From Amoebophrya sp. A120 (lineage: Eukaryota > Protista > Dinoflagellata), in assembly GCA_905178155.1 (NCBI GenBank), contig CAJINV010000002.1, positions 12,896,204-12,960,203 of the forward strand: 64,000 nt of DNA, written 5' to 3'. Of this stretch, positions 1 to 64,000 are shown piece after piece (position 1 is the stretch's first letter; each line of letters starts with the position of its first letter). The translations under genes and the position numbers were made by a program. Under the pieces are notes generated by a model. That model saw nothing but the letters and a program-made list of their open reading frames with translations. It searched no databases and was not told where the DNA came from.

Positions 1-54
1 TCGTCCCACCTGTGTGCGATAACCCCCCTCCCGATTCGTTGTTGCACCCGTCTT

Positions 55-572
55 GAAAAATTTCCACGAATCAAAAAATTTAGGTCTTTTACTAAATATT
101 TAAGGCACTATAGAAGTTTTTCGGAAATACAAGATAAATATCTATATTTTTTTACCTATTTTTATTACTAGTTCAATATTACTTCAATAGCTCCTGATTA
201 TTCTTGTTTTAGTTTTTACTTCGCAAATCACACACTATTTGTTAGTTTATACTTATCAAAATCATCCAATTATTCTTGTTTTTAGTTTTTACTTTCGAAT
301 CACAATTTTTAGACTATATCTAGCTTTTTCCTGTTTAGATTTTTTCCTGGATTCTAGTAGTTAGAGAATTTTCTTCTTGATTACTTACTATTCGGAAACT
401 ATCTAAATCTTGCATGTCCTTTTTTTTCTTCTATTCTGATTGCAATTCTTAAACACTAATTTACTATTTCACAATTGTCCAATTACATTTCTTTACCTAA
501 TATTTACCTAATTACATTTCGCACTGATTTATTGCTAAACTTTACGCTCATTTATTCAAAGTTTCTATTCAG
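55..572 (+). promoter_or_regulatory. AT-rich, T-skewed upstream region; putative promoter or 5' non-coding region
   Basis: Sharp compositional contrast with the GC-rich coding sequence, no ORF, and a ~35-bp imperfect duplication (198-232 and 270-304). Function is inferred from position only. Confidence 0.4.
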
Positions 573-711
573 GTTCCAAAACTCAAATGTCCTCTTGCGT
601 TCTTCTTGCAGTCCTTGAACCTTTTTCGACGACCATGTTTCTCAACGACCACCCGAAGTTCATGCTGCAGATGGCGGCCAACTACAGCGTTCACGGAACG
701 AAGCGGTTGGC

Positions 712-3700
712 ATGTCGCATCTAGAGGGCCCGGTGAATAACTCCGCTCCCGACAGGCCTTTGTGCCTGTTGGTGGGCGCCAGTGCATCCTGCTCTTCCTC
801 ATCGCGATGGCGAACCTTGGAAGCCCCGCGGGCTTGGGTCGGCGACGCCACTCGTTCGACCCCGGTCTCCTGTCGGGCTACGGGCACGGCTCCGTCCAGG
901 GTACAATCGTCTTCGAATTTTGCAGAAACGGAAACCACAACGACCACTGAAAGAACGGGTTTACTCAGCTGCAAAAACGATGAAGGGCAACAGGAAATAA
1001 AACAGAAAATCAACATAAAGCTTCAGAGCAGACGAAGATCTCTTCACTTCCGCCGCGCCCGCCAAGCACGTGCGGAGGAGAAGTTTTCTGTCGCTGGAGG
1101 AGAGGGTGAAAATGGACACAACGTCGAAAACGGAAATCCATCGTCATCAACTTCTTCCAGTCGAACTCGAAGCGCCTGTTGCAGCAGGATAAGAGAAGGA
1201 AATCATGCTGATAAAAATAGTTGTTCTTCACAGTTCGCCAACAGCAGACGAACAGAAGATGATATCTTGTCGCACAGTAGTTCTTGTACGCGTACGGGAG
1301 CAACTACTACAACTAGCAGCAAGTCGTCCTCCGCAAGGAGAACGGAGCAGACGGCTGGTGGTGCTTCCTACGACCTGCCTTGGGGCGCCACACCCTTGGT
1401 AGCGTCGTGTTTGACGATTATGTCCTACTTGCGCCTGTTCGTCGAGGTGTTGCTGCGCTTTCTGTCCAGGAAGAAACGGAGAAGAAGGAGACCGCGAGGC
1501 ATCGAGCAGTTTTTATCTCTTCCCACGTCCTCTTCCAGAACAGAATCCCGCAGTACTAGGAATAAAACCTCAACAACACTAGTATCAGTGCCTTCTCTAG
1601 AAAGTAAAAGTTGTTGCTTCTCGCAGCAACCACCAGAAGCAAGATATATCAAGACCAGCAAGCTGGCACGTCGCACGAGCACTTCATCAAGAAGTTGTGC
1701 AGCTGCCGACGTAGTAGACGAAGCGGAAGTCGCGGGGAATAATTGCACTTCTAGCCAAACCTACGACTACGCGTGTGATCCCGAGGCGCTGGCGCTTCTC
1801 GCAGACTACACGCGCAGCGCGGAAGAGCCCGCGTGGTGCGGCAGTTGGAACAACTTCCGGATTCTACCGGAGAGGTTCATGATCTCGTGTCCTCCTCGGC
1901 GAAAGAGCAGTCTGACCGAACAGTCGACAACATCATGGACAGCCGCAGCAAGACATTTCTGCTCCGGAACAAGCTCCACGTTGTTCACAAGCCCCGAGGG
2001 AACCCCGAGCAGCAAGACGCCACTCTTGCACAGCCTCGGGCGGCTGTTTTTGTTCTTTTTGATGCTGTTCATCACGACGGACGGTTTCGTGCAGGTGAGC
2101 AAGAACGGTCAGATTTCCCTGTTGGGTCCGATCAACATCGACCCGCAGTGCGAGGACAACAACCCGCAGAACTGCTTCAGTCCGCAGATCCGTTTCCGGA
2201 ACAACGGAACCATCCAGTGGGTCGCGACCACGTTCGACTTCTACACGAACTCACTCGTGAACAACGGAAACACGGACTTCCTGCTGATGACAGGCACCCA
2301 GTTTTCCGACTGGTTGCTGAGCGACAAGAATCCGCAGGCCCCCGGCGGCTGGCTGGAGTACGGCAGCGAGGGCCGCGGCACCTTTCTGATCACCAGCGAC
2401 CGGAAGGTGTACCTGAACACCACTTTGTCCGTGTTCAAGGCGGTGGAGATGGGCAGCAGTTTGTCTGTGCGCGGCTTCGTCAAGATGGACAAGCGCCTGT
2501 CCGTGGACGACAAGACCTACTTTGGCGCGGAACTTTTCATCGGCGACCCGTCGAAGTCCGGCTCTCGGTCGCAGACCAGGTTCGGGCGCGGTAACCCGGC
2601 CGGGTTTCCGCCCGTTTTGAAGATAGACACGCAGCCGGACTCGCCGAACCGGTACAAAACCAGTATCGCGGACCAGGCGATCTTCGGCGACTCGCTGGAC
2701 ATAAGGAACAGCACGAACCTGGGGAGCTGTCTTTCCGTGCAGTCGTTCGCACGGCTGTACAACACGCTCTCCGTGAACAGCTACGTGCGGATCGGGCAGT
2801 ACCTGTCCGTGAAGTCCTACACGCGCATCGGGTCCACGCTCTCCGTGTACAGCCTCGTGCGGATCGGGTCGCACAGCGGTGCGACCTTTTCCATTGGCGG
2901 GGTGCACTCGATTTGGGGCTCCGCGACCTTCGGGTCCTCTTTATCGATCCGGAGGGCGATGAAGCTCGGCGGACGGTCCAAGGAAGCGGGCAGTCTGCGG
3001 TGCGCGCTGTCGCTGTTCGGGCAGATGCGGTACGGGCGGAAGATGTTTTCCGTCGCGGACTTCACGCTGCTAGGCTCGATGTTGTCGTTGCGAAGCTACG
3101 CGCGCCTTGGATCCAGCATCTCGCTGTACGGGATGGCGCGGCTCGGATCCAGTTTTTCCGTGCTCGATCTGGGGCATCTGGGTTCGAGTTTCTCGCTGAC
3201 GTCATTCGCACGGTGCGCCAGTTCGTTCTCCGTCTTCGGCGTGGCAAGACTGGGTTCCGCGATGTCGTTACTGGACTTCATCAGCTTGGGGACCGGAATT
3301 TCCGTGCGCGGATTCGGGCGTTTGGGAAGTAGTCTGTCGGTCTTCGGGATTGCGAAGGTGGCCTCCGCCTTCTCGCTGCTCGATTTCTCCAGCTACAGCA
3401 GCACCCTGTCGATCCGGAAGTTCAGCCGGCTCGGGTCTAGCTTTTCCGTCTACGGCATGATACGGATCGGGAGTTCGTTGTCGGCCCTGGACTTCGTGTC
3501 CCTGGGCAGCTCGCTCTCCTGCCGGACCATCGCGTGCTGCGGTTCCGCGCTATCTGTGTACGGAATTTCCAAGCTGGGTTCCAGTTTGTCGGTGCTCGAC
3601 ATGGTCACCATAGGCTCTGCGATGAGCGTCCGGTGTTTCGCGAGGTTAGGTTCAAGCTTATCGCTCTTCGGGCTCGCCAGACTCGGGTCGACCCTGTCCA

Positions 3701-4594
3701 TCCTGGACAGCGTGCATATTGGGTCCGCCATCTCAATACGGACGTACGCGCGACTAGGCAGTAGCTTGTCGTTGTTCGGAATCTCCAGAATCGGGAGCTC
3801 GTTATCCATTCTGGACGTTTTGAACGTAGGCAGTGCGATGTCGGTCCGTACCTTATTCCGGATGGGAAGCGCCTTCTCCGTGTACGGCGTGTCAAGACTA
3901 GCCAGTGGACTCAGTCTCCTAGACTGCCTGCACATCGGGTCGGCGTTGAGCGTGCGAAATTTCGCCAGGTTAGGCAGTGCCACGAGCGTGTTCGGTATCA
4001 CGAGACTAGCGAGTACGTTGAGCTTACTGGACTTCATGACGATGGGCAGCAGCTACTCTCTCCGGACCTGCTTGCGACTAGGCTCCGCGACTAGCGTGTA
4101 CGGTATGATGCGACTGGGGTCGATCTTCTCGATCCTGGACTTCGTGTCGCTCGCGTCCAGCTTCTCCCTCCGGAACCTGGCGCGGTTTGGTAGTTCCCTC
4201 TCCGTATACGGTTGCAGCAGACTCGGATCCGGGCTGTCGGTGCTCGATTTTGTGCACGTCGGCTCCGCCATGTCCATCCGCAAGTTCGCCAGGCTAGGGT
4301 CGAGTTACAGCGTCTTCGGCATCCTGAAGTGCGGGTCGAACCTGTCGATTCTGGATTTCGTCACGGTCGGATCCGCGATCTCGCTGCGAACGATGAGCCG
4401 ACTGGGAAGCAGTCTGTCGGTGTATGGCTTAAGCAAGTTTGGCAGCAGCCTTTCGGCGCTAGACATGCTGAACCTCGGCAGCGCTCTGTCGTTGAGGACC
4501 TTTGCACGCTTCGGGAGTAACTTCTCGGTGCTGAGCAGTTGGTGGATGGGCAGCAACTTGAGCGTCGCGGACTTCGTCGTGTTCGGCAGCAGCT
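712..4594 (+). CDS. Exon 1: low-complexity S/T/R-rich N-terminus, hydrophobic segments, non-repeat cap region, onset of the 36-aa repeats
   Basis: ORF 712..4605 reads into the first element. Regular repeats are established by about nt 3050. An in-frame TGA near 616 bounds the frame upstream. Confidence 0.8.
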
Positions 4595-7500
4595 TATCAC
4601 AGTGAAAAATGCCCCCCACCCCTGAAATTGCAAGAATTTGTGATGCGAAGTTTCCAAATGAAAGCTTTGTTTTTGTCATGCATGAAAGGAGTACGAATCT
4701 TTCTGATGCAGATTCTAGTCGTGTTTCGCATCGCTTGCATGACAAGCACCGCTCTTGCTGGGATCTATTGCAATACAAATTTTTGCTATTCACGATAAGA
4801 AATCTGTGATGCTGATACCCCACTTGGGTCTGTGCAACATCGTATTTTTTCCTTAGCGGCTGGTGCTGGACGATAAGGCGAGTTGCCAAGTAGCGGTGAG
4901 CATGCACCCACGGTGCGCTACTTGTGGACCACAACTCGTTTTATGTGAGCACCCCTTCCTGACCCCCAGGCGTTTCTTTTTACCATTGGTCTGGTAATCC
5001 TGTTCTCGGTCTGTTGGGGACCCCGTGTGGCTGTAGTCCGCTCTCCCATGCCGCTTGCCGTAGGTTCGTATCGTTCGTCTGTTAGGTCGTATTTACGTGG
5101 AACTTCGTGCGATTGCTCTCGGCCCTGTATTTCTTTTCTCTAGCCTCATACTTATCTTTTCGATTACTTATTTCCTTCTCTCTGATATTTTGCTTGTTGT
5201 TTTCTGTGTACTTACGTAAAGTTTTATTGGTTTACGTAACCGGGGGGCGGCTTGATGTCTGCGGCGGATGATGACAGTGTGCACATTCCTACAAATACAT
5301 GGCTGCCGGGGTGCTTCCCGGTTGGTCTAGTGTCGAAAATTCATTTTGGCACTGATCCGCTAAACACCTTGCTGCCAACCCCGCCCGCTCGGGGAGTAAT
5401 TATCTCTAGACAGGGCACCATCTGCGGTTGTCCTTTAGGGCGTTCGAGTCTAGATAGTGACTACCATGCGTAAATCTTCAATTTTGCGTGGGCTCCTGGT
5501 GGCTGCTTCCACCGTCGGGGAGTATAAACACACTAAACATAAGCCATTGACCACTGGGTCGCCGTGGTGCCGTGCCTGCATGCACCATCAGAAGTGCAAC
5601 GAGGTGCCAATCGTGTTTCCACATGTGCCATCAGAAGTGCATCGATTCGCGAGGGTCGTGAATGAATGAATGAATACTTTTTATTGGTTTTAGTAGGGCA
5701 TGATGCCAAAAGGGACGAACAGCCCGTAGACCTCCGATGTGATGCTGATACACGCAAGAGGGCGAATGTTTCTGTTGGAAAGGTTTGCAATACAAATGCT
5801 CCCAAGTTCGGGGGTGGGGGCGTTTTTCATTGTGATACAGCTACTCGATCCGCAGCTTCTCGCGGTTTGGGTCCAGTATGAGCGTCTACGGAATCTCGAG
5901 GCTGGGCTCCACGCTGTCCGTGCTGGACGGCGTCTTCTTCGGAAGTTCGCTGTCTCTGCGCGGGTTCGTGCGCATCGGTAGCTCCACGAGTCTATACGGG
6001 ATCGGAAGGATAGGCAGCGCGATAAGCGTCCTGGATCGGCTGTACTTCGGCTCCGCAGTGTCCATCCGGAACTACGCGCGACTCGGATCCACCATGTCCA
6101 TCTACGGCCTGGCGCGCATCGGCTCGGCCATGAGCGTGCTGGATTTCACGTCGATGGGCAGTAGCTTGTCACTGCGGTCGATCTGCCGGCTGGGCAGCAG
6201 CATCTCCGTGTTCGGGCTAACCCGGTTGGCGTCGACGATCTCCATTCTGGACGCCAGCAGCTTTGGCTCGTCGCTGTCTCTGCGATCTTTCCTGAGGCTT
6301 GCGTCGAACTTTAGCGTGTACGGAATGGGATATCTCGGAAGTTGCATGTCGACCATCGACTACTGCCACCTGGGATCGTCCATGTCGCTGCGGGGGTTTA
6401 GCAGAATCGCCGGCTCGAGCTCGGTGTACGGCATGGGGCGCGTCGGGTTGTCGATGTCCATCCTGGACACCGTCGGTGCCGGCTCCATGCTGTCGCTCCG
6501 CAACTTCGCCCGGTACAGCAGCACCCTCAGTCTGTACGGATTCACCAAGCTAGGCTCGTCTCTTTCCGTCCTGGACTACGTGAAGTGCGGGAGTACGTTG
6601 TCCTTGCGCAACTTCCTGAGAACCGGTAGCTCGATGTCCGTCTACGGTGCGTTCCTGCTCAGCTCTTCGCTTTCCGTGCTGGACTACGTCACGCTCAGCT
6701 CGTCGCTGACCATCCGCGGTTTCGGCCGCTTTGGCGACAGGCTTAGCGTGTACGGCATGACGAAGTTGGGTAGTTCGCTCTCCATTTGGGACTGCATGCT
6801 GGCCGGAAGCAGTCTGAGTCTGCGCAGCTACAGCCGATTAGGATCGGTGCTGAGTCTCTACAGCTGCGGCCGGTTGGGATCCTTCATGTCGGTTTTGGAT
6901 TTTGTCCACATCGGCTCCTCGCTGTCAGTCCGCTCGTTCACGCGACTGGGCTACGAAATCGCGGATTTCGCCGAGGAATTCGAGGAGTACGAAATGGTGG
7001 AGGAGGACATCTTAAACAGCCTGTACGGCAACGGAACGGACATGAACAGCACGAACTCGACGGACGACAACTCGACCAACTACGTGAACCAGTCGAGCTC
7101 CTACATCGTGGTGAATCGCGACCGAAGGAAGATGAGCCGCACCTTCAGCCTGTACGGGGTGAGTAGATTAGGCTCCTCCCTCAGTCTGCTCGACTTCGTC
7201 TCGCTCTCGTCCAGCAGCAGTTTGCGATCTTTAGTTCGCATGGGAAGCGCGTTGTCGATCTACGGCATCACACGAATCGCGAGCAGCTTCTCCATGTTGG
7301 ACTTCATCGCACTGGGGTCGAATTTGTCCTGCAGGGGGTACATGAGGTTATATCCAACAAAAAAACTGTGTTAGTGTAACTATCTTTGGCTGGCAGCTTC
7401 ACAAATTTGCTCTACATGACAGAGAAAATCTGTCATGCATGGTTTGTAAGGGAAAACACACATGAAAAGAGGACTTCATGGGTGTCTGGCATGACAGGTG

Positions 7501-10500
7501 TAACTCTGTTGCATGTTCTGCATTACAGAGTTACACTTACACAGTTTTTTTCTTGGATAGGTCAGGCTCCAGCTGCAGTGTGTACGGGATGACGCGGTTC
7601 GGAAGTTTATCCTGTGTAAAAACGTCCCCACCCCAGAGTTGTCATGCAAATCTGCATGCCAAAAAAGTTTCTCATGTGGAGCCCCATGAGAAGCATTTTC
7701 TAGTCGTGTTTTGGAATTTGTGATGCTATAATCAGCATGATATGCTAGATCTGTGATGCTTCTGAACTACCTCGACAGGATTGCACTACGAGGACAAACT
7801 TGTCATGCGAAACAACCAAAGCTGGCTAATTTGTCTAGCAGATTCCCCATCTTGACTCTGCTGTGGGGACGTTTTTACACAGGATAAAGTTCGTGCAGTC
7901 TGCTGGACACCATCGGCCTGTCGAGTTCTCTCTCCCTGCGGTACTTTTCGCGGTTGGGGAGCAGCGTCTCGATTTTCGGGCTTCTGAGGATGGCGAGCTC
8001 CATGTCCTTGCTGGACTTCTGCTCGATGGGAAGCGCTTTATCCCTGCGGTCCTACGCGCGGCTGGGAAGTTCCATGTCGGTGTACGGGATCACGTTCTTC
8101 GGGTCTTCTGCATCTTTATTGGACTTTTTCAGCTTGGGTTCGTCCGTGTCACTGCGAAACCTCGGTCGCCTTGCCTCGGGCTGCAGCGTCTATGGCATAA
8201 GTAGACTCGGATCCGTGATGAGCATTCTGGACGGGTTGTCGCTCGGCAGCTCGCTTTCTGTGCGCGGCTTCACGCGGATGGGAATCGCACTGTCGATCTA
8301 TGGGATGAGCCGACTGGGCAGCGTGATGAGCGTGAACGAGTACGCGTTCTTCGGCAGTTCGTTTTCATTACGCAGCTACAGCCGGCTCGGTTCCGGCGTC
8401 TCCGTCTACGGTTTCGCCAGGCTGGGGAGCAACATGTCCGTTTTGGATTGGGTGCACGCGAGCTCGACGCTGTCACTGCGCAGCTTCAACCGGTTCGGCT
8501 CCAGCATGAGCGTGTTCGGGCTGGCCCGGTTCGGATCCAGCCTGTCGCTGCTGGACAACTTCCAGCTCGGCAGCTCGCTGTCGGTCCGGACGTTCGCCCG
8601 GTTCGGAAGTTCGCTGTCCGTGTATGGAGTGTCAAAATTTGGGTCCAGTTTATCAACGCTCGACTTCTTCAACATGGGGATCCAGATGAGCGTGAGGAAC
8701 CTGGTGCGGTCCGGTTGCGCGTCCAGCAGTCTGTTCGGAATTTGCCGCATGGGGAGCTTCATGTCGATTTTGGACTTCATGAGCATAGGATCCTCCCTTT
8801 CCGTGCGCTACATGCTCAGGTTCGGCACGAGCCTGTCCGTCTACGGCATGACCCGGTTTGGCTCCTGCATGTCCGCGTTGGACTACATGCACCTGGGAAG
8901 CTCCTTCTCGACGAGAAGTTTTGTCCGACTGGGCTCCGTATGAAATGCAAAAGGTCTGGGTCTGGATGAGCGGCACACAACTGCGTTTTTACAAAATGTT
9001 TTGGAAATATTTTGAAAATATTGTGAAAATATTCCGAAAATATTTTGAAAATAGAAAAAATATTTTGAAAATATTTCCAACATATTTTGAACATACTTCG
9101 AAAATATTTTGAACATATTTTGAAAATATTTTGGCAATATTTTGAAAATAGTTTTCCATGATGTGGATGTTCGAAAGGAAAGTGAGTGCCTTGCGCCGCT
9201 CATCCAGACCCAGGCATATTTGCATTGGATACTCCGCGATGTCGTTGTACAAAACGATGGAAATCGGTAGGAACTTCTCGGTCCTGGACTACACCCATCT
9301 CGGCTCGGCCTTCAGTATTCGGTCCTGCGCGAGACTAGGGTCGGCGCTCTCGGTCTACGGCATGACAAGACTAGGCACGGCGATGTCGACACTGGATTAC
9401 TGCTGCCTCGGCTCCTCAATGAGCTTGCGCGCACTCGTCCGCCTGGGATCCGCGATGAGCATCTATGGCATGGCGAGACTAGGCAGCGGAATGTCGGTCT
9501 TGGACCAGCTGTCCATCGGGTCGAGTTTGTCGCTCCGGACCTTCCTCCGACTGGGTAGTGGTGGCGGATTTTCCGTGTACGGGATGGCCCGCTTCGGCAG
9601 TGCGTTGTCGATGCTGTGCTGCACCTACATCGGAAGTTCCATTTCCGTCAGGAATTTCGCCAGAGCGGGCGGGATCGTTTCCTCCGTGTATGGGATCACG
9701 CGCCTGGGCAGCTGCATGTCGATTTTGGATTTCGCTTGCCACGGATCAACCTTGTCCTTTCGCGGATTCAGCCGACTCGGAAGCAGCTTGTCGGTCTTCG
9801 GAGTCAGCACCTTGGGGAGCAGCATGTCGTTGTTGGATCTGGCGCACATCGGGTCCTCTTTGTCGCTGCGGGGGTACAAGAGGATAGGCAGCTCGTGTTC
9901 CATGTTTGGGCTGACCTATCTCGGCTCGCAGGTGTCCATGTTAGACATGTTCCAGCTCGGGTCCAGCCTGTCGATCCGCGGGTTTCTGCGGTGCGGCAGC
10001 AGCATCTCTGTCTACGGAATTGCGCGCTTCGGCAGTATGCTGTCTGTTTTGGACATGAGCATTATGAGCTCCTCGATGTCGGTGCGGAACATTAGCCGCC
10101 TCGGGTCCGGTTGCAGTGTGTACGGTTTGGCAAAGCTCGGCAGCTGCCTTTCCGTGTTGGATTGGCTGAGCATAGGTTCCAGCTTGTCCATGCGGTCCTT
10201 CGCCCGCATGGGAAGCGCGATGTCCGTGCACAAGGGCGTGGTGATGCGCGCGCCGGACAGAACGCACCTGGTCAGCGTCTACGGGATGGTGTTCATGGGT
10301 TCATCCATGAGCATGCGCAGCTACACCAGACTCGGCTCGTCCATCTCGATCTTCGGGATTGTGCGCCTGGGGTCCGCGCAGTCGGTGCTGGACGCGGTGG
10401 CGATCGGTTCCTCCCTGTCAGTCCGGTCCTTCTCCCGCCTGGGCTCATCGCTGTCCATCTTCGGATGCGGACATTTGGGGTCAGGAATCTCGATGCTCGA

Positions 10501-13500
10501 CTTCGCACACCTAGGTTCCGCACTCTCCATCCGGGACTACGTGCGCGCGTTCGCCACCTCCGCCTACAGCTACGTGAAGCTGGCGTCGAGTTTGTCACTG
10601 CGCGGCCACGCGAGGATCGGAGTGACGCTGAGTCTGTTCAGCCAGTGCCAGCAGGGAAAAGCCATGTCGCTACTCGGGTGCAGTAACCTCGGTTCCAGCT
10701 TGAGTTTGCGGACGTTTTCCCGGATCGGATCCACTTTCTCCATCTACGGGCTGGCAAGATGTGGGAGTGCAATTTCCATGCTGGATTTCACGGTCGTGAG
10801 CAGCAGCGTGTCTTTGAGGACGTTTGCGCGGTACGGCTCGACGATTTCTGTCTACGGGTTCAGTCGACTCTCGTCCAGTCTGTCCTTGCTCGACATTGCG
10901 CAGTTGAACATCGGAATTTCGCTGCGAAGCGTGACGAGGTTCGGCTCCAGCTTGTCCGCCTACGGTATGACGCGGTTCGGTTCGGGGGTCAGTCTTTTGG
11001 ACCTGATCCACATCGGAAGCGCGTTCTCCGTTCGCGGCCTCGTCCGACTGGGAAGTTCGATGTCGCTGTATGGGCTGAACCGCATGAAATCCAGCTTCTC
11101 GATCGTGGACTTCGTCAGGATAGGCTCCAGTTGCAGCATGCGCGCCCTCGCGCGCCTCGGCTCCGCGCTTTCCGTGTTCGGCATCTCGAGATTGGGATCG
11201 GCGATCTCTGTGCTCGACTTCGCGTCGATCGGCAGCTCGTTCAGCATGCGGAGTTTCGGGCGATTCGGCTCCAGTTTGAGTCTGTACGGCTGCGCGCAGA
11301 TCCAGCACAGCATGTCCGCCCTGGATTACATGCACCTCGGGTCGGCGCTGTCCGTCCGGAGCTTCATGCGCATCGGGTCCACGACGAGCATCTACAGCAC
11401 GGTGCGTTTTGGCTCCGCGGTGTCCCAGCTGGACTTTATCACGCTGGGTTCTGCTTACAGTCTGCGCAGCTTCGCGATCTTGATGACCAACATGAGCGTC
11501 TATGGCCTGTCGAAGATGGGATCGTCGCTTTCCGCGCTCGACATGCTGTCGCTGGGGTCCGCCTTGAGTCTCAGGTCGTTGTCCCGGTTCGGCGTCGGTA
11601 TTTCGGTGTACGGGATTTCGCGGCTGTCGTCCTCGTTCAGTTTGATGGACTGCCTCAACCTGGGTTCGACGTTCTCCGTCCGAGCGCTCTCGCGCATGGG
11701 CGTAGACCTGTCGTGCTACGGGGTCCAGACGCTCGGTTCCAGCTTGTCCCTGCTTGACTACATGTCCTTGGGGTCGACGCTTTCCTGTCGCTTCCTCGCG
11801 AGGTCGGGATCAAGTGTGTCCATCTACGGATTTGCGAAACTGGGATCTAGTATGTCCATCCTGGATTACGTGCAGGTTGGTTCCAGTCTGTCCTGCCGCG
11901 TGTTGGGCAGAATGGGATCTGCCCTGTCCGTGTTCGGGTTGATGCGGCTGGGGAGCAGTTTCTCCGTGCTCGACTCTGTCAGTCTGGGCAGCGCGTTCTC
12001 AGTGCGGTCCTTCAGCCGGTTGGGTAGCAGTATGAGTGTGTTCGGCATTTCAAGATCCGCGTCCAGCCTTTCCATCCTGGATTTCACGCTGATCGGGTCG
12101 ATGGCCAGTTTGCGCAGCTTCGCCCGCTTAGGCTCGACGCTCTCCGTCTACGGGTGCAGCAAGATCGGCTCTGCGTTCTCCATCCTCGACACCCTGCAGC
12201 TCGGCTCGAACCTGAGCACGCGGAGTTTCGCCCGAATGGGATCGTCCTTGAGCTTATACGGGATTGGCACCACGGGCGCACTGCTATCTGTGCTCGACTA
12301 CATCTCATGCGGCAGCGCCACCTCGCTGCGAAGCTTCGCCATGTTCGGCAGCTCTTGCAGTCTGTACGGGACCGCGAGACTAGGGATCCAGACCAGCGTG
12401 CTGGACTTCACCGGGATGAATTCCGCATTGTCGATCCGGTCGTATTGCCGGTTCGGCTCCAGCATGTCGCTGTACGGATTTGGCCGTCTGGGATCCAGTC
12501 TGTCGATTCTCGACCTGTTTCACGTCCGCTCGAGTCTCTCGCTTCGTTCCTTCGCCCGCCTCGGATCCAGTCTGAGCTTGTACGGGTGCAGTTACTGCGG
12601 AAGCACGCTGTCCATCCTCGACTGCTTCAATCTAGGGAGCAGTTTATCCCTCCGGAATTTCTGCCGCCTGGGATCGAGCATCTCCCTCTACGGAGTGAGC
12701 GGGCTGGGTTCCGGCATGTCGTGCCTGGACCTCTGCTTCCTAGGATCATCGCTCTCTTTAAGGACGTTCTCGCGGTTCCCCGCGAGGATGGAGCTGTTCG
12801 GGGTGAACCGACTGGGATCGGCCGTCTCCGTACTCAGCTTTCTCTCGCTCGGCTCGACCTTCTCCGTCAGAAGCATGATGCGCCTCGGTAGTGGGCTCTC
12901 CATCTACGGGACGCAGTACCTCGGCTCTAGCGCCTCGGTCCTCGACTGCATGTCTCTGGGCAGTACCATGTCGGTGCGCTCACTATTCCGGATGGGCAGC
13001 TCCATGTCGCTGTTCGGGCTGCTGCGGCTCGGCTCCAGCTTGTCGCTGGTAGACACGATCATGTGCGCGAGCAGCATCAGCTTGCGAACGCTCTCCAGGT
13101 TGGGTAGCTCGTTCAGTATCTTCGGGCTGGTGTCTTTAGGTTCCAGCTTGTCGATTCTGGATTCGGTCTACTTTTCCAGCACTCTGTCAGTGCGTGGTCT
13201 CAGCCGACTTGGAAGCAGCATGAGCGTTTATGGAATCAGCCGCGTGGCCTCCTCCTGCAGCCTGCTCGACGCGTTTTCCCTCGGCTCTGCGCTGTCCTGC
13301 CGCACGTTCGCACGCATGGGGTCCGCCAACAGTCTCTACGGCTACGGAAGACTGAGTTCCGCCTGCAGCGTTTTGGACTTCGTGAACGTCGGGTCGTCTC
13401 TGTCTTGCCGCACACTGGCCAGGCTGTCGTCTTCCATTTCCTTGTACGGGATCGGGAAATTCGGCGGGGCTTTGTCCATTCTGGACACGGTTTCTCTTGG

Positions 13501-16500
13501 GTCGACGATGTCTATGCGCAGCATCAGCCGCATCGGCTCCGCGGTAAGTGTCTACGGGCTCGCGACCCTCGGCGGCGGATTGTCGATCCTCGACCAGATG
13601 TCGCTCGGCAGTAGCCTTTCGGTCCGCGGGTGCAACCGACTCGGGAGCGCTTTGTCCGTCTACGGGATGAGCAGATTAGGCTCCAGTTTGTCCATGATTG
13701 ACTACTTCATCATGGGCATGAGCTGCTCGCTGCGGAATTTCCTGCGCGCGTCCGACGCCTGCTCAGTGTACGGTATGTACCGCATGGGATCGCAGATGTC
13801 GACGCTGGACTGCATGTACCTCGGTTCTATGCTGTCCATCCGCAACTGCAGCCGGCTGGGTTCCGCATTGTCGTGCTACGGGATCGCACGGTTAGGGTCC
13901 GGCTTGTCAGCCTTCGACTACTACCACCTGGGGTCGATGCTGTCGCTTCGGTCGTTCCTGCGGATCGGGTCCAGTTTGTCGATCAACACACTGCACGAGC
14001 ACTACAACAGCTTCGACTCCGCGTGCCACATTTGCGGCGCGGCGCGCGTGATGAGCAGTTTGTCGGTGCGGTCCTTCGTGCGGCTCGGGTCCAGTATGAG
14101 TTGCTACGGGACGGCGCGGTTGGGCAGTGCGATGTCGATTTTGGATTTCATCGCCATGTCCAGCTCGATTTCCGTCCGGAACGCGGGCAGGTTAGGCAGT
14201 TCCATGTCGGTGTACGGCGTGACGCGACTGAGTTCTTCATGCTCCGTGCTCGACCAGGTCCAGATTGGGAGTTCCCTGTCGCTCCGCGCTTTCCTGCGCA
14301 TGGGCAGCTCGCTTTCCGTGTACGGTTTCACGAAGATCGGGAACGGGGGTTGCAGCATGCTGGACATGCTTTCCATCGGATCCAGTTTGTCGCTTCGCGG
14401 CTACGCGCGGTGCGGAAGTTCGCTGTCCATTTACGGGCTGAGTTTCTTGAGCAGTTCCATGTCGGTCCTCGGCATGGTGACTGTTGGAAGTTCTCTGTCC
14501 CTCCGCAACTTCGCGCGCCTGGGAAGCAGTCAATCACTCTACGGAATCTGCCGCTTCAGCTCCAGCATGTCAGTGTTGGATACGAACCTGTTTGGCTCGG
14601 GGATTTCCCTGCGGTCCTTCGCAAGGCTAGGGTCCGCGGCGTCCCTCTACGGGGTCAGCAGATTCGGCGGCAGTATGTCGGTCCTCGACTTCTTCACCGC
14701 CGGGTCGTCGCTCTCCCTGCGCAGTTACGCCCGCGTGGGCTCGCAATTGTCGGTGGTCAAGATCTTCAAAAACAGCGGGAACAACAGCGTGATGGACTAC
14801 GTCTTCATGGGTTCCACGTGTTCCGTTCGCGGATTCGCGAGACTAGGTGTTACCACATCGGTCTATGGCATGTTCCGGTGCGGCAGCAGATTTTCGATCA
14901 TCGATTATCTGCAAGCGGGATCGGCATTGTCTCTGCGAAGCTTTTACCAGGGGGGATCCGCTTTGTCGATCTACAACCTGGTCAGGTTCGGAAGCCGCTG
15001 CTCCGTTTTGGACTTCTTCAATCTCGCCGCCGCGCACAGCACCCGCAGGTTTGGCCGGTGCGGAAGCTCGTTGAGCATCTACGGGATGTTTCGCATCGGC
15101 AGCTCGCTCTCGACGCTCGACTGCTTCCACATGGGCAGCACGTTGTCCGTGCGCAACTATGCGAGGTTGGGATCCGCGCTGAGCATTTTTGGAATGACCA
15201 GGCTGGGATCGCAGCTTTCCGTACTTGACGCGATCTCCTTCGGCTCCTCCATGTCGTTGCGGAACTTCCTGCGACTGGGCTCCAGCTTGAGTGTGTATGG
15301 CATCTCGCGCATGAGCAGCTGCTGCTCCTTGCTGGATGCGATCAGCATCGGCTCGGGCATGTCGATTCGGCACTTCGGGCGCCTCGGGAGCAGCTTGTCT
15401 GTCTACGGAGCGGCACGGTTTGGATCTGGACTCTCTCTGCTGGACGCATTTGCCCTCGGCTCGAGTTTGTCCTGCCGCACGTTTTTGCGTGTGGGCTCCG
15501 CATTCTCGGTGTACGGAATGTCGAGACTGGGTTCGCAGCTGTCCGTGCTGGATCAGGTGCAGATGGGAAGCTCCATGAGCGTGCGAACCTTCGTTCGGAT
15601 CGGGTACGAGACCAGCATCTATGGCATGTCTCGCATGATGTCACAAATGAGCGTGTTGGATTTCGTGCAAGTCGGGTCGGGCATGAGTTTGCGACAGTGC
15701 GCCCGCTTGGGATCCGCAACCTCCGTGTACGGGCTGTCTCGGTTCGGCAGCTGCCTGAGCATTCTGGACTCGATCAGTTTGTCGAGCAGCTTCTCCGCCC
15801 GAACGTTTTGCCGCTTGGGAAGTGCACTCAGCGTCTATGGCACCAGCAGGATGGGAAGCTGTTTGAGTCTGCTCGACTTTCTGCAGCTCGGAAGCGGCCT
15901 TTCCGTGCGAAACTTTGCCAGACTCGGGTCCAGCTGCAGCCTGTTTGGCATCTGCAGAATGAGCAGTTGCCTCTCTGTGCTGGATTTCATGAACATGGGA
16001 AGCGGATTGTCGGCGCGAAACTTCGCAAGACTCGGCAGCTCCATGAGCGCGTACGGCATTTCTCGCATGGGATCCTGTCTCTCCATGCTGGACTTTCTGC
16101 ACATGGGGTCGAGCATGAGTGTGCGAGCGTGGGCAAGGCTCGGATCGAGCTGCAGCTTGTTCGGGATGGCGAGGCTTGGCAGCTACATGTCAGTCTTGGA
16201 CTTCATCACCTTCGGTTCCACGATGTCGCTGCGGTGCGCCTGCAGGCTGGGTTCCGCGATGTCCGTCTACGGCGTGGCAAGACTCGGGTCGTCCTTGTCC
16301 CACCTGGATTTCTTCCACCTGGGTAGCGGCATGAGTCTGCGAAACTTTGCGCGACTCGGATCATCGCTGTCACTGTACGGCATGGCGATTGGCGGGTCGG
16401 CCATGAGCTTGCTGGATTTCCTGCACATCGGAAGCTCGCTGAGTATCCGACAGCTCGGAAGATTAGGAAGCTCGCTTTCGATCTTCGGGATCACGCACAT

Positions 16501-19500
16501 CGGATCGCAGTGCAGCTTACTGGACTTCATGAACATCGGGAGCTGCATGAGTGTACGCACGCTCGCACGACTCGGATCTGGGTTGAGCGTTTACGGTCTG
16601 GGAAGGTTCGGCAGTTCTATGTCGGTCCTCGACTACGTCTGCCTTTCCTCCAGCTTGTCGCTCCGAACGATTGCGCGACTCGGCAGCTCGCAGTCCGTGT
16701 ACGGTCTGGTGCGGATCGGAAGCAGCATTTCGCTGCTGGATTTTTGCCACATCGGCTCCAGCCTATCGGCCCGGATGTTCGCGCGACTTGGATCTAGCCT
16801 GTCGATTTACGGCTGCGCCCGCCTGGGGTCACGGATTTCAATCCTCGACTTCATCACCTTCGGCAGCTCCGTCTCAGTGCGCAGCTTCGCCAGGATGGGT
16901 TCCAGCTTAAGTTGTTACGGGATCGCGCACCTGGGCAGCAACCTGTCTGTCCTTGACAGCAGCTTCCTCGGGAGTTCGTTTTCCGTCCGCAATTTCGCGC
17001 GGTTCGGCTCTGCGTTGTCCGTTTACGGGTGCAGTAGGCTAAGCAGCTACATGAGCGTGCTGGACATTTTGCACATCGGCAGCAATCTTTCCGCTCGGGG
17101 CTACGCGCGGTTTGGTTCCTGCATGAGCGTGTACGGCATGGCAAGATTCGCGAGTACCATCTCGTGCCTGGACATGTTGCACATCGGCTCGGGCTTCAGC
17201 CTGCGATCCTTCGTGAGGCTGGGTTCTGCGCTGTCTGTGTACGGAACCAGTAGGCTGGGAAGCAACCTGTCCGTGCTCGACTTCGTGTCCCTCGGCTCCG
17301 GCATTTCGCTTCGCAACTTCGGCCGGTTAGGCAGCAGTCTTTCCGTGTTCGGGATTGTGAAGATGGGCAGCGCTTGCAGTTTGCTTGACGCGATCCAACT
17401 GGGCTCCTGCGTCTCCATGCGTTCCTTTGCCAGACTGGGATCCAGCATGTCGATTTTTGGGCTCGGCCGGTTCGCGAGCAACTGCAGCATCCTCGACTGC
17501 CTGCACGTGGGATCCACAACCTCGATCCGCTCATTCGTCCGGCTCGGCAGCACTCTGTCCGTCTTTGCCATGGCACGATTGGGAACCTCGATGAGCATCT
17601 TGGACTTTGTACACTTGGGCTCCTGCTTGAGTGTGCGGAGCTTCAGCCGCTTCGGGTCCGCGCTGTCCGTCTACGGGATCACGAAAATTGGGAGTTCGTT
17701 TTCCGCACTCGACTTCGTGAACATCGGTAGCAGCATGTCGGTCCGCTGCCTGGCGCGGTTAGGGAGCACGCTCTCTGTCTTCGGTGTCTCCATGATCGGC
17801 AGTTCGCTCTCCGTCTTGGACACCATGCTGCTGGGCTCCTCCCTCTCCTTCCGGTCCTACGTGCGTCTGTCTAGCACTTGCAGCGTGTACGGTTTCGCGA
17901 AGATCGGCTCCGCCTTCTCGGTGCTCGATTTCATCACGTTCGGGTCGGCGCTGTCCCTTCGCTCCGTCGTGCGCCTCGGTAGCTCGGCCTCTGTCTACGG
18001 CATAAGTCGACTGGGATCGGCCATGTCGGTGCTCGACATTTTGCACCTCGGCAGTTCCCTGAGTTGCCGTTCCTTCGTGCGCTTCGGAAGTTCCGTCAGC
18101 TGCTTCGGGCTCGCCCGGTTCGGCTCGCAGATGTCCGTTCTCGACTGGCTGCAGCTGGGAAGCTCTTTGTCCGTGCGGAAGTACGCGCGACTGGGATCGA
18201 CTGTCAGCGTCTACGGCATGACCCGGTTCGGGTCCGGGGTCTCTGTCCTCGACATGTTGCAGCTTTCCTCATCGTTCTCTCTGCGCGCGTTCTCCCGGAT
18301 GGGAAGCTCGATGTCCGTGTTCGGGATGAGCAGATTAGGCTCCAGTCTATCCGTGCTTGACTTCATGCACGTGTCGTCCAGCTTGAGTCTCCGCAGCTAC
18401 TCGCGACTGGGCTCCAGCTTGTCCGTGTACGGGTGCTCGAGCTTCGGGTCCAGCCTCTCCCTCCTGGATTTTAGCCAGTGCGGATCCGCGGTGAGCCTGC
18501 GCACGATCGGCAGACTCGGCAGTGCGCTCTCGGTCTACGGGATGGCGAGATTTGGCAGCGCTTTGTCGATGCTGGACAACATCATGATTGGCAGCAACAT
18601 CAGCGTCCGACACATGGGCCGGCTTGGCAGCTCGCTCAGTATTTTCGGCATCGTCCGCATGGCCTCGTGCTGCTCGATGTTCGATTTCGCGTGCGTCGGG
18701 TCCGCGTTCAGTGTCAGGCAGCTCGCGCGATTGGGATCTTCCCTGTCGGTCTACGGTGTATCGAGGCTTGGCTCCTCGTTATCCGTGCTGGATTTTGTGT
18801 CCGTCACGTCCTCGATCTCCGTCCGCAGCATGTCCCGACTCGGATCCTCCGTGTCCATCTACGGGCTGCTCCGGTGCATGAGCAGCATGTCGCTCTTGGA
18901 CGCGGCGAACATCGGCTCCGCCGTGTCTATTCGCACGTGCGCCCGGCTGGGTTCCGCTCTCAGCGTGTACGGCATGTTGCGGCTGAGCAGTGCCATGTCG
19001 GTCCTCGACGTGACACACATCGGAAGCTCCATCTCCGTTCGCACCTACGCCAGGTTAGGGTCAGCGCTATCTCTCTACGGGATGTCGCGGTTCGGCTCCA
19101 GCTTTTCCATCTTGGACGCCGTCACGCTCAGCTCCACCCTATCCGTGAGAAATTTTGCGCGCTTCGGATCTAGTTTGTCCGTCTACGGCATGTGTTTGTG
19201 CTCGAGCTACCTCTCGGCGCTCGACTTCTTCCATATCGGCAGCTCGCTCTCGGTCCGGAACTTCTGCCGACTCGGATCGTCGCTTTCCGTTTTTGGACTT
19301 GCAAGACTCGGGAGTAACTTGTCGATGCTGGACAGCTGCCAGGTCGGGTCGGGAATTTCCGTGCGGTATTTCACCCGCTTCGGGTCCGCCTGCTCGATTT
19401 ACGGCATGGTCCGCATGGGGAGTCAAATGTCGGTGTTGGACTTCACGACGTTCGGTAGCAGCGTCAGTGTGCGCTGTCTGGGGCGACTCGGGAGCGCGCT

Positions 19501-22500
19501 CTCGCTGTACGGTGTGAGCAAGTGCGGCAGCATGCTGTCGTTGCTGGATGCGGTCAGCCTCGGGTCGAGTCTGTCCGTTCGGGGCTTCGCGCGCTGCGGA
19601 TCGAGCATGTCCGTGTTCGGTTTAGTTCGGCTGTCCTCCAACCTCAGCATCCTCGACGCAAGCATGATTGGCTCGGCGGTATCGTTGCGTTCCGTGGCCC
19701 GATTCGGTTCCAGTGCCTCGGTCTTCGGCCTAGCGCGACTGGGTTCCGCGATGTCCGCACTCGACTACATCTGCTTGGCCTCCGCCCTTTCGATCAGGTC
19801 CTACGCGCGCATCAGCAGCTCCTGCTCGGTGTTTGGGATAGCCAGACTCGGGTCGTCACTGAGTTTGCTGGAGAGCTGCATCATGTGCAGTTCTTTGTCC
19901 TTGCGGTCATTCGCGCGAATGGGCCGCTACCAGGACGGCCGTGTGGGCACCAGCATCTACGGACTGACCCAGTTCGGTTCTAGCATGAGCATCCTGGGCC
20001 TGCTGCACCTCGGCTCTAGCCTGAGCATCCGATCGCTGTGCCGTCTGGGATCCGCACTCTCGCTGTACGGATTTTCGCAACTAGGCAGCAGTGTTTCTGT
20101 CCTTGATGTGACGCACTTGGGCAGCTCCCTGAGCTTGCGCCACTGCGCCCGCCTCGGATCCGGAATGTCGGTTTACGCCACGATCCAGCTCGGCAGCAGT
20201 CTGTCGGTGCTCGACTACCTGCAACTCGGAAGCTCCATGTCGACCAGAAATCTCTGCCGACTCGGATCAAGTCTTTCCCTTTTCGGTATGGCCAGACTGA
20301 GTTCCGCAATGTCCATCCTGGATATCTGCCACCTGGGTAGCAGCATGTCGATCCGAAACTACGGCAGGCTTGGCAGCACACTTTCCGTGTTCGGAATCGC
20401 GCAGTTTGCCTCGGCGATGTCGATACTTGACATTTTCGAGCTCGGATCCTCGCTCTCCCTGCGCGGATTGGTTCGCATGGGCAGCTCCAGCAGCGTATTC
20501 GGGCTGACCAGGCTCGGCAGCAGTTTCAGCTGCTTGGACTTCTGCAGCTTGGGGTCGACGCTCAGCTGCCGGTCGTTCTTGCGGTTGGGCTCCAGCTTGA
20601 GCGTGTTCGGCTTGGCGAAACTGGGCAGCAATCTTTCGGCCCTCGACACGGTCTCACTCGCGAGTGCCCTCAGCCTGCGGTACTACACGCGGTTCGGGTC
20701 CAGTGTCTCCGTGTACGGGGTCATGAAGATGGGATCCGCCTTGTCGATCCTCGACGCCGTCCACCTCGGCAGTGCGATCAGCATCCGGTCCTTCAGCCGG
20801 TTAGGATCCAGTTTGTCCGCCTTCGGCGTCGCCAGGCTGGGGTCCAACCTGTCCGTTCTCGACTTCGTGTCGGCCGCGAGCGCGTTCTCGTGCAGGACCT
20901 ACAGCAGATTGGGGAGCACGCTCTCCGTGTACGGGATGGGCAGAATGGGAAGCTCCTTGAGTTTGCTCGACTATATGACGCTGGGCAGTTCCGTTTCCAT
21001 TCGCAACATGGCGCGGGTTGGATCTTCCCTTTCCGTGTACGGACTGGTTTCCTTCGGCAGCAACATTTCGGTCCTCGATTTCATGTTGCTGGGCAGCACG
21101 ATTTCCGCGAGGAGCTTTGCCCGCCTCGGATCTGCAGTTTCAGTGTACGGCATGAGTCAGTGCGGCTCCAGCATGTCGCTACTCGACTTCTCGGCCTTCG
21201 GCAGTGCAATGTCCCTGCGCGGATTCGCACGGTTTGGAAGCTCTTTATCAGTCTACGGAATGTGCCGCGCGGGGAGCAGTTTATCGGTGCTGGACTTTCT
21301 GTGCATCGGTAGTCAACTCTCGTTGCGGAGCTACAGCCGGTGCGGAAGTTCCTTCAGCATCTATGGCTTCAGCAACTTCGGGTCGAGCCTCTCAGTCCTC
21401 GATTTCTTCACTATCGGCAGCAGCACCTCGATCCGGTCCTTCATCCGGCTCGGCAGCTCATTGAGCGTGTTTGGCGTGATGCAACTGGGCTCTTCCGTTT
21501 CCGTCCTCGACGTTCTGCACCTGGGCTCGAACCTGAGTCTCCGGACTCTGAGCCGACTCGGAAGCTCCTTGTCCGTTTTCGGGATCGGGAAGCTCGGCAG
21601 TGCGATGAGCATTTTGGACTTCACGGTCTTGGGCTCCGGTCTCTCGATGCGCACGTTCACCCGGCTGGGTTCCTCCGCGTCAATGTTCGGTATTGCGCGC
21701 TTGAGCAGCGGCTTGTCGATCTTGGATGCGGTGTCCCTCGGGTCCAGCTTCTCGGTGCGAGCGGTCGCACGCCTGGGATCCAGCCTGAGTGTCTTTGGGA
21801 TGGCGCGGCTCGGCTCCATGTTGTCGATTCTCGACGAGGTGCAGCTGGCGTCGTCCTGCAGTCTCCGTCATTGCGTGCGGTTCGGATCCAGTTTGTCCGT
21901 CTTCGGAATGACGAAACTCGGGAGCTCGTTGTCGATTCTGGATTTCGTGACGATTGGAAGTTGCATGTCCGTACGCGGGTTCAACCGCTTCGGATCCAGT
22001 CTTTCCGTTTTCGGCATCACCCGACTCTCCAGCCAGATGAGCGTACTGGACTGCATGCAACTCGGATCCAGTCTTTCGATTCGCAGCTGCGTGCGGCTAG
22101 GAAGCAGCGTGTCTGTCTTCGGGACGCTGTACATGGCGAGCAGTTTGTCGTTATGAAATGCAAAATTGTCTGGGTCTGAATGAGCGGCACACAACTGCGT
22201 TTTTGCAAAATGTTTTGAAAGTATTTTGAAGATATTTTGAAAATATTTGAAGCATATTTGGAAAAATATTTTGGCACAAAGTTTTGAAAATATTTTGCAG
22301 GTATTTTGAAAATACCTTCGAAAATATTTGGGCGATACTAAGGCAATAGTTTCCTATGTAGATGTTCGAAAGTAAAGTAATTTCCTTGCGCCGCTCATCC
22401 AGACCCAGACATTTTTGCATTGGATAGTCGTTGCTGGATTTTGTGCAGCTGGGATCCACTTTGAGCGCGCGGTCCTTCGCCCGGATTGGTAGCCGATTGT

Positions 22501-25500
22501 CGGTGTACGGCTTGTCTCGCATCGGCGGCGGCGTTTCCATTTTGGATGCCATGTGGTTCGGATCAACTTGCTCGATCCGCAGCATGGGCCGCCTCGGCTC
22601 TGCCATGTCCCTGTACGGGATTGCGAAGATGGGAAGCAGTTTGTCCATCCTGGCTGGCGTGGAGATCGGGTCGGCGATGTCATTGCGAAGTTTTGCGAGG
22701 TTCGGGTCCGCCCTCTCGCTCTACGGGTTTTCGCGCTTGGCGTCTGGCTGCTCCGTGTTGGATCACTTCCACCTGGGGTCGGCCCTGTCGGTCCGGACTT
22801 TCGCGCGGCTCGGATCCAGCTTGAGTCTCTTCGGCATCGCGCGGGTAGGAAGTTGCGTTTCCATCCTGGACTTCGCCAACTTGGCCAGTGCGCAGAGTGT
22901 GCGAAACTTCGCGCGACTCGGCAGCAGTCTTTCGATGTTCGGGATTTTCCGCCTTGGGACGCAACTTTCCGTTCTGGACTTCATCACGTTCGGGTCCTCG
23001 TTATCGTTGCGGTACACGACGAGACTCGGCAGCACGACCAGCATCTACGGGCTGGCAAGGCTTGGAAGTTTGGTTTCTGTCCTCGACACCGCCCATGTTG
23101 GGAGCAGTCTCTCGATGCGGTACTACGCCCGCATGGGAAGCACCTGCTCCGCGTACGGACTGATGCGCTTCGGATCCTCTTGCTCAATCGTGGACATGCT
23201 GACCCTGGGGTCCAGTTTCTCCACGCGCGCGCTCTGCCGCCTGTCGAGCACGATGTCAGTCTACGGAATGACCAAAATTGGCTCCAGTCTGTCCATCTTG
23301 GACACGCTGTCTCTCGGCTCGGCGTTGTCCCTGCGGTCCTTCGCCCGCTTTGGGTCAAACGTCAGTTTGTACGGGGCTGCCAGACTGGGCTCGTCCCTCA
23401 GCGTCTGCGACTTGTCCACGCTGGGGTCGACTCTTAGTTTCCGCAGTATCTGCCGCTTGGGATCGGTGATTTCCGTGTTCGGATTTTCCAACTTCGGTTC
23501 CAGCTTTTCCGTGCTCGACATGCTAACCCTCGGTTCAGCAATGTCGCTAAGGTCGATCGCCCGGCTCGGAAGTTCCTGCTCAGTGTTCGGATTTTCGCAC
23601 CTGGGCAGTTCCATGTCAATGCTGGACACGGTGCAACTCGGGTCTGCGTTGAGTGTCCGCTCGTTCGCACGATTCGGCTCCAGCATGTCAATCTTCAACA
23701 CGATGCGACTGGGCAGTTGCTTTTCCGTGACGGATTTCCTCACGCTGGGATCCGCGATGAGCATCCGGTCGTGCGGCCGGTTCGGAAGTTCGTTGTCCTT
23801 GTTCGGCTGCGCCACGATGGGATCCGCTATGAGTGTTCTGGATTGCTGCATGCTGGGCTCCACGTTCAGCGTACGCTCGTTCGCCCGGTTTGGCAGCGCA
23901 GTGTCCGTTTTCGGCCTCGCAACACTTGGAAGCAGCTTTTCCGTGCTGGATTTCGCCAACATGGGATCCACCCTTTCCCTCCGAAGTTACAGCCGCATGG
24001 GAAGCGCCATTTCCGTCTACGGTTTCGCAAAACTCGGCTCCACCGTCTCGGTTCTCGATGCCGTCAGCCTCGGCAGCGTTCTGTCCGTCCGCTCGTTTGC
24101 GCGACTCGGAAGCACGTTGTCCTTGTTCGGGTTCGGCACCCTGGGCTCGGCTCTGTCCGTTCTCGACACGCTTTCGCTCGGTAGCTCGATGAGCATCCGG
24201 TCGATGGCTCGGTTCGGCAGCTCCATTTCCGTGTTCGGGTTGAACCGACTGGGATCCTCGATGTCTCTGCTGGACGTGGTGCAACTCGGCTCCAGTTTGT
24301 CGGTACGCAGCTTTTCGCGGATGGGATCCTCCCTCAGCGTCTTCGGCGTAGCGCACCTGCACAGCGGAACCTCACTTTTGGACTTCATGGTGCTCGGAAG
24401 CGCAATGAGCCTGCGGACCGCGACGAGGCTGGGAAGCTCGCTTTCCATGTTCGGGGTAACCAGGCTGGGCAGCAGCGTCTCTGTCCTGGACTTCCTGGTG
24501 TTGGGCAGTGTCCTCTCCACCCGATCCCTCGCGAGACTCGGCAGTGCCTTATCCGTTTTCGGAATCGTGAAGCTTGGGAGCAGAATGTCTATTCTCGACA
24601 CGTTGCACATGGGATCCACGTTGTCGCTCCGGTGCCTCGGGCGCATTGGTAGTAGCTGCTCGCTGTTTGGAATGTCAAGGATGGGCTCGTCTTTGTCCAT
24701 GCTCGATTTCACGAACCTCGGCAGCGCCATTAGCCTGCGGTCCATGAGCCGCTTTGGGTCGACGCTCAGCTTGTACGGTGCTGCGAGGATTGGGACGAGG
24801 CTTTCCATTCTGGATTGCTTCAATCTTGCAAGCAGCATGTCACTGCGATCCTTCATGCGTTTCGGCAGTACCTCGTCCATCTACGGCATGAGCAGGTGCG
24901 GTTCGCAGATCAGTTTCCTGGACTTCATCACGTGCGGCTCCACGATCAGTCTGCGGTACCTGCTCCGGTTTGGCAGTTCGCTCTCCGTTTTTGGTGTTGG
25001 TCGACTGGGAAGTCAACTGTCCATCCTCGACTACACCATTCTCGGGTCCAACGTCAGTCTGCGCAGCTTCTGCCGCCTGGGTTCCACGCTCAGCGTGTTC
25101 GGCGTGGTGAACCTGGGCAGCGCAATGTCTCTACTCGACTTCGCTAGCTGCGGGAGCTCCATGTCGCTCCGATCGTACGCCCGGCTTGGATCGGTGATCT
25201 CACTGTACGGTTTCAGCAGGCTGGGTGGCGCGGTCTCTGTTCTGGATTCCATCACGATGTGCAGCGGTTTGAGCATCCGGAGTTACAACCGCATTGGGTC
25301 AACTCTGAGTATGTTCGGCCTCTGCCGGCTCGGGTCGGAACTCTCAGTGTTGGATCAGTGCCTGATTTCCAGCTCGCTCTCCATCCGCACCTACGCGCGA
25401 TTGGGATCCAGCTTGTCGATCTTCGGCGTTTCGAGACTGGGCAGCTCCCTATCCGTTCTAGACTTCGTGCAGTTTGGCTCGAACGTGAGTCTGCGGAGCT

Positions 25501-28500
25501 TCAGCCGGCTGGGCAGCTGCGTCTCCGTCTTCGGGCTGGCCCGACTGGGCAGCTCGGTTTCGGTTCTCGATACCATGATGCTCGGCTCCACCCTGTCGAC
25601 GCGCATGTTTTCCCGCGTGGGCAGCAACTTGTCGTTGTACGGCGCGCTGAGACTGGGATCCTCGCTGTCGATCCTGGACATGATGTCGCTCGGGTCCTGC
25701 TGCAGTGCCCGGGCTTTTGCACGCATCGGAAGCGGCATCAGCGCCTTCGGAATGAGTCGGCTCGGCTCCCGCGTGTCGATTCTGGACGCGTCGTGCTTGG
25801 GCAGCAGCTTGTCGATCCGCAGCTTCTTGCGCATGGGCAGCGGCGCCAGCATCTACGGCATAACGCAGATGGGAAGCGCCATGTCGGTTTTGGACATGCT
25901 ATCCATCGGAAGCTCGCTTTCCCTCCGCTCAGCCACGCGACTGGGATCGAGTTCGAGCGTCTACGGTCTGGCACGATTCGCATCGAGCTTATCCGTGCTT
26001 GACGCAGTGATGCTCGGTTCGTCATTCTCGTTGCGGAAATTCATGCGCCTGGGCTCCAGTCTATCTGTCTACGGGATGGCGCAGTTTGGATCGCGCTTGT
26101 CAGTGCTTGATTTCTTCACGCTCGGCAGCACGGTGAGCTTGCGAAACGCGGCCCGGTTTGGAAGCACTTGCTCTGTTTACGGCATCATGCAATTGTCGTC
26201 CTCCGTCAGCCTCATCGACTGCCTGCAACTGGGCTCGTCGATGTCTGTTCGGTCGTACACCCGCATCGGCAGCACCTGCTCCATCTACTGCACGTTGAAA
26301 CTGGGCTCCAGCTTCAGCGTCTTGGACCGGTTGCACCTCGGCAGTACCATGTCAATGCGGAGCTGCGCGCGACTGGGGAGCTCATTGTCGCTGTTCGGCG
26401 TTGCGCGATTAGGCAGTTCGCTCTCCGTGCTGGACGCATGCTTGATCTCGTCCAGCCTGTCGGTGCGCACCTACAGCCGGCTGGGGAGCAGCTTGTCTGT
26501 GTTCGGCCTGGCAAGATTCGGCAGCGCTCTCTCCATCCTCGACAGCGTTCAACTGGGAAGCAATTTGAGTCTGCGGTCCTTCAGTCGACTCGGTTCCAAC
26601 GCCAGCTTGTATGGCGTGTGCCGATTGGGCTCCAGTCTGAGTGTGCTCGATAGCATTCTGCTGGGCTCCAGCATGTCGACCCGGTCCTTCGGCCGCTTCG
26701 GAAGTTCTTTATCCGTTTTTGGAATGACCAAACTCGGAAGCCGGATGAGTTGCCTCGACTTCTTCAATATGGGGTCTTCCTTTTCGCTGCGCAACTTCTG
26801 CCGCCTGGGATCGTCTTTGTCCGTGTTCGGGCTGACGAGATGTGGAAGTCGGTTCTCAATGCTCGACATGGTGGCCTTGTCCTCCTCTCTCTCGCTCCGT
26901 GGCTTCATCCGCTTCGGCTCGAGCGTCTCCGTGTACGGATTAACTACGGTCGGCACGTCGTTCAGTCTGCTGGACTACTTCAACCTCGGGAGCAGTTTGT
27001 CTGTCCGGAACTTCGCGCGTCTGGCCTCGACCTGCAGTGTGTACGGCATGGTCGCGATTGGCAGCACACTGTCGCTGATCGATTGCCTGCACCTCGGATC
27101 CTCAATGTCGCTTCGCGGCTTCGCGCGGTTGATGAGTTCCTGCTCGGTGTACGGGGTGAGCCAACTCGGCTCCTCGCTTTCCGTTTTGGACAGCATCGGG
27201 CTTGGCTCGATGATGAGCGTCAGGTCGTTCGCGAGACTGTCCAGTGCGGCGTCCGTTTACGGACTAGCCCGGTGCGGCAGCTCGGTTTCGCTGCTGGACA
27301 AAATCAGCGTCGGAAGCAACATCTCCGTGCGGTCTTTCGCCCGCATGTCCAGCACCTGCTCCGTGTACGGAATTAGCAGAATCGGGTCCGCAATCTCCGT
27401 CCTCGACATCATCCACATTGGAAGCTCCCTGAGTGTACGAAGTTACGCTCGGTTAGGCAGCAGTCTGAGTTTGTTCGGCATCGCGAGGATCGGCTCCGCG
27501 CTCTCTGCGCTCGACTTCTGCCACATGGCGTCGTCGATTAGTCTGCGCAGCTACGCGAGATTGGGCAGTTCGCTGTCCGTCTACGGAGTTATGCGGTTGG
27601 GGAGTCGTTTTTCGATTCTCGATGTGCTCGAGCTCGGGAGCAGCATGTCACTGCGCCACTACTTCCGATGCGCATCCGCCATGAGTGTCTTCACGCGAAT
27701 GCAAACCGGGTCCGTGCTCTCAGTGCTGGACTTCGCGCACCTCGGTAGCACGGCCAGCATCCGCAGCTTCTGCCGCTTGGGATCCACAGCATCGGTGTAC
27801 GGTACGTTCCGGTTCGGGCAGAGCATCTCGATTCTCGACAGTGTCACTCTTGGTAGCAGCCTGAGTCTGCGGAGTTACGTCCGCTTGGGTTCCACCTGCA
27901 GTGTGATGAGCAAGTACATCGGCGACCAGTACTCGCTGCTGGGGTGGATGCATGTGGGCAGCTGCTTGTCCATGCGCAACATGCAACGGTTTGGCACCAA
28001 CCTGAGCAGTTACGGAATGTGCCGCGTCGGCAGCAGTATGAGCATCTTGGACTTCTTCACGGTGGGATCCAGCATGAGTGTGCGGAGTTTGGCTCGGTTT
28101 GGTTCCGCGATGTCTTTGTACGGTATGGTTCGCTTCGGCTCCGCCGTCTCCGTGCTGGATATGTTGAACCTCGCGAGCTCCTTCAGTGTGCGCATGACGC
28201 AGCGCATGGGCAGTTCCATGTCCGTGTTTGGCATTATGCGGCTGGGAAGTTCGTTGAGCATTCTGGACCAGACCTTCCTCGGCTCGAGTTTGTCGCTCCG
28301 CTCCGCCGCCTATGAAAGCCTCAGAATGGAAATGCTCAAATTTGTGATGCATGAAATGCAAGGCCAAAAAGACGTTGGACTTCCAAAATCCTAAAACCCA
28401 ATTTCAGGCGAGCTTTCCAAAATTCGACAGGGGTCTGGACTTCCAAAATCCTGAAACCCAACTTCAGACGAGCCTTCCAAAATTCGACAGGGGTCTGGAT

Positions 28501-31500
28501 TTCCAAAATCCTAAAACCCAATTTCAGACGAGTCTTCTAAAATTCGAAAACCCAATTGTGGCAATGTGTAGCAGCGGCACACGCCGAAAACCGGGCTGCG
28601 GGTCCCGGGTTGCGGGTCCCGGGTTGCGGGTCCCGGGCTGCGGGTCCCGGGTTGCGGGTCCCGGGTTGCGGGTCCCGGGCTGCGGGTCCCGGGTTGCGGG
28701 TCCCGGGCTGCGGGTCCCGGGTTGCGGGTCCCGGGCTGCGGGTCCCGGGTTGCGGGTCCCGGGTTGCGGGTCCCGGGTTGCGGGTCCCGGGTTGCGGGTC
28801 CCGGGTTGCGGGTCCCGGTCTGCGGGCCCCGGTTTGCGTGTCCCGGAATGCGGGTCCCGGGTTGCGGGCGGGGCCGGGTTGCGGGCCGGGTGGTCCCGGG
28901 TTGCGGGCCGGGTCCCGGGTTGTGGGCCGGGTCCCGGTTTGCGGGAGGGTCCCGGGGTGCGGGCTGCGGGTTGTGGGCCCCGGGTTGCGGGTCCCGGGTT
29001 GCGGGTCCCGGTTTGCGGGTCCCGGGTTGCGTTTCCCGGGCTGCGGGCCCCGGTTTGCGGGTCCCGGGTTGTGGGTCCCGGGTTGCGGGTCCCGGCCTGC
29101 GGGTCCCGGTTTGCGGGCCCCGGGTTGCGGGTCCCGGGTTGTGGTTTGCGGGCCCCGGTTTGCGGGCCCCGGGATGCGGGTCCCGGTCTGCGGGTTCCGG
29201 GGTGCGGGTCCCGGGGTGTGGGTCCCGGGGTGCGGGTTGCGGGTCCCGGGTTGCGGGAGGGTCCCGGGTTGCGGTTCCCGGGTTGCGGTTCCCGGGTTGC
29301 GGGTCCCGGGTTGCGGGTCCCGGGGTGCGGGTCCCGGGTTGCGGGTTGCGGGTGGGTCCCGGGTTGCGGGTGGGTCCCGGGTTGCGGGTGGGTCCCGGGT
29401 TGCGGGTGGGCCCCGGGTTGCCTTTCCCGGGCTTTGGTTGGGCCCCGGGTTGCGGGAGGGTCCCGGGTTGCGGGTCCCGGGTTGCGGGTCCCGGATTGCG
29501 GGTCCCGGGTTGCGGGTCCCGGTTTGTGGGCCCCGGGTTGTGGGCCCCGGTTTGCGGGTCCCGGTTTGTGGGCCCCGGGTTGCGGGTCCCGGGTTGCGGG
29601 CCCCGGGTTGCGGGTCCCGGGCTGTGGGTCCCGGGCTGCGGGCCCCGGGTTGCGGGTCCCGGGTTGCGGGTCCCGGGTTGTGGGTTGGACCGCAAAAGCA
29701 CTCATAAAATAAAAGCCGCATCATAGCGCCGCAAAAGCATTGCCGCCCGCCGAGGTTGCCCGCCGGCGGTGTTCCGTCCTGGCGTCTTCCAAAAAAAATT
29801 CGAAATGTGGCGCGTGCCGCTGCTACCGGCTCGAGCGACATGTAAAAGAAAACGAATCCGCGTGCTCGGCGTGGTAGCTACCCCCTCGCCGTTCGGGTTT
29901 TAGCAGCAAGGAGCATCGCAAATTAATTGCGGTCGATGAATCCGCGCCGATGATTTTCGCCTATGTATTCTTTTTGTGGCCGGCGCTTTCGATTCGAGCT
30001 TGATCGCAATGCTTTGTCGACCACCGATGTCGACCTTTTGCATCATGCACGCACAAGCGGGATTTTCGAAAACGGAGGGGGGGGGAAGGGAACCCCATTT
30101 GGGTGTCGCGGCGCAAAGCCGCAAGTCTCGCGCTTACGTTCACCACCAGAAGTATTCCTGCACGGGGCCGCTCCATGCATCTGAATCTGAATTCGGCAGG
30201 GGTCTGGATTTTTTAAAAAAAAAAAACCGCATTGCAGAGGAAGCAATCAATGGAGGCCGAGTATTGTCCTGCTAGGGGCGAAGAATTGGGCTACTGATTA
30301 GCACGACAGAAGGGCACCCCTTTGCCTAACTAGCATGACAGACACGCTTTGAGTGCCCGGGAAATTTGTCACGCGCCGACTACAAATGGCGCTTCAACTG
30401 GAGTCGTTTTTTTGCATTTACAAACTATTTCCACTTTGAGGATTCCCAACCTGAGGCTTTCATACCGCCCGCTGCGGTTCCTTCATGAGCGTCTTCAGCA
30501 AGACGACCTTCGGAAGTTCGTTGTCCGTTCTGGGTCTGTCGCATTGCGGCTCCGGCTTGTCCGTCCGCACCATCGGTAGACTCGGAAGCGGGCTTTCGCT
30601 GTTCAAGAGCGTGATCTGCGGTTCCCAGCTCTCCGTTCTGGATGCTTCGGAATTGGGAAGCTGCCTTTCGCTCCGCAGCTACTTCCGCATGGGCTCGAAT
30701 TTGTCCGTGTTCTCGCGACTGCGGTGCGGCTCGATCTTGTCCATCTTCGACACGTTCCAGCTGGGCAGTTGTCTCTCCATGCGGGTATTCACGATTTTGG
30801 GCAGCAGCATGAGCGTCTTCAGCCGCGTCCGCATGGGAAGCCAGTTCTCGACATTAGATTTCCTGACACTGGGCAGTCTGATGAGCGTCAGAAACACGCT
30901 CACGTTCGGCAGTGCCATGTCTGTGTTCCAGCAGAACCGGCTGGGGAGCAGCTTGTCCGTGCTCGACGCCGCGTGTCTCGGGTCAACCTTATCCGTCCGC
31001 TCCTTCAACCAGTTGGGGTCCACGTTGAGCCTCTTCGGGTACACGAAGTTCGGCAGCACAGTCTCCTCGCAAACCATCGTGAAGGGAACTTTGCTCTCCG
31101 TGCGCAGCTGGGCGAGACTCGGATCGACCTTCAGCACGTACGACACCGTTCGTCTTGGCTCCACGCTGAGTGTGCTCGACACGATCAATCTAGGGTCGCA
31201 AATCTCGTTGCGAAACATCATCAAGCTGGGCAGCACATTGTCCTGCTTCAACAAGATCTCGCACAACATCCAGCAGAACAACGCGGATCCGAACGCCACG
31301 AGCATCTTCGACTTTATGCAGCTGGGCAGCGCTATCTCTCTGCGCCACCACTGCCGCGTTGGCAGCGCTTTGTCGACGTTCAGCACCTTCAGGCTCGGCA
31401 GCAACCTCTCCATCTACGACTACACCACGATGGGTTCCTGCTTGTCTCTGCGCAACCGGTCCCGGTTTGGTTCGGTTCTCTCCACCTACGGACGCACCCG

Positions 31501-34500
31501 CATCACGGACGTTGCGTCGGTGTTGGACGCGCAGTACTTGGGCAGCAACCTGAGTATCCGCTGCTACCACCGACTAGGGTCCGCGTTCTCAGTGTGCGGT
31601 AAAGTCAGACTCGGATCGATCTTGTCCCTGCTCGACTGCACCCACCTCGGATCGACCTATTCCATGCGCGGCATGATCACGCTCGGGTCCGGCTTGAGCA
31701 TCATGGCGCGGTCGATGCTCGGAAGTCAGATGTCGGTGCTGGACTGCTTGGAGCTCGGATCGTCGCTCAGCATCCGGTCGTACGTGCGCGTCGGCAGCGT
31801 GTTCTCGGTGTTCAGCCGCAACCGCGTTGGTAGCTGTTTGTCACTTCTCGCGCACACGCACTTCGGCAGCACGCTGTCGATCCGCGCGCTGGGCAGGATG
31901 GGCAGCAGCTATAGCATCTTCGGCATGGTGAAGTGTCCGCAACGCGTTTCGCTGCTTGACACCCTGAACCTCGGATCCGCGCTTTCCTGCCGCAGCTTCA
32001 GCCGGTTCGGCAGTTCCATGTCGGTGTACGGGACCAGCAGGCTGGGCAGCTGCTTGTCGGTGCTCGACTTCGTGCACATGGGAAGCTGCATCTCCGTGCG
32101 GGAATTTAGCCGATTCGGGAGCGGGTTCAGCATCTTCAGTCAGTTGCGGTTCGGATCCTCCACTTCCGTGTTGAACTTTGTCCACATCGGCAGTGCGATC
32201 TCGCTCCGCAGCTACGTGCGCGGCGGCAGCACCTACAGCGTGTTCAGCCAGTACCGATTCGGCAGTCGGATTTCGTTGCTCGACTACTTCAGCATGGGAT
32301 CTGCGATTTCCACCCGGTCTTGCATCCGCATGGGGTCGCAGTTCTCCCTCTGCGGTCGGCTGTTCAGCGGGAGCGCGCTCTCCTTCCTGGACCAGGCAAA
32401 CATCGGATCCTCCCTGTCTCTACGCGGCTACGCACGATTGGGCTCTTCGATTTCCGCGTTCGGCGCCTACCGGAGTTTGCCGGCGCTCTCCTTGCTGGAC
32501 CAACTGGGTTTGGGCTCGACGCTTTCGTGCCGCGCGCACTGCCGCCTGACCTGCAACACCTCGGTGTTCGACGGGTCGTGCATGGGCAGCGCGATGTCCA
32601 TCCGTCGCTTTTCGCGGCTGGGTAGCGCCATGTCGATCTTCGGAAATTGCAGAATCGGGTCGCAGTGCAGCATTCTGGACTGCATGACGCTCGCTTCCTC
32701 GCTTTCCCTCCGGTCCGCTGGTCGCATTGGGTCCGCGCTCTCCGTGGTGTCGAAAACCCTATTCGGAAACCGCTGCTCGGTGCTGAACTTCTTCAGCCTC
32801 GGAAGCTCTCTGTCGGTCCGCAGCTTCTCGCGCGCCGGGAGTTCGAAGTCCGTTTTCGGGGCAGCCTTCGCGGCGAGCACGCTATCCGTGCTGAACGGCT
32901 CGCAGTTTGGGTCCTCGCTGTCCCTGCGTGCGTACGGGCGCATGGGCGGCCAGTTCTCGACCTACAGCCGCTACAACCTGAAAACCACGATTTCGATGTT
33001 GAACTTCGTGTCCCTCGGCTCGGCCTGCTCCCTCCGCGGGTACCAGCGGGTCGGCAGCTCGCTGTCTCTGTACAACCGGGGAGCGCTGGGTGCTAACTTT
33101 TCCGTCATGTCGCAAGGCTTCGTCGGCTCCTGCACCAGTCTGCGCTCGTTCAACCGGCTCTCGTCGTCCATGTCGGTGTTCCGGACCATTAACTTCGGCT
33201 GTGAGCTTTCCGTCCTCGACGCGGTGCAGGCGGGGTCCTGCTGTTCCCTCCGGAACTACGTGCGGCTCGGGAGCTCTTTGTCGTTGCTGGGAACCATGAA
33301 AACCGGCGCGTCCTACTCGGTGATGAATTACCTGTGCCTCGCTTCCAGCATGTCTATGCGGCACTACCTGCGCTGCAGCTCGACCATGTCGCTTCTGGGC
33401 CAGGCGCGGTTCGGCGCGCATTTCAGCGTGCTGGATTTCGCTTCCACCGGCAGTGCGCTCTCTGTGCGCCGCTACGTGCGGTTCGGGAGTGCGCTCTCTG
33501 GCTACGGCCAGTGCAGATTCGGCGAGGGGAGACACAGTGTGCTGGACTTCTTGTCGATGGGAAGTCAGACGTCTCTGCGTAATTTCATGTGCGCGGGCTC
33601 TGCGCTTTCTGTCTTCGGCAAGGCGATGTACAGTAGCGGCCTATCGATTCTCGACTTTGCCTCCACCGGTAGTGCGATCTCACTCCGTAACTTGGTGCGG
33701 TTGGGTTCCACGTTGGAGCGCTGCTTGTCGCAGGTCTACTTGGGACACACTCTCTCGACCCTGGAGCAGTCGCATTTGGGAAGCAGCATGAGCGTTCGGT
33801 CGTTCGTCCGTCTCGCGTGCTCCACTTCTCTGTTGGACTTCATGAACGTTTCCTCGGCGCTGTCCGTTCGCGCGGTCAACCACCTGAGCTCCACGTTTTC
33901 CATCATGAAAAACGGCAACTTCGGCATGGAATTCTCGATGTTGGACTACCTCGCGATCGGCAGCACGCTGTCTGTGCGCGCGAACATTGAGTCGCAGTGC
34001 ATGCGCGGCTTCTCCATCCTGGACAGCGTGGTTCTCGGATCAGCGATGTCCCTGCGCGCCTTCTGCCGCATGGGCAGCAGCTTTTCGGTCGCGGGCATGG
34101 GACGCATTGACGGGACCTCCGCGGTGCAGAATTCGGTCCACTCTGTGCTAGACTACTGCTCCCTGGGTAGCTCGCTGTCGATCCGAAACTTCGTGCGTCT
34201 GACCAGCAGCATGAGCATCTTCAACCAGGCGCGCGGCGGACTCGTCCTGTCCGTGCTCGACTCGACGTCGTGCGCGTCCGGACTGTCACTCCGCGGGTAC
34301 GCAAGACTGGGCTCCAGCCTCTCGCTTCTCGGCCCGCGTCACGTGCGGGCTGACGTTGGGCAGGGCAAAACGTCGATCCTGAACTACGTGTTCTTCGGCA
34401 GCACGGTGAGCGTCCGGGCTCACGGCCGGTTGGCGAACGCAGTTTCGGCGTTGAACTTTGTCTCGCTCGGTTCCTCGCTGAGTCTGCGGTCGTTTGCGCA

Positions 34501-37500
34501 GTTCGGAAGCGGTCTGTCCGTGCTCGATTTCACCAGCTGCGGGTCCTCGGTTTCTGTTCGAGCGTTCTCTCGTACCGGCGAGCAGTTGTACGCTTCGAGC
34601 TTCGCGCGCCTCGGGTCCGCCATGAGCGTGTTTTCGCGAACGCACATGGGCGGCACTTTCTCTGTTCTCGACGCCACGACCGGGATCGGGAGCTCGCTCT
34701 CGCTCCGCTCGATGTCCCGACTCGGAAGCAACGTGTCCGTCCTGAACTTCGTCGCGTTCGGCTCCTCCTGCAGTTTGCGGGCGGCTAGCAGGTTTAGCAG
34801 CTCCATGAGCATCGTCGGGGCGGCTGCCTTCGGCAACATGTTTTCTGTTCTCGACTGCGCGAGCTTCGGCTCCGGGCTCTCACTGCGGCGCTACATGCGC
34901 TGCGGGTCGGCCGTGTCGCTTATGGGGCGGTTCTTCGCCGGCAGCAGCTGCTCGCTGCTGAACTTTGCCTGCATCGGTTCCAGTCTGTCCGTCCGGCAGC
35001 ACGTGCGCCTCGGCAGCTCGGTGTCCATCTTTGGCAACCTGAAGTTTGGCAACCCCAGCCCGAAATCACGCTTCTCGGTGCTGGATTTCATGAGTTTGGG
35101 GAGTTCGCTCTCTCTCCGCAGCACCGTGCGCGGGGCGGGTGAGGGCTTCAGCTGCGTGGACTTCACCAACATTGGCTCGTGCGCCAGTCTCCGCGGGGTC
35201 ACGCGGATTGGATCCGCGTTCTCGATTTTCAGTCGCATGAACGTCGGAGGAACGTTTTCTGTGTTGGACGCACAGTACATCGGCTCCTCAGTCTCTCTCC
35301 GGCATGTCGCGAGGATGGGCGAGCGGTTCTCCGTGTACGACGTGCTCAACCTGGGCTCGGGGTTGTCGCTCCGCGCCTTCGGCCGCATCGACTCGCGGTT
35401 GTCCATCTTCCAGCGCATGCGCCTGAACGGCATGACGTCGGTTCTCGACGCGGTGTTGCTCGGGTCCCAGCTGTCGTTGCGCCAGATTGCGCGCGTCGGC
35501 AGCTCCTTCAGCATCTACGGGCGGAGCAGCTTCGACAAGACCTTCTCCGTCTTGAGCCACGTCTATGACACAAATAACTCAACCAAAGGCAATTTACCAT
35601 CCCCCATCAAGCAAAAAAAATCAACTCAATAATCTACTTGTATTTGTAATGCAGCTAGTTAATCTGATCTAACTATCAGGCCACTAAACTAGCTAGCTAA
35701 ATAAGGCGTTTTTGCATGGTGACACCTTATCTAGCTACCTTCGGGTAGCTCGAACCTGCACGGCAGGGCCGGGGTTCGAACCCAGGTCTGCCGGCCGTGC
35801 TTTTGCCCAGGTTCGAGGCCCGAACCCGCACGGCAGAGCCGGGGTTCGAACCCGGGTTCGCCGGGCGGACTTTCGCCGGCCCAAATTCGAGGGCCGAACC
35901 CGCATGGCAGAGCCGGGGTTCGAACCCGGGTCCAAGGGCCGAGCTTTCGCTCAGGTTCGACGCCCGAACCCGCATGGCAGAGCCGCCATTCGAACCCGGG
36001 TCCGCCGGCCCGACTTTCGCCCAGATTCGAGGCCCGAACCCGCATGGCACAGCCGGGTTTCGAACCCGGGTCCAAGGGCCGAGCTTTCGCCCAGGTTCGA
36101 GGAGCGAGGCCGCATGTCAGAGCCGGGGCTCCAACCCGGACCCAAGGGCCGAGCTTTCGCCCAGGTAGGTTCGAGGCCCGAATCCGCATGGCAGAGCCGG
36201 GGTTCGAACCCGGGTTCGCCGGGCGGACTTTCGCCCGGCCCAGATGCGAGGCCCGAACCCGCATGGCATAGCCGGGGTTCGAACGCGGGTCCAAGGGCCA
36301 AGCTTTCGCCCAGGTTCGAGGCCCGAACCCGAATGGCAGAGCCGGGGTTCGAACCCGGGTCCGCCGGCCGGACTTTCGCCCCCCCCCCCAGATTCGAGGC
36401 CCGAACCCGCATGGCAGAGCCGGGGTTCGAACCCGGGTCCATGGGCCGAGCTTTCGCCCAGGTTCGAGGCCCGAGCCCGCATGTCAGAGCCGGCCGGGGT
36501 TCGAACCAACCCGGGCCCAAGGGCCGACCTTTCGCGCAGGTTCGAGGCCCGAATCCGCATGGCAGAGGCGGGGTTCGAACCCGGGTTCGCCGGGCGGAGT
36601 TTCGCCGGCCCAGATTCGACGCCCGAACCCGCATGGCAGCCAGAGCCGGGGTTCGAACCCGGGTCCAAGAGCCGAGCTTTCGCCGAGGTTCGAGGCCCGA
36701 ACCCGCATGGCAAAGCCGGGGTTCGAACCCGGGTCCGCCGGCCGGACTTTCGGCGGGCCAGATTCGAGGCCCGAACCCGCATGGCAGAGCCGGGGTTCGA
36801 ACCCGGGTCCAAGGGCCGAACTTTCGCCCAGGTTCGAAGCCCGAGCGCGCTTGTCAGAGCCGGGGTTCGAACCCGGGCGCAAAGGTCGAGCTTTCGCCCA
36901 GGTTCGAGGCCCGAACCCGCATGGCAGAACCCGAACCGGAGTTCGAACCCGGATTCGCCGGGCGGACTTTCGCCCAGCCACCCTCCCAGATTCGAGACCC
37001 GAACCCGCATGGCAGAGCCGGGGTTCGAACCCGGGTCCAAGGGCCGAGCTTTCGCCCAGGTTCGAGGCCCGAACCCGCATGGCAGAGCCGGGGTTCGAAG
37101 CCGGGTCCGCCGGCCGGATTTTCGCCGGCCCAGATTCCTTCGAGGCCCGAACCCGCATGGCAGAGCCGGGGTTCGAACCCGGGTCCAAGGGCCGAGCTTT
37201 CGCCCAGGTTCGAGGCCCGAGCCCGCACGTCAGAGCCGGGGTTCGAACCGGGTCCAGGGGCCGAGCTTTCGCCCAGGTAGGTTCGAGGCCCGAACCCGCA
37301 TGGCAGAGCCGGGGTTCGAACCCGGGCGCGCCAGCAAAAGCGCCTTATTTAGGCACTCACGCAAACACCTTATCTAGCTACCATAGTTAAGTTAATTAGT
37401 ATATTAAAAAGTGGCCTATTTATTTACATGCAATTATCTATCCTGTTTTGCACTATCAATTTTTTTTTTTTGATCCCCCATGGTATTTTAGATTTGGTTG

Positions 37501-40500
37501 AGTTATTTGTGTCATAACGTCTCGCTCGGATCGACGCTTTCCATCCGTCAGAGCATTCATGGCCTCCGCTGGTCGGGTGAGTTGTCGGTCTTGGATAGCA
37601 CCAGTTTGGGTTCGACGCTCTCGTTGCGAACACACCTGCGGTACGGAAGCTTGCTGTCCATCTGTTCGAAGGTGATCATGGGCTCCTGCTGCAGCATCCT
37701 GAACATGTGCGCGCTTGGCTCCAGCTTGTCGTTGCGCGCGCATGGCAACATGGGCAGCACGATGAGTATAGTGAGCCGCACGCGGATCGGACTGGTTCTT
37801 TCTGCTTTGGACCACGTTTCGATGGGCTCCACGCTGTCCTTGCGGTCCACAGGCCGATTTGGGTCCGCCGTCTCTATCCTGGACTTCTCCGCGGTGGGCA
37901 GCTCCCTATCTCTCCGCCGCTACTGCCGGGTCGGCTCGCGATTCGCGGTGTCCGGTCGCAGCAAATTCGGCGACAACCTCTCCGTCATGGACCATTCGGC
38001 CCTCGGTTCCTCGCTGTCGATCCGTTCGTTCGTGAAGTTCGGTGACAGCGGCATCGAGGATCAGGCGACCTTCGGAAACTACGCCACGTCGGTGTTCAAC
38101 TTCCTGGCGCTCGGCACGAGCCTGTCCCTGCGCCAGGCCGCCCGGTTCGGCAAGCAGATCTCGGCGATCGACAACGTCCGCCTGGGTTCCGCCGTGTCCG
38201 TGATGCAGTGCTGCACGGTTGGTTCCAGCATTTCCCTGCGTGCCGTCGGCCGGTTGGGAAGCTACTTCTCCATCATCAGCACAGCCCGGCTCGGAAAATC
38301 CTCGTCGGTGCTCGACAGCAACTACTTCGGCTCTTGCTTGTCCGTCCGCGCCTACGTGCAGCTGGGAAGCAACGTGTCGCTGTTCAACAAGATGCGCGTC
38401 GGCGAGGCCTCTTCGGTGCTGGATACCGTTTTCCTCGGGTCCTCGGTCTCCCTCCGCAGTTACAGCCGCATCGGGTCCACGCTCAGTCTGTTCTCGAAGC
38501 TGACGCAGGGATCCAGTTTATCCGTGTTGGATTTCATGGACCTAGGCTCCACGCTTTCCATCCGGGCGACCTACCGCATGGCCTCCACCATGTCCCTGTT
38601 TACCAAGTGCACGCTGGGGTCCCGCGTGTCCATCGCGGACTACTTTACGATCGGTTCGACGATTTCCATTCGGTCGTATTGTCGCCTCGGTATGACGCTG
38701 TCCAACGCCGCCTCGGTCGAGGAGCGGTCCGATGCGGCCACGCCGGTGTCTTGTTTCGACTACACAAAGCTTGGCTCCGCGTTGTCCGTGCGGTCCTTCG
38801 TCCGATTCGGTAGCTGCTGTTCCGTGTACCGCGACATGCGGTTCGGATCGTCTCTTTCCACGCTGAACTTCCTGAACATGGGCTCGATGCTGTCGATCCG
38901 CGGCTTCACGCGGGCGGGGAGCAACGTCACGGTCTTCGCGTACGGGCGGTTCGGGTCCCGCATGTCAATCTTCGACATGATGGCGCTCGGGTCCACCATG
39001 TCGCTGCGTGTCCAGTCGCGGTGCGGATCGCTGCTCTCCGTGTTCAAGACGGTGAACCTCGGTTCCTTCTGCTCGATCGTGGACTTTTTCAGCCTCGGTA
39101 GCACCTGCTCCTTGCGCGCGATCACGCAGATGGCCTCGCAGCTGTCCGTTTTCGGCGGAAAGGCGTCCAAGATCCAGCCGCACTTCTCGACGCTAAACTA
39201 CATGCGACTCGGGAGCGGCCTGTCGCTGCGATCGGCCCACCGGCTCGGATCTGGCCTCAGTGTCTTCAACCTGTCGCGCGTCGGAACGATTATGTCGGTG
39301 TTGAACTTCACGCAGCTGGGCTCGATGCTCTCCCTGCGCGGCTTCAACAAGAACGGCAGCATGTGCTCGGTGTTCAGCCGCGGCAACTTCGGTTCCTGCC
39401 TGTCTGTACTAGATTTCGCAACGGTCGGTGACTTGAATCTGCGCGAAACGGCGTTCATGCGCATGGGTTCCGTTCTCTCCGTGTTCTCGAAGACGACCAT
39501 GGCAAGCAGCATTTCGGTGTTGGATTTCTACCATCTGGGATCCAGCGTCTCGTTGCGAGAGTTCACCAGGTTGGGGTCCACGCTGTCGATCATGTGCAAC
39601 TCGTCCATGCGGAAGTGCGGGCAGAGCTTTTCCGTGCTGGATTTCCTGGTGCTCGGAAGCTCCATTTCCATCCGCAACGGCGTTCGGTTCGGCGAGCCGA
39701 TGAGCGTCTTCGAGTTCGTGAACTTCTCGAGCTCGATTTCCGTTCGCGCAATGCTGCGGTGCGGCTCCACACTGTCTGTGAAGTCCTACCTGCGACTGGG
39801 AAGCACCATGTCCACATTCCAGCGCAACCTGCTCGGCAGTTCGCTGTCCGTGCTCGATGTGCTGAATTTGGGCAGTACGCTCTCCCTTCGTAGCTACCTG
39901 CGATTCGGCAGCTGCGTGTCTGTGTACAGTTGCGAGCGGCTTGGCGCGAACGCGTCCGTCCTCTCTTGGCAGCAACTCGGTAGCACGCTCAGTTTGCGCG
40001 GTGCGAACCGGCTCGGATCCAACCTTTCCGTGTTTGCGCGCGTGGCGGTCGGCAGCCAGATTTCCATCATTGACTTCATCGGCTGTGGCTCGTGTCTTTC
40101 TGTGCGATCCTTCGTACGGCTCGGCTCCTGCCTGACTGTGATCGGAAACACGCGGTGCGGCAGCTCGGTCTCTATGATCGATGTGTTCCAACTGGCGTCT
40201 TCGCTGTCGATGCGGTCGGCTACCAGACTCGGATCAACGATCTCCGTGCTGGTTGCGTCCAAGCTGCGCGCAAACTTCTCGCTGCTCGACCAACTGGAGC
40301 TGTCCAGCACGTTCAGCCTGCGGCAGGTCCAGAAGCTGGGGTCGAGTTTGTCGGTCATCGGGAAGGTTCGCTTGGCGGACGAAGGGTTTTCCGTCTTGGA
40401 CTACATCAACTTCGCGTCCACCTGCTCCATGCGACACTACTTCATGATGGGGTCGCAAACCTCGGTGCTCGACTACATGCAGATGGCCTCGAGTTTGTCG

Positions 40501-43500
40501 CTCCGCTCGGTGGCGCGACTCTCCTCCACGGTGAGTGTGTTCAAGCGGGTGATGATGACGGGGAAGCAGGTATCCGTTTTGGACTTTTTGCACATCGGCA
40601 CCGCTTTATCCCTGCGGTCCTACATCCGGTTCGGCTCGACCTTCAGTCTGGTCGGCAATAAGAACTTCGGGTCGACGCTGTCCATCCGCGCGTTCCACAA
40701 GCTGGGATCCACGATCAGCATGTTCGAGACCACAAGGCTCGGGAAGGACGTGTCGGTATTAGAATCCGTCAACCTGGGATCGAGTCTGTCTGTGCGGAAG
40801 TTCAGCAGGTTCGGCGAGGGCATTTCGGTGATTGACTACATGTGCATGGGCTCGACGCTTTCTCTTCGTGGGTACACGCGACTGGGAAGCACTTGCTCCG
40901 TCTTGCGCCACACCAAATTCGGCGACCGTGTGTCCGTCATTGACCTTTGCCACCTGGGGAGCAGCCTTTCCGTGCGCGAGTTCGCCCGACTGGGGAGTGG
41001 TGTGAGCATGATGGGTCTCTGCACCTTCGGCTCCACCTTGTCCGTGTTGCAACAGTTCAACGTCGGGTCTTGCTTATCCCTGCGCTCGGTCAGCCGGTTG
41101 GGCAGCCGCTTCTCGGTCTGCGCTGACTTCCGGGTTGGCACCGCGTTCTCGGTCTTGAACGAAATTACGTTCGGAAGTTCGCTCTCTCTGCGGCACATCG
41201 GCAAGTTTGGCGCTAATTGCTCCATGCTGGACGTCTTGACTCTGGGGAGCTCGTTATCCCTCCGCGCCTACTGCCGCCTGGGATCTGCGGTGTCACTGGC
41301 AAACCGGATGACGTTCGGCATTGGCGTTTCGGTTCTCGACAGCATCGAATTCGGCACGAGCCTGAGTCTGCGACAGTATTCCCGGATGGCGAGCGCGTTT
41401 TCCGTGTACTCGTCGTTGCGCTTCGGAAGCAACGTGTCCGTTTTGGATCTTGTCTACGTCGGGAGCGCACTCTCGATGCGGAACCACGTGCGGGCTGGGT
41501 CCGCCTTCTCGGTCTATTCGCAAGTCCGAATGGGGAGTACGCTCTCCATTCTGGACGGGCAGTTGAGCGGATCGGCACTTTCCCTGCGGCAGTTCCTGCG
41601 GTTAGGCAGCGGCTTGTCCATCCTCACCGGTGTGAGACTCGACGCCCGCACGTCGGTGTTGGATATGACCAACCTGGGCAGCACCCTGAGCATCCGCAGA
41701 ACGTCACGGTTAGGCAGCACGGTATCGGTGTTGGAGTTTGTCACCATGGGTTCCGCTTTGTCATTACGCAGCTACATGCGGTTTGGCAGCGTCCTGTCCT
41801 GCCTGGAGCGTAGCAAGCTTGCAGCCTGTCTTTCAGTGCTGGACCGTGTGAACCTGGGATCGCAGCTGAGCTGCCGGACGTTCGGTCGCATGGGCAACGC
41901 CTTGTCGATTCTGAACTACGTGAACTGTGGTTCCACCGTGTCTGTCCGCCCCTTCGCCAGATGCGGCTCCACCATGTCGATTTTCGCACGGTGCGCACAA
42001 CACGCATCGACCTCCGTTCTCGCGCACGTGCACCTCGGTTCTAGCTTCAGTCTCCGCAGCAACGGCTTCCAACAATCCCGGTGCTCCGTGCTCGACCTGT
42101 GCCAGCTCGGGTCGACATTGTCGATGCGGTCGTCCTTCAGATTCGGGAGCGCGATTTCCGTTTGCGGGCGCTTCGCCCTCGGCAGCGCACTGTCCACGCT
42201 GGACTACCTCACGCTGGGGTCGCAGCTTTCGCTCCGGAAATTCGCCCGGGTCGGGGAGAGCCTATCCGTGTTCGACCTTTTGGCCACGGGAAGTTCCATG
42301 TCGGTTCGGGCGTACGCCAGACTGGCGAGCGGCGTGTCCGTCTTCTGCCAGACCATGCAGCTAGGCTCTAGCTTGTCCGTCCTCGACTTCCTGACGCTGG
42401 GCTCGGCCATGTCCGTCCGCTCGCACGTGCAGGTGTCGAACCGCATGAGTATCCTGGACACGTTGAACCTGGGCAGCAGTATCTCCTTGCGCAGCATGGC
42501 GAAGTTCGGCAGCGCAATGTCGGTTTTCAGCTCGACCAAATGCGGCTCCACACTGTCACTCCTCGGAACCAGCCACCTCGGGTCCTCTTTGTCCGTGCGC
42601 AGCGTTTTTCGGCTCGGCGGCGTGAAACCTTCGGTCCTCGATACGGTCTACATTGGAAGTTTGTGCTCCGTGCGGGCGATTGTGCGCATGGGTGACCAAC
42701 TTCCATTGATTGGCGGCAACGTGATGATGGGCCGCACGCTGTCGACTCTGGACTGCCTGAGTCTGGGAAGTACGATGAGCATTCGTGCCTTCACGCGGTG
42801 CGGCTCGGTGACGAGCTTCTTCGACGTGTTGCAACTCGGATCCAGCTACTCCGTCCGGGCGTTCGTCAGACTCGCGTCCAGCGCCAGCCTGTTCCGGGCA
42901 GTCGGGGTCGGCAGTTCACTTTCCGTGCTCGACATTTACCACATGGGCTCCTGTCTGTCAGTGCGGGCCGCTACCCGCCTCGGGTCCGCATTGTCGCTCT
43001 TTTCGAAAGGCGTCCTTGGCAGTGGCGTGTCCACACTGGATTGCTGCGCGCTCGGATCCGCGTTCAGCCTGCGCAACGTCGTGCGGGTCGGTAGTGCGGT
43101 CTCCGTGTTCTCGCAGACCCGGTTTGGCTCCTCGATCAGCAACTTGGATTTCCTGAACCTCGGATCCTCTCAGTCGATTCGTTGTTTCATGCGGGGCGGC
43201 AGTGCGCTGAGTCTCTGCAGTAAAATGAGAATCGGCAGCAATTTGTCGGTTTTGGATTCCGCGCTGTTCGGCAGCTCCTTGTCTGTCCGCGGCTACGTGA
43301 AACTCGGGTCTAGCGTCTCGGTGCTCGGCAGACTGAAAATCAGCGACAATCGACAGATGAACTTCAGCATCTTCGATGCAGTGACTCTGTCGTCCACACT
43401 GTCCGTCAGAGGCGCGTCGAAATTCGGTTCGACCTTTTCCCTGATCGACTTCCTCGAGCTCGGAAGCAGCCTGTCCATCCGGCAGTACGCGCGCTTTGGG

Positions 43501-46500
43501 AGCTCGGTCTCCGTCGTCGAACAGGTGCGGCTCGCGGAGTCACTGTCCGTCTTGTCGCACGTCTTCCTCGGAAGCAGCTTGTCCACACGATCCTACAGTC
43601 GCCTCGGGAGCAGCTTCTCGCTTCTGGACGTGCTGCACCTGGGTTCCGCGCTCTCGATTAGAAACTACCTGCGGTGCGGCAGCGGCTTCAGCCTGTTCAC
43701 GCACACCCGGATTGGGTCGACGTTGAGTATTCTGGACAGTCTGACTCTGTCGTCCACCACCAGCCTCAGGCAGTACAGCCGACTCGGTAGCACTCTGTCG
43801 CTGGTCTCGGTCTTCCGGTGCTCTAGCAGCTTTTCCGTTTTGGACTTTCTGCAGCTCGGCTCTTCCGTGTCCGTCCGAAATTACCTCCGTGTGGGGTCGG
43901 CGATGTCGCTGATGAGCCAGTTGCGCATCGGCAGTCGGGCCAGCATGTTGGACATCCTGCACCTAGGCTCCTCGTACTCGCTTCGTTCCTACATCCGGTG
44001 CGGCTCCGCCTGTAGTGTGTACTCGAAGGCCGTGGGCAACTCGCTGTCCGTTTTGTCCTACACGGACTTTGCGTCCTCGATCTCGCTGCGGTCCGTGGTG
44101 CGCGCCGGCTCCCGCGCCAGCGTGTTGGATTGCCTGCACCTCGGATCGAGCTTGTCGTTGCGAAACGTCATCAGGTTGGGCAGCAGCTTGAGTCTGATGT
44201 CGCAGACGCGGTTTGGCAGCAACCTATCCGTCTTGGACTTCTTCCACGTGGGCTCGAGTTTGTCGCTCCGCGCTGTTTCCCGAATCGGCACGGCGGCAAG
44301 CTTGCTGTATTCCTGCGCGCGCCTGGGCAGCTCTCTGTCGACCCTGGACTTCCTGAACCTCGGCAGCACGTTGTCGATTCGGAACGCGAGCCGATTGGCC
44401 TCTGGCCTGTCCGTGCTGCGCGCCGTCGATTTTGGCGACGCGTGCTCGGTGCTGGAGTGGACGCATCTGGCGAGCAGCTTGTCCGTCCGCGGTCTGATCT
44501 ACGCGACTGGCACGCGCCCGAGCGTCCTCGACTATTTCAGCATGTCCAGTAGCTTGTCGCTGCGCAACGTCGCACGGTTCGGCGACGTCGCCTCGGTGCT
44601 CGACGCGGTTGCGCTCGGGAGCTCGCTGTCGTTCCGACAGTACTGCCGCGTGGGCAGCAGTCTCTCCGTGTTCGGAACGTTCAAAGCCAACGAGGACCTT
44701 TCCGTGCTGGACGTGTTCTCGCTGGGCAGCAGCTTGTCGGTGCGAAACAGCGTGGGTCGCCTCGGCAGCAACTTTAGCATCTTCGACATGCTCACTCTCG
44801 GGTCCAGTCTCAGTCTGCGCACCTACACCCGCGCAGGAAGCACGCTCTCGATTCTGGAACGCCAGCGGCTCGCGGCCAGCCTGAGCATTTTGGACGTGTG
44901 CAACGCCGGCTCGGCGATCTCGCTGCGGCAGTACGTCCGCATCGGGAGCAGTCTTTCCGTCGTGGAGAAGCTGCGCTTTTCCGGCGCGTCGATGTCCATT
45001 TTGGCGCAGGCGCAACTGGGAAGTGCTTTATCCGTCCGGTGCTGCCAGACGTTCATGGGAAGTTCCATGTCTATGTTGAACTTTGTGACGATGAGCAGCT
45101 CGCTGTCGCTCCGAACGCAGATGCGGTGCGGAAGCTCCGTCTCCCTGGTCGGCCAGATGCGTTTCGGCACCAACACCAGCGTGCTAAACTACTTCCAGAT
45201 CGGGTCCAGCATGAGCTTGCGCGCCTACATGCGCGTGGGCTGCAACGCAAAGCTCGCCAGTTCCGTGTTCGGTCCGCAGATGCTCGGATCCCGTTTGTCG
45301 ATCCTCGACTTCTTCAACCTGTCGTCGACCCTGTCGGTCCGCAGCTTCACGCGCCTTGGAAGCACGATGTCCCTCTACGGGGTGTCGAGACTGGGGAGCA
45401 CGCTGTCGTTGTGCCACTTCTTCGAGATGGGCTCTTGTCTGTCCACCCGGCACACCATGCGCCTGGGGTCGAACTTGAGCGTCCTCGCGGTCGGTAGGTT
45501 CGGCAGTTCCCTCTCGATCCTGGACGCGACCTCGCTCGCTTCCTGCATCAGCGTGCGGTCCTTTGCCCGCCTCGGTAGCTCCATGTCGATCTACGGCCTC
45601 TCGCGGTTCGGCAGCAACATGAGCACGCTGGACTTCTTCAACATGGGGTCCGCGCTCTCGGTCCGCAACTTCTGTCGCCTCGGAAGTTCGCTCAGCGTGT
45701 ACGGAATCCAGAAGTTATCGCAGGAGGCCTCAGTGTTCGACTTCCTCTGCCTCGGCTCGTCGCTCTCGCTTCGACGCTGCATGGCAGTCGGGAGTAGTCT
45801 CTCCGTGGTCGGGCGCGTCCACTACGAGATGGCGCTTTCGGTCGTGGATGCGATGACGCTGGGCAGCAGCGTGTCGTTGCGACACCACTTCCAGCTGGGC
45901 AAGTACGCCTCTATCCTCGATTCGGTCGCGCTCGGCTCCAGCATGTCTCTGCGTAGCACGGCCAGATTCGGCTCCGCGGTTTCGGTGCTGCCGTTCTTCC
46001 ACCTGGGCAGCTCGCTTTCCCTCCGCAACTACGCCCGGGTCAGCGGCGCGGGTCGCGCTTTCAGCGTGCACGGCGGTCTGACGCGGTTAGGCTCCGTTCT
46101 GTCGGTGTTCGACCAGCTCCAACTCGGGTCCAGCTTGTCCGTCCGGGGACAGGTGAAATCGTGCCAGGCACTGTCGATTCTGGATTGCGTGCAACTCGGG
46201 TCCGCCTTGTCCCTGCGGCAATATGTTCGCGTGGGCCAGTCTGTTTCCGTGCACGGCCAGCGCACCATGTGTGGCCGCGCGGGCGCAACCACGGCAACCT
46301 CCATCCTCGGTTATGTCAACCTCGGGTCGGCGCTGTCTCTGCGCAGCAGCACAAAATTGTCCGCGAACCTGTCGATTCTGGACCACACCGTGCTGGGTTC
46401 CGCTCTTTCCCTGCGCACGTCCGTCCAGACGGGCAGTGCGCTCTCAATTCTCGGAAAGCTGAACTTGAGCGGGCAGATGCTGTCCGTCTTGAACTACACG

Positions 46501-49500
46501 GGACTGGCGAGTTCGTTTTCCCTCCGGTCCACGGCCCGGTTTGGCGAGAACAGCAAGAACTTCTCCGTCATCGACCAGTTTCACATGGGTTCGTCTCTCT
46601 CCATCCGCAACTTCTTGCGGATCTCCAGCGGCGCATCTGTGCTGTCGCGCGCGGTTCTGGGCGCTGACTTGTCGGTGATCGACTCGCAGCTCTGCGGCTC
46701 CCTGTTGAGCATCCGCAGCATGGCAACCTTCGGAAGCGGCTTGTCCGTGTTGGATTACTTCCAGCTCGGGAGCAACCTCTCCTTGCGGTCCGCCACCCGG
46801 ATGGGTAGCACGGTTTCGATCATGGGTTTGTGCAAGTACATGGGCAGCTGCCAAAAGCTCTCGGTGATCGCAAGCCTCGCTTTGGGGTCAAACCTCTCCG
46901 TACGGAACATGATGAAGATCCCGGACAAGTTTTCGCTTTTGGACTGCCTCGAGCTGGGCTCGGCGATGAGCCTGCGCAACAACTTCCGCTGCGGGGTGTA
47001 CACGTCCATTATGGACATGGTAACGCTGGGATCCAGCGTGTCACTCCGGCAGTTCATCCGACTGTCGAGTTCGTTCTCGGTCTTCGAACCCCGGTGCAAG
47101 AAGACGCCGCTGACCTCGAACTTCAGCGTGATCGACCAAGTACACCTCGGTTCCGGCCTGTCGCTCCGCAGCACGATGCGGTTCGGCGACTCGATGTCCG
47201 TCATCAGCTACGTGGAACTCGGTTCCTCGATGAGCTTGCGGACGTATTGCCGCGTGGGTAGCACTATCCAATGCAAATATGTCTGGGTCTGGATGAGCGG
47301 CACAAGGCAATTATTTTACTTTCGAACATCTACCTGAAAAATTGTTGCCTTCGTATCGCCAAAATATGCTTAAAATATGTTCAAAACATGTTCCAAATAT
47401 TTTCAAAATATTTCCAAAACATTTTGTAAAAACGCAGTTGTGTGCCGCTCATCCAGACCCAGACACTTTTGCATTCCATAAGCACCTTGTCCGTGATCCA
47501 ACGCGCGCAGATGGGCGAAAGTCTCAGCGTGTTGTCCTACTTCCATCTCGGCAGCGGGGTCAGCATGCGCTCGTTCATGCGGTTCGGTTCCACGCCCGGG
47601 TGCAGCGTCATCGACTACATGAACATGGGCAGCAGCCTCTCTCTCCGCCAGTACCTGCGCCTGGGAAGTGGGCTCTCGATCACTGGTAGCTTCGTCGCCG
47701 GTCAGTTGTCGGTGTTAGAGCAGCTGGAAATTGGCTCCTCGCTCTCCGTCCGCTCGATCGCGAAGCTGGGAAGCACTTTCAGCCTGCTGGATTTCCTGGA
47801 CCTCGGGTCGAGTTTGTCTGTCCGCACCCACGCCCGACTGGGGTCCGCACTGTCCATGTTGGATTTCACCAGCTTAGGTAGTGCCGTCTCCGTTCGTGCC
47901 TACACGCGCGTCGGCTCGACCTGTTCGGTGATTGCCAAATGCCGGCTGGCCGAGACGCTCTCCGTGTTATCCCAGGTGCATCTCGGGTCGTCCATGTCCA
48001 TCCGCTGCACCACGAAATTCGGCTCCAACTTGAGCGTCTTGGACCAGGTCTTCCTCGGAAGCGGACTGTCTCTGCGCAGCTACTGCCGGCTCAACTCCTT
48101 GACGTCGGTTCTGAACCGCGTCAACCTGGGCTGCAAGATCTCGGTGTTGGACAGTATCACGATCGGAAGCTCCTTCTCACTCCGGATGCGCGCTCGTCTC
48201 TGCGACCGCGTGTCGGTGTTGGACAGCGTGTTCCTGGGCTCGACCCTTTCGGTCCGCGACTGCTGCCGGTTGGGCAGCGGTTTGAGCGTGTTCAAGCGCT
48301 TGCACGCAAAGATGGAGGTCTCCGTGTTAGACAGCTCCTGCCTGGGCTCCACCTTCTCGCTCCGGCAGATGGCTTCGTGCGGCAGTTTGGTGAGTGCCTT
48401 CAACTACATCAACCTGGGGTCGGCGATTAGTCTTCGCTCGTGTGCGCGACTCGGGTCCACGGTCACCGTCCTCGGGCTCACGCGCGTGGCGTCGTTCTTC
48501 AACTGCAGTGTGATGAACCAGCTGGAGCTCGGCTCTTCCCTGTCCGTCCGGTCGCAACTGCGCCTCGGCAGCTGCTTATCGATGCTGCAACTGGCGACGC
48601 TGGGCAGCAGCTTGTCTGTGCGAACCTACGCGCGCATGGGAGATTCCGCGTCCGCGCTCGACTACGTGAACCTGGGCAGCAACCTTTCGATCCGCGCGTA
48701 CACCCGGTACGGTTCCGCCATGAGTGTCTTCGAGGCCACCCGGCCGGCGACCACGTTGTCCGTGTTGGCGGCCACTTTCATGGCCTCCAGCATGAGTTTG
48801 CGTTCCTTCGCGCGCTTACCAGAGGACGTCTCGCTGCTCAACTACGTGAACCTCGGTTCCAGCTTGTCGCTCCGCGGCTACGTGAAGCTCGGGTCGACTC
48901 TGTCGGTCTTCAACCTCGTGCGATTCACGAACGACGGTCTTTCCGTGCTCTCCGCGGTCGAATTCGGCAGTACCTTCAGCATGCGGGGCCTGAGCCAATT
49001 GGGCAAGAGCTTGACCGTTTTGGATAGCACGCACCTCGGGTCCTCGCTATCTCTGCGTGCCGCTAGCCGCATGGGATCCGCGATGAGCCTGTGCAACTTT
49101 GGCGTGCAAAAACAAAACCTCTCCGTTCTCGACGTAACGTTCTTGGGTTCGACTGTCTCGCTTCGGTCTCGGGCCTACCTCGGCCGCACGGAATTCTCCG
49201 TGTGTCAGTTCACGACCTTGGGCAGCGCTTTGTCCGTCCGTGAAATCGCCCGGTTCGGCAGTCGCTTGTCCGTTGTGGATTGCCTCGCGCTTGGGACGAC
49301 GCTCTCTCTTCGCGCGCTCGGCCGTCTGGGTTCCAGCTTGAGCATCGTAGAGAAACTGCGTCTGACGCAGAGACTGAGCACTCTGTCCTTTTTCCACCTC
49401 GGTTCCAGCATGTCGATTCGCGCGGCCATGCGGTGCGGAGACACCCACTCGGTCATCGACTACCTCCGCATCGGCACCAGCCTCTCGCTGCGCGCCATGA

Positions 49501-52500
49501 CGCGGATTGGAAGCGCTTTGTCGCTCGGCGGCAGACTGTGCGACATCAGCAGCAGCTTGTCCGTGTTGAACTACCTGCAGCTCGGGAGCAGCCTATCTCT
49601 GCGCTGTTTGCAGCTCGGCTCGCAAGTGTCGGTGTTAGACAGCAACAACTTCGGCTCCTCCATGTCCATCCGGAACTACGTCCGTGTGGGCTCCGGGTTG
49701 TCGGTGTTCTCCACCGTTCGTACCGGCGAGGTGCTGTCCACACTCGATTTCGCGCAATTCGGTTCGAGCATCAGCGTCCGATCTCACGCCAGCTTTGGCG
49801 CCCGACTTTCCGTGTTGGACTATGTCACGCTGGGTTCCGCGCTCAGCTGCCGTCAGTTCGCGCGCTTCGGAAGCACGGTGTCTGTCTTAGGTCTCGGCCA
49901 AGTCGGGTCGCTGTTCGCGTGCTCCGTCATTGAGGCGGTCGCGCTGGGCAGCAGCATGTCTTTGCGGGACAAGTGCAAGGTGGCGGGCAAGCTTTCCGTC
50001 TTTGATTTCCTGCAGATGGGCTCTTCGCTGTCCATTCGATCCCGCGCCACGCTCGGCGGCCAGTCGGCCAGCGTTCTGGACTACGTGCGGCTCGGAAGCG
50101 CGCTTTCGTTGCGTGGGTACACCCGCTTGGGGAGCACGTTCTCGCTCCTCGAGAAGTGTGCGCTCGCGGCAAGCTGCAGCGTCCTCGGCTTCGTGGAGCT
50201 GGGCTCCTCGTTGTCTGTTCGGAGCAAACTGCTGATGGGAAGCAACTGCAGCGTGATCGACTTCGTGCAGTTCGGCAGCTCCATCTCGCTGCGCAACTAC
50301 ATGCGCATCGGCAGCAACTTGTCCGTTCTTGGCATCGCGAGGGTTTCCTCCGTGATGAAGTGCAGCGTCCAGCAGGCCATGACGGTCACCTCCTCGATGT
50401 CCCTGCGGCAGTTCGTCCGCGCCGGCCAGTCCGTGTCCGTCTTGGGCTACTTGCAGCTCGGCAGCAGCCTGAGCATGCGCGTTGCCGCACGCCTGGGCAG
50501 CGGTCTGAGCCTGTACAGCAGTGCGAAGGTAAGCCACTACGCGAGTGTCATGGACCAGCTGGCGATCGGGTCCACCTTGTCGGTCCGCGCGACGGCAACG
50601 ATCGGGTCGAGACTGTCTGTTTTGGACTTCCTCAACTTGGGTTCGTCCACTTCGGTTCGAAACGTACTCCGGATGGGAGCGGGTTGCAGTGTGATTGATT
50701 TCACGCACTGCGGCAGCAGCTTCTCCCTTCGCGCGTACGGACGCCTCGGGTCGGTGTTGAGCGTGTTCAGCAAGACACAAACCGGCATCCGCGCCAGCAT
50801 TTTGGACTTCTGCGAGCTCGGCTCGAGTCTGTCGCTCCGCAGTATGATTCCGCTGGTGAAACTTGGTTCGGAGCTCAGCATCCTGAACATGGTGAGCTTC
50901 GGCAGCACGTTGAGTTTGCGTTCCACTACTGCTTTAGCAGGTGCGCTCTCGGTCCTGAGCTACACGCAACTGGGTAGCAGCATGAGCTTGCGGTCGACCA
51001 TCCGGCAGAGCGCCGGGTTTTCGGTGCTGGACTTTCTGCACTGCGGCTCGGCACTCTCGGTGCGGTCGGAAATCCGGTTGGCGAGTCACTACAGCATGCT
51101 GGACGTGTTGCAACTGGGTAGCTCGTGCTCCATCCGTGCTGCCTGCCGCCTCGGGTCAGGTGTGTCCCTGTTCGCATTGGCGAAGTGCGGACAGTCGCTG
51201 TCCATGATCGACCAGTTCCAGCTTGGAAGTTCGCTGTCGATTCGTGCGGCGACCAAGCTCAGTGCCAAGTGCTCCGTGTTGCAATTCGTGAATCTCGGCT
51301 CAGCGCTCTCCCTCCGCGCGGTCACGCGCATTGGTAGCGGCTTGAGCATCGCAGAATCCGCTCGCGCGGGCCTCGGCTTGTCAGTCCTGGCCGTCGTGTC
51401 TCTCGGCAGCAGTTTGTCGGTGCGGAACCTCTGCCGCTTCGGCAGCATGCTGACGGTCGTCGACCACACCGCACTGGGCAGTTCTCTGTCCATCCGCAGC
51501 TACTCCCGGTTGGGCTCCACACTCTCTGTGCAGACCGCGGGACGGTGCTCCGTCGGCGACAACTTGTCCGTCCTGGATTACACCGACTTCGCGAGCAGTT
51601 TGTCCTTGCGCGCAGCCTCCAAGTTCGGAGTCTCCGCTATGGGATTCTCACACGTTACATTCTCAACTGTGACATGATTTGTCATGCGAAGCTTCAAACT
51701 TCCGCCGGCCAGATGCACCCTCACACGGGGAAGGGCCGTGACTCCCTGGGTTGCTCCAGTAGGCAAAGGGCTCTTCTCCCTGGCTCGATGCAAGACCGAG
51801 TCGCCTGCGGATGGGAGTGTACCTGGCCCGCGGAACGCTGGCCAGATGCACTGCGATACGGCGGGAAACCTTGCCGAGCTTGCTCCGGTTCGCAAGGGGC
51901 TTTTCGTCCTGGCTAGATGCAAGGCCGAGGCGCCTGCCTGTGGGAGCGCATCTGGCCAGGGGAAGTTCCGCTCGGGTTTGGGTTCCGGGCCCGGGTTTGG
52001 GTTCCGGGCCCGGGTTTGGGTTCCGGGCCCGGGTTTGGGTTCCGGGCCCGGGTTTGGGTTCCGGGCCCGGGTTTGGGTTCCGGGCCCGGGTTTGGGTTCC
52101 GGGCCCGGGTTTGGGTTCCGGGCCCGGGTTTGGGTTCCGGGCCCGGGTTTGGGTTCCGGGCCCGGGTTTGGGTTCCGGGCCCGGGTTTGGGTTCCGGGCC
52201 CGGGTTTGGGTTCCGGGCCCGGGTTTGGGTTCCGGGCCCGGGTTTGGGTTCCGGGCCCGGGTTTGGGTTCCGGGCCCGGGTTTGGGTTCCGGGCCCGGGT
52301 TTGGGTTCCGGGCCCGGGTTTGGGTTCCGGGCCCGGGTTTGGGTTCCGGGCCCGGGTTTGGGTTCCGGGCCCGGGTTTGGGTTCCGGGCCCGGGTTTGGG
52401 TTCCGGGCCCGGGTTTGGGTTCCGGGCCCGGGTTTGGGTTCCGGGCCCGGGTTTGGGTTCCGGGCCCGGGTTTGGGTTCCGGGCCCGGGTTTGGGTTCCG

Positions 52501-55500
52501 GGCCCGGGTTTGGGTTCCGGGCCCGGGTTTGGGTTCCGGGCCCGGGTTTGGGTTCCGGGCCCGGGTTTGGGTTCCGGGCCCGGGTTTGGGTTCCGGGCCC
52601 GGGTTTGGGTTCCGGGCCCGGGTTTGGGTTCCGGGCCCGGGTTTGGGTTCCGGGCCCGGGTTTGGGTTCCGGGCCCGGGTTTGGGTTCCGGGCCCGGGTT
52701 TGGGTTCCGGGCCCGGGTTTGGGTTCCGGGCCCGGGTTTGGGTTCCGGGCCCGGGTTTGGGTTCCGGGCCCGGACACCTCCGCTGGCCCGTTGACAAATC
52801 CCCGAAGGGTTGAGCAGCCCCTAAATCTGTGCCGGATTTGTGATGCGAGAGTTGCAAACGTGCCCCCTTCATTGTTGCGGTTCTTGCATCAAAAATTCAT
52901 GTAACAGTTCAGAATGTAACGTTTGAGAACGCCATATCCGCCTCGGTGTTGAACTTTGCGAACCTCGGGTCCAGCTGCAGTCTGCGCATGTACGCGAAGA
53001 TCGGGAGCAGCCTGAAGACTTTCGGCAGAATGGACTACGGAACTAACATCAGTATCCTGGACGCCGCGATTCTCGGGTCCTCTTTGTCCATTCGCGCTTC
53101 GGCCACCCGGCTCGGCTCGGGCGCGTCGGTGTTCAACTGCCTGGAACTCGGAACGTCGTTGTCCCTCCGTGCCTTCGCGAAACTCGGGAGCGGACTCAGC
53201 ATCTTCACCTCCGGGAGACTCGGTAAGGCTGCCTCGGTGCTCGACTTTGTGCGGCTGTCCTCCTCGATGTCTCTGCGAAGCTTCGGGCAAGCAGGATCGA
53301 AGTTGTCGACCTTGGACTTTTTGCAGTTGGGCTCCTCTATGAGCCTCCGCTCCTACCTCACCTGCGGTAGCCGTGTGTCGGTGTTGGACTACCTCACCAT
53401 GGCATCCAGCATGTCGCTAAGAAACTACGTGCGGTGCGGTAGCAAAGTCAGCGTGCTCGGCATGGGACGCATTGCCCCGGAATTCAGCGTGATTGACTAC
53501 CTGCAGGTGGGAAGCACGATGAGTTTAAGGAGCGCTTGCAAGATGTCCTCGAACTTTTCCGTGGTTGACATGGTTCACTTGGGCTCGGCGCTGTCGCTGC
53601 GAAACTTCTGCCGCGTCGGCGAGGCCGCCTCCGCGTTCGACTTCCTCTCTCTGGGTTCCGCTCTGTCGGTGCGCGCCTTCTGCCGCCTGGGCAGTGGGTT
53701 CTCCGTCGAAGGCGCCAAAGCGAGCTTTGCGGGCTGCCTGTCGGTTCTCGGAGAAGTTTTGATCGGAAGCTCCTTGTCAGTCAGGTCGTTCACACGAGTC
53801 GCGGGCACCAACGCCTCCATCCTGAACTTTGTGCAGCTCGCATCCGCCCTTTCGGTTCGCGGCGTCACACGAGTGGGCAGCGGCTGTTCGGTTTTCACCG
53901 TCGCGCGGGTGCAGAAATCGATGTCGGTTCTGGATCAGTTGCACCTCGGCAGCGCGTTGTCCGTCCGCGGCACCGTGCGGTTCGGCGACAACTTGTCGAC
54001 GCTGGACTTCGTCACATTGGGCAGCACCTTGAGCATCCGGGGCCTCACCCGGTTCGGCAGCAGTGTCTCCCTGCGGAGCTATGTGCGGCTTTCTAGCAGC
54101 TGCAGCCTATTCGGTAGGGCCGTGATCGCGACGAAGAAAGCCGATACAACCCTCTCAGTTTTGCAGCAGGTGGCCGTTGCGTCGTCGCTCTCCGTCCGGT
54201 TCTCGACGACGATGGGCAGATCCGTTTCCGTCCTGGATTTCCTGAACCTCGGATCGGCACTCTCCGTTCGCCAGTACGTGCGGTTTGGGTCCGGCTGCTC
54301 GATCGGACAGAAGGTCGACCTCGCCGACACCTTATCCGTGCTGCAGGCCGGCGCGCTCGGCTCCAGTCTGTCGATTCGCAGCTTGGCGCGGTTCGGACGG
54401 GACATATCGGTCTTCGACATGCTTTCGCTGGGCAGCTCGCTTTCCGTCCGCGGTCACACCCGGATCGGCAGCTCCATTTCCGTGTTCGGGCGCGCGATCC
54501 GGTCGGCGCCAGACCAGATGAGTGTGATTGACCACCTGTTCCTGGGTAGCAGTCTGTCCGCGCGCAACATGATCCGCTTCGGCAGCGTGTGCAGCATCCT
54601 GAACTACGTGCAGATGGGATCCGCGCTGTCGATCCGAAACGTGCTGCGACTCGGTTCCGGTCTCTCCATGTTGCACCCGGTGCAAAACCGCGGCGCGCGG
54701 TTCTCCGTCTGCGACGCCTTCCACCTCGGAAGCTCGTTGAGCACGCGGTCGCGGATCCGGATGGGGTCCACGCTTTCCGTTCGGGCGATGGTGAAAATGT
54801 CCTCCACGATGTCGACGTTTGGTGTGTTCCGGGCCGGAAACGTGCTCTCCGTTTTGGCGGCAACCAGTTGTGGGTCCAGTTTGTCGCTCCGCGAATTCAT
54901 CAAGCTCGGGTCCCGCATGTCGATCCTGGACACGCTCACCCTCGGCAGTTCCTGCAGTATCCGGGCATACACCAGACTCGGCTCGGCGCTAAGCATGGTG
55001 TGCAGCCAGGGCGTCGCCGGACGAGTTTCCCTTCTGGATCACGCCAACTTGGCCTCGGCGCTCTCTGTCCGATCGGTGATGCGCCTGGGACAGCAGGGCC
55101 TGTCGGTTTTGGATTTCTTGCAGCTAGGGTCCACACTGTCCCTGCGCGGGAACAGCAAAGTTGGCTCCACGTTGTCCGTGTTGGAGAAAGTGCGTCTGGG
55201 CGGGCAAATGTCGATTCTGGATTGCCTCGTCCTCGGATCCTCCATGTCGTTGCGAAACTACGTGCGCGTTGGCAGTGCTCTTTCCATCATCGAGTCTGTG
55301 CGCGCGGCCGGCCAGATGTCCCTGCTGGACTACTGCCAGCTCGGCTCCAGCCTCTCCGTGCGCAGCGTCGCCGCGCTGTCGGGCCGAGCCAGCATTCTCG
55401 ATTTCATGGCCATGGGCTCGTCCCTCTCGGTTCGAAGCTTCGAGCAGGCCGCGAGCTCCATTTCCATCAAATCGATGAAGCGGCTCGGAAGCAGCGTCTC

Positions 55501-58500
55501 TGCGTTCTACAACGTCCAGACGGCGGGCGCCACGTTCAGTGTCCTCGACATGGTCACCCTCGGTAGCGCCGTTTCCGTCCGGAACCCCTTGCGGTTTGGA
55601 AAGCGAATCTCGATCACAGACTACTTGACGCTCGGGTCGTCCTTGTCCTTGCGCACCTACATGCGCGTGGGTTCGGGTGTGTCGATCGTGGAGAGCGCAC
55701 GGCTCGCGGTCTCCCTGTCGCTGTTGCAGCAGGTGACGCTGGGCAGTGCGCTGTCTCTGCGGAGCCAGGTGTTCGCCGGCGGAAAGACCAGCGTCCTGGA
55801 CTGTTTGACCCTTGGCTCCTCCCTGTCGATTCGCGCCTACGGCAGAATTGGTTCCGGCTTCAGCGTCGCAGGCAGCGTCCGCGCGGCCGGTGGTGCGCTT
55901 TCGGTCCTGGACCAGCTGCAACTGGGTTCGTCTCTCTCTGTTCGAAGCCTGATTCGGGGTGGCGACGCTCTGTCCCTGCTGCAGTTCGTGAATCTCGGGT
56001 CGAGTTTGTCCTTGCGCACCTACACGAGATTCGGTTCGGGCTTCTCGGTGCTGGAAAAGGCACTGGTTCAGGACAGTCTGTCGATTATTGAGCAGCTGGA
56101 GGTCGGGTCCTCGCTTTCCCTGCGCGGATTTATCAAGGCGGGCGACAAGATCTCCGTCCTTTCGTTCGCGCAGTGCGGATCGGGTCTTTCCATTCGGAAC
56201 TTCGTCCGCATCGGAAGCAGCATGTCTTTGTTCGGCACCAGCCGGTGCGCAAGCATTCTCTCGGTGCTCGACACCACGCACTTCGGTTCGTGTCTGTCCA
56301 CCCGCGAATACGTCCGACTCGGCAGCGCCTTATCGGTCCTGGGTGGCGGGCTTATGGGCGCGCGGCTCTCGGTCTTGAATTCCATCAACCTGGGGAGCAG
56401 CTTCTCGCTCCGCGGCGTGTCCCGCTGCGGCATGCGACTTTCCGCGCTGGATGCAGTCGCACTGGGAAGCAGCCTGTCGTTGCGCACCTGTGCCTATCTG
56501 TCCGCGCAGGCCTCCGTGCTTGACTTCGTCCAGTTGGGCTCTACGCTCAGCCTCCGCGGCGGCACGTGCAAGATCGGAAAGGCGTTCAGCGCCCTGGACT
56601 TCGCGCAGTGCGGCAGCTCTATGAGTCTGCGCTCCTTCGGCACCGCGGGTAGCAACGTGTCTGTGCTGTCCTACGTGAATTTGGGAAGTGCGATTTCGTT
56701 ACGTGCGGCCGCGCGCATCGGCTCTGGCTTGTCAGTTGTCAGAACCTCGCAGATCGGCGGGTCTTTGTCCATCCTTTCGCAGGTGGCCGCAGCGTCGACG
56801 CTGTCTCTGCGGTACTTCGGCAACGCGGCCGGCAGCGCTTCCGTCTTCAACTTCCTGCAACTGGGTTCCGCTCTGTCCCTCCGGGCCACGGCCCGGCTGG
56901 GTTCCGCCTGCAGCGTGTTGTGCCAGGGCAGACTGGGCGACCGGGTCAGCGTCCTCGATGCAATCGTGATCGGCTCTTCCATGTCTCTGCGTGGGTCCAC
57001 TATTCGGATTGCCGACCGGCTCTCGGTTTTGTCGTTCGCACAGCTGGGCTCTAGCTTGAGCCTGCGGAACTTCTTGCGTCTCGGCAGCGCTGCGTCGCTG
57101 TTCGGCGATGTCAGAAGTGGGGCGAAGACGTCCGTCTTGGACTGCGTCACCCTCGGGTCCTCGGTTTCCCTGCGGGCGTACTCCAGACTCGGCGCACACC
57201 TGTCCGTTCTCGATTTTATCCACCTTGGATCGAACGTCAGCATTCGCAACATGCTCCGCCTCGGAAGCTCGTGCTCCGTGTTCTCGCAGGTCCGCCTCGG
57301 TAGCACCATGTCCGTGATCGATAACACCCTCTATCAAATGCAAAAGTGTCTGGGTCTGGAAGAGTGCATGCTTGTCTGGCCTGACTCTTAATAAATCTGT
57401 CATGCACGTTACCCACGTTACCCAGAAGGCTCGGCTGAAGTTGGGTTTTAGGATTTTGGCTTCCAAAAATCGACAGGGGTCCTCTGGACTTCCAAAATCC
57501 TAAAACCCAGTTTATCATGCAGAAAAATAGGCAACACCTAGAAGGAGCTCGAAAAATTTGTCATGCTGTGCCAACACAACTTGTGGCCTCCTCATGATAT
57601 TAGTACAAGTACGCCGCCCAGCATCACAAATTTATTCCAGACCCAGACCTATTTGCAGTTCATACCCTCTTCGGGTCGACGATCAGCGTTCGTGCGGTCA
57701 CCCGGGTCGGATCGGCGCTGTCCGTGTTCGGGAGGCAGACCATCGGTGGCAGTTTCTCTGCGCTGTCGTACGCAGCGCTGGGCTCCTCGATGTCGCTCCG
57801 CTCCTTCGCACGCGTGGGCCAGCGAATCACCGTGTTCGACTACTGCCTGCTGGGCTCGTCCCTTTCCGTGCGCGCCGCGTGCCGCATCGGGAAGGGGCTC
57901 TCGACGCTTGACTCCGTGGTCCTCGGGTCCGCGTTGTCCCTTCGCCAGTGCTCGACCTTCAGCGGGATGGCCAGCATCTGCGACGCCACCAGCCTGGGTA
58001 GCAGTTTGTCGGTGCGATCGATGTTGAAGTTGGGCGTTTCCGGTGTTTCCGTGATGGAATTTGTCGGCATGGGATCTGCGATGTCCCTTCGCTCGTACGT
58101 GCGAATCGGATCGGCGCTGAGTGTGTTCAAGGACGTGAAGTGCGGCGCGAAGCTCTCCGTGCTGGATTGCCTCTCGCTCGGGAGTACTTTGTCGGTCCGC
58201 GAAACAGTGCGGTTCCGCGAGGCCCTCTCCGTGCTCGACTACGTTGCTCTTGGCAGTGCGGTCTCCCTCCGGGCGCAGGGTCGCATTGGCTCGGGATTCT
58301 CGCTCTTCAGCACGGCGCGGTGCGGTCTGACCTTGTCCCTGCTGCAGCACGCGCACGTGGGTTCCAACTTGTCCGTCCGCTCGTTCGGCCGGGTTACTGG
58401 TGCCTTCAGCGTCCTGGATGCGACAACGCTGGGCAGCGGACTGTCCATAAGACACGTGTATCGTGTGGGTCAGGATCTCTCCGTGCTCGATTACGTCACC

Positions 58501-61500
58501 ATCCAGTCCAACATCTCGGTGCGCGCGATGGCTCGCAGCGGCGCCAGCTTGTCACTGCTCAGCTACTCCTCCCTCGGAAGCTCGCTGAGTCTCCGGTCCC
58601 GCGGCTGCTTGGGCGGTCGCGCCAGCGTGTTTGATTTCATGCACCTGGGATCGTCCTTGTCTCTGCGCGGCAACACCGGCGCCTACGGGAGCAAGATGTC
58701 CGTTTTGGACTTTTTGCAGATGGGCAGCTCGTTATCCGTGCGTGGCATCCAGCAGATCAGCAAGGCCGTATCGGCCTTTGATTTCGTGGCGGTATCGTCC
58801 ACCATCTCGGTGCGCGCGTACAGCAGAATCGGCAGCGGGTTCAGTACGTTTGGCTACGCGTCTCGGGTGTCCGCGCAACTTTCGGTGCAGGACTTCGTGC
58901 TGGGCGGCAGCAGCATCTCGCTGCGCGCCTTCTCGCGCATCCCGGGCAACACATCCATTCTCGACTTCGCCTGCGCGGGGTCGAGTCTGAGCATCCGCGC
59001 GTCCGTACGCGCAGGAAGCTCGCTTTCGGTCTTCAGCCGTTCGCAACTCGGTGGGGGCTGCAGCGTCCTGGAAACGGTCTGCCTGGGCAGCACGGTCTCT
59101 CTGCGTGGTCGAGTGAACCTCGGCGAGAGGTTCTCGATGGTCAACTTCATGCACGTCGGCAGTACAATCTCTCTGCGCTCTCTCCCTTTTGCCAGATTGG
59201 GAGGTGCGTTGTCCACGTTCGACGCAGTTCACCTCGGAAGCAGTTTGTCGCTGCGCAATTTTGCGCAGATGGGCGCCAGCGTGTCCGTCGCGGACTTCCT
59301 GTCGCTCGGCAGCTCATTGTCTCTTCGCTCTTACGGGCAGGTGGGCAAGAGCTTGAGTCTGTTGGAGTTCGCAGCACTGGGATCCTCCCTTTCGCTCCGC
59401 TCCTTCGCTCGCACCGCTGCTGGCGCTAGCGTTCTGGATGCCGTTACCTTGGGAAGCTCGTTGAGCATCCGCTGCATGGTGCGCGGTGGTGCGGAGCTGT
59501 CTGCGCTGAACTTCAGTGCACTGTCCAGTTCTTTGTCCATGCGAAGCTTCGTCAGGACTGGGTCGGCCATGAGCATCGCCGGCCTGAAGAACCGCCAAGA
59601 CTCGATGTTGTCCGTGATGGACGCAGTGGCGCTTGGCTCCTCGCTTTCCGTCCGCGGAAACTTGGCTCGCTTGGGCAGCACGCTGTCCTTCTTCCAGGTG
59701 CTGCAACTCGGATCCGCGATGTCGTTGCGGGCGTACAGCCGTGTCGGCAGCGGATTTTCGGTGTTCTTCAAGACGCAGCTCGGCGAAAACATGTCCGTGC
59801 TCGACTTCGTGAACTTCGGAAACGACCTTTCCGTGCGCAGCGAGGTCAACATGGGCGGGAACCGCCTCAGCGTCTTGGATTACGCGTCAATCGGAAGTGT
59901 GGTCTCCCTGCGTCAGTTCCTGCGCCTCGGCAGCGCCATGTCGGTGTTCGGGAAATCTTTGCTGGAGCACTCGTTCTCCATCATCGAGCAGTCTACCATC
60001 GGTTCGAGCGTGAGTCTCCGCCACATGGGACGCTTCGCCAAGTCGATCTCGATTTTCGATTTCTTCTCGTGCGGTAGCTCGCTCTCTTTGCGGCAGTTCA
60101 CGCGAATCAACGACGGCATGCTGTCGGTTGTTGGACGTGCTGGAGTTTCGACTGACGTGTACTTCAGCGTCGCGGATTACTTGCGGTTGGGCAGCTCTTT
60201 CTCGCTGCGCCAGCTGGCACGGCTGGGCGACGGCTTGTCTGTCCTCAACTACGCGGCGTTGGGCAGCACGTGCAGTTTGCGCGCGGTGATCCGCATGGGC
60301 AGCTCGATTTCCGTGCTCGGCGTCCCCCGGCAGCCGACGCAGATTGGCGCGCGACTCTCAGTTCTCGCCGCGGTCACCATCGGCAGTTCGCTGTCGCTCC
60401 GGTCCTTCGGAAGGCTCTACGAGGGCGTTAGCTTCCTGAACTTCGGAACGCTCGGGTCGAGCTTGTCGGTCCGTGCGGCCGCCCGCCTCGGGTCTTCGCT
60501 CTCGTTCACGCAGAACTGCAGACTTAACGATCGGATCTCGCTCCTGGACTGCCTCGCGATTGGAAGCTCGTTTTCGCTCCGGCAAGTAGCGCGCATGGAC
60601 AAGGGGTTTTCCGTTCTGGACTACGCCACCTTCGGGTCCACGTTTTCACTGCGTGCGTTCACCCGGCTCGGATCCTCCCTGTCGGTGAAGCAGGGCTGCT
60701 TCCGCACGGGCTCGGGATTCTCGGTTGCGGATTCTCTCCACAGAATGCGCCTGGGATCCACTCTGTCCGTCCTCGACGCGGTCAGTCTCGGAAGTTCGTT
60801 GTCGATGCGCAGCAGAACTTACAAGGGCGTTGGAGTGGCGTCGGTCCTGAACTTCCTCACCTTCGGGTCGGATGTGAGCGTGCGCAGCTTCGTGCGGCTT
60901 GGCAGCATCATCTCGGTGCACGGTATTGTGTCCCGATTCGGTTCGCTCCAGGCCTTGTCCGTGATTGACAGCATGACGCTCGGTTCCTCCATCTCGGTGC
61001 GATCCTTCAGCTACTTGACCGGAACCAAGTTGACAATGCTTGACTTCGCGTCCTGCGGTTCCGCGATGTCGCTCCGCAGCTACGCCCGCATGGGGTCGAC
61101 CTTCAGTGTGACAAATAAACTGTTGTTAGGCGAGAAGTTATCCATCGCGGACCTCAGTTCGCTTGGCAGCACTTTGTCCATCCGCCAGTTCGCGCGCACG
61201 CACTCTCGCGTCAGCGTGCTAGACATGACCCGACTGGGCTCGTGCCTTTCGGTCCGCAACTTTGTGCGCATCGGGAGCGGATTGAGCTGCATGACCGCGG
61301 CGAAAGTCGGCGCAAAGCTGAGTTTGATGCAGCAACTGACACTCGGGAGCAGCTTGTCCATTCGCACCATGACCATGCGGTTCGACCAGCAGGGGAAGAT
61401 GTCTATCCTGGACTACCTCCACTTGGGCAGCAGCGTGTCAATGCGCAACACCGCCGTGACGGGCAAATCCTTGTCCTTCCTCGACCAACTGGCGCTGGGT

Positions 61501-63597
61501 AGCTCGCTCTCCCTCCGGGCGCATGCGCGCATGTCCAGCGCGCTGTCCGTGGCCGGGCCGGGGCTCGCCCGCCTCGGCGGAGCGATTTCCGTGTTCGACT
61601 TCATGCACCTGGCAAGCTCACTGTCGATGCGGGACCACCTGATTGGTGGGGCGCGCCTGTCATTGATTGACTTCTTGCAAATGGGCTCCACGTTGAGCGT
61701 TCGTAGCGTGCAGCGCACCGGGAAAAACCTTTCCGTCCTCGACTTCACCTCCTTCGGAAGCAGCTTGTCTCTGCGCAACACGATGAGAGTCGGCAGCTCG
61801 TTCAGCGTCTTTGCGAAGTGCATTTCCGCGCCGGTGAATCTGAGCGTATTGGATTCGTCCTTCCTCGGCAGCTCGGTGAGCGTGCGCCAGCTCGCGTATG
61901 TGGGCGGGCGCTATTCGATGCTGGATACTTTGATGTTGGGAAGTGCGCTGTCAGTTCGAGGCCTTTCGCGCCTCGGCTCTGGGTTCAGCGCCGCCGGCCT
62001 CGTGCGACTTGGCAGCGTTTTGCAGTGCTCCGTGGTCGATTTCCTCCACCTGGGCAGCTCCGTCTCCGTGCGGTCTGTTGCCAAGATGCAGGATAAGATC
62101 TCCGTGTTGGACTTCCTCAAGATCGGGTCGTCGCTCAGTGTGCGCAGCGGCGCTCGCCTCGAAAAGGCGACTTCGGTGCTGTGTTTCGCGCATTTGTCGA
62201 GTTCGTTGTCGCTCCGACGGTTTGGACAAGTCAGCGGGGATGTTTCCGTGTTGGATTCGATCGCGCTCGGTTCATCTCTCAGTCTCCGTTCCGGAATGCG
62301 GATTGGTTCCCGGCTGTCCCTGCTCGACTGCCTGCACATCGGCTCCTCCATGAGCGTCCGCGCGGCCTGCCAGTTGGGCAGCTCCCTTTCCGTGTATGCA
62401 GCCACCCAGCGCCGCACTTCCGCCGTCGGGAATTGTGCGTCCGTCCTGAACCAACTGCACCTGGGAAGCTCGCTTTCGGTCCGCAGTGTGGCTCGTTTCG
62501 GCAGCACGCTGTCGGCCTTCAGCTTTGCCACGATGGGTAGCTCGATTTCCATCCGCACTCTGTTGCGCCTGGGGTCGTGCTTGTCAACTTCCGAAAACTT
62601 CGGACTTGGTGGTGGCCAGATGTCCATATCGGACCACCTGCATGTTGGCAGCGGTTTGTCCCTCCGTGGATACGCAAATTTGGCTGGCAGACTGTCAACC
62701 TTCGATTTCCTGACCCTCGGGTCGTCCATCAGTCTCCGGACTTACGCGCGCCTTGGCAGCAGCATGAGCGTTCGCGAACGCGTGAAGGTATCGGATGCGC
62801 AGAAGAAGATGAGTGTGATGCAGGCAACCACCATCGGAAGCTCCTTGTCGATTCGTTGCTTCGCGCGCTGTGGTGCAGTGTCCGTTCTCGACTACGTTCA
62901 GCTCGGGTCCAGTCTCTCCATTCGGGCAGCCACTCGCATCGGCGAAGCGGTCCAGCAGACCACCTCGCTGCGTTTGGTGGCAGAGTGCGGGTCCGCGATC
63001 AGCATTCGTGGCATGCTGCGGTTGGGATCGTCTCTTTCGACCTTCTCTCGCTGCATGCTTGGGTCCAGCCTGAGCATCCTGGACAGCATCCACATCGGCA
63101 GCTCCGTCTCGCTGCGGGCCTGCTCGCGGTATAACGCCCGCGTGAGTGTGTTCGACTTCCTCTCTCTGGGAAGCGCCATCTCCGTGCGGGTTCACACCCA
63201 CTTTGGGTCGGCGCTCAGTGTGTACGGGCAAGTGAAGCTTGTCGACCGACTTTCGGTTCTCGACCAGTTTGCGCTCGGTAGCACCCTGTCCACCCGCGTG
63301 CTCGCGCGGTGCGGCAGCAATCAGTCCCTGCTCGCCTTCGGCTGCCTCGGCAGCTCCTTGTCGATGCGCGTGGTCCGCATGGGCTGTCGGTTATCGCTCC
63401 TGGACTTCTTGCAGACGGGAAGCAGCATGTCGTTGCGCGCCTACGGTCGCGTTGGGTCGGGCTGCAGCGTTTTGGCCGGTTTCCGATGCGGCTCAACCGC
63501 GTCGGTTCTCGACTTCTTGCACATTGGCAGCACGTTTTCCACGCGCAACGTCGGGCGATTCGGCTCCGCGCTCTCGGTACTGGACAACACCTTCTTC
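712..63597 (+). CDS. Giant multi-exon gene (at least 11 exons, 3'-incomplete) encoding a >=18,194-aa 12/36-residue repeat protein; putative secreted or membrane-anchored beta-solenoid, function unknown
   Basis: join(712..4594,5843..7350,7565..7607,7892..8938,9237..22151,22432..28310,30470..35563,37522..47264,47486..51637,52942..57331,57670..63597) = 54,582 nt, divisible by 3. All 10 frame transitions agree with intron lengths mod 3, and each junction rebuilds the repeat motif. Exact splice points can slide within each 5-bp direct repeat. The start codon is uncertain. Confidence 0.88.
4595..5837. mobile_element. Introner 1 (non-canonical intron, 1243 bp)
   Basis: TIR of about 35 bp: TATCACAGTGAAAAATGCCCCCCACCCC on the left, GGGGTGGGGGCGTTTTTCATTGTGATA on the right. 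Direct repeat CAGCT at 4590-4594 and 5838-5842. Confidence 0.92.
5843..7350 (+). CDS. Exon 2, repeats plus an acidic, N-glycosylation-rich insert
   Basis: Junction reads FGSS-Y-SIRSFSRFGSSM; same frame as ORF 5878..7374. Confidence 0.88.
7351..7559. mobile_element. Introner 2 (209 bp); can also be read as a GT-AG intron 7347..7560
   Basis: 31-bp TIR TATCCAACAAAAAAACTGTGTTAGTGTAACT with 2 mismatches. Direct repeat GGTTA (7346-7350) versus GGTCA (7560-7564). Confidence 0.9.
7565..7607 (+). CDS. Exon 3, micro-exon of 43-48 nt between two introners
   Basis: Encodes GSSCSVYGMTRFGS, the exact repeat segment missing between exons 2 and 4; frames match on both sides. Confidence 0.85.
7608..7886. 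mobile_element. Introner 3 (279 bp)
   Basis: Perfect 24-bp TIR TATCCTGTGTAAAAACGTCCCCAC. Direct repeat AAGTT at 7603-7607 and 7887-7891. The TIR resembles that of introner 1. Confidence 0.93.
7892..8938 (+). CDS. Exon 4, 36-aa repeats
   Basis: Junction reads FGS-S-CSLLDTIGLSSSLSLR; frame of ORF 7954..8943. Confidence 0.9.
8939..9231 (+). mobile_element. Introner 4 (293 bp), family A, forward
   Basis: TIR TAT..AATGCAAA..GTCTGGGTCTGGATGAGCGGC. Direct repeat CTCCG at 8934-8938 and 9232-9236. Interior is a TTTTGAAAATA array. Confidence 0.93.
9237..22151 (+). CDS. Exon 5 (12.9 kb), very regular 36-aa repeats
   Basis: Junction reads LGS-A-MSLY; frame of ORF 9158..22156. Confidence 0.92.
22152..22426 (+). 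mobile_element. Introner 5 (275 bp), family A, forward
   Basis: Same ends and interior type as introner 4. Direct repeat GTCGT at 22147-22151 and 22427-22431. Confidence 0.93.
22432..28310 (+). CDS. Exon 6, regular 36-aa repeats
   Basis: Junction reads SSLS-L-LDFVQLG; frame of ORF 22431..28394. Confidence 0.92.
28376..28557. repeat. Three tandem 60-bp repeats inside introner 6
   Basis: TGGACTTCCAAAATCCTAAAACCCAATTTCAG..GAGC..TCCAAAATTCGACAGGGGTC recurs at a 60-bp period; a remnant is present near 30190-30210. Confidence 0.9.
28591..29686. repeat. Degenerate 14-bp G-rich minisatellite (CCCGGGTTGCGGGT)n
   Basis: Directly visible; about 1.1 kb with very few A on the + strand. Confidence 0.95.
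30470..35563 (+). CDS. Exon 7, diverged repeats
   Basis: Junction reads LRSAA-RCGSFMSVF; frame of ORF 30485..35632. Confidence 0.9.
35564..37516. mobile_element. Introner 7 (1953 bp) carrying a 70/74-bp satellite
   Basis: Perfect 24-bp TIR TATGACACAAATAACTCAACCAAA. Direct repeat ACGTC at 35559-35563 and 37517-37521. Confidence 0.93.
35755..37326. repeat. Satellite of alternating ~70 and ~74-bp units containing the palindrome GGGTTCGAACCC
   Basis: Unit TTCGAGGCCCGAACCCGCATGGCAGAGCCGGGGTTCGAACCCGGGTCC followed by either AAGGGCCGAGCTTTCGCCCAGG or GCCGGCCGGACTTTCGCC..CAGA; roughly 21-22 units. Confidence 0.93.
37522..47264 (+). CDS. Exon 8, diverged 24/36-aa repeats
   Basis: Junction reads VLSHV-SLGSTLSIR; frame of ORF 37498..47337. 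Confidence 0.92.
47265..47480 (-). mobile_element. Introner 8 (216 bp), family A in reverse orientation
   Basis: Its left end (TATCCAATGC...TTTACTTTCGAACATCTAC) matches the reverse complement of the right end of introners 4 and 5. Direct repeat AGCAC at 47260-47264 and 47481-47485. Confidence 0.93.
47486..51637 (+). CDS. Exon 9
   Basis: Junction reads RVGS-T-LSVIQR; frame of ORF 47442..51677. Confidence 0.9.
51638..52936. mobile_element. Introner 9 (1299 bp) carrying a 19-bp satellite
   Basis: TIR of about 40-44 bp, TATGGGATTCTCACACGTTACATTCTCAACTGTGACATGA, imperfect. Direct repeat TCCGC at 51633-51637 and 52937-52941. Confidence 0.92.
51973..52770. repeat. Perfect 19-bp tandem array (CGGGTTTGGGTTCCGGGCC) x42
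   Basis: 798 bp / 19 = 42 copies; no variant copy seen. Confidence 0.96.
52942..57331 (+). CDS. Exon 10
   Basis: Junction reads FGVS-A-SVLNFANLG; frame of ORF 52946..57391. Confidence 0.9.
57332..57664. mobile_element. Introner 10 (333 bp), family-A-like TIR with an introner-6-like interior
   Basis: TIR TATCAAATGCAAAAGTGTCTGGGTCTGGAA on the left, TTCCAGACCCAGACCTATTTGCAGTTCATA on the right. Direct repeat CCCTC at 57327-57331 and 57665-57669. Confidence 0.9.
57670..63597 (+). CDS. Exon 11; the gene probably continues beyond the window
   Basis: Junction reads IDNTL-FGSTISVR; frame of ORF 57724..63609. The stop of that ORF lies inside the next TIR. Confidence 0.88.
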
Positions 63598-64000
63598 TAT
63601 CAAATGTAAAAATGTCTGGGTATGGAAGAGCTCCAGAAAAGCTCCAAGTTATTCTTTATTATTTCCGTGAGATTTCCGTGAGATTTACAAAATATTTGAA
63701 ACAAGTGGAAAAATAATTCTTTTTTATTTCCGTGAGATTGAAAAAGAATTCTTTTTTATTTCCGTGAGGTGGCCGCCCCAACTTTCCTCGGATGAGAGAA
63801 GTTGAGGTGGCCGCCCCAACTTTCCTCGGATGAGAGAAGTTGAGGTGGCCACTTCAACTTTCCGCGGATGAGAGAAGTTGAGGCGGCCACACCAACTTTC
63901 CTCGGATGAGAGAAGTTGAGGTGGCCACTTCAACTTTCCTCGGATGAGAGAAGTTGAGGTGGCCGCCCCAACTTTCCTCGGATGAGAGAAGTTGAGGTGG
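63598..64000. mobile_element. Introner 11, 5' part only (truncated by the window)
   Basis: Begins TATCAAATGTAAAAATGTCTGGGTATGGAAGAG, nearly identical to the left end of introner 10. The predicted direct repeat is TCTTC; the right end is not visible. Confidence 0.8.
63766..64000. repeat. 38-bp tandem repeat (GAGGTGGCCGCCCCAACTTTCCTCGGATGAGAGAAGTT)n, about 6 copies visible
   Basis: Period 38 (63766, 63804, ...), contiguous units with minor variants. Confidence 0.93.

Follow-up and report, generated by a model that had tools for sequence, protein, structure and literature searches.

A candidate single gene for a giant dodecapeptide-repeat fibre protein, interrupted by thirteen introners, in Amoebophrya sp. 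A120

Extent and reading frame of the locus

Do the long open reading frames that fill the window (the whole 64,000-nt stretch of DNA analysed here), separated as they are by elements with inverted terminal repeats, belong to several genes, to the remains of a gene struck by transposons, or to one gene whose transcript is freed of these elements? The first-pass annotation took the last view and joined eleven exons into one polypeptide of at least 18,194 residues. The coordinates gave the frame and the repeat phase of each exon in turn, starting at base 712 (Table 1). The intron lengths that had been given (1248, 214, 284, 298, 280, 2159, 1958, 221, 1304 and 338) are exact, each being the length of the element plus 5, and the 11 exons, counted without the 10 duplicated copies of the direct repeats, add up to 54,582 nt or 18,194.0 codons. 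All of these exons lie on the + strand without a stop in the frame set by arithmetic from base 712, and the frame is indeed still open where the eleventh element begins.

Table 1. Exons and introners of the locus within the window
Feature	Positions	Strand	Remarks
Exon 1	712..4594	+	frame open 619 to 4605; putative start
Introner 1	4595..5837		1243 nt; direct repeat CAGCT at 4590-4594 and 5838-5842
Exon 2	5838..7350	+	starts with the second 5-nt repeat copy; X1 and X4 contigs map here
Introner 2	7351..7559		209 nt; direct repeat GGTTA/GGTCA; GT..AG reading 7347..7560
Exon 3	7560..7607	+	43 nt net
Introner 3	7608..7886		279 nt; direct repeat AAGTT; 20/20 terminal bases match; very high-copy family
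Exon 4	7887..8938	+	covered by RNA-type contigs
Introner 4	8939..9231		293 nt; CTCCG at 8934-8938 and 9232-9236; family A
Exon 5	9232..22151	+	~4,306 codons of 12/36-aa repeats
Introner 5	22152..22426		275 nt; direct repeat GTCGT; family A
Exon 6	22427..28310	+	stop-free
Introner 6	28311..30464		2154 nt; direct repeat CCGCC; 14-nt GC-rich satellite, ~79 copies
Exon 7	30465..35563	+	stop-free
Introner 7	35564..37516		1953 nt; direct repeat ACGTC; 70-nt satellite, ~21 copies
Exon 8	37517..47264	+	stop-free
Introner 8	47265..47480		216 nt; direct repeat AGCAC; family A, orientation opposite to introner 5
Exon 9	47481..51637	+	stop-free
Introner 9	51638..52936		1299 nt; direct repeat TCCGC; perfect 19-nt repeat, 42 copies
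Exon 10	52937..57331	+	stop-free
Introner 10	57332..57664		333 nt; direct repeat CCCTC
Exon 11	57665..63597	+	stop-free
Introner 11, left end	63598..64000		direct repeat TCTTC; whole element to 69,818 (extended coordinates)

Extending the sequence past the window, as the annotation had advised, revealed a stop at ~106,336 (extended window coordinates), after a Peptidase_S74 domain and ~42 kb beyond the window, which holds the first two thirds of a gene of ~104 kb (C2:12,896,915 to ~13,002,540). This outer part contains three further inverted-repeat elements and short exons, and near the 3' end there are several conventional GT-AG introns besides the 13 introners. The 14 large exons amount to 85,426 nt (28,475 codons), stop-free in the frame obtained by cumulative arithmetic, and both GC3 (~0.8) and repeat conservation are uniform over all of them. 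The predicted whole product has ~29,400 codons and ~3.1 MDa. The single giant polypeptide is supported, and the 18,194 codons proposed for it underestimated its size. The ATG at base 712 is uncertain as the start codon, because GC3 in exon 1 is low upstream of ~2000 and reaches 0.7-0.9 only from there onward.

Since the excision of an insertion together with one copy of its target duplication restores any ORF, frame arithmetic alone is no proof of splicing. The repeat register, which had been thought to continue at every junction, does so at nine of the ten junctions in the window (36-nt phase of the GSxxS motif; chance ~1 in 12), one junction being out of phase; over the whole gene it is kept at 10 of 13, among them junctions 6, 7 and 11, the last of which spans a run of N. 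Introner 11 encloses this run of 4,276 N (64,001-68,276), an assembly gap or withheld sequence, and continuity over it is deduced from scaffolding together with matching ends, direct repeat, frame and phase. Moreover, each open frame closes 4-83 nt into the next element, and a retained element would therefore truncate the protein.

Structure of the introners

All ten elements in the window start with TATC or TATG and end with GATA or CATA. Terminal inverted repeats of 31-47 nt with at least 80% identity are present in nine of them, and counted over the whole gene 12 of the 13 elements have inverted repeats of 30-80 nt at the same identity, the exception, element 4, carrying a 1-nt indel in the repeat. 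The 5-bp direct repeat is exact at 12 of the 13 elements (9/10 in the window), with element 2 matching at four of the five bases. Element 2 is also the sole one for which any of the six registers gives a GT..AG reading, the other 12 giving none, in keeping with the earlier expectation that a GT-AG gene finder would split the giant reading frame. In RNA of introner 8 the two ends pair as a long hairpin (z = -9.9).

These elements are not confined to the locus. Family-A ends are present on at least nine other contigs, and the summed DNA contig depth of elements 1-3 exceeds that of the exons, as a rough figure, by factors of hundreds to thousands (~2,000 for introner 3, likewise rough). In addition, four introners have a common interior that is absent elsewhere in the genome and occurs in both orientations. 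It appears that one introner family has repeatedly hopped inside this gene.

Removal of the introners from RNA

The read comparison covered 4300-9300, i.e. elements 1-4, and drew on X1, which was taken as RNA, on the DNA-type run X9 from the same organism, and on the estuary metatranscriptome X4. An RNA-type contig of X1 joins 4589 to 5838, skipping 1248 nt, and contigs of both X1 and X4 join 8933 to 9232, skipping 298 nt with five ambiguous letters; the depth of X1 is zero within introns 1 and 4. In these RNA-type contigs two of the ten in-window junctions are thus joined precisely as the annotation had predicted, and introners 1 and 4 are precisely removed from RNA, the RNA status of X1 being a guess. 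No clear contig crosses junctions 2 and 3 among the reads on 4300-9300, and a search of metagenomes with the final part of exon 6 for transcripts across the 2.2-kb introner returned 68 relatives with 30-56% identity, none of them usable. For the remaining 11 introners we infer removal, and for the gene as a whole one continuous transcript and one chain.

The excision of an element plus one direct repeat also resembles the pointer-guided elimination of ciliates, and, given the guessed status of X1, the elements might be lost from DNA and not from RNA. However, the DNA-type run X9 (depth ~27) crosses the exon/element borders with the elements at single-copy depth, neither of the joined forms (4589|5838 and 8933|9232) occurs in it, and we know of no nuclear dualism in this group. 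RNA-seq junctions also back introns of this type (PMC7789003). Ciliate-like DNA elimination is extremely improbable on these grounds, with X9 compared at elements 1-4, and was rejected.

When the exons were compared with the estuary metatranscriptome, 14 of 19 differences were synonymous third-position changes (p = 4e-4); purifying selection acts on the reading frame. This synonymous excess counts against a decaying pseudogene, in which an ancestral giant ORF would have been struck by 13 transposons and its frame would only seem restorable. Such a history would fit with the automatic restoration of the frame after insertions, with 13 introners here as against a paralogue with an uninterrupted frame of 26,593 codons, and with splicing having been seen at 2 of 13 junctions. 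But the 85 kb of exons contain no stop or frameshift although several of the inverted repeats have diverged by 10-28%, introners 1 and 4 are precisely gone from RNA contigs, and the GC3 and the repeat conservation do not vary among the exons. We regard decay as very unlikely.

Architecture of the predicted protein

Exon 1 starts with a low-complexity region rich in Ser, Thr and Arg, followed by a hydrophobic segment (~2040-2085), an N-terminal domain of ~130 aa and then the first 12-aa repeats. The autocorrelation of the repeats peaks at lags 12, 24 and 36 (identity 0.33-0.50), in alignments of 38 and of 96 segments the serine columns vary little or not at all, and G, S and S are conserved in the period of 12/36 (GSxxSx7). 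The 14 large exons hold 1,574 G[ST]xx[ST] motifs, and the whole predicted protein has ~2,300 dodecapeptide repeats, which are grouped as 36-residue super-repeats. The C-terminus is a Peptidase_S74 domain (PF13884, 43.6 bits versus a cut-off of 22, at L012:1868-2335), and the preceding exon carries SDRRVK, a predicted self-cleavage motif of the form SDxRxK. Pfam gave no match for the repeat exons, nor did PDB sequences searched with a profile. Two AlphaFold monomer models were built from internal-repeat alignments, one all-beta with 10-residue strands (pLDDT 43) and one helical (pLDDT 40), and both folds were discarded for their low pLDDT and contradictory secondary structure. The result from the ESM Atlas, unnamed clusters labelled viral with low recognition, was set aside. 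A reading of the locus as an ordinary ORF of a bacterium or other prokaryote was rejected.

Paralogues and relatives

The genome has exactly four matches to PF13884 and four to the N-terminal domain, one pair per giant locus, and there is no match to either in the interior of the present locus, between its own two ends. Paralogues of the same architecture in this genome are 44-57% identical. The present gene shares the hydrophobic segment and the N-terminal domain with three paralogues, two of which also have long open upstream regions, and the SDxRxK motif and the intron splitting the domain are kept in all four. The uninterrupted open frames of paralogues reach 26,593 and 18,586 codons. The present gene is one of the two longest, and it looks the most interrupted, judging by open-frame lengths.

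The single pair of end domains also bears on whether the locus is split into two or more products, for example through transcripts that end in the introners of 2-6 kb or start past the N gap. Large introners bearing satellites may splice poorly, introner 11 includes the N run, and no read or contig spans one continuous transcript. Yet the locus has just one N-terminal signal and domain and one C-terminal S74 domain, and it is known of S74 chaperones that a shaft lacking the C-terminal domain would not trimerise. Furthermore, the repeat phase across junctions 6, 7 and 11 and the in-frame stop that every element adds within 83 nt speak against a division. Separate products are unlikely in our judgement.

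In a search of representative proteins 1,160 relatives were obtained, the best with 36% identity and none longer than 4,226 aa, and no near-identical entry was among them. Ten relatives that were looked up are almost nameless, one having the IMG name 'bactofilin family / baseplate gpV'. The search for homologues of exon 5 among proteins of 2.4-7.5 kaa gave one distant match, a 2,783-aa NCBI protein with PF13884.

Discussion

The statement of the first-pass annotation that no family could be recognised is outdated. By its repeats and its C-terminal domain the locus belongs to the TLP-12/Amoebophrya dodecapeptide-repeat family with an S74 domain, and its kinds of protein and of intron are both already published. 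A 2025 preprint proposed, with cryo-EM, that the GSxxSx7 repeat family forms the core of the trimeric glycofibril TLP-12 from a freshwater pond, the family link there being made by repeat pattern and density fit, and tied to it A120 proteins of ~20,000 aa with GSxxSx7 and a C-terminal ICA domain, e.g. UniProt A0A8J1ZHD7 with 19,853 aa (bioRxiv 10.1101/2025.09.30.679562). The present protein comes from the same genome and shares GSxxSx7 with G1, S2 and S5, thousands of repeats and a C-terminal Peptidase_S74. It differs in having ~29,400 codons instead of ~20,000, spread over 104 kb with 13 introners, and gene structure is not a subject of the preprint (10.1101/2025.09.30.679562). A long, putatively beta-rich repeat shaft ended by PF13884 with SDxRxK is also reminiscent of the chaperones of phage endosialidases and tail fibres and of MYRF; compared with phage S74 proteins, however, this is a eukaryotic nuclear gene with another repeat, a shaft 100 times longer and a domain split by an intron.

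As to the introns, 66% of those in A120 are non-GT-AG with RNA-seq support (Farhat et al. 2021, PMC7789003), and the introner elements described there have inverted repeats of 8-20 nt and direct repeats of 3-5 nt, in an analysis limited to introns of 40-1000 bp (PMC7789003). The elements of this gene resemble them in non-GT-AG borders, hairpin-forming inverted repeats, direct repeats at the borders, multiple copies and, for elements 1 and 4, removal from RNA. But the inverted repeats here are longer (30-80 versus 8-20 nt), every direct repeat has 5 nt, and elements 6, 7, 9 and 11, which carry GC-rich satellites and measure 1.3-6.2 kb, exceed the published range of 40-1000 bp (PMC7789003). Introners have likewise arisen from transposons in Micromonas, Aureococcus and free-living dinoflagellates, where they have inverted repeats and target duplications and create or co-opt canonical GT-AG sites (PMC9860276, PMC12130899), whereas 12 of the 13 elements here cannot be read as GT-AG.

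Considering the whole evidence, we think it likely that the locus is a single gene for a giant fibre protein, one of four paralogues, whose 13 introners are removed from RNA. The product would comprise, in order, the low-complexity region, a hydrophobic signal or anchor, the N-terminal domain, the dodecapeptide repeats and the Peptidase_S74 chaperone, and its coding sequence is broken by 13 copies of non-autonomous inverted-repeat transposons with 5-bp target duplications. Each element would leave the RNA with one repeat copy, probably steered by the pairing of the inverted ends, a guide to removal that has been proposed for A120. By homology with TLP-12, three chains may nucleate at the C-terminal chaperone and interweave into a triple beta-sheet shaft, large O-glycans may be attached to two conserved serines per repeat, and the chaperone may then cut itself off. 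We infer from this homology a trimeric, glycosylated and exported product, which might be an extracellular, glycan-coated fibre ~2 micrometres long. To the fuller version, in which all 13 introners leave one ~104-kb pre-mRNA to yield a chain of ~29,400 residues and the introners with a shared interior arose by local hopping, we incline only slightly.

No new kind of protein or intron is revealed by this locus; rather, two published oddities of one organism meet in a single gene. The TLP-12-type family is extended to a predicted ~29,000 residues, and automated GT-AG gene models will fragment genes of this sort. The gene would also be a demanding natural test of introner removal, with 13 introners, the shortest of 214 nt and the longest above 6 kb, all to be cut precisely, and, if the proposal is true, a case of an intron-generating transposon that hops locally inside a single gene. 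The chain of ~3.1 MDa would then form a trimer of ~9 MDa before glycans and would be among the three or four longest predicted eukaryotic polypeptides. This mass falls in the range of titin, also a multi-megadalton single chain, and PKZILLA-1 is reportedly larger, at ~4.7 MDa; in contrast to both, the protein predicted here is a monotonous structural repeat and not a modular enzyme or a spring.

Gene structure in the window

Along the + strand of the window, long open frames follow one another and the frame shifts at every gap; each gap is filled by an introner, a transposon-like intron that starts with TATC or TATG, ends with GATA or CATA, carries inverted repeats at its termini and is flanked by a direct repeat of 5 bp. 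Exon frames and repeat phase were taken from the coordinates, exon by exon, by cumulative arithmetic starting at base 712. With the duplicated repeat copies subtracted, the window exons sum to 54,582 nt (18,194 codons) and contain no stop in the frames set by this arithmetic alone, which bears out the in-frame joining without an internal stop claimed by the first-pass annotation; its intron lengths, too, each equal exactly the element length plus 5. In every case the open frames end 4–83 nt into the following element. The same annotation had the repeat register continuing at every junction; the GSxxS motif keeps its 36-nt phase at nine of the ten in-window junctions. Since removing any transposon from an ORF together with one target duplication restores the frame automatically, splicing requires separate evidence.

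Exons, introners, satellites and paralogue frames (positions above 64,000 continue the window numbering into downstream DNA of the same contig; IR/DR5, with inverted repeats and a 5-bp direct repeat; CI, common interior, found in both orientations)
Feature	Position	Strand	Remarks
Introner 1	4595-5837		IR/DR5
Introner 2	7351-7559		IR/DR5
Introner 3	7608-7886		IR/DR5
Introner 4	8939-9231		IR/DR5; CI
Introner 5	22152-22426		IR/DR5; CI
Introner 6	28311-30464		IR/DR5
Satellite	28591-29685		14 nt, about 79 copies; introner 6
Introner 7	35564-37516		IR/DR5
Satellite	35751-37326		70 nt, about 21.5 copies; introner 7
Introner 8	47265-47480		IR/DR5; CI
Introner 9	51638-52936		IR/DR5
Satellite	51973-52773		19 nt, 42 copies at 100% identity; introner 9
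Introner 10	57332-57664		IR/DR5
Exon	69,819-74,038	+	between introners 11 and 12
Introner 12	74,039-74,284		direct repeat GCGGA; CI
Exon	74,285-98,522	+	8,078 codons
Introner 13	between 98,522 and 98,843		direct repeat ATCTT
Exon	98,843 to about 101,243	+	
Paralogue	contig C13		uninterrupted open frame, 26,593 codons
Paralogue	contig C3		uninterrupted open frame, 18,586 codons
Paralogue	contig C11		uninterrupted open frames, 11,458 + 7,502 codons

Read evidence for intron removal

Sequencing runs were compared over 4300-9300 (junctions 1-4), and clear joined contigs were found at junctions 1 and 4 only. In X1, a presumed RNA-type run with the same organism label, exon identity is 100%, depth within introns 1 and 4 is zero, and a 611-nt contig joins 4589 straight to 5838, with intron 1 removed. 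In both X1 and the estuary metatranscriptome X4, 8933 is joined to 9232 with 298 nt skipped, and the five ambiguous letters at this joint are the direct repeat. The DNA-type run X9 covers exons and introns at a DNA-like depth of about 27 and crosses the exon/element borders, and neither joint occurs in it over 4300-9300. Removal is thus supported by read joints at two of the 13 introners (1 and 4). The X4 contigs differ from the window at 19 sites, and 14 of these differences are synonymous changes in the third codon position (p = 4e-4), so the reading frame is under purifying selection.

Downstream end and paralogues

Element 11 (63,598-69,818, direct repeat TCTTC) encloses 4,276 N (64,001-68,276), and the first 30 nt of each of its ends are identical. 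After the last large exon come about ten short exons, with at least some introns GT..AG, and the extension called for by the first-pass annotation reaches a stop codon at about 106,336. A Peptidase_S74 domain is spread over the final two exons: the SDRRVK motif lies in the downstream stretch L012:1545-1796 and PF13884 at L012:1868-2335 (43.6 bits, cut-off 22). Summed over the 14 large exons, the coding length is 85,426 nt (28,475 codons, about 3.0 MDa); counting a 3' tail of roughly 900 codons, the whole gene has about 29,400 codons, against which the 18,194 proposed earlier for a single very large polypeptide were conservative. By motif density the repeats span from near 2.5 kb to near 105.5 kb, and the same scan detected no copies on the opposite strand or in flanking DNA. 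One continuous transcript and chain is a prediction that the sequence supports. A 3' intron (L011:7600-8030, extended 101,600-102,030) holds a tandem array of CCACCAGGACTTTTTTTGCTCCGTGGTG-like units of about 33-40 nt, and just 3' of the gene (L012:4500-6500, extended 108.5-110.5 kb) is a GC-rich tandem array, its repeat unit about 360 nt long, in which each of the three + frames is open.

Across the genome, PF13884 matches at exactly four places, on contigs C2 (the contig of the window, which spans 12,896,204-12,960,203 on it), C13, C3 and C11, and there are four matches to the N-terminal domain (window 2029-2700), one of each per giant locus and in the correct orientation. The paralogues share a hydrophobic segment followed by FV(L/Q)VS...LLGP(I/V)(N/D)IDP, the SDxRxK motif, and an intron splitting the S74 domain; such long open frames in them make giant size the family norm. 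Two paralogues have long open low-complexity regions 5' of the hydrophobic segment. In window 712-2030, 350-450 codons 5' of this segment are open and Ser/Thr/Arg-rich, as in paralogue stretches L014 and L016, but GC3 in this gene is just 0.4-0.6 there; these codons represent either a cytoplasmic N-terminus of low complexity (signal-anchor topology) or a non-coding feature that is conserved. Window 1-600 is AT-rich upstream DNA in which a sequence of about 100 nt (TATTCTTGTTTTAGTTTTTACTT...) is directly repeated.

Relation to the TLP-12 family

The repeat has a period of 12 residues, nested in a 36-residue super-repeat (LDxxxLGSxLSxRxxxRLGSxxSVYGxxRxGSxxSx). TLP-12 is a glycofibril from pond water found by CryoSeek. 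In its trimeric stem, GSxxSx7 dodecapeptide repeats interweave as a triple beta-sheet, S2 and S5 bear large O-glycans, and there are 18 repeats per 14 nm; the strongest candidates named by the authors are ~20,000-residue proteins of Amoebophrya sp. A120 that carry an ICA domain at the C-terminus, and about 150 candidates are reported across six alveolates (bioRxiv 10.1101/2025.09.30.679562). Both sequence-level features defining that family, a GSxxSx7-type repeat and an S74 domain, are present here, while the trimer and glycans are features of the preprint's TLP-12. At the TLP-12 spacing, a fibre built from about 2,300 repeats would be roughly 2 micrometres long. Introns of this type were published in 2021 (PMC7789003), and the protein family, together with the structure of the fibre, in the 2025 preprint; specific to this locus is a predicted paralogue of ~29,400 codons that would rely on 13 non-canonical excisions, two of them seen in read contigs.

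Origin and content of the introners

In A120, 66% of introns are non-GT-AG, with RNA-seq support, and the introner elements have inverted repeats and 3-5 nt direct repeats, with a hairpin that can bring exon ends together (Farhat et al. 2021, PMC7789003). Here a GT..AG reading is possible for element 2 alone, and intron 8 has a terminal hairpin fold (z = -9.9). One end type (TATCMAATGCAAA..GTCTGGGTCTGG) is common to seven of the 13 introners. The interiors of introners 4, 5, 8 and 12 are 70-78% alike, and a genome search found them at full length inside this gene only. Taken with the occurrence of this interior in both orientations and beside different target repeats, that distribution suggests repeated local insertion (hopping) rather than segmental duplication. 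In family-A introners (window 8988-9155, 22206-22330, 47382-47426), AAAATATTTTGAAAATATT-like units form palindromic arrays that are rich in AT.

The three introners of 1.3-2.2 kb hold one GC-rich satellite apiece, which explains why every one of the six frames holds ORFs free of stops in these large introners. The perfect array of 19-nt units seems to be of very recent origin, or it may be a product of assembly. The window's only ARAGORN tRNA call (28951-29050), with a four-base anticodon and inside the introner 6 satellite, is probably spurious. In introner 7, the 70-nt satellite unit (window 35836-37327) includes a sequence similar to a tRNA T-arm, GGTTCGAACCC.
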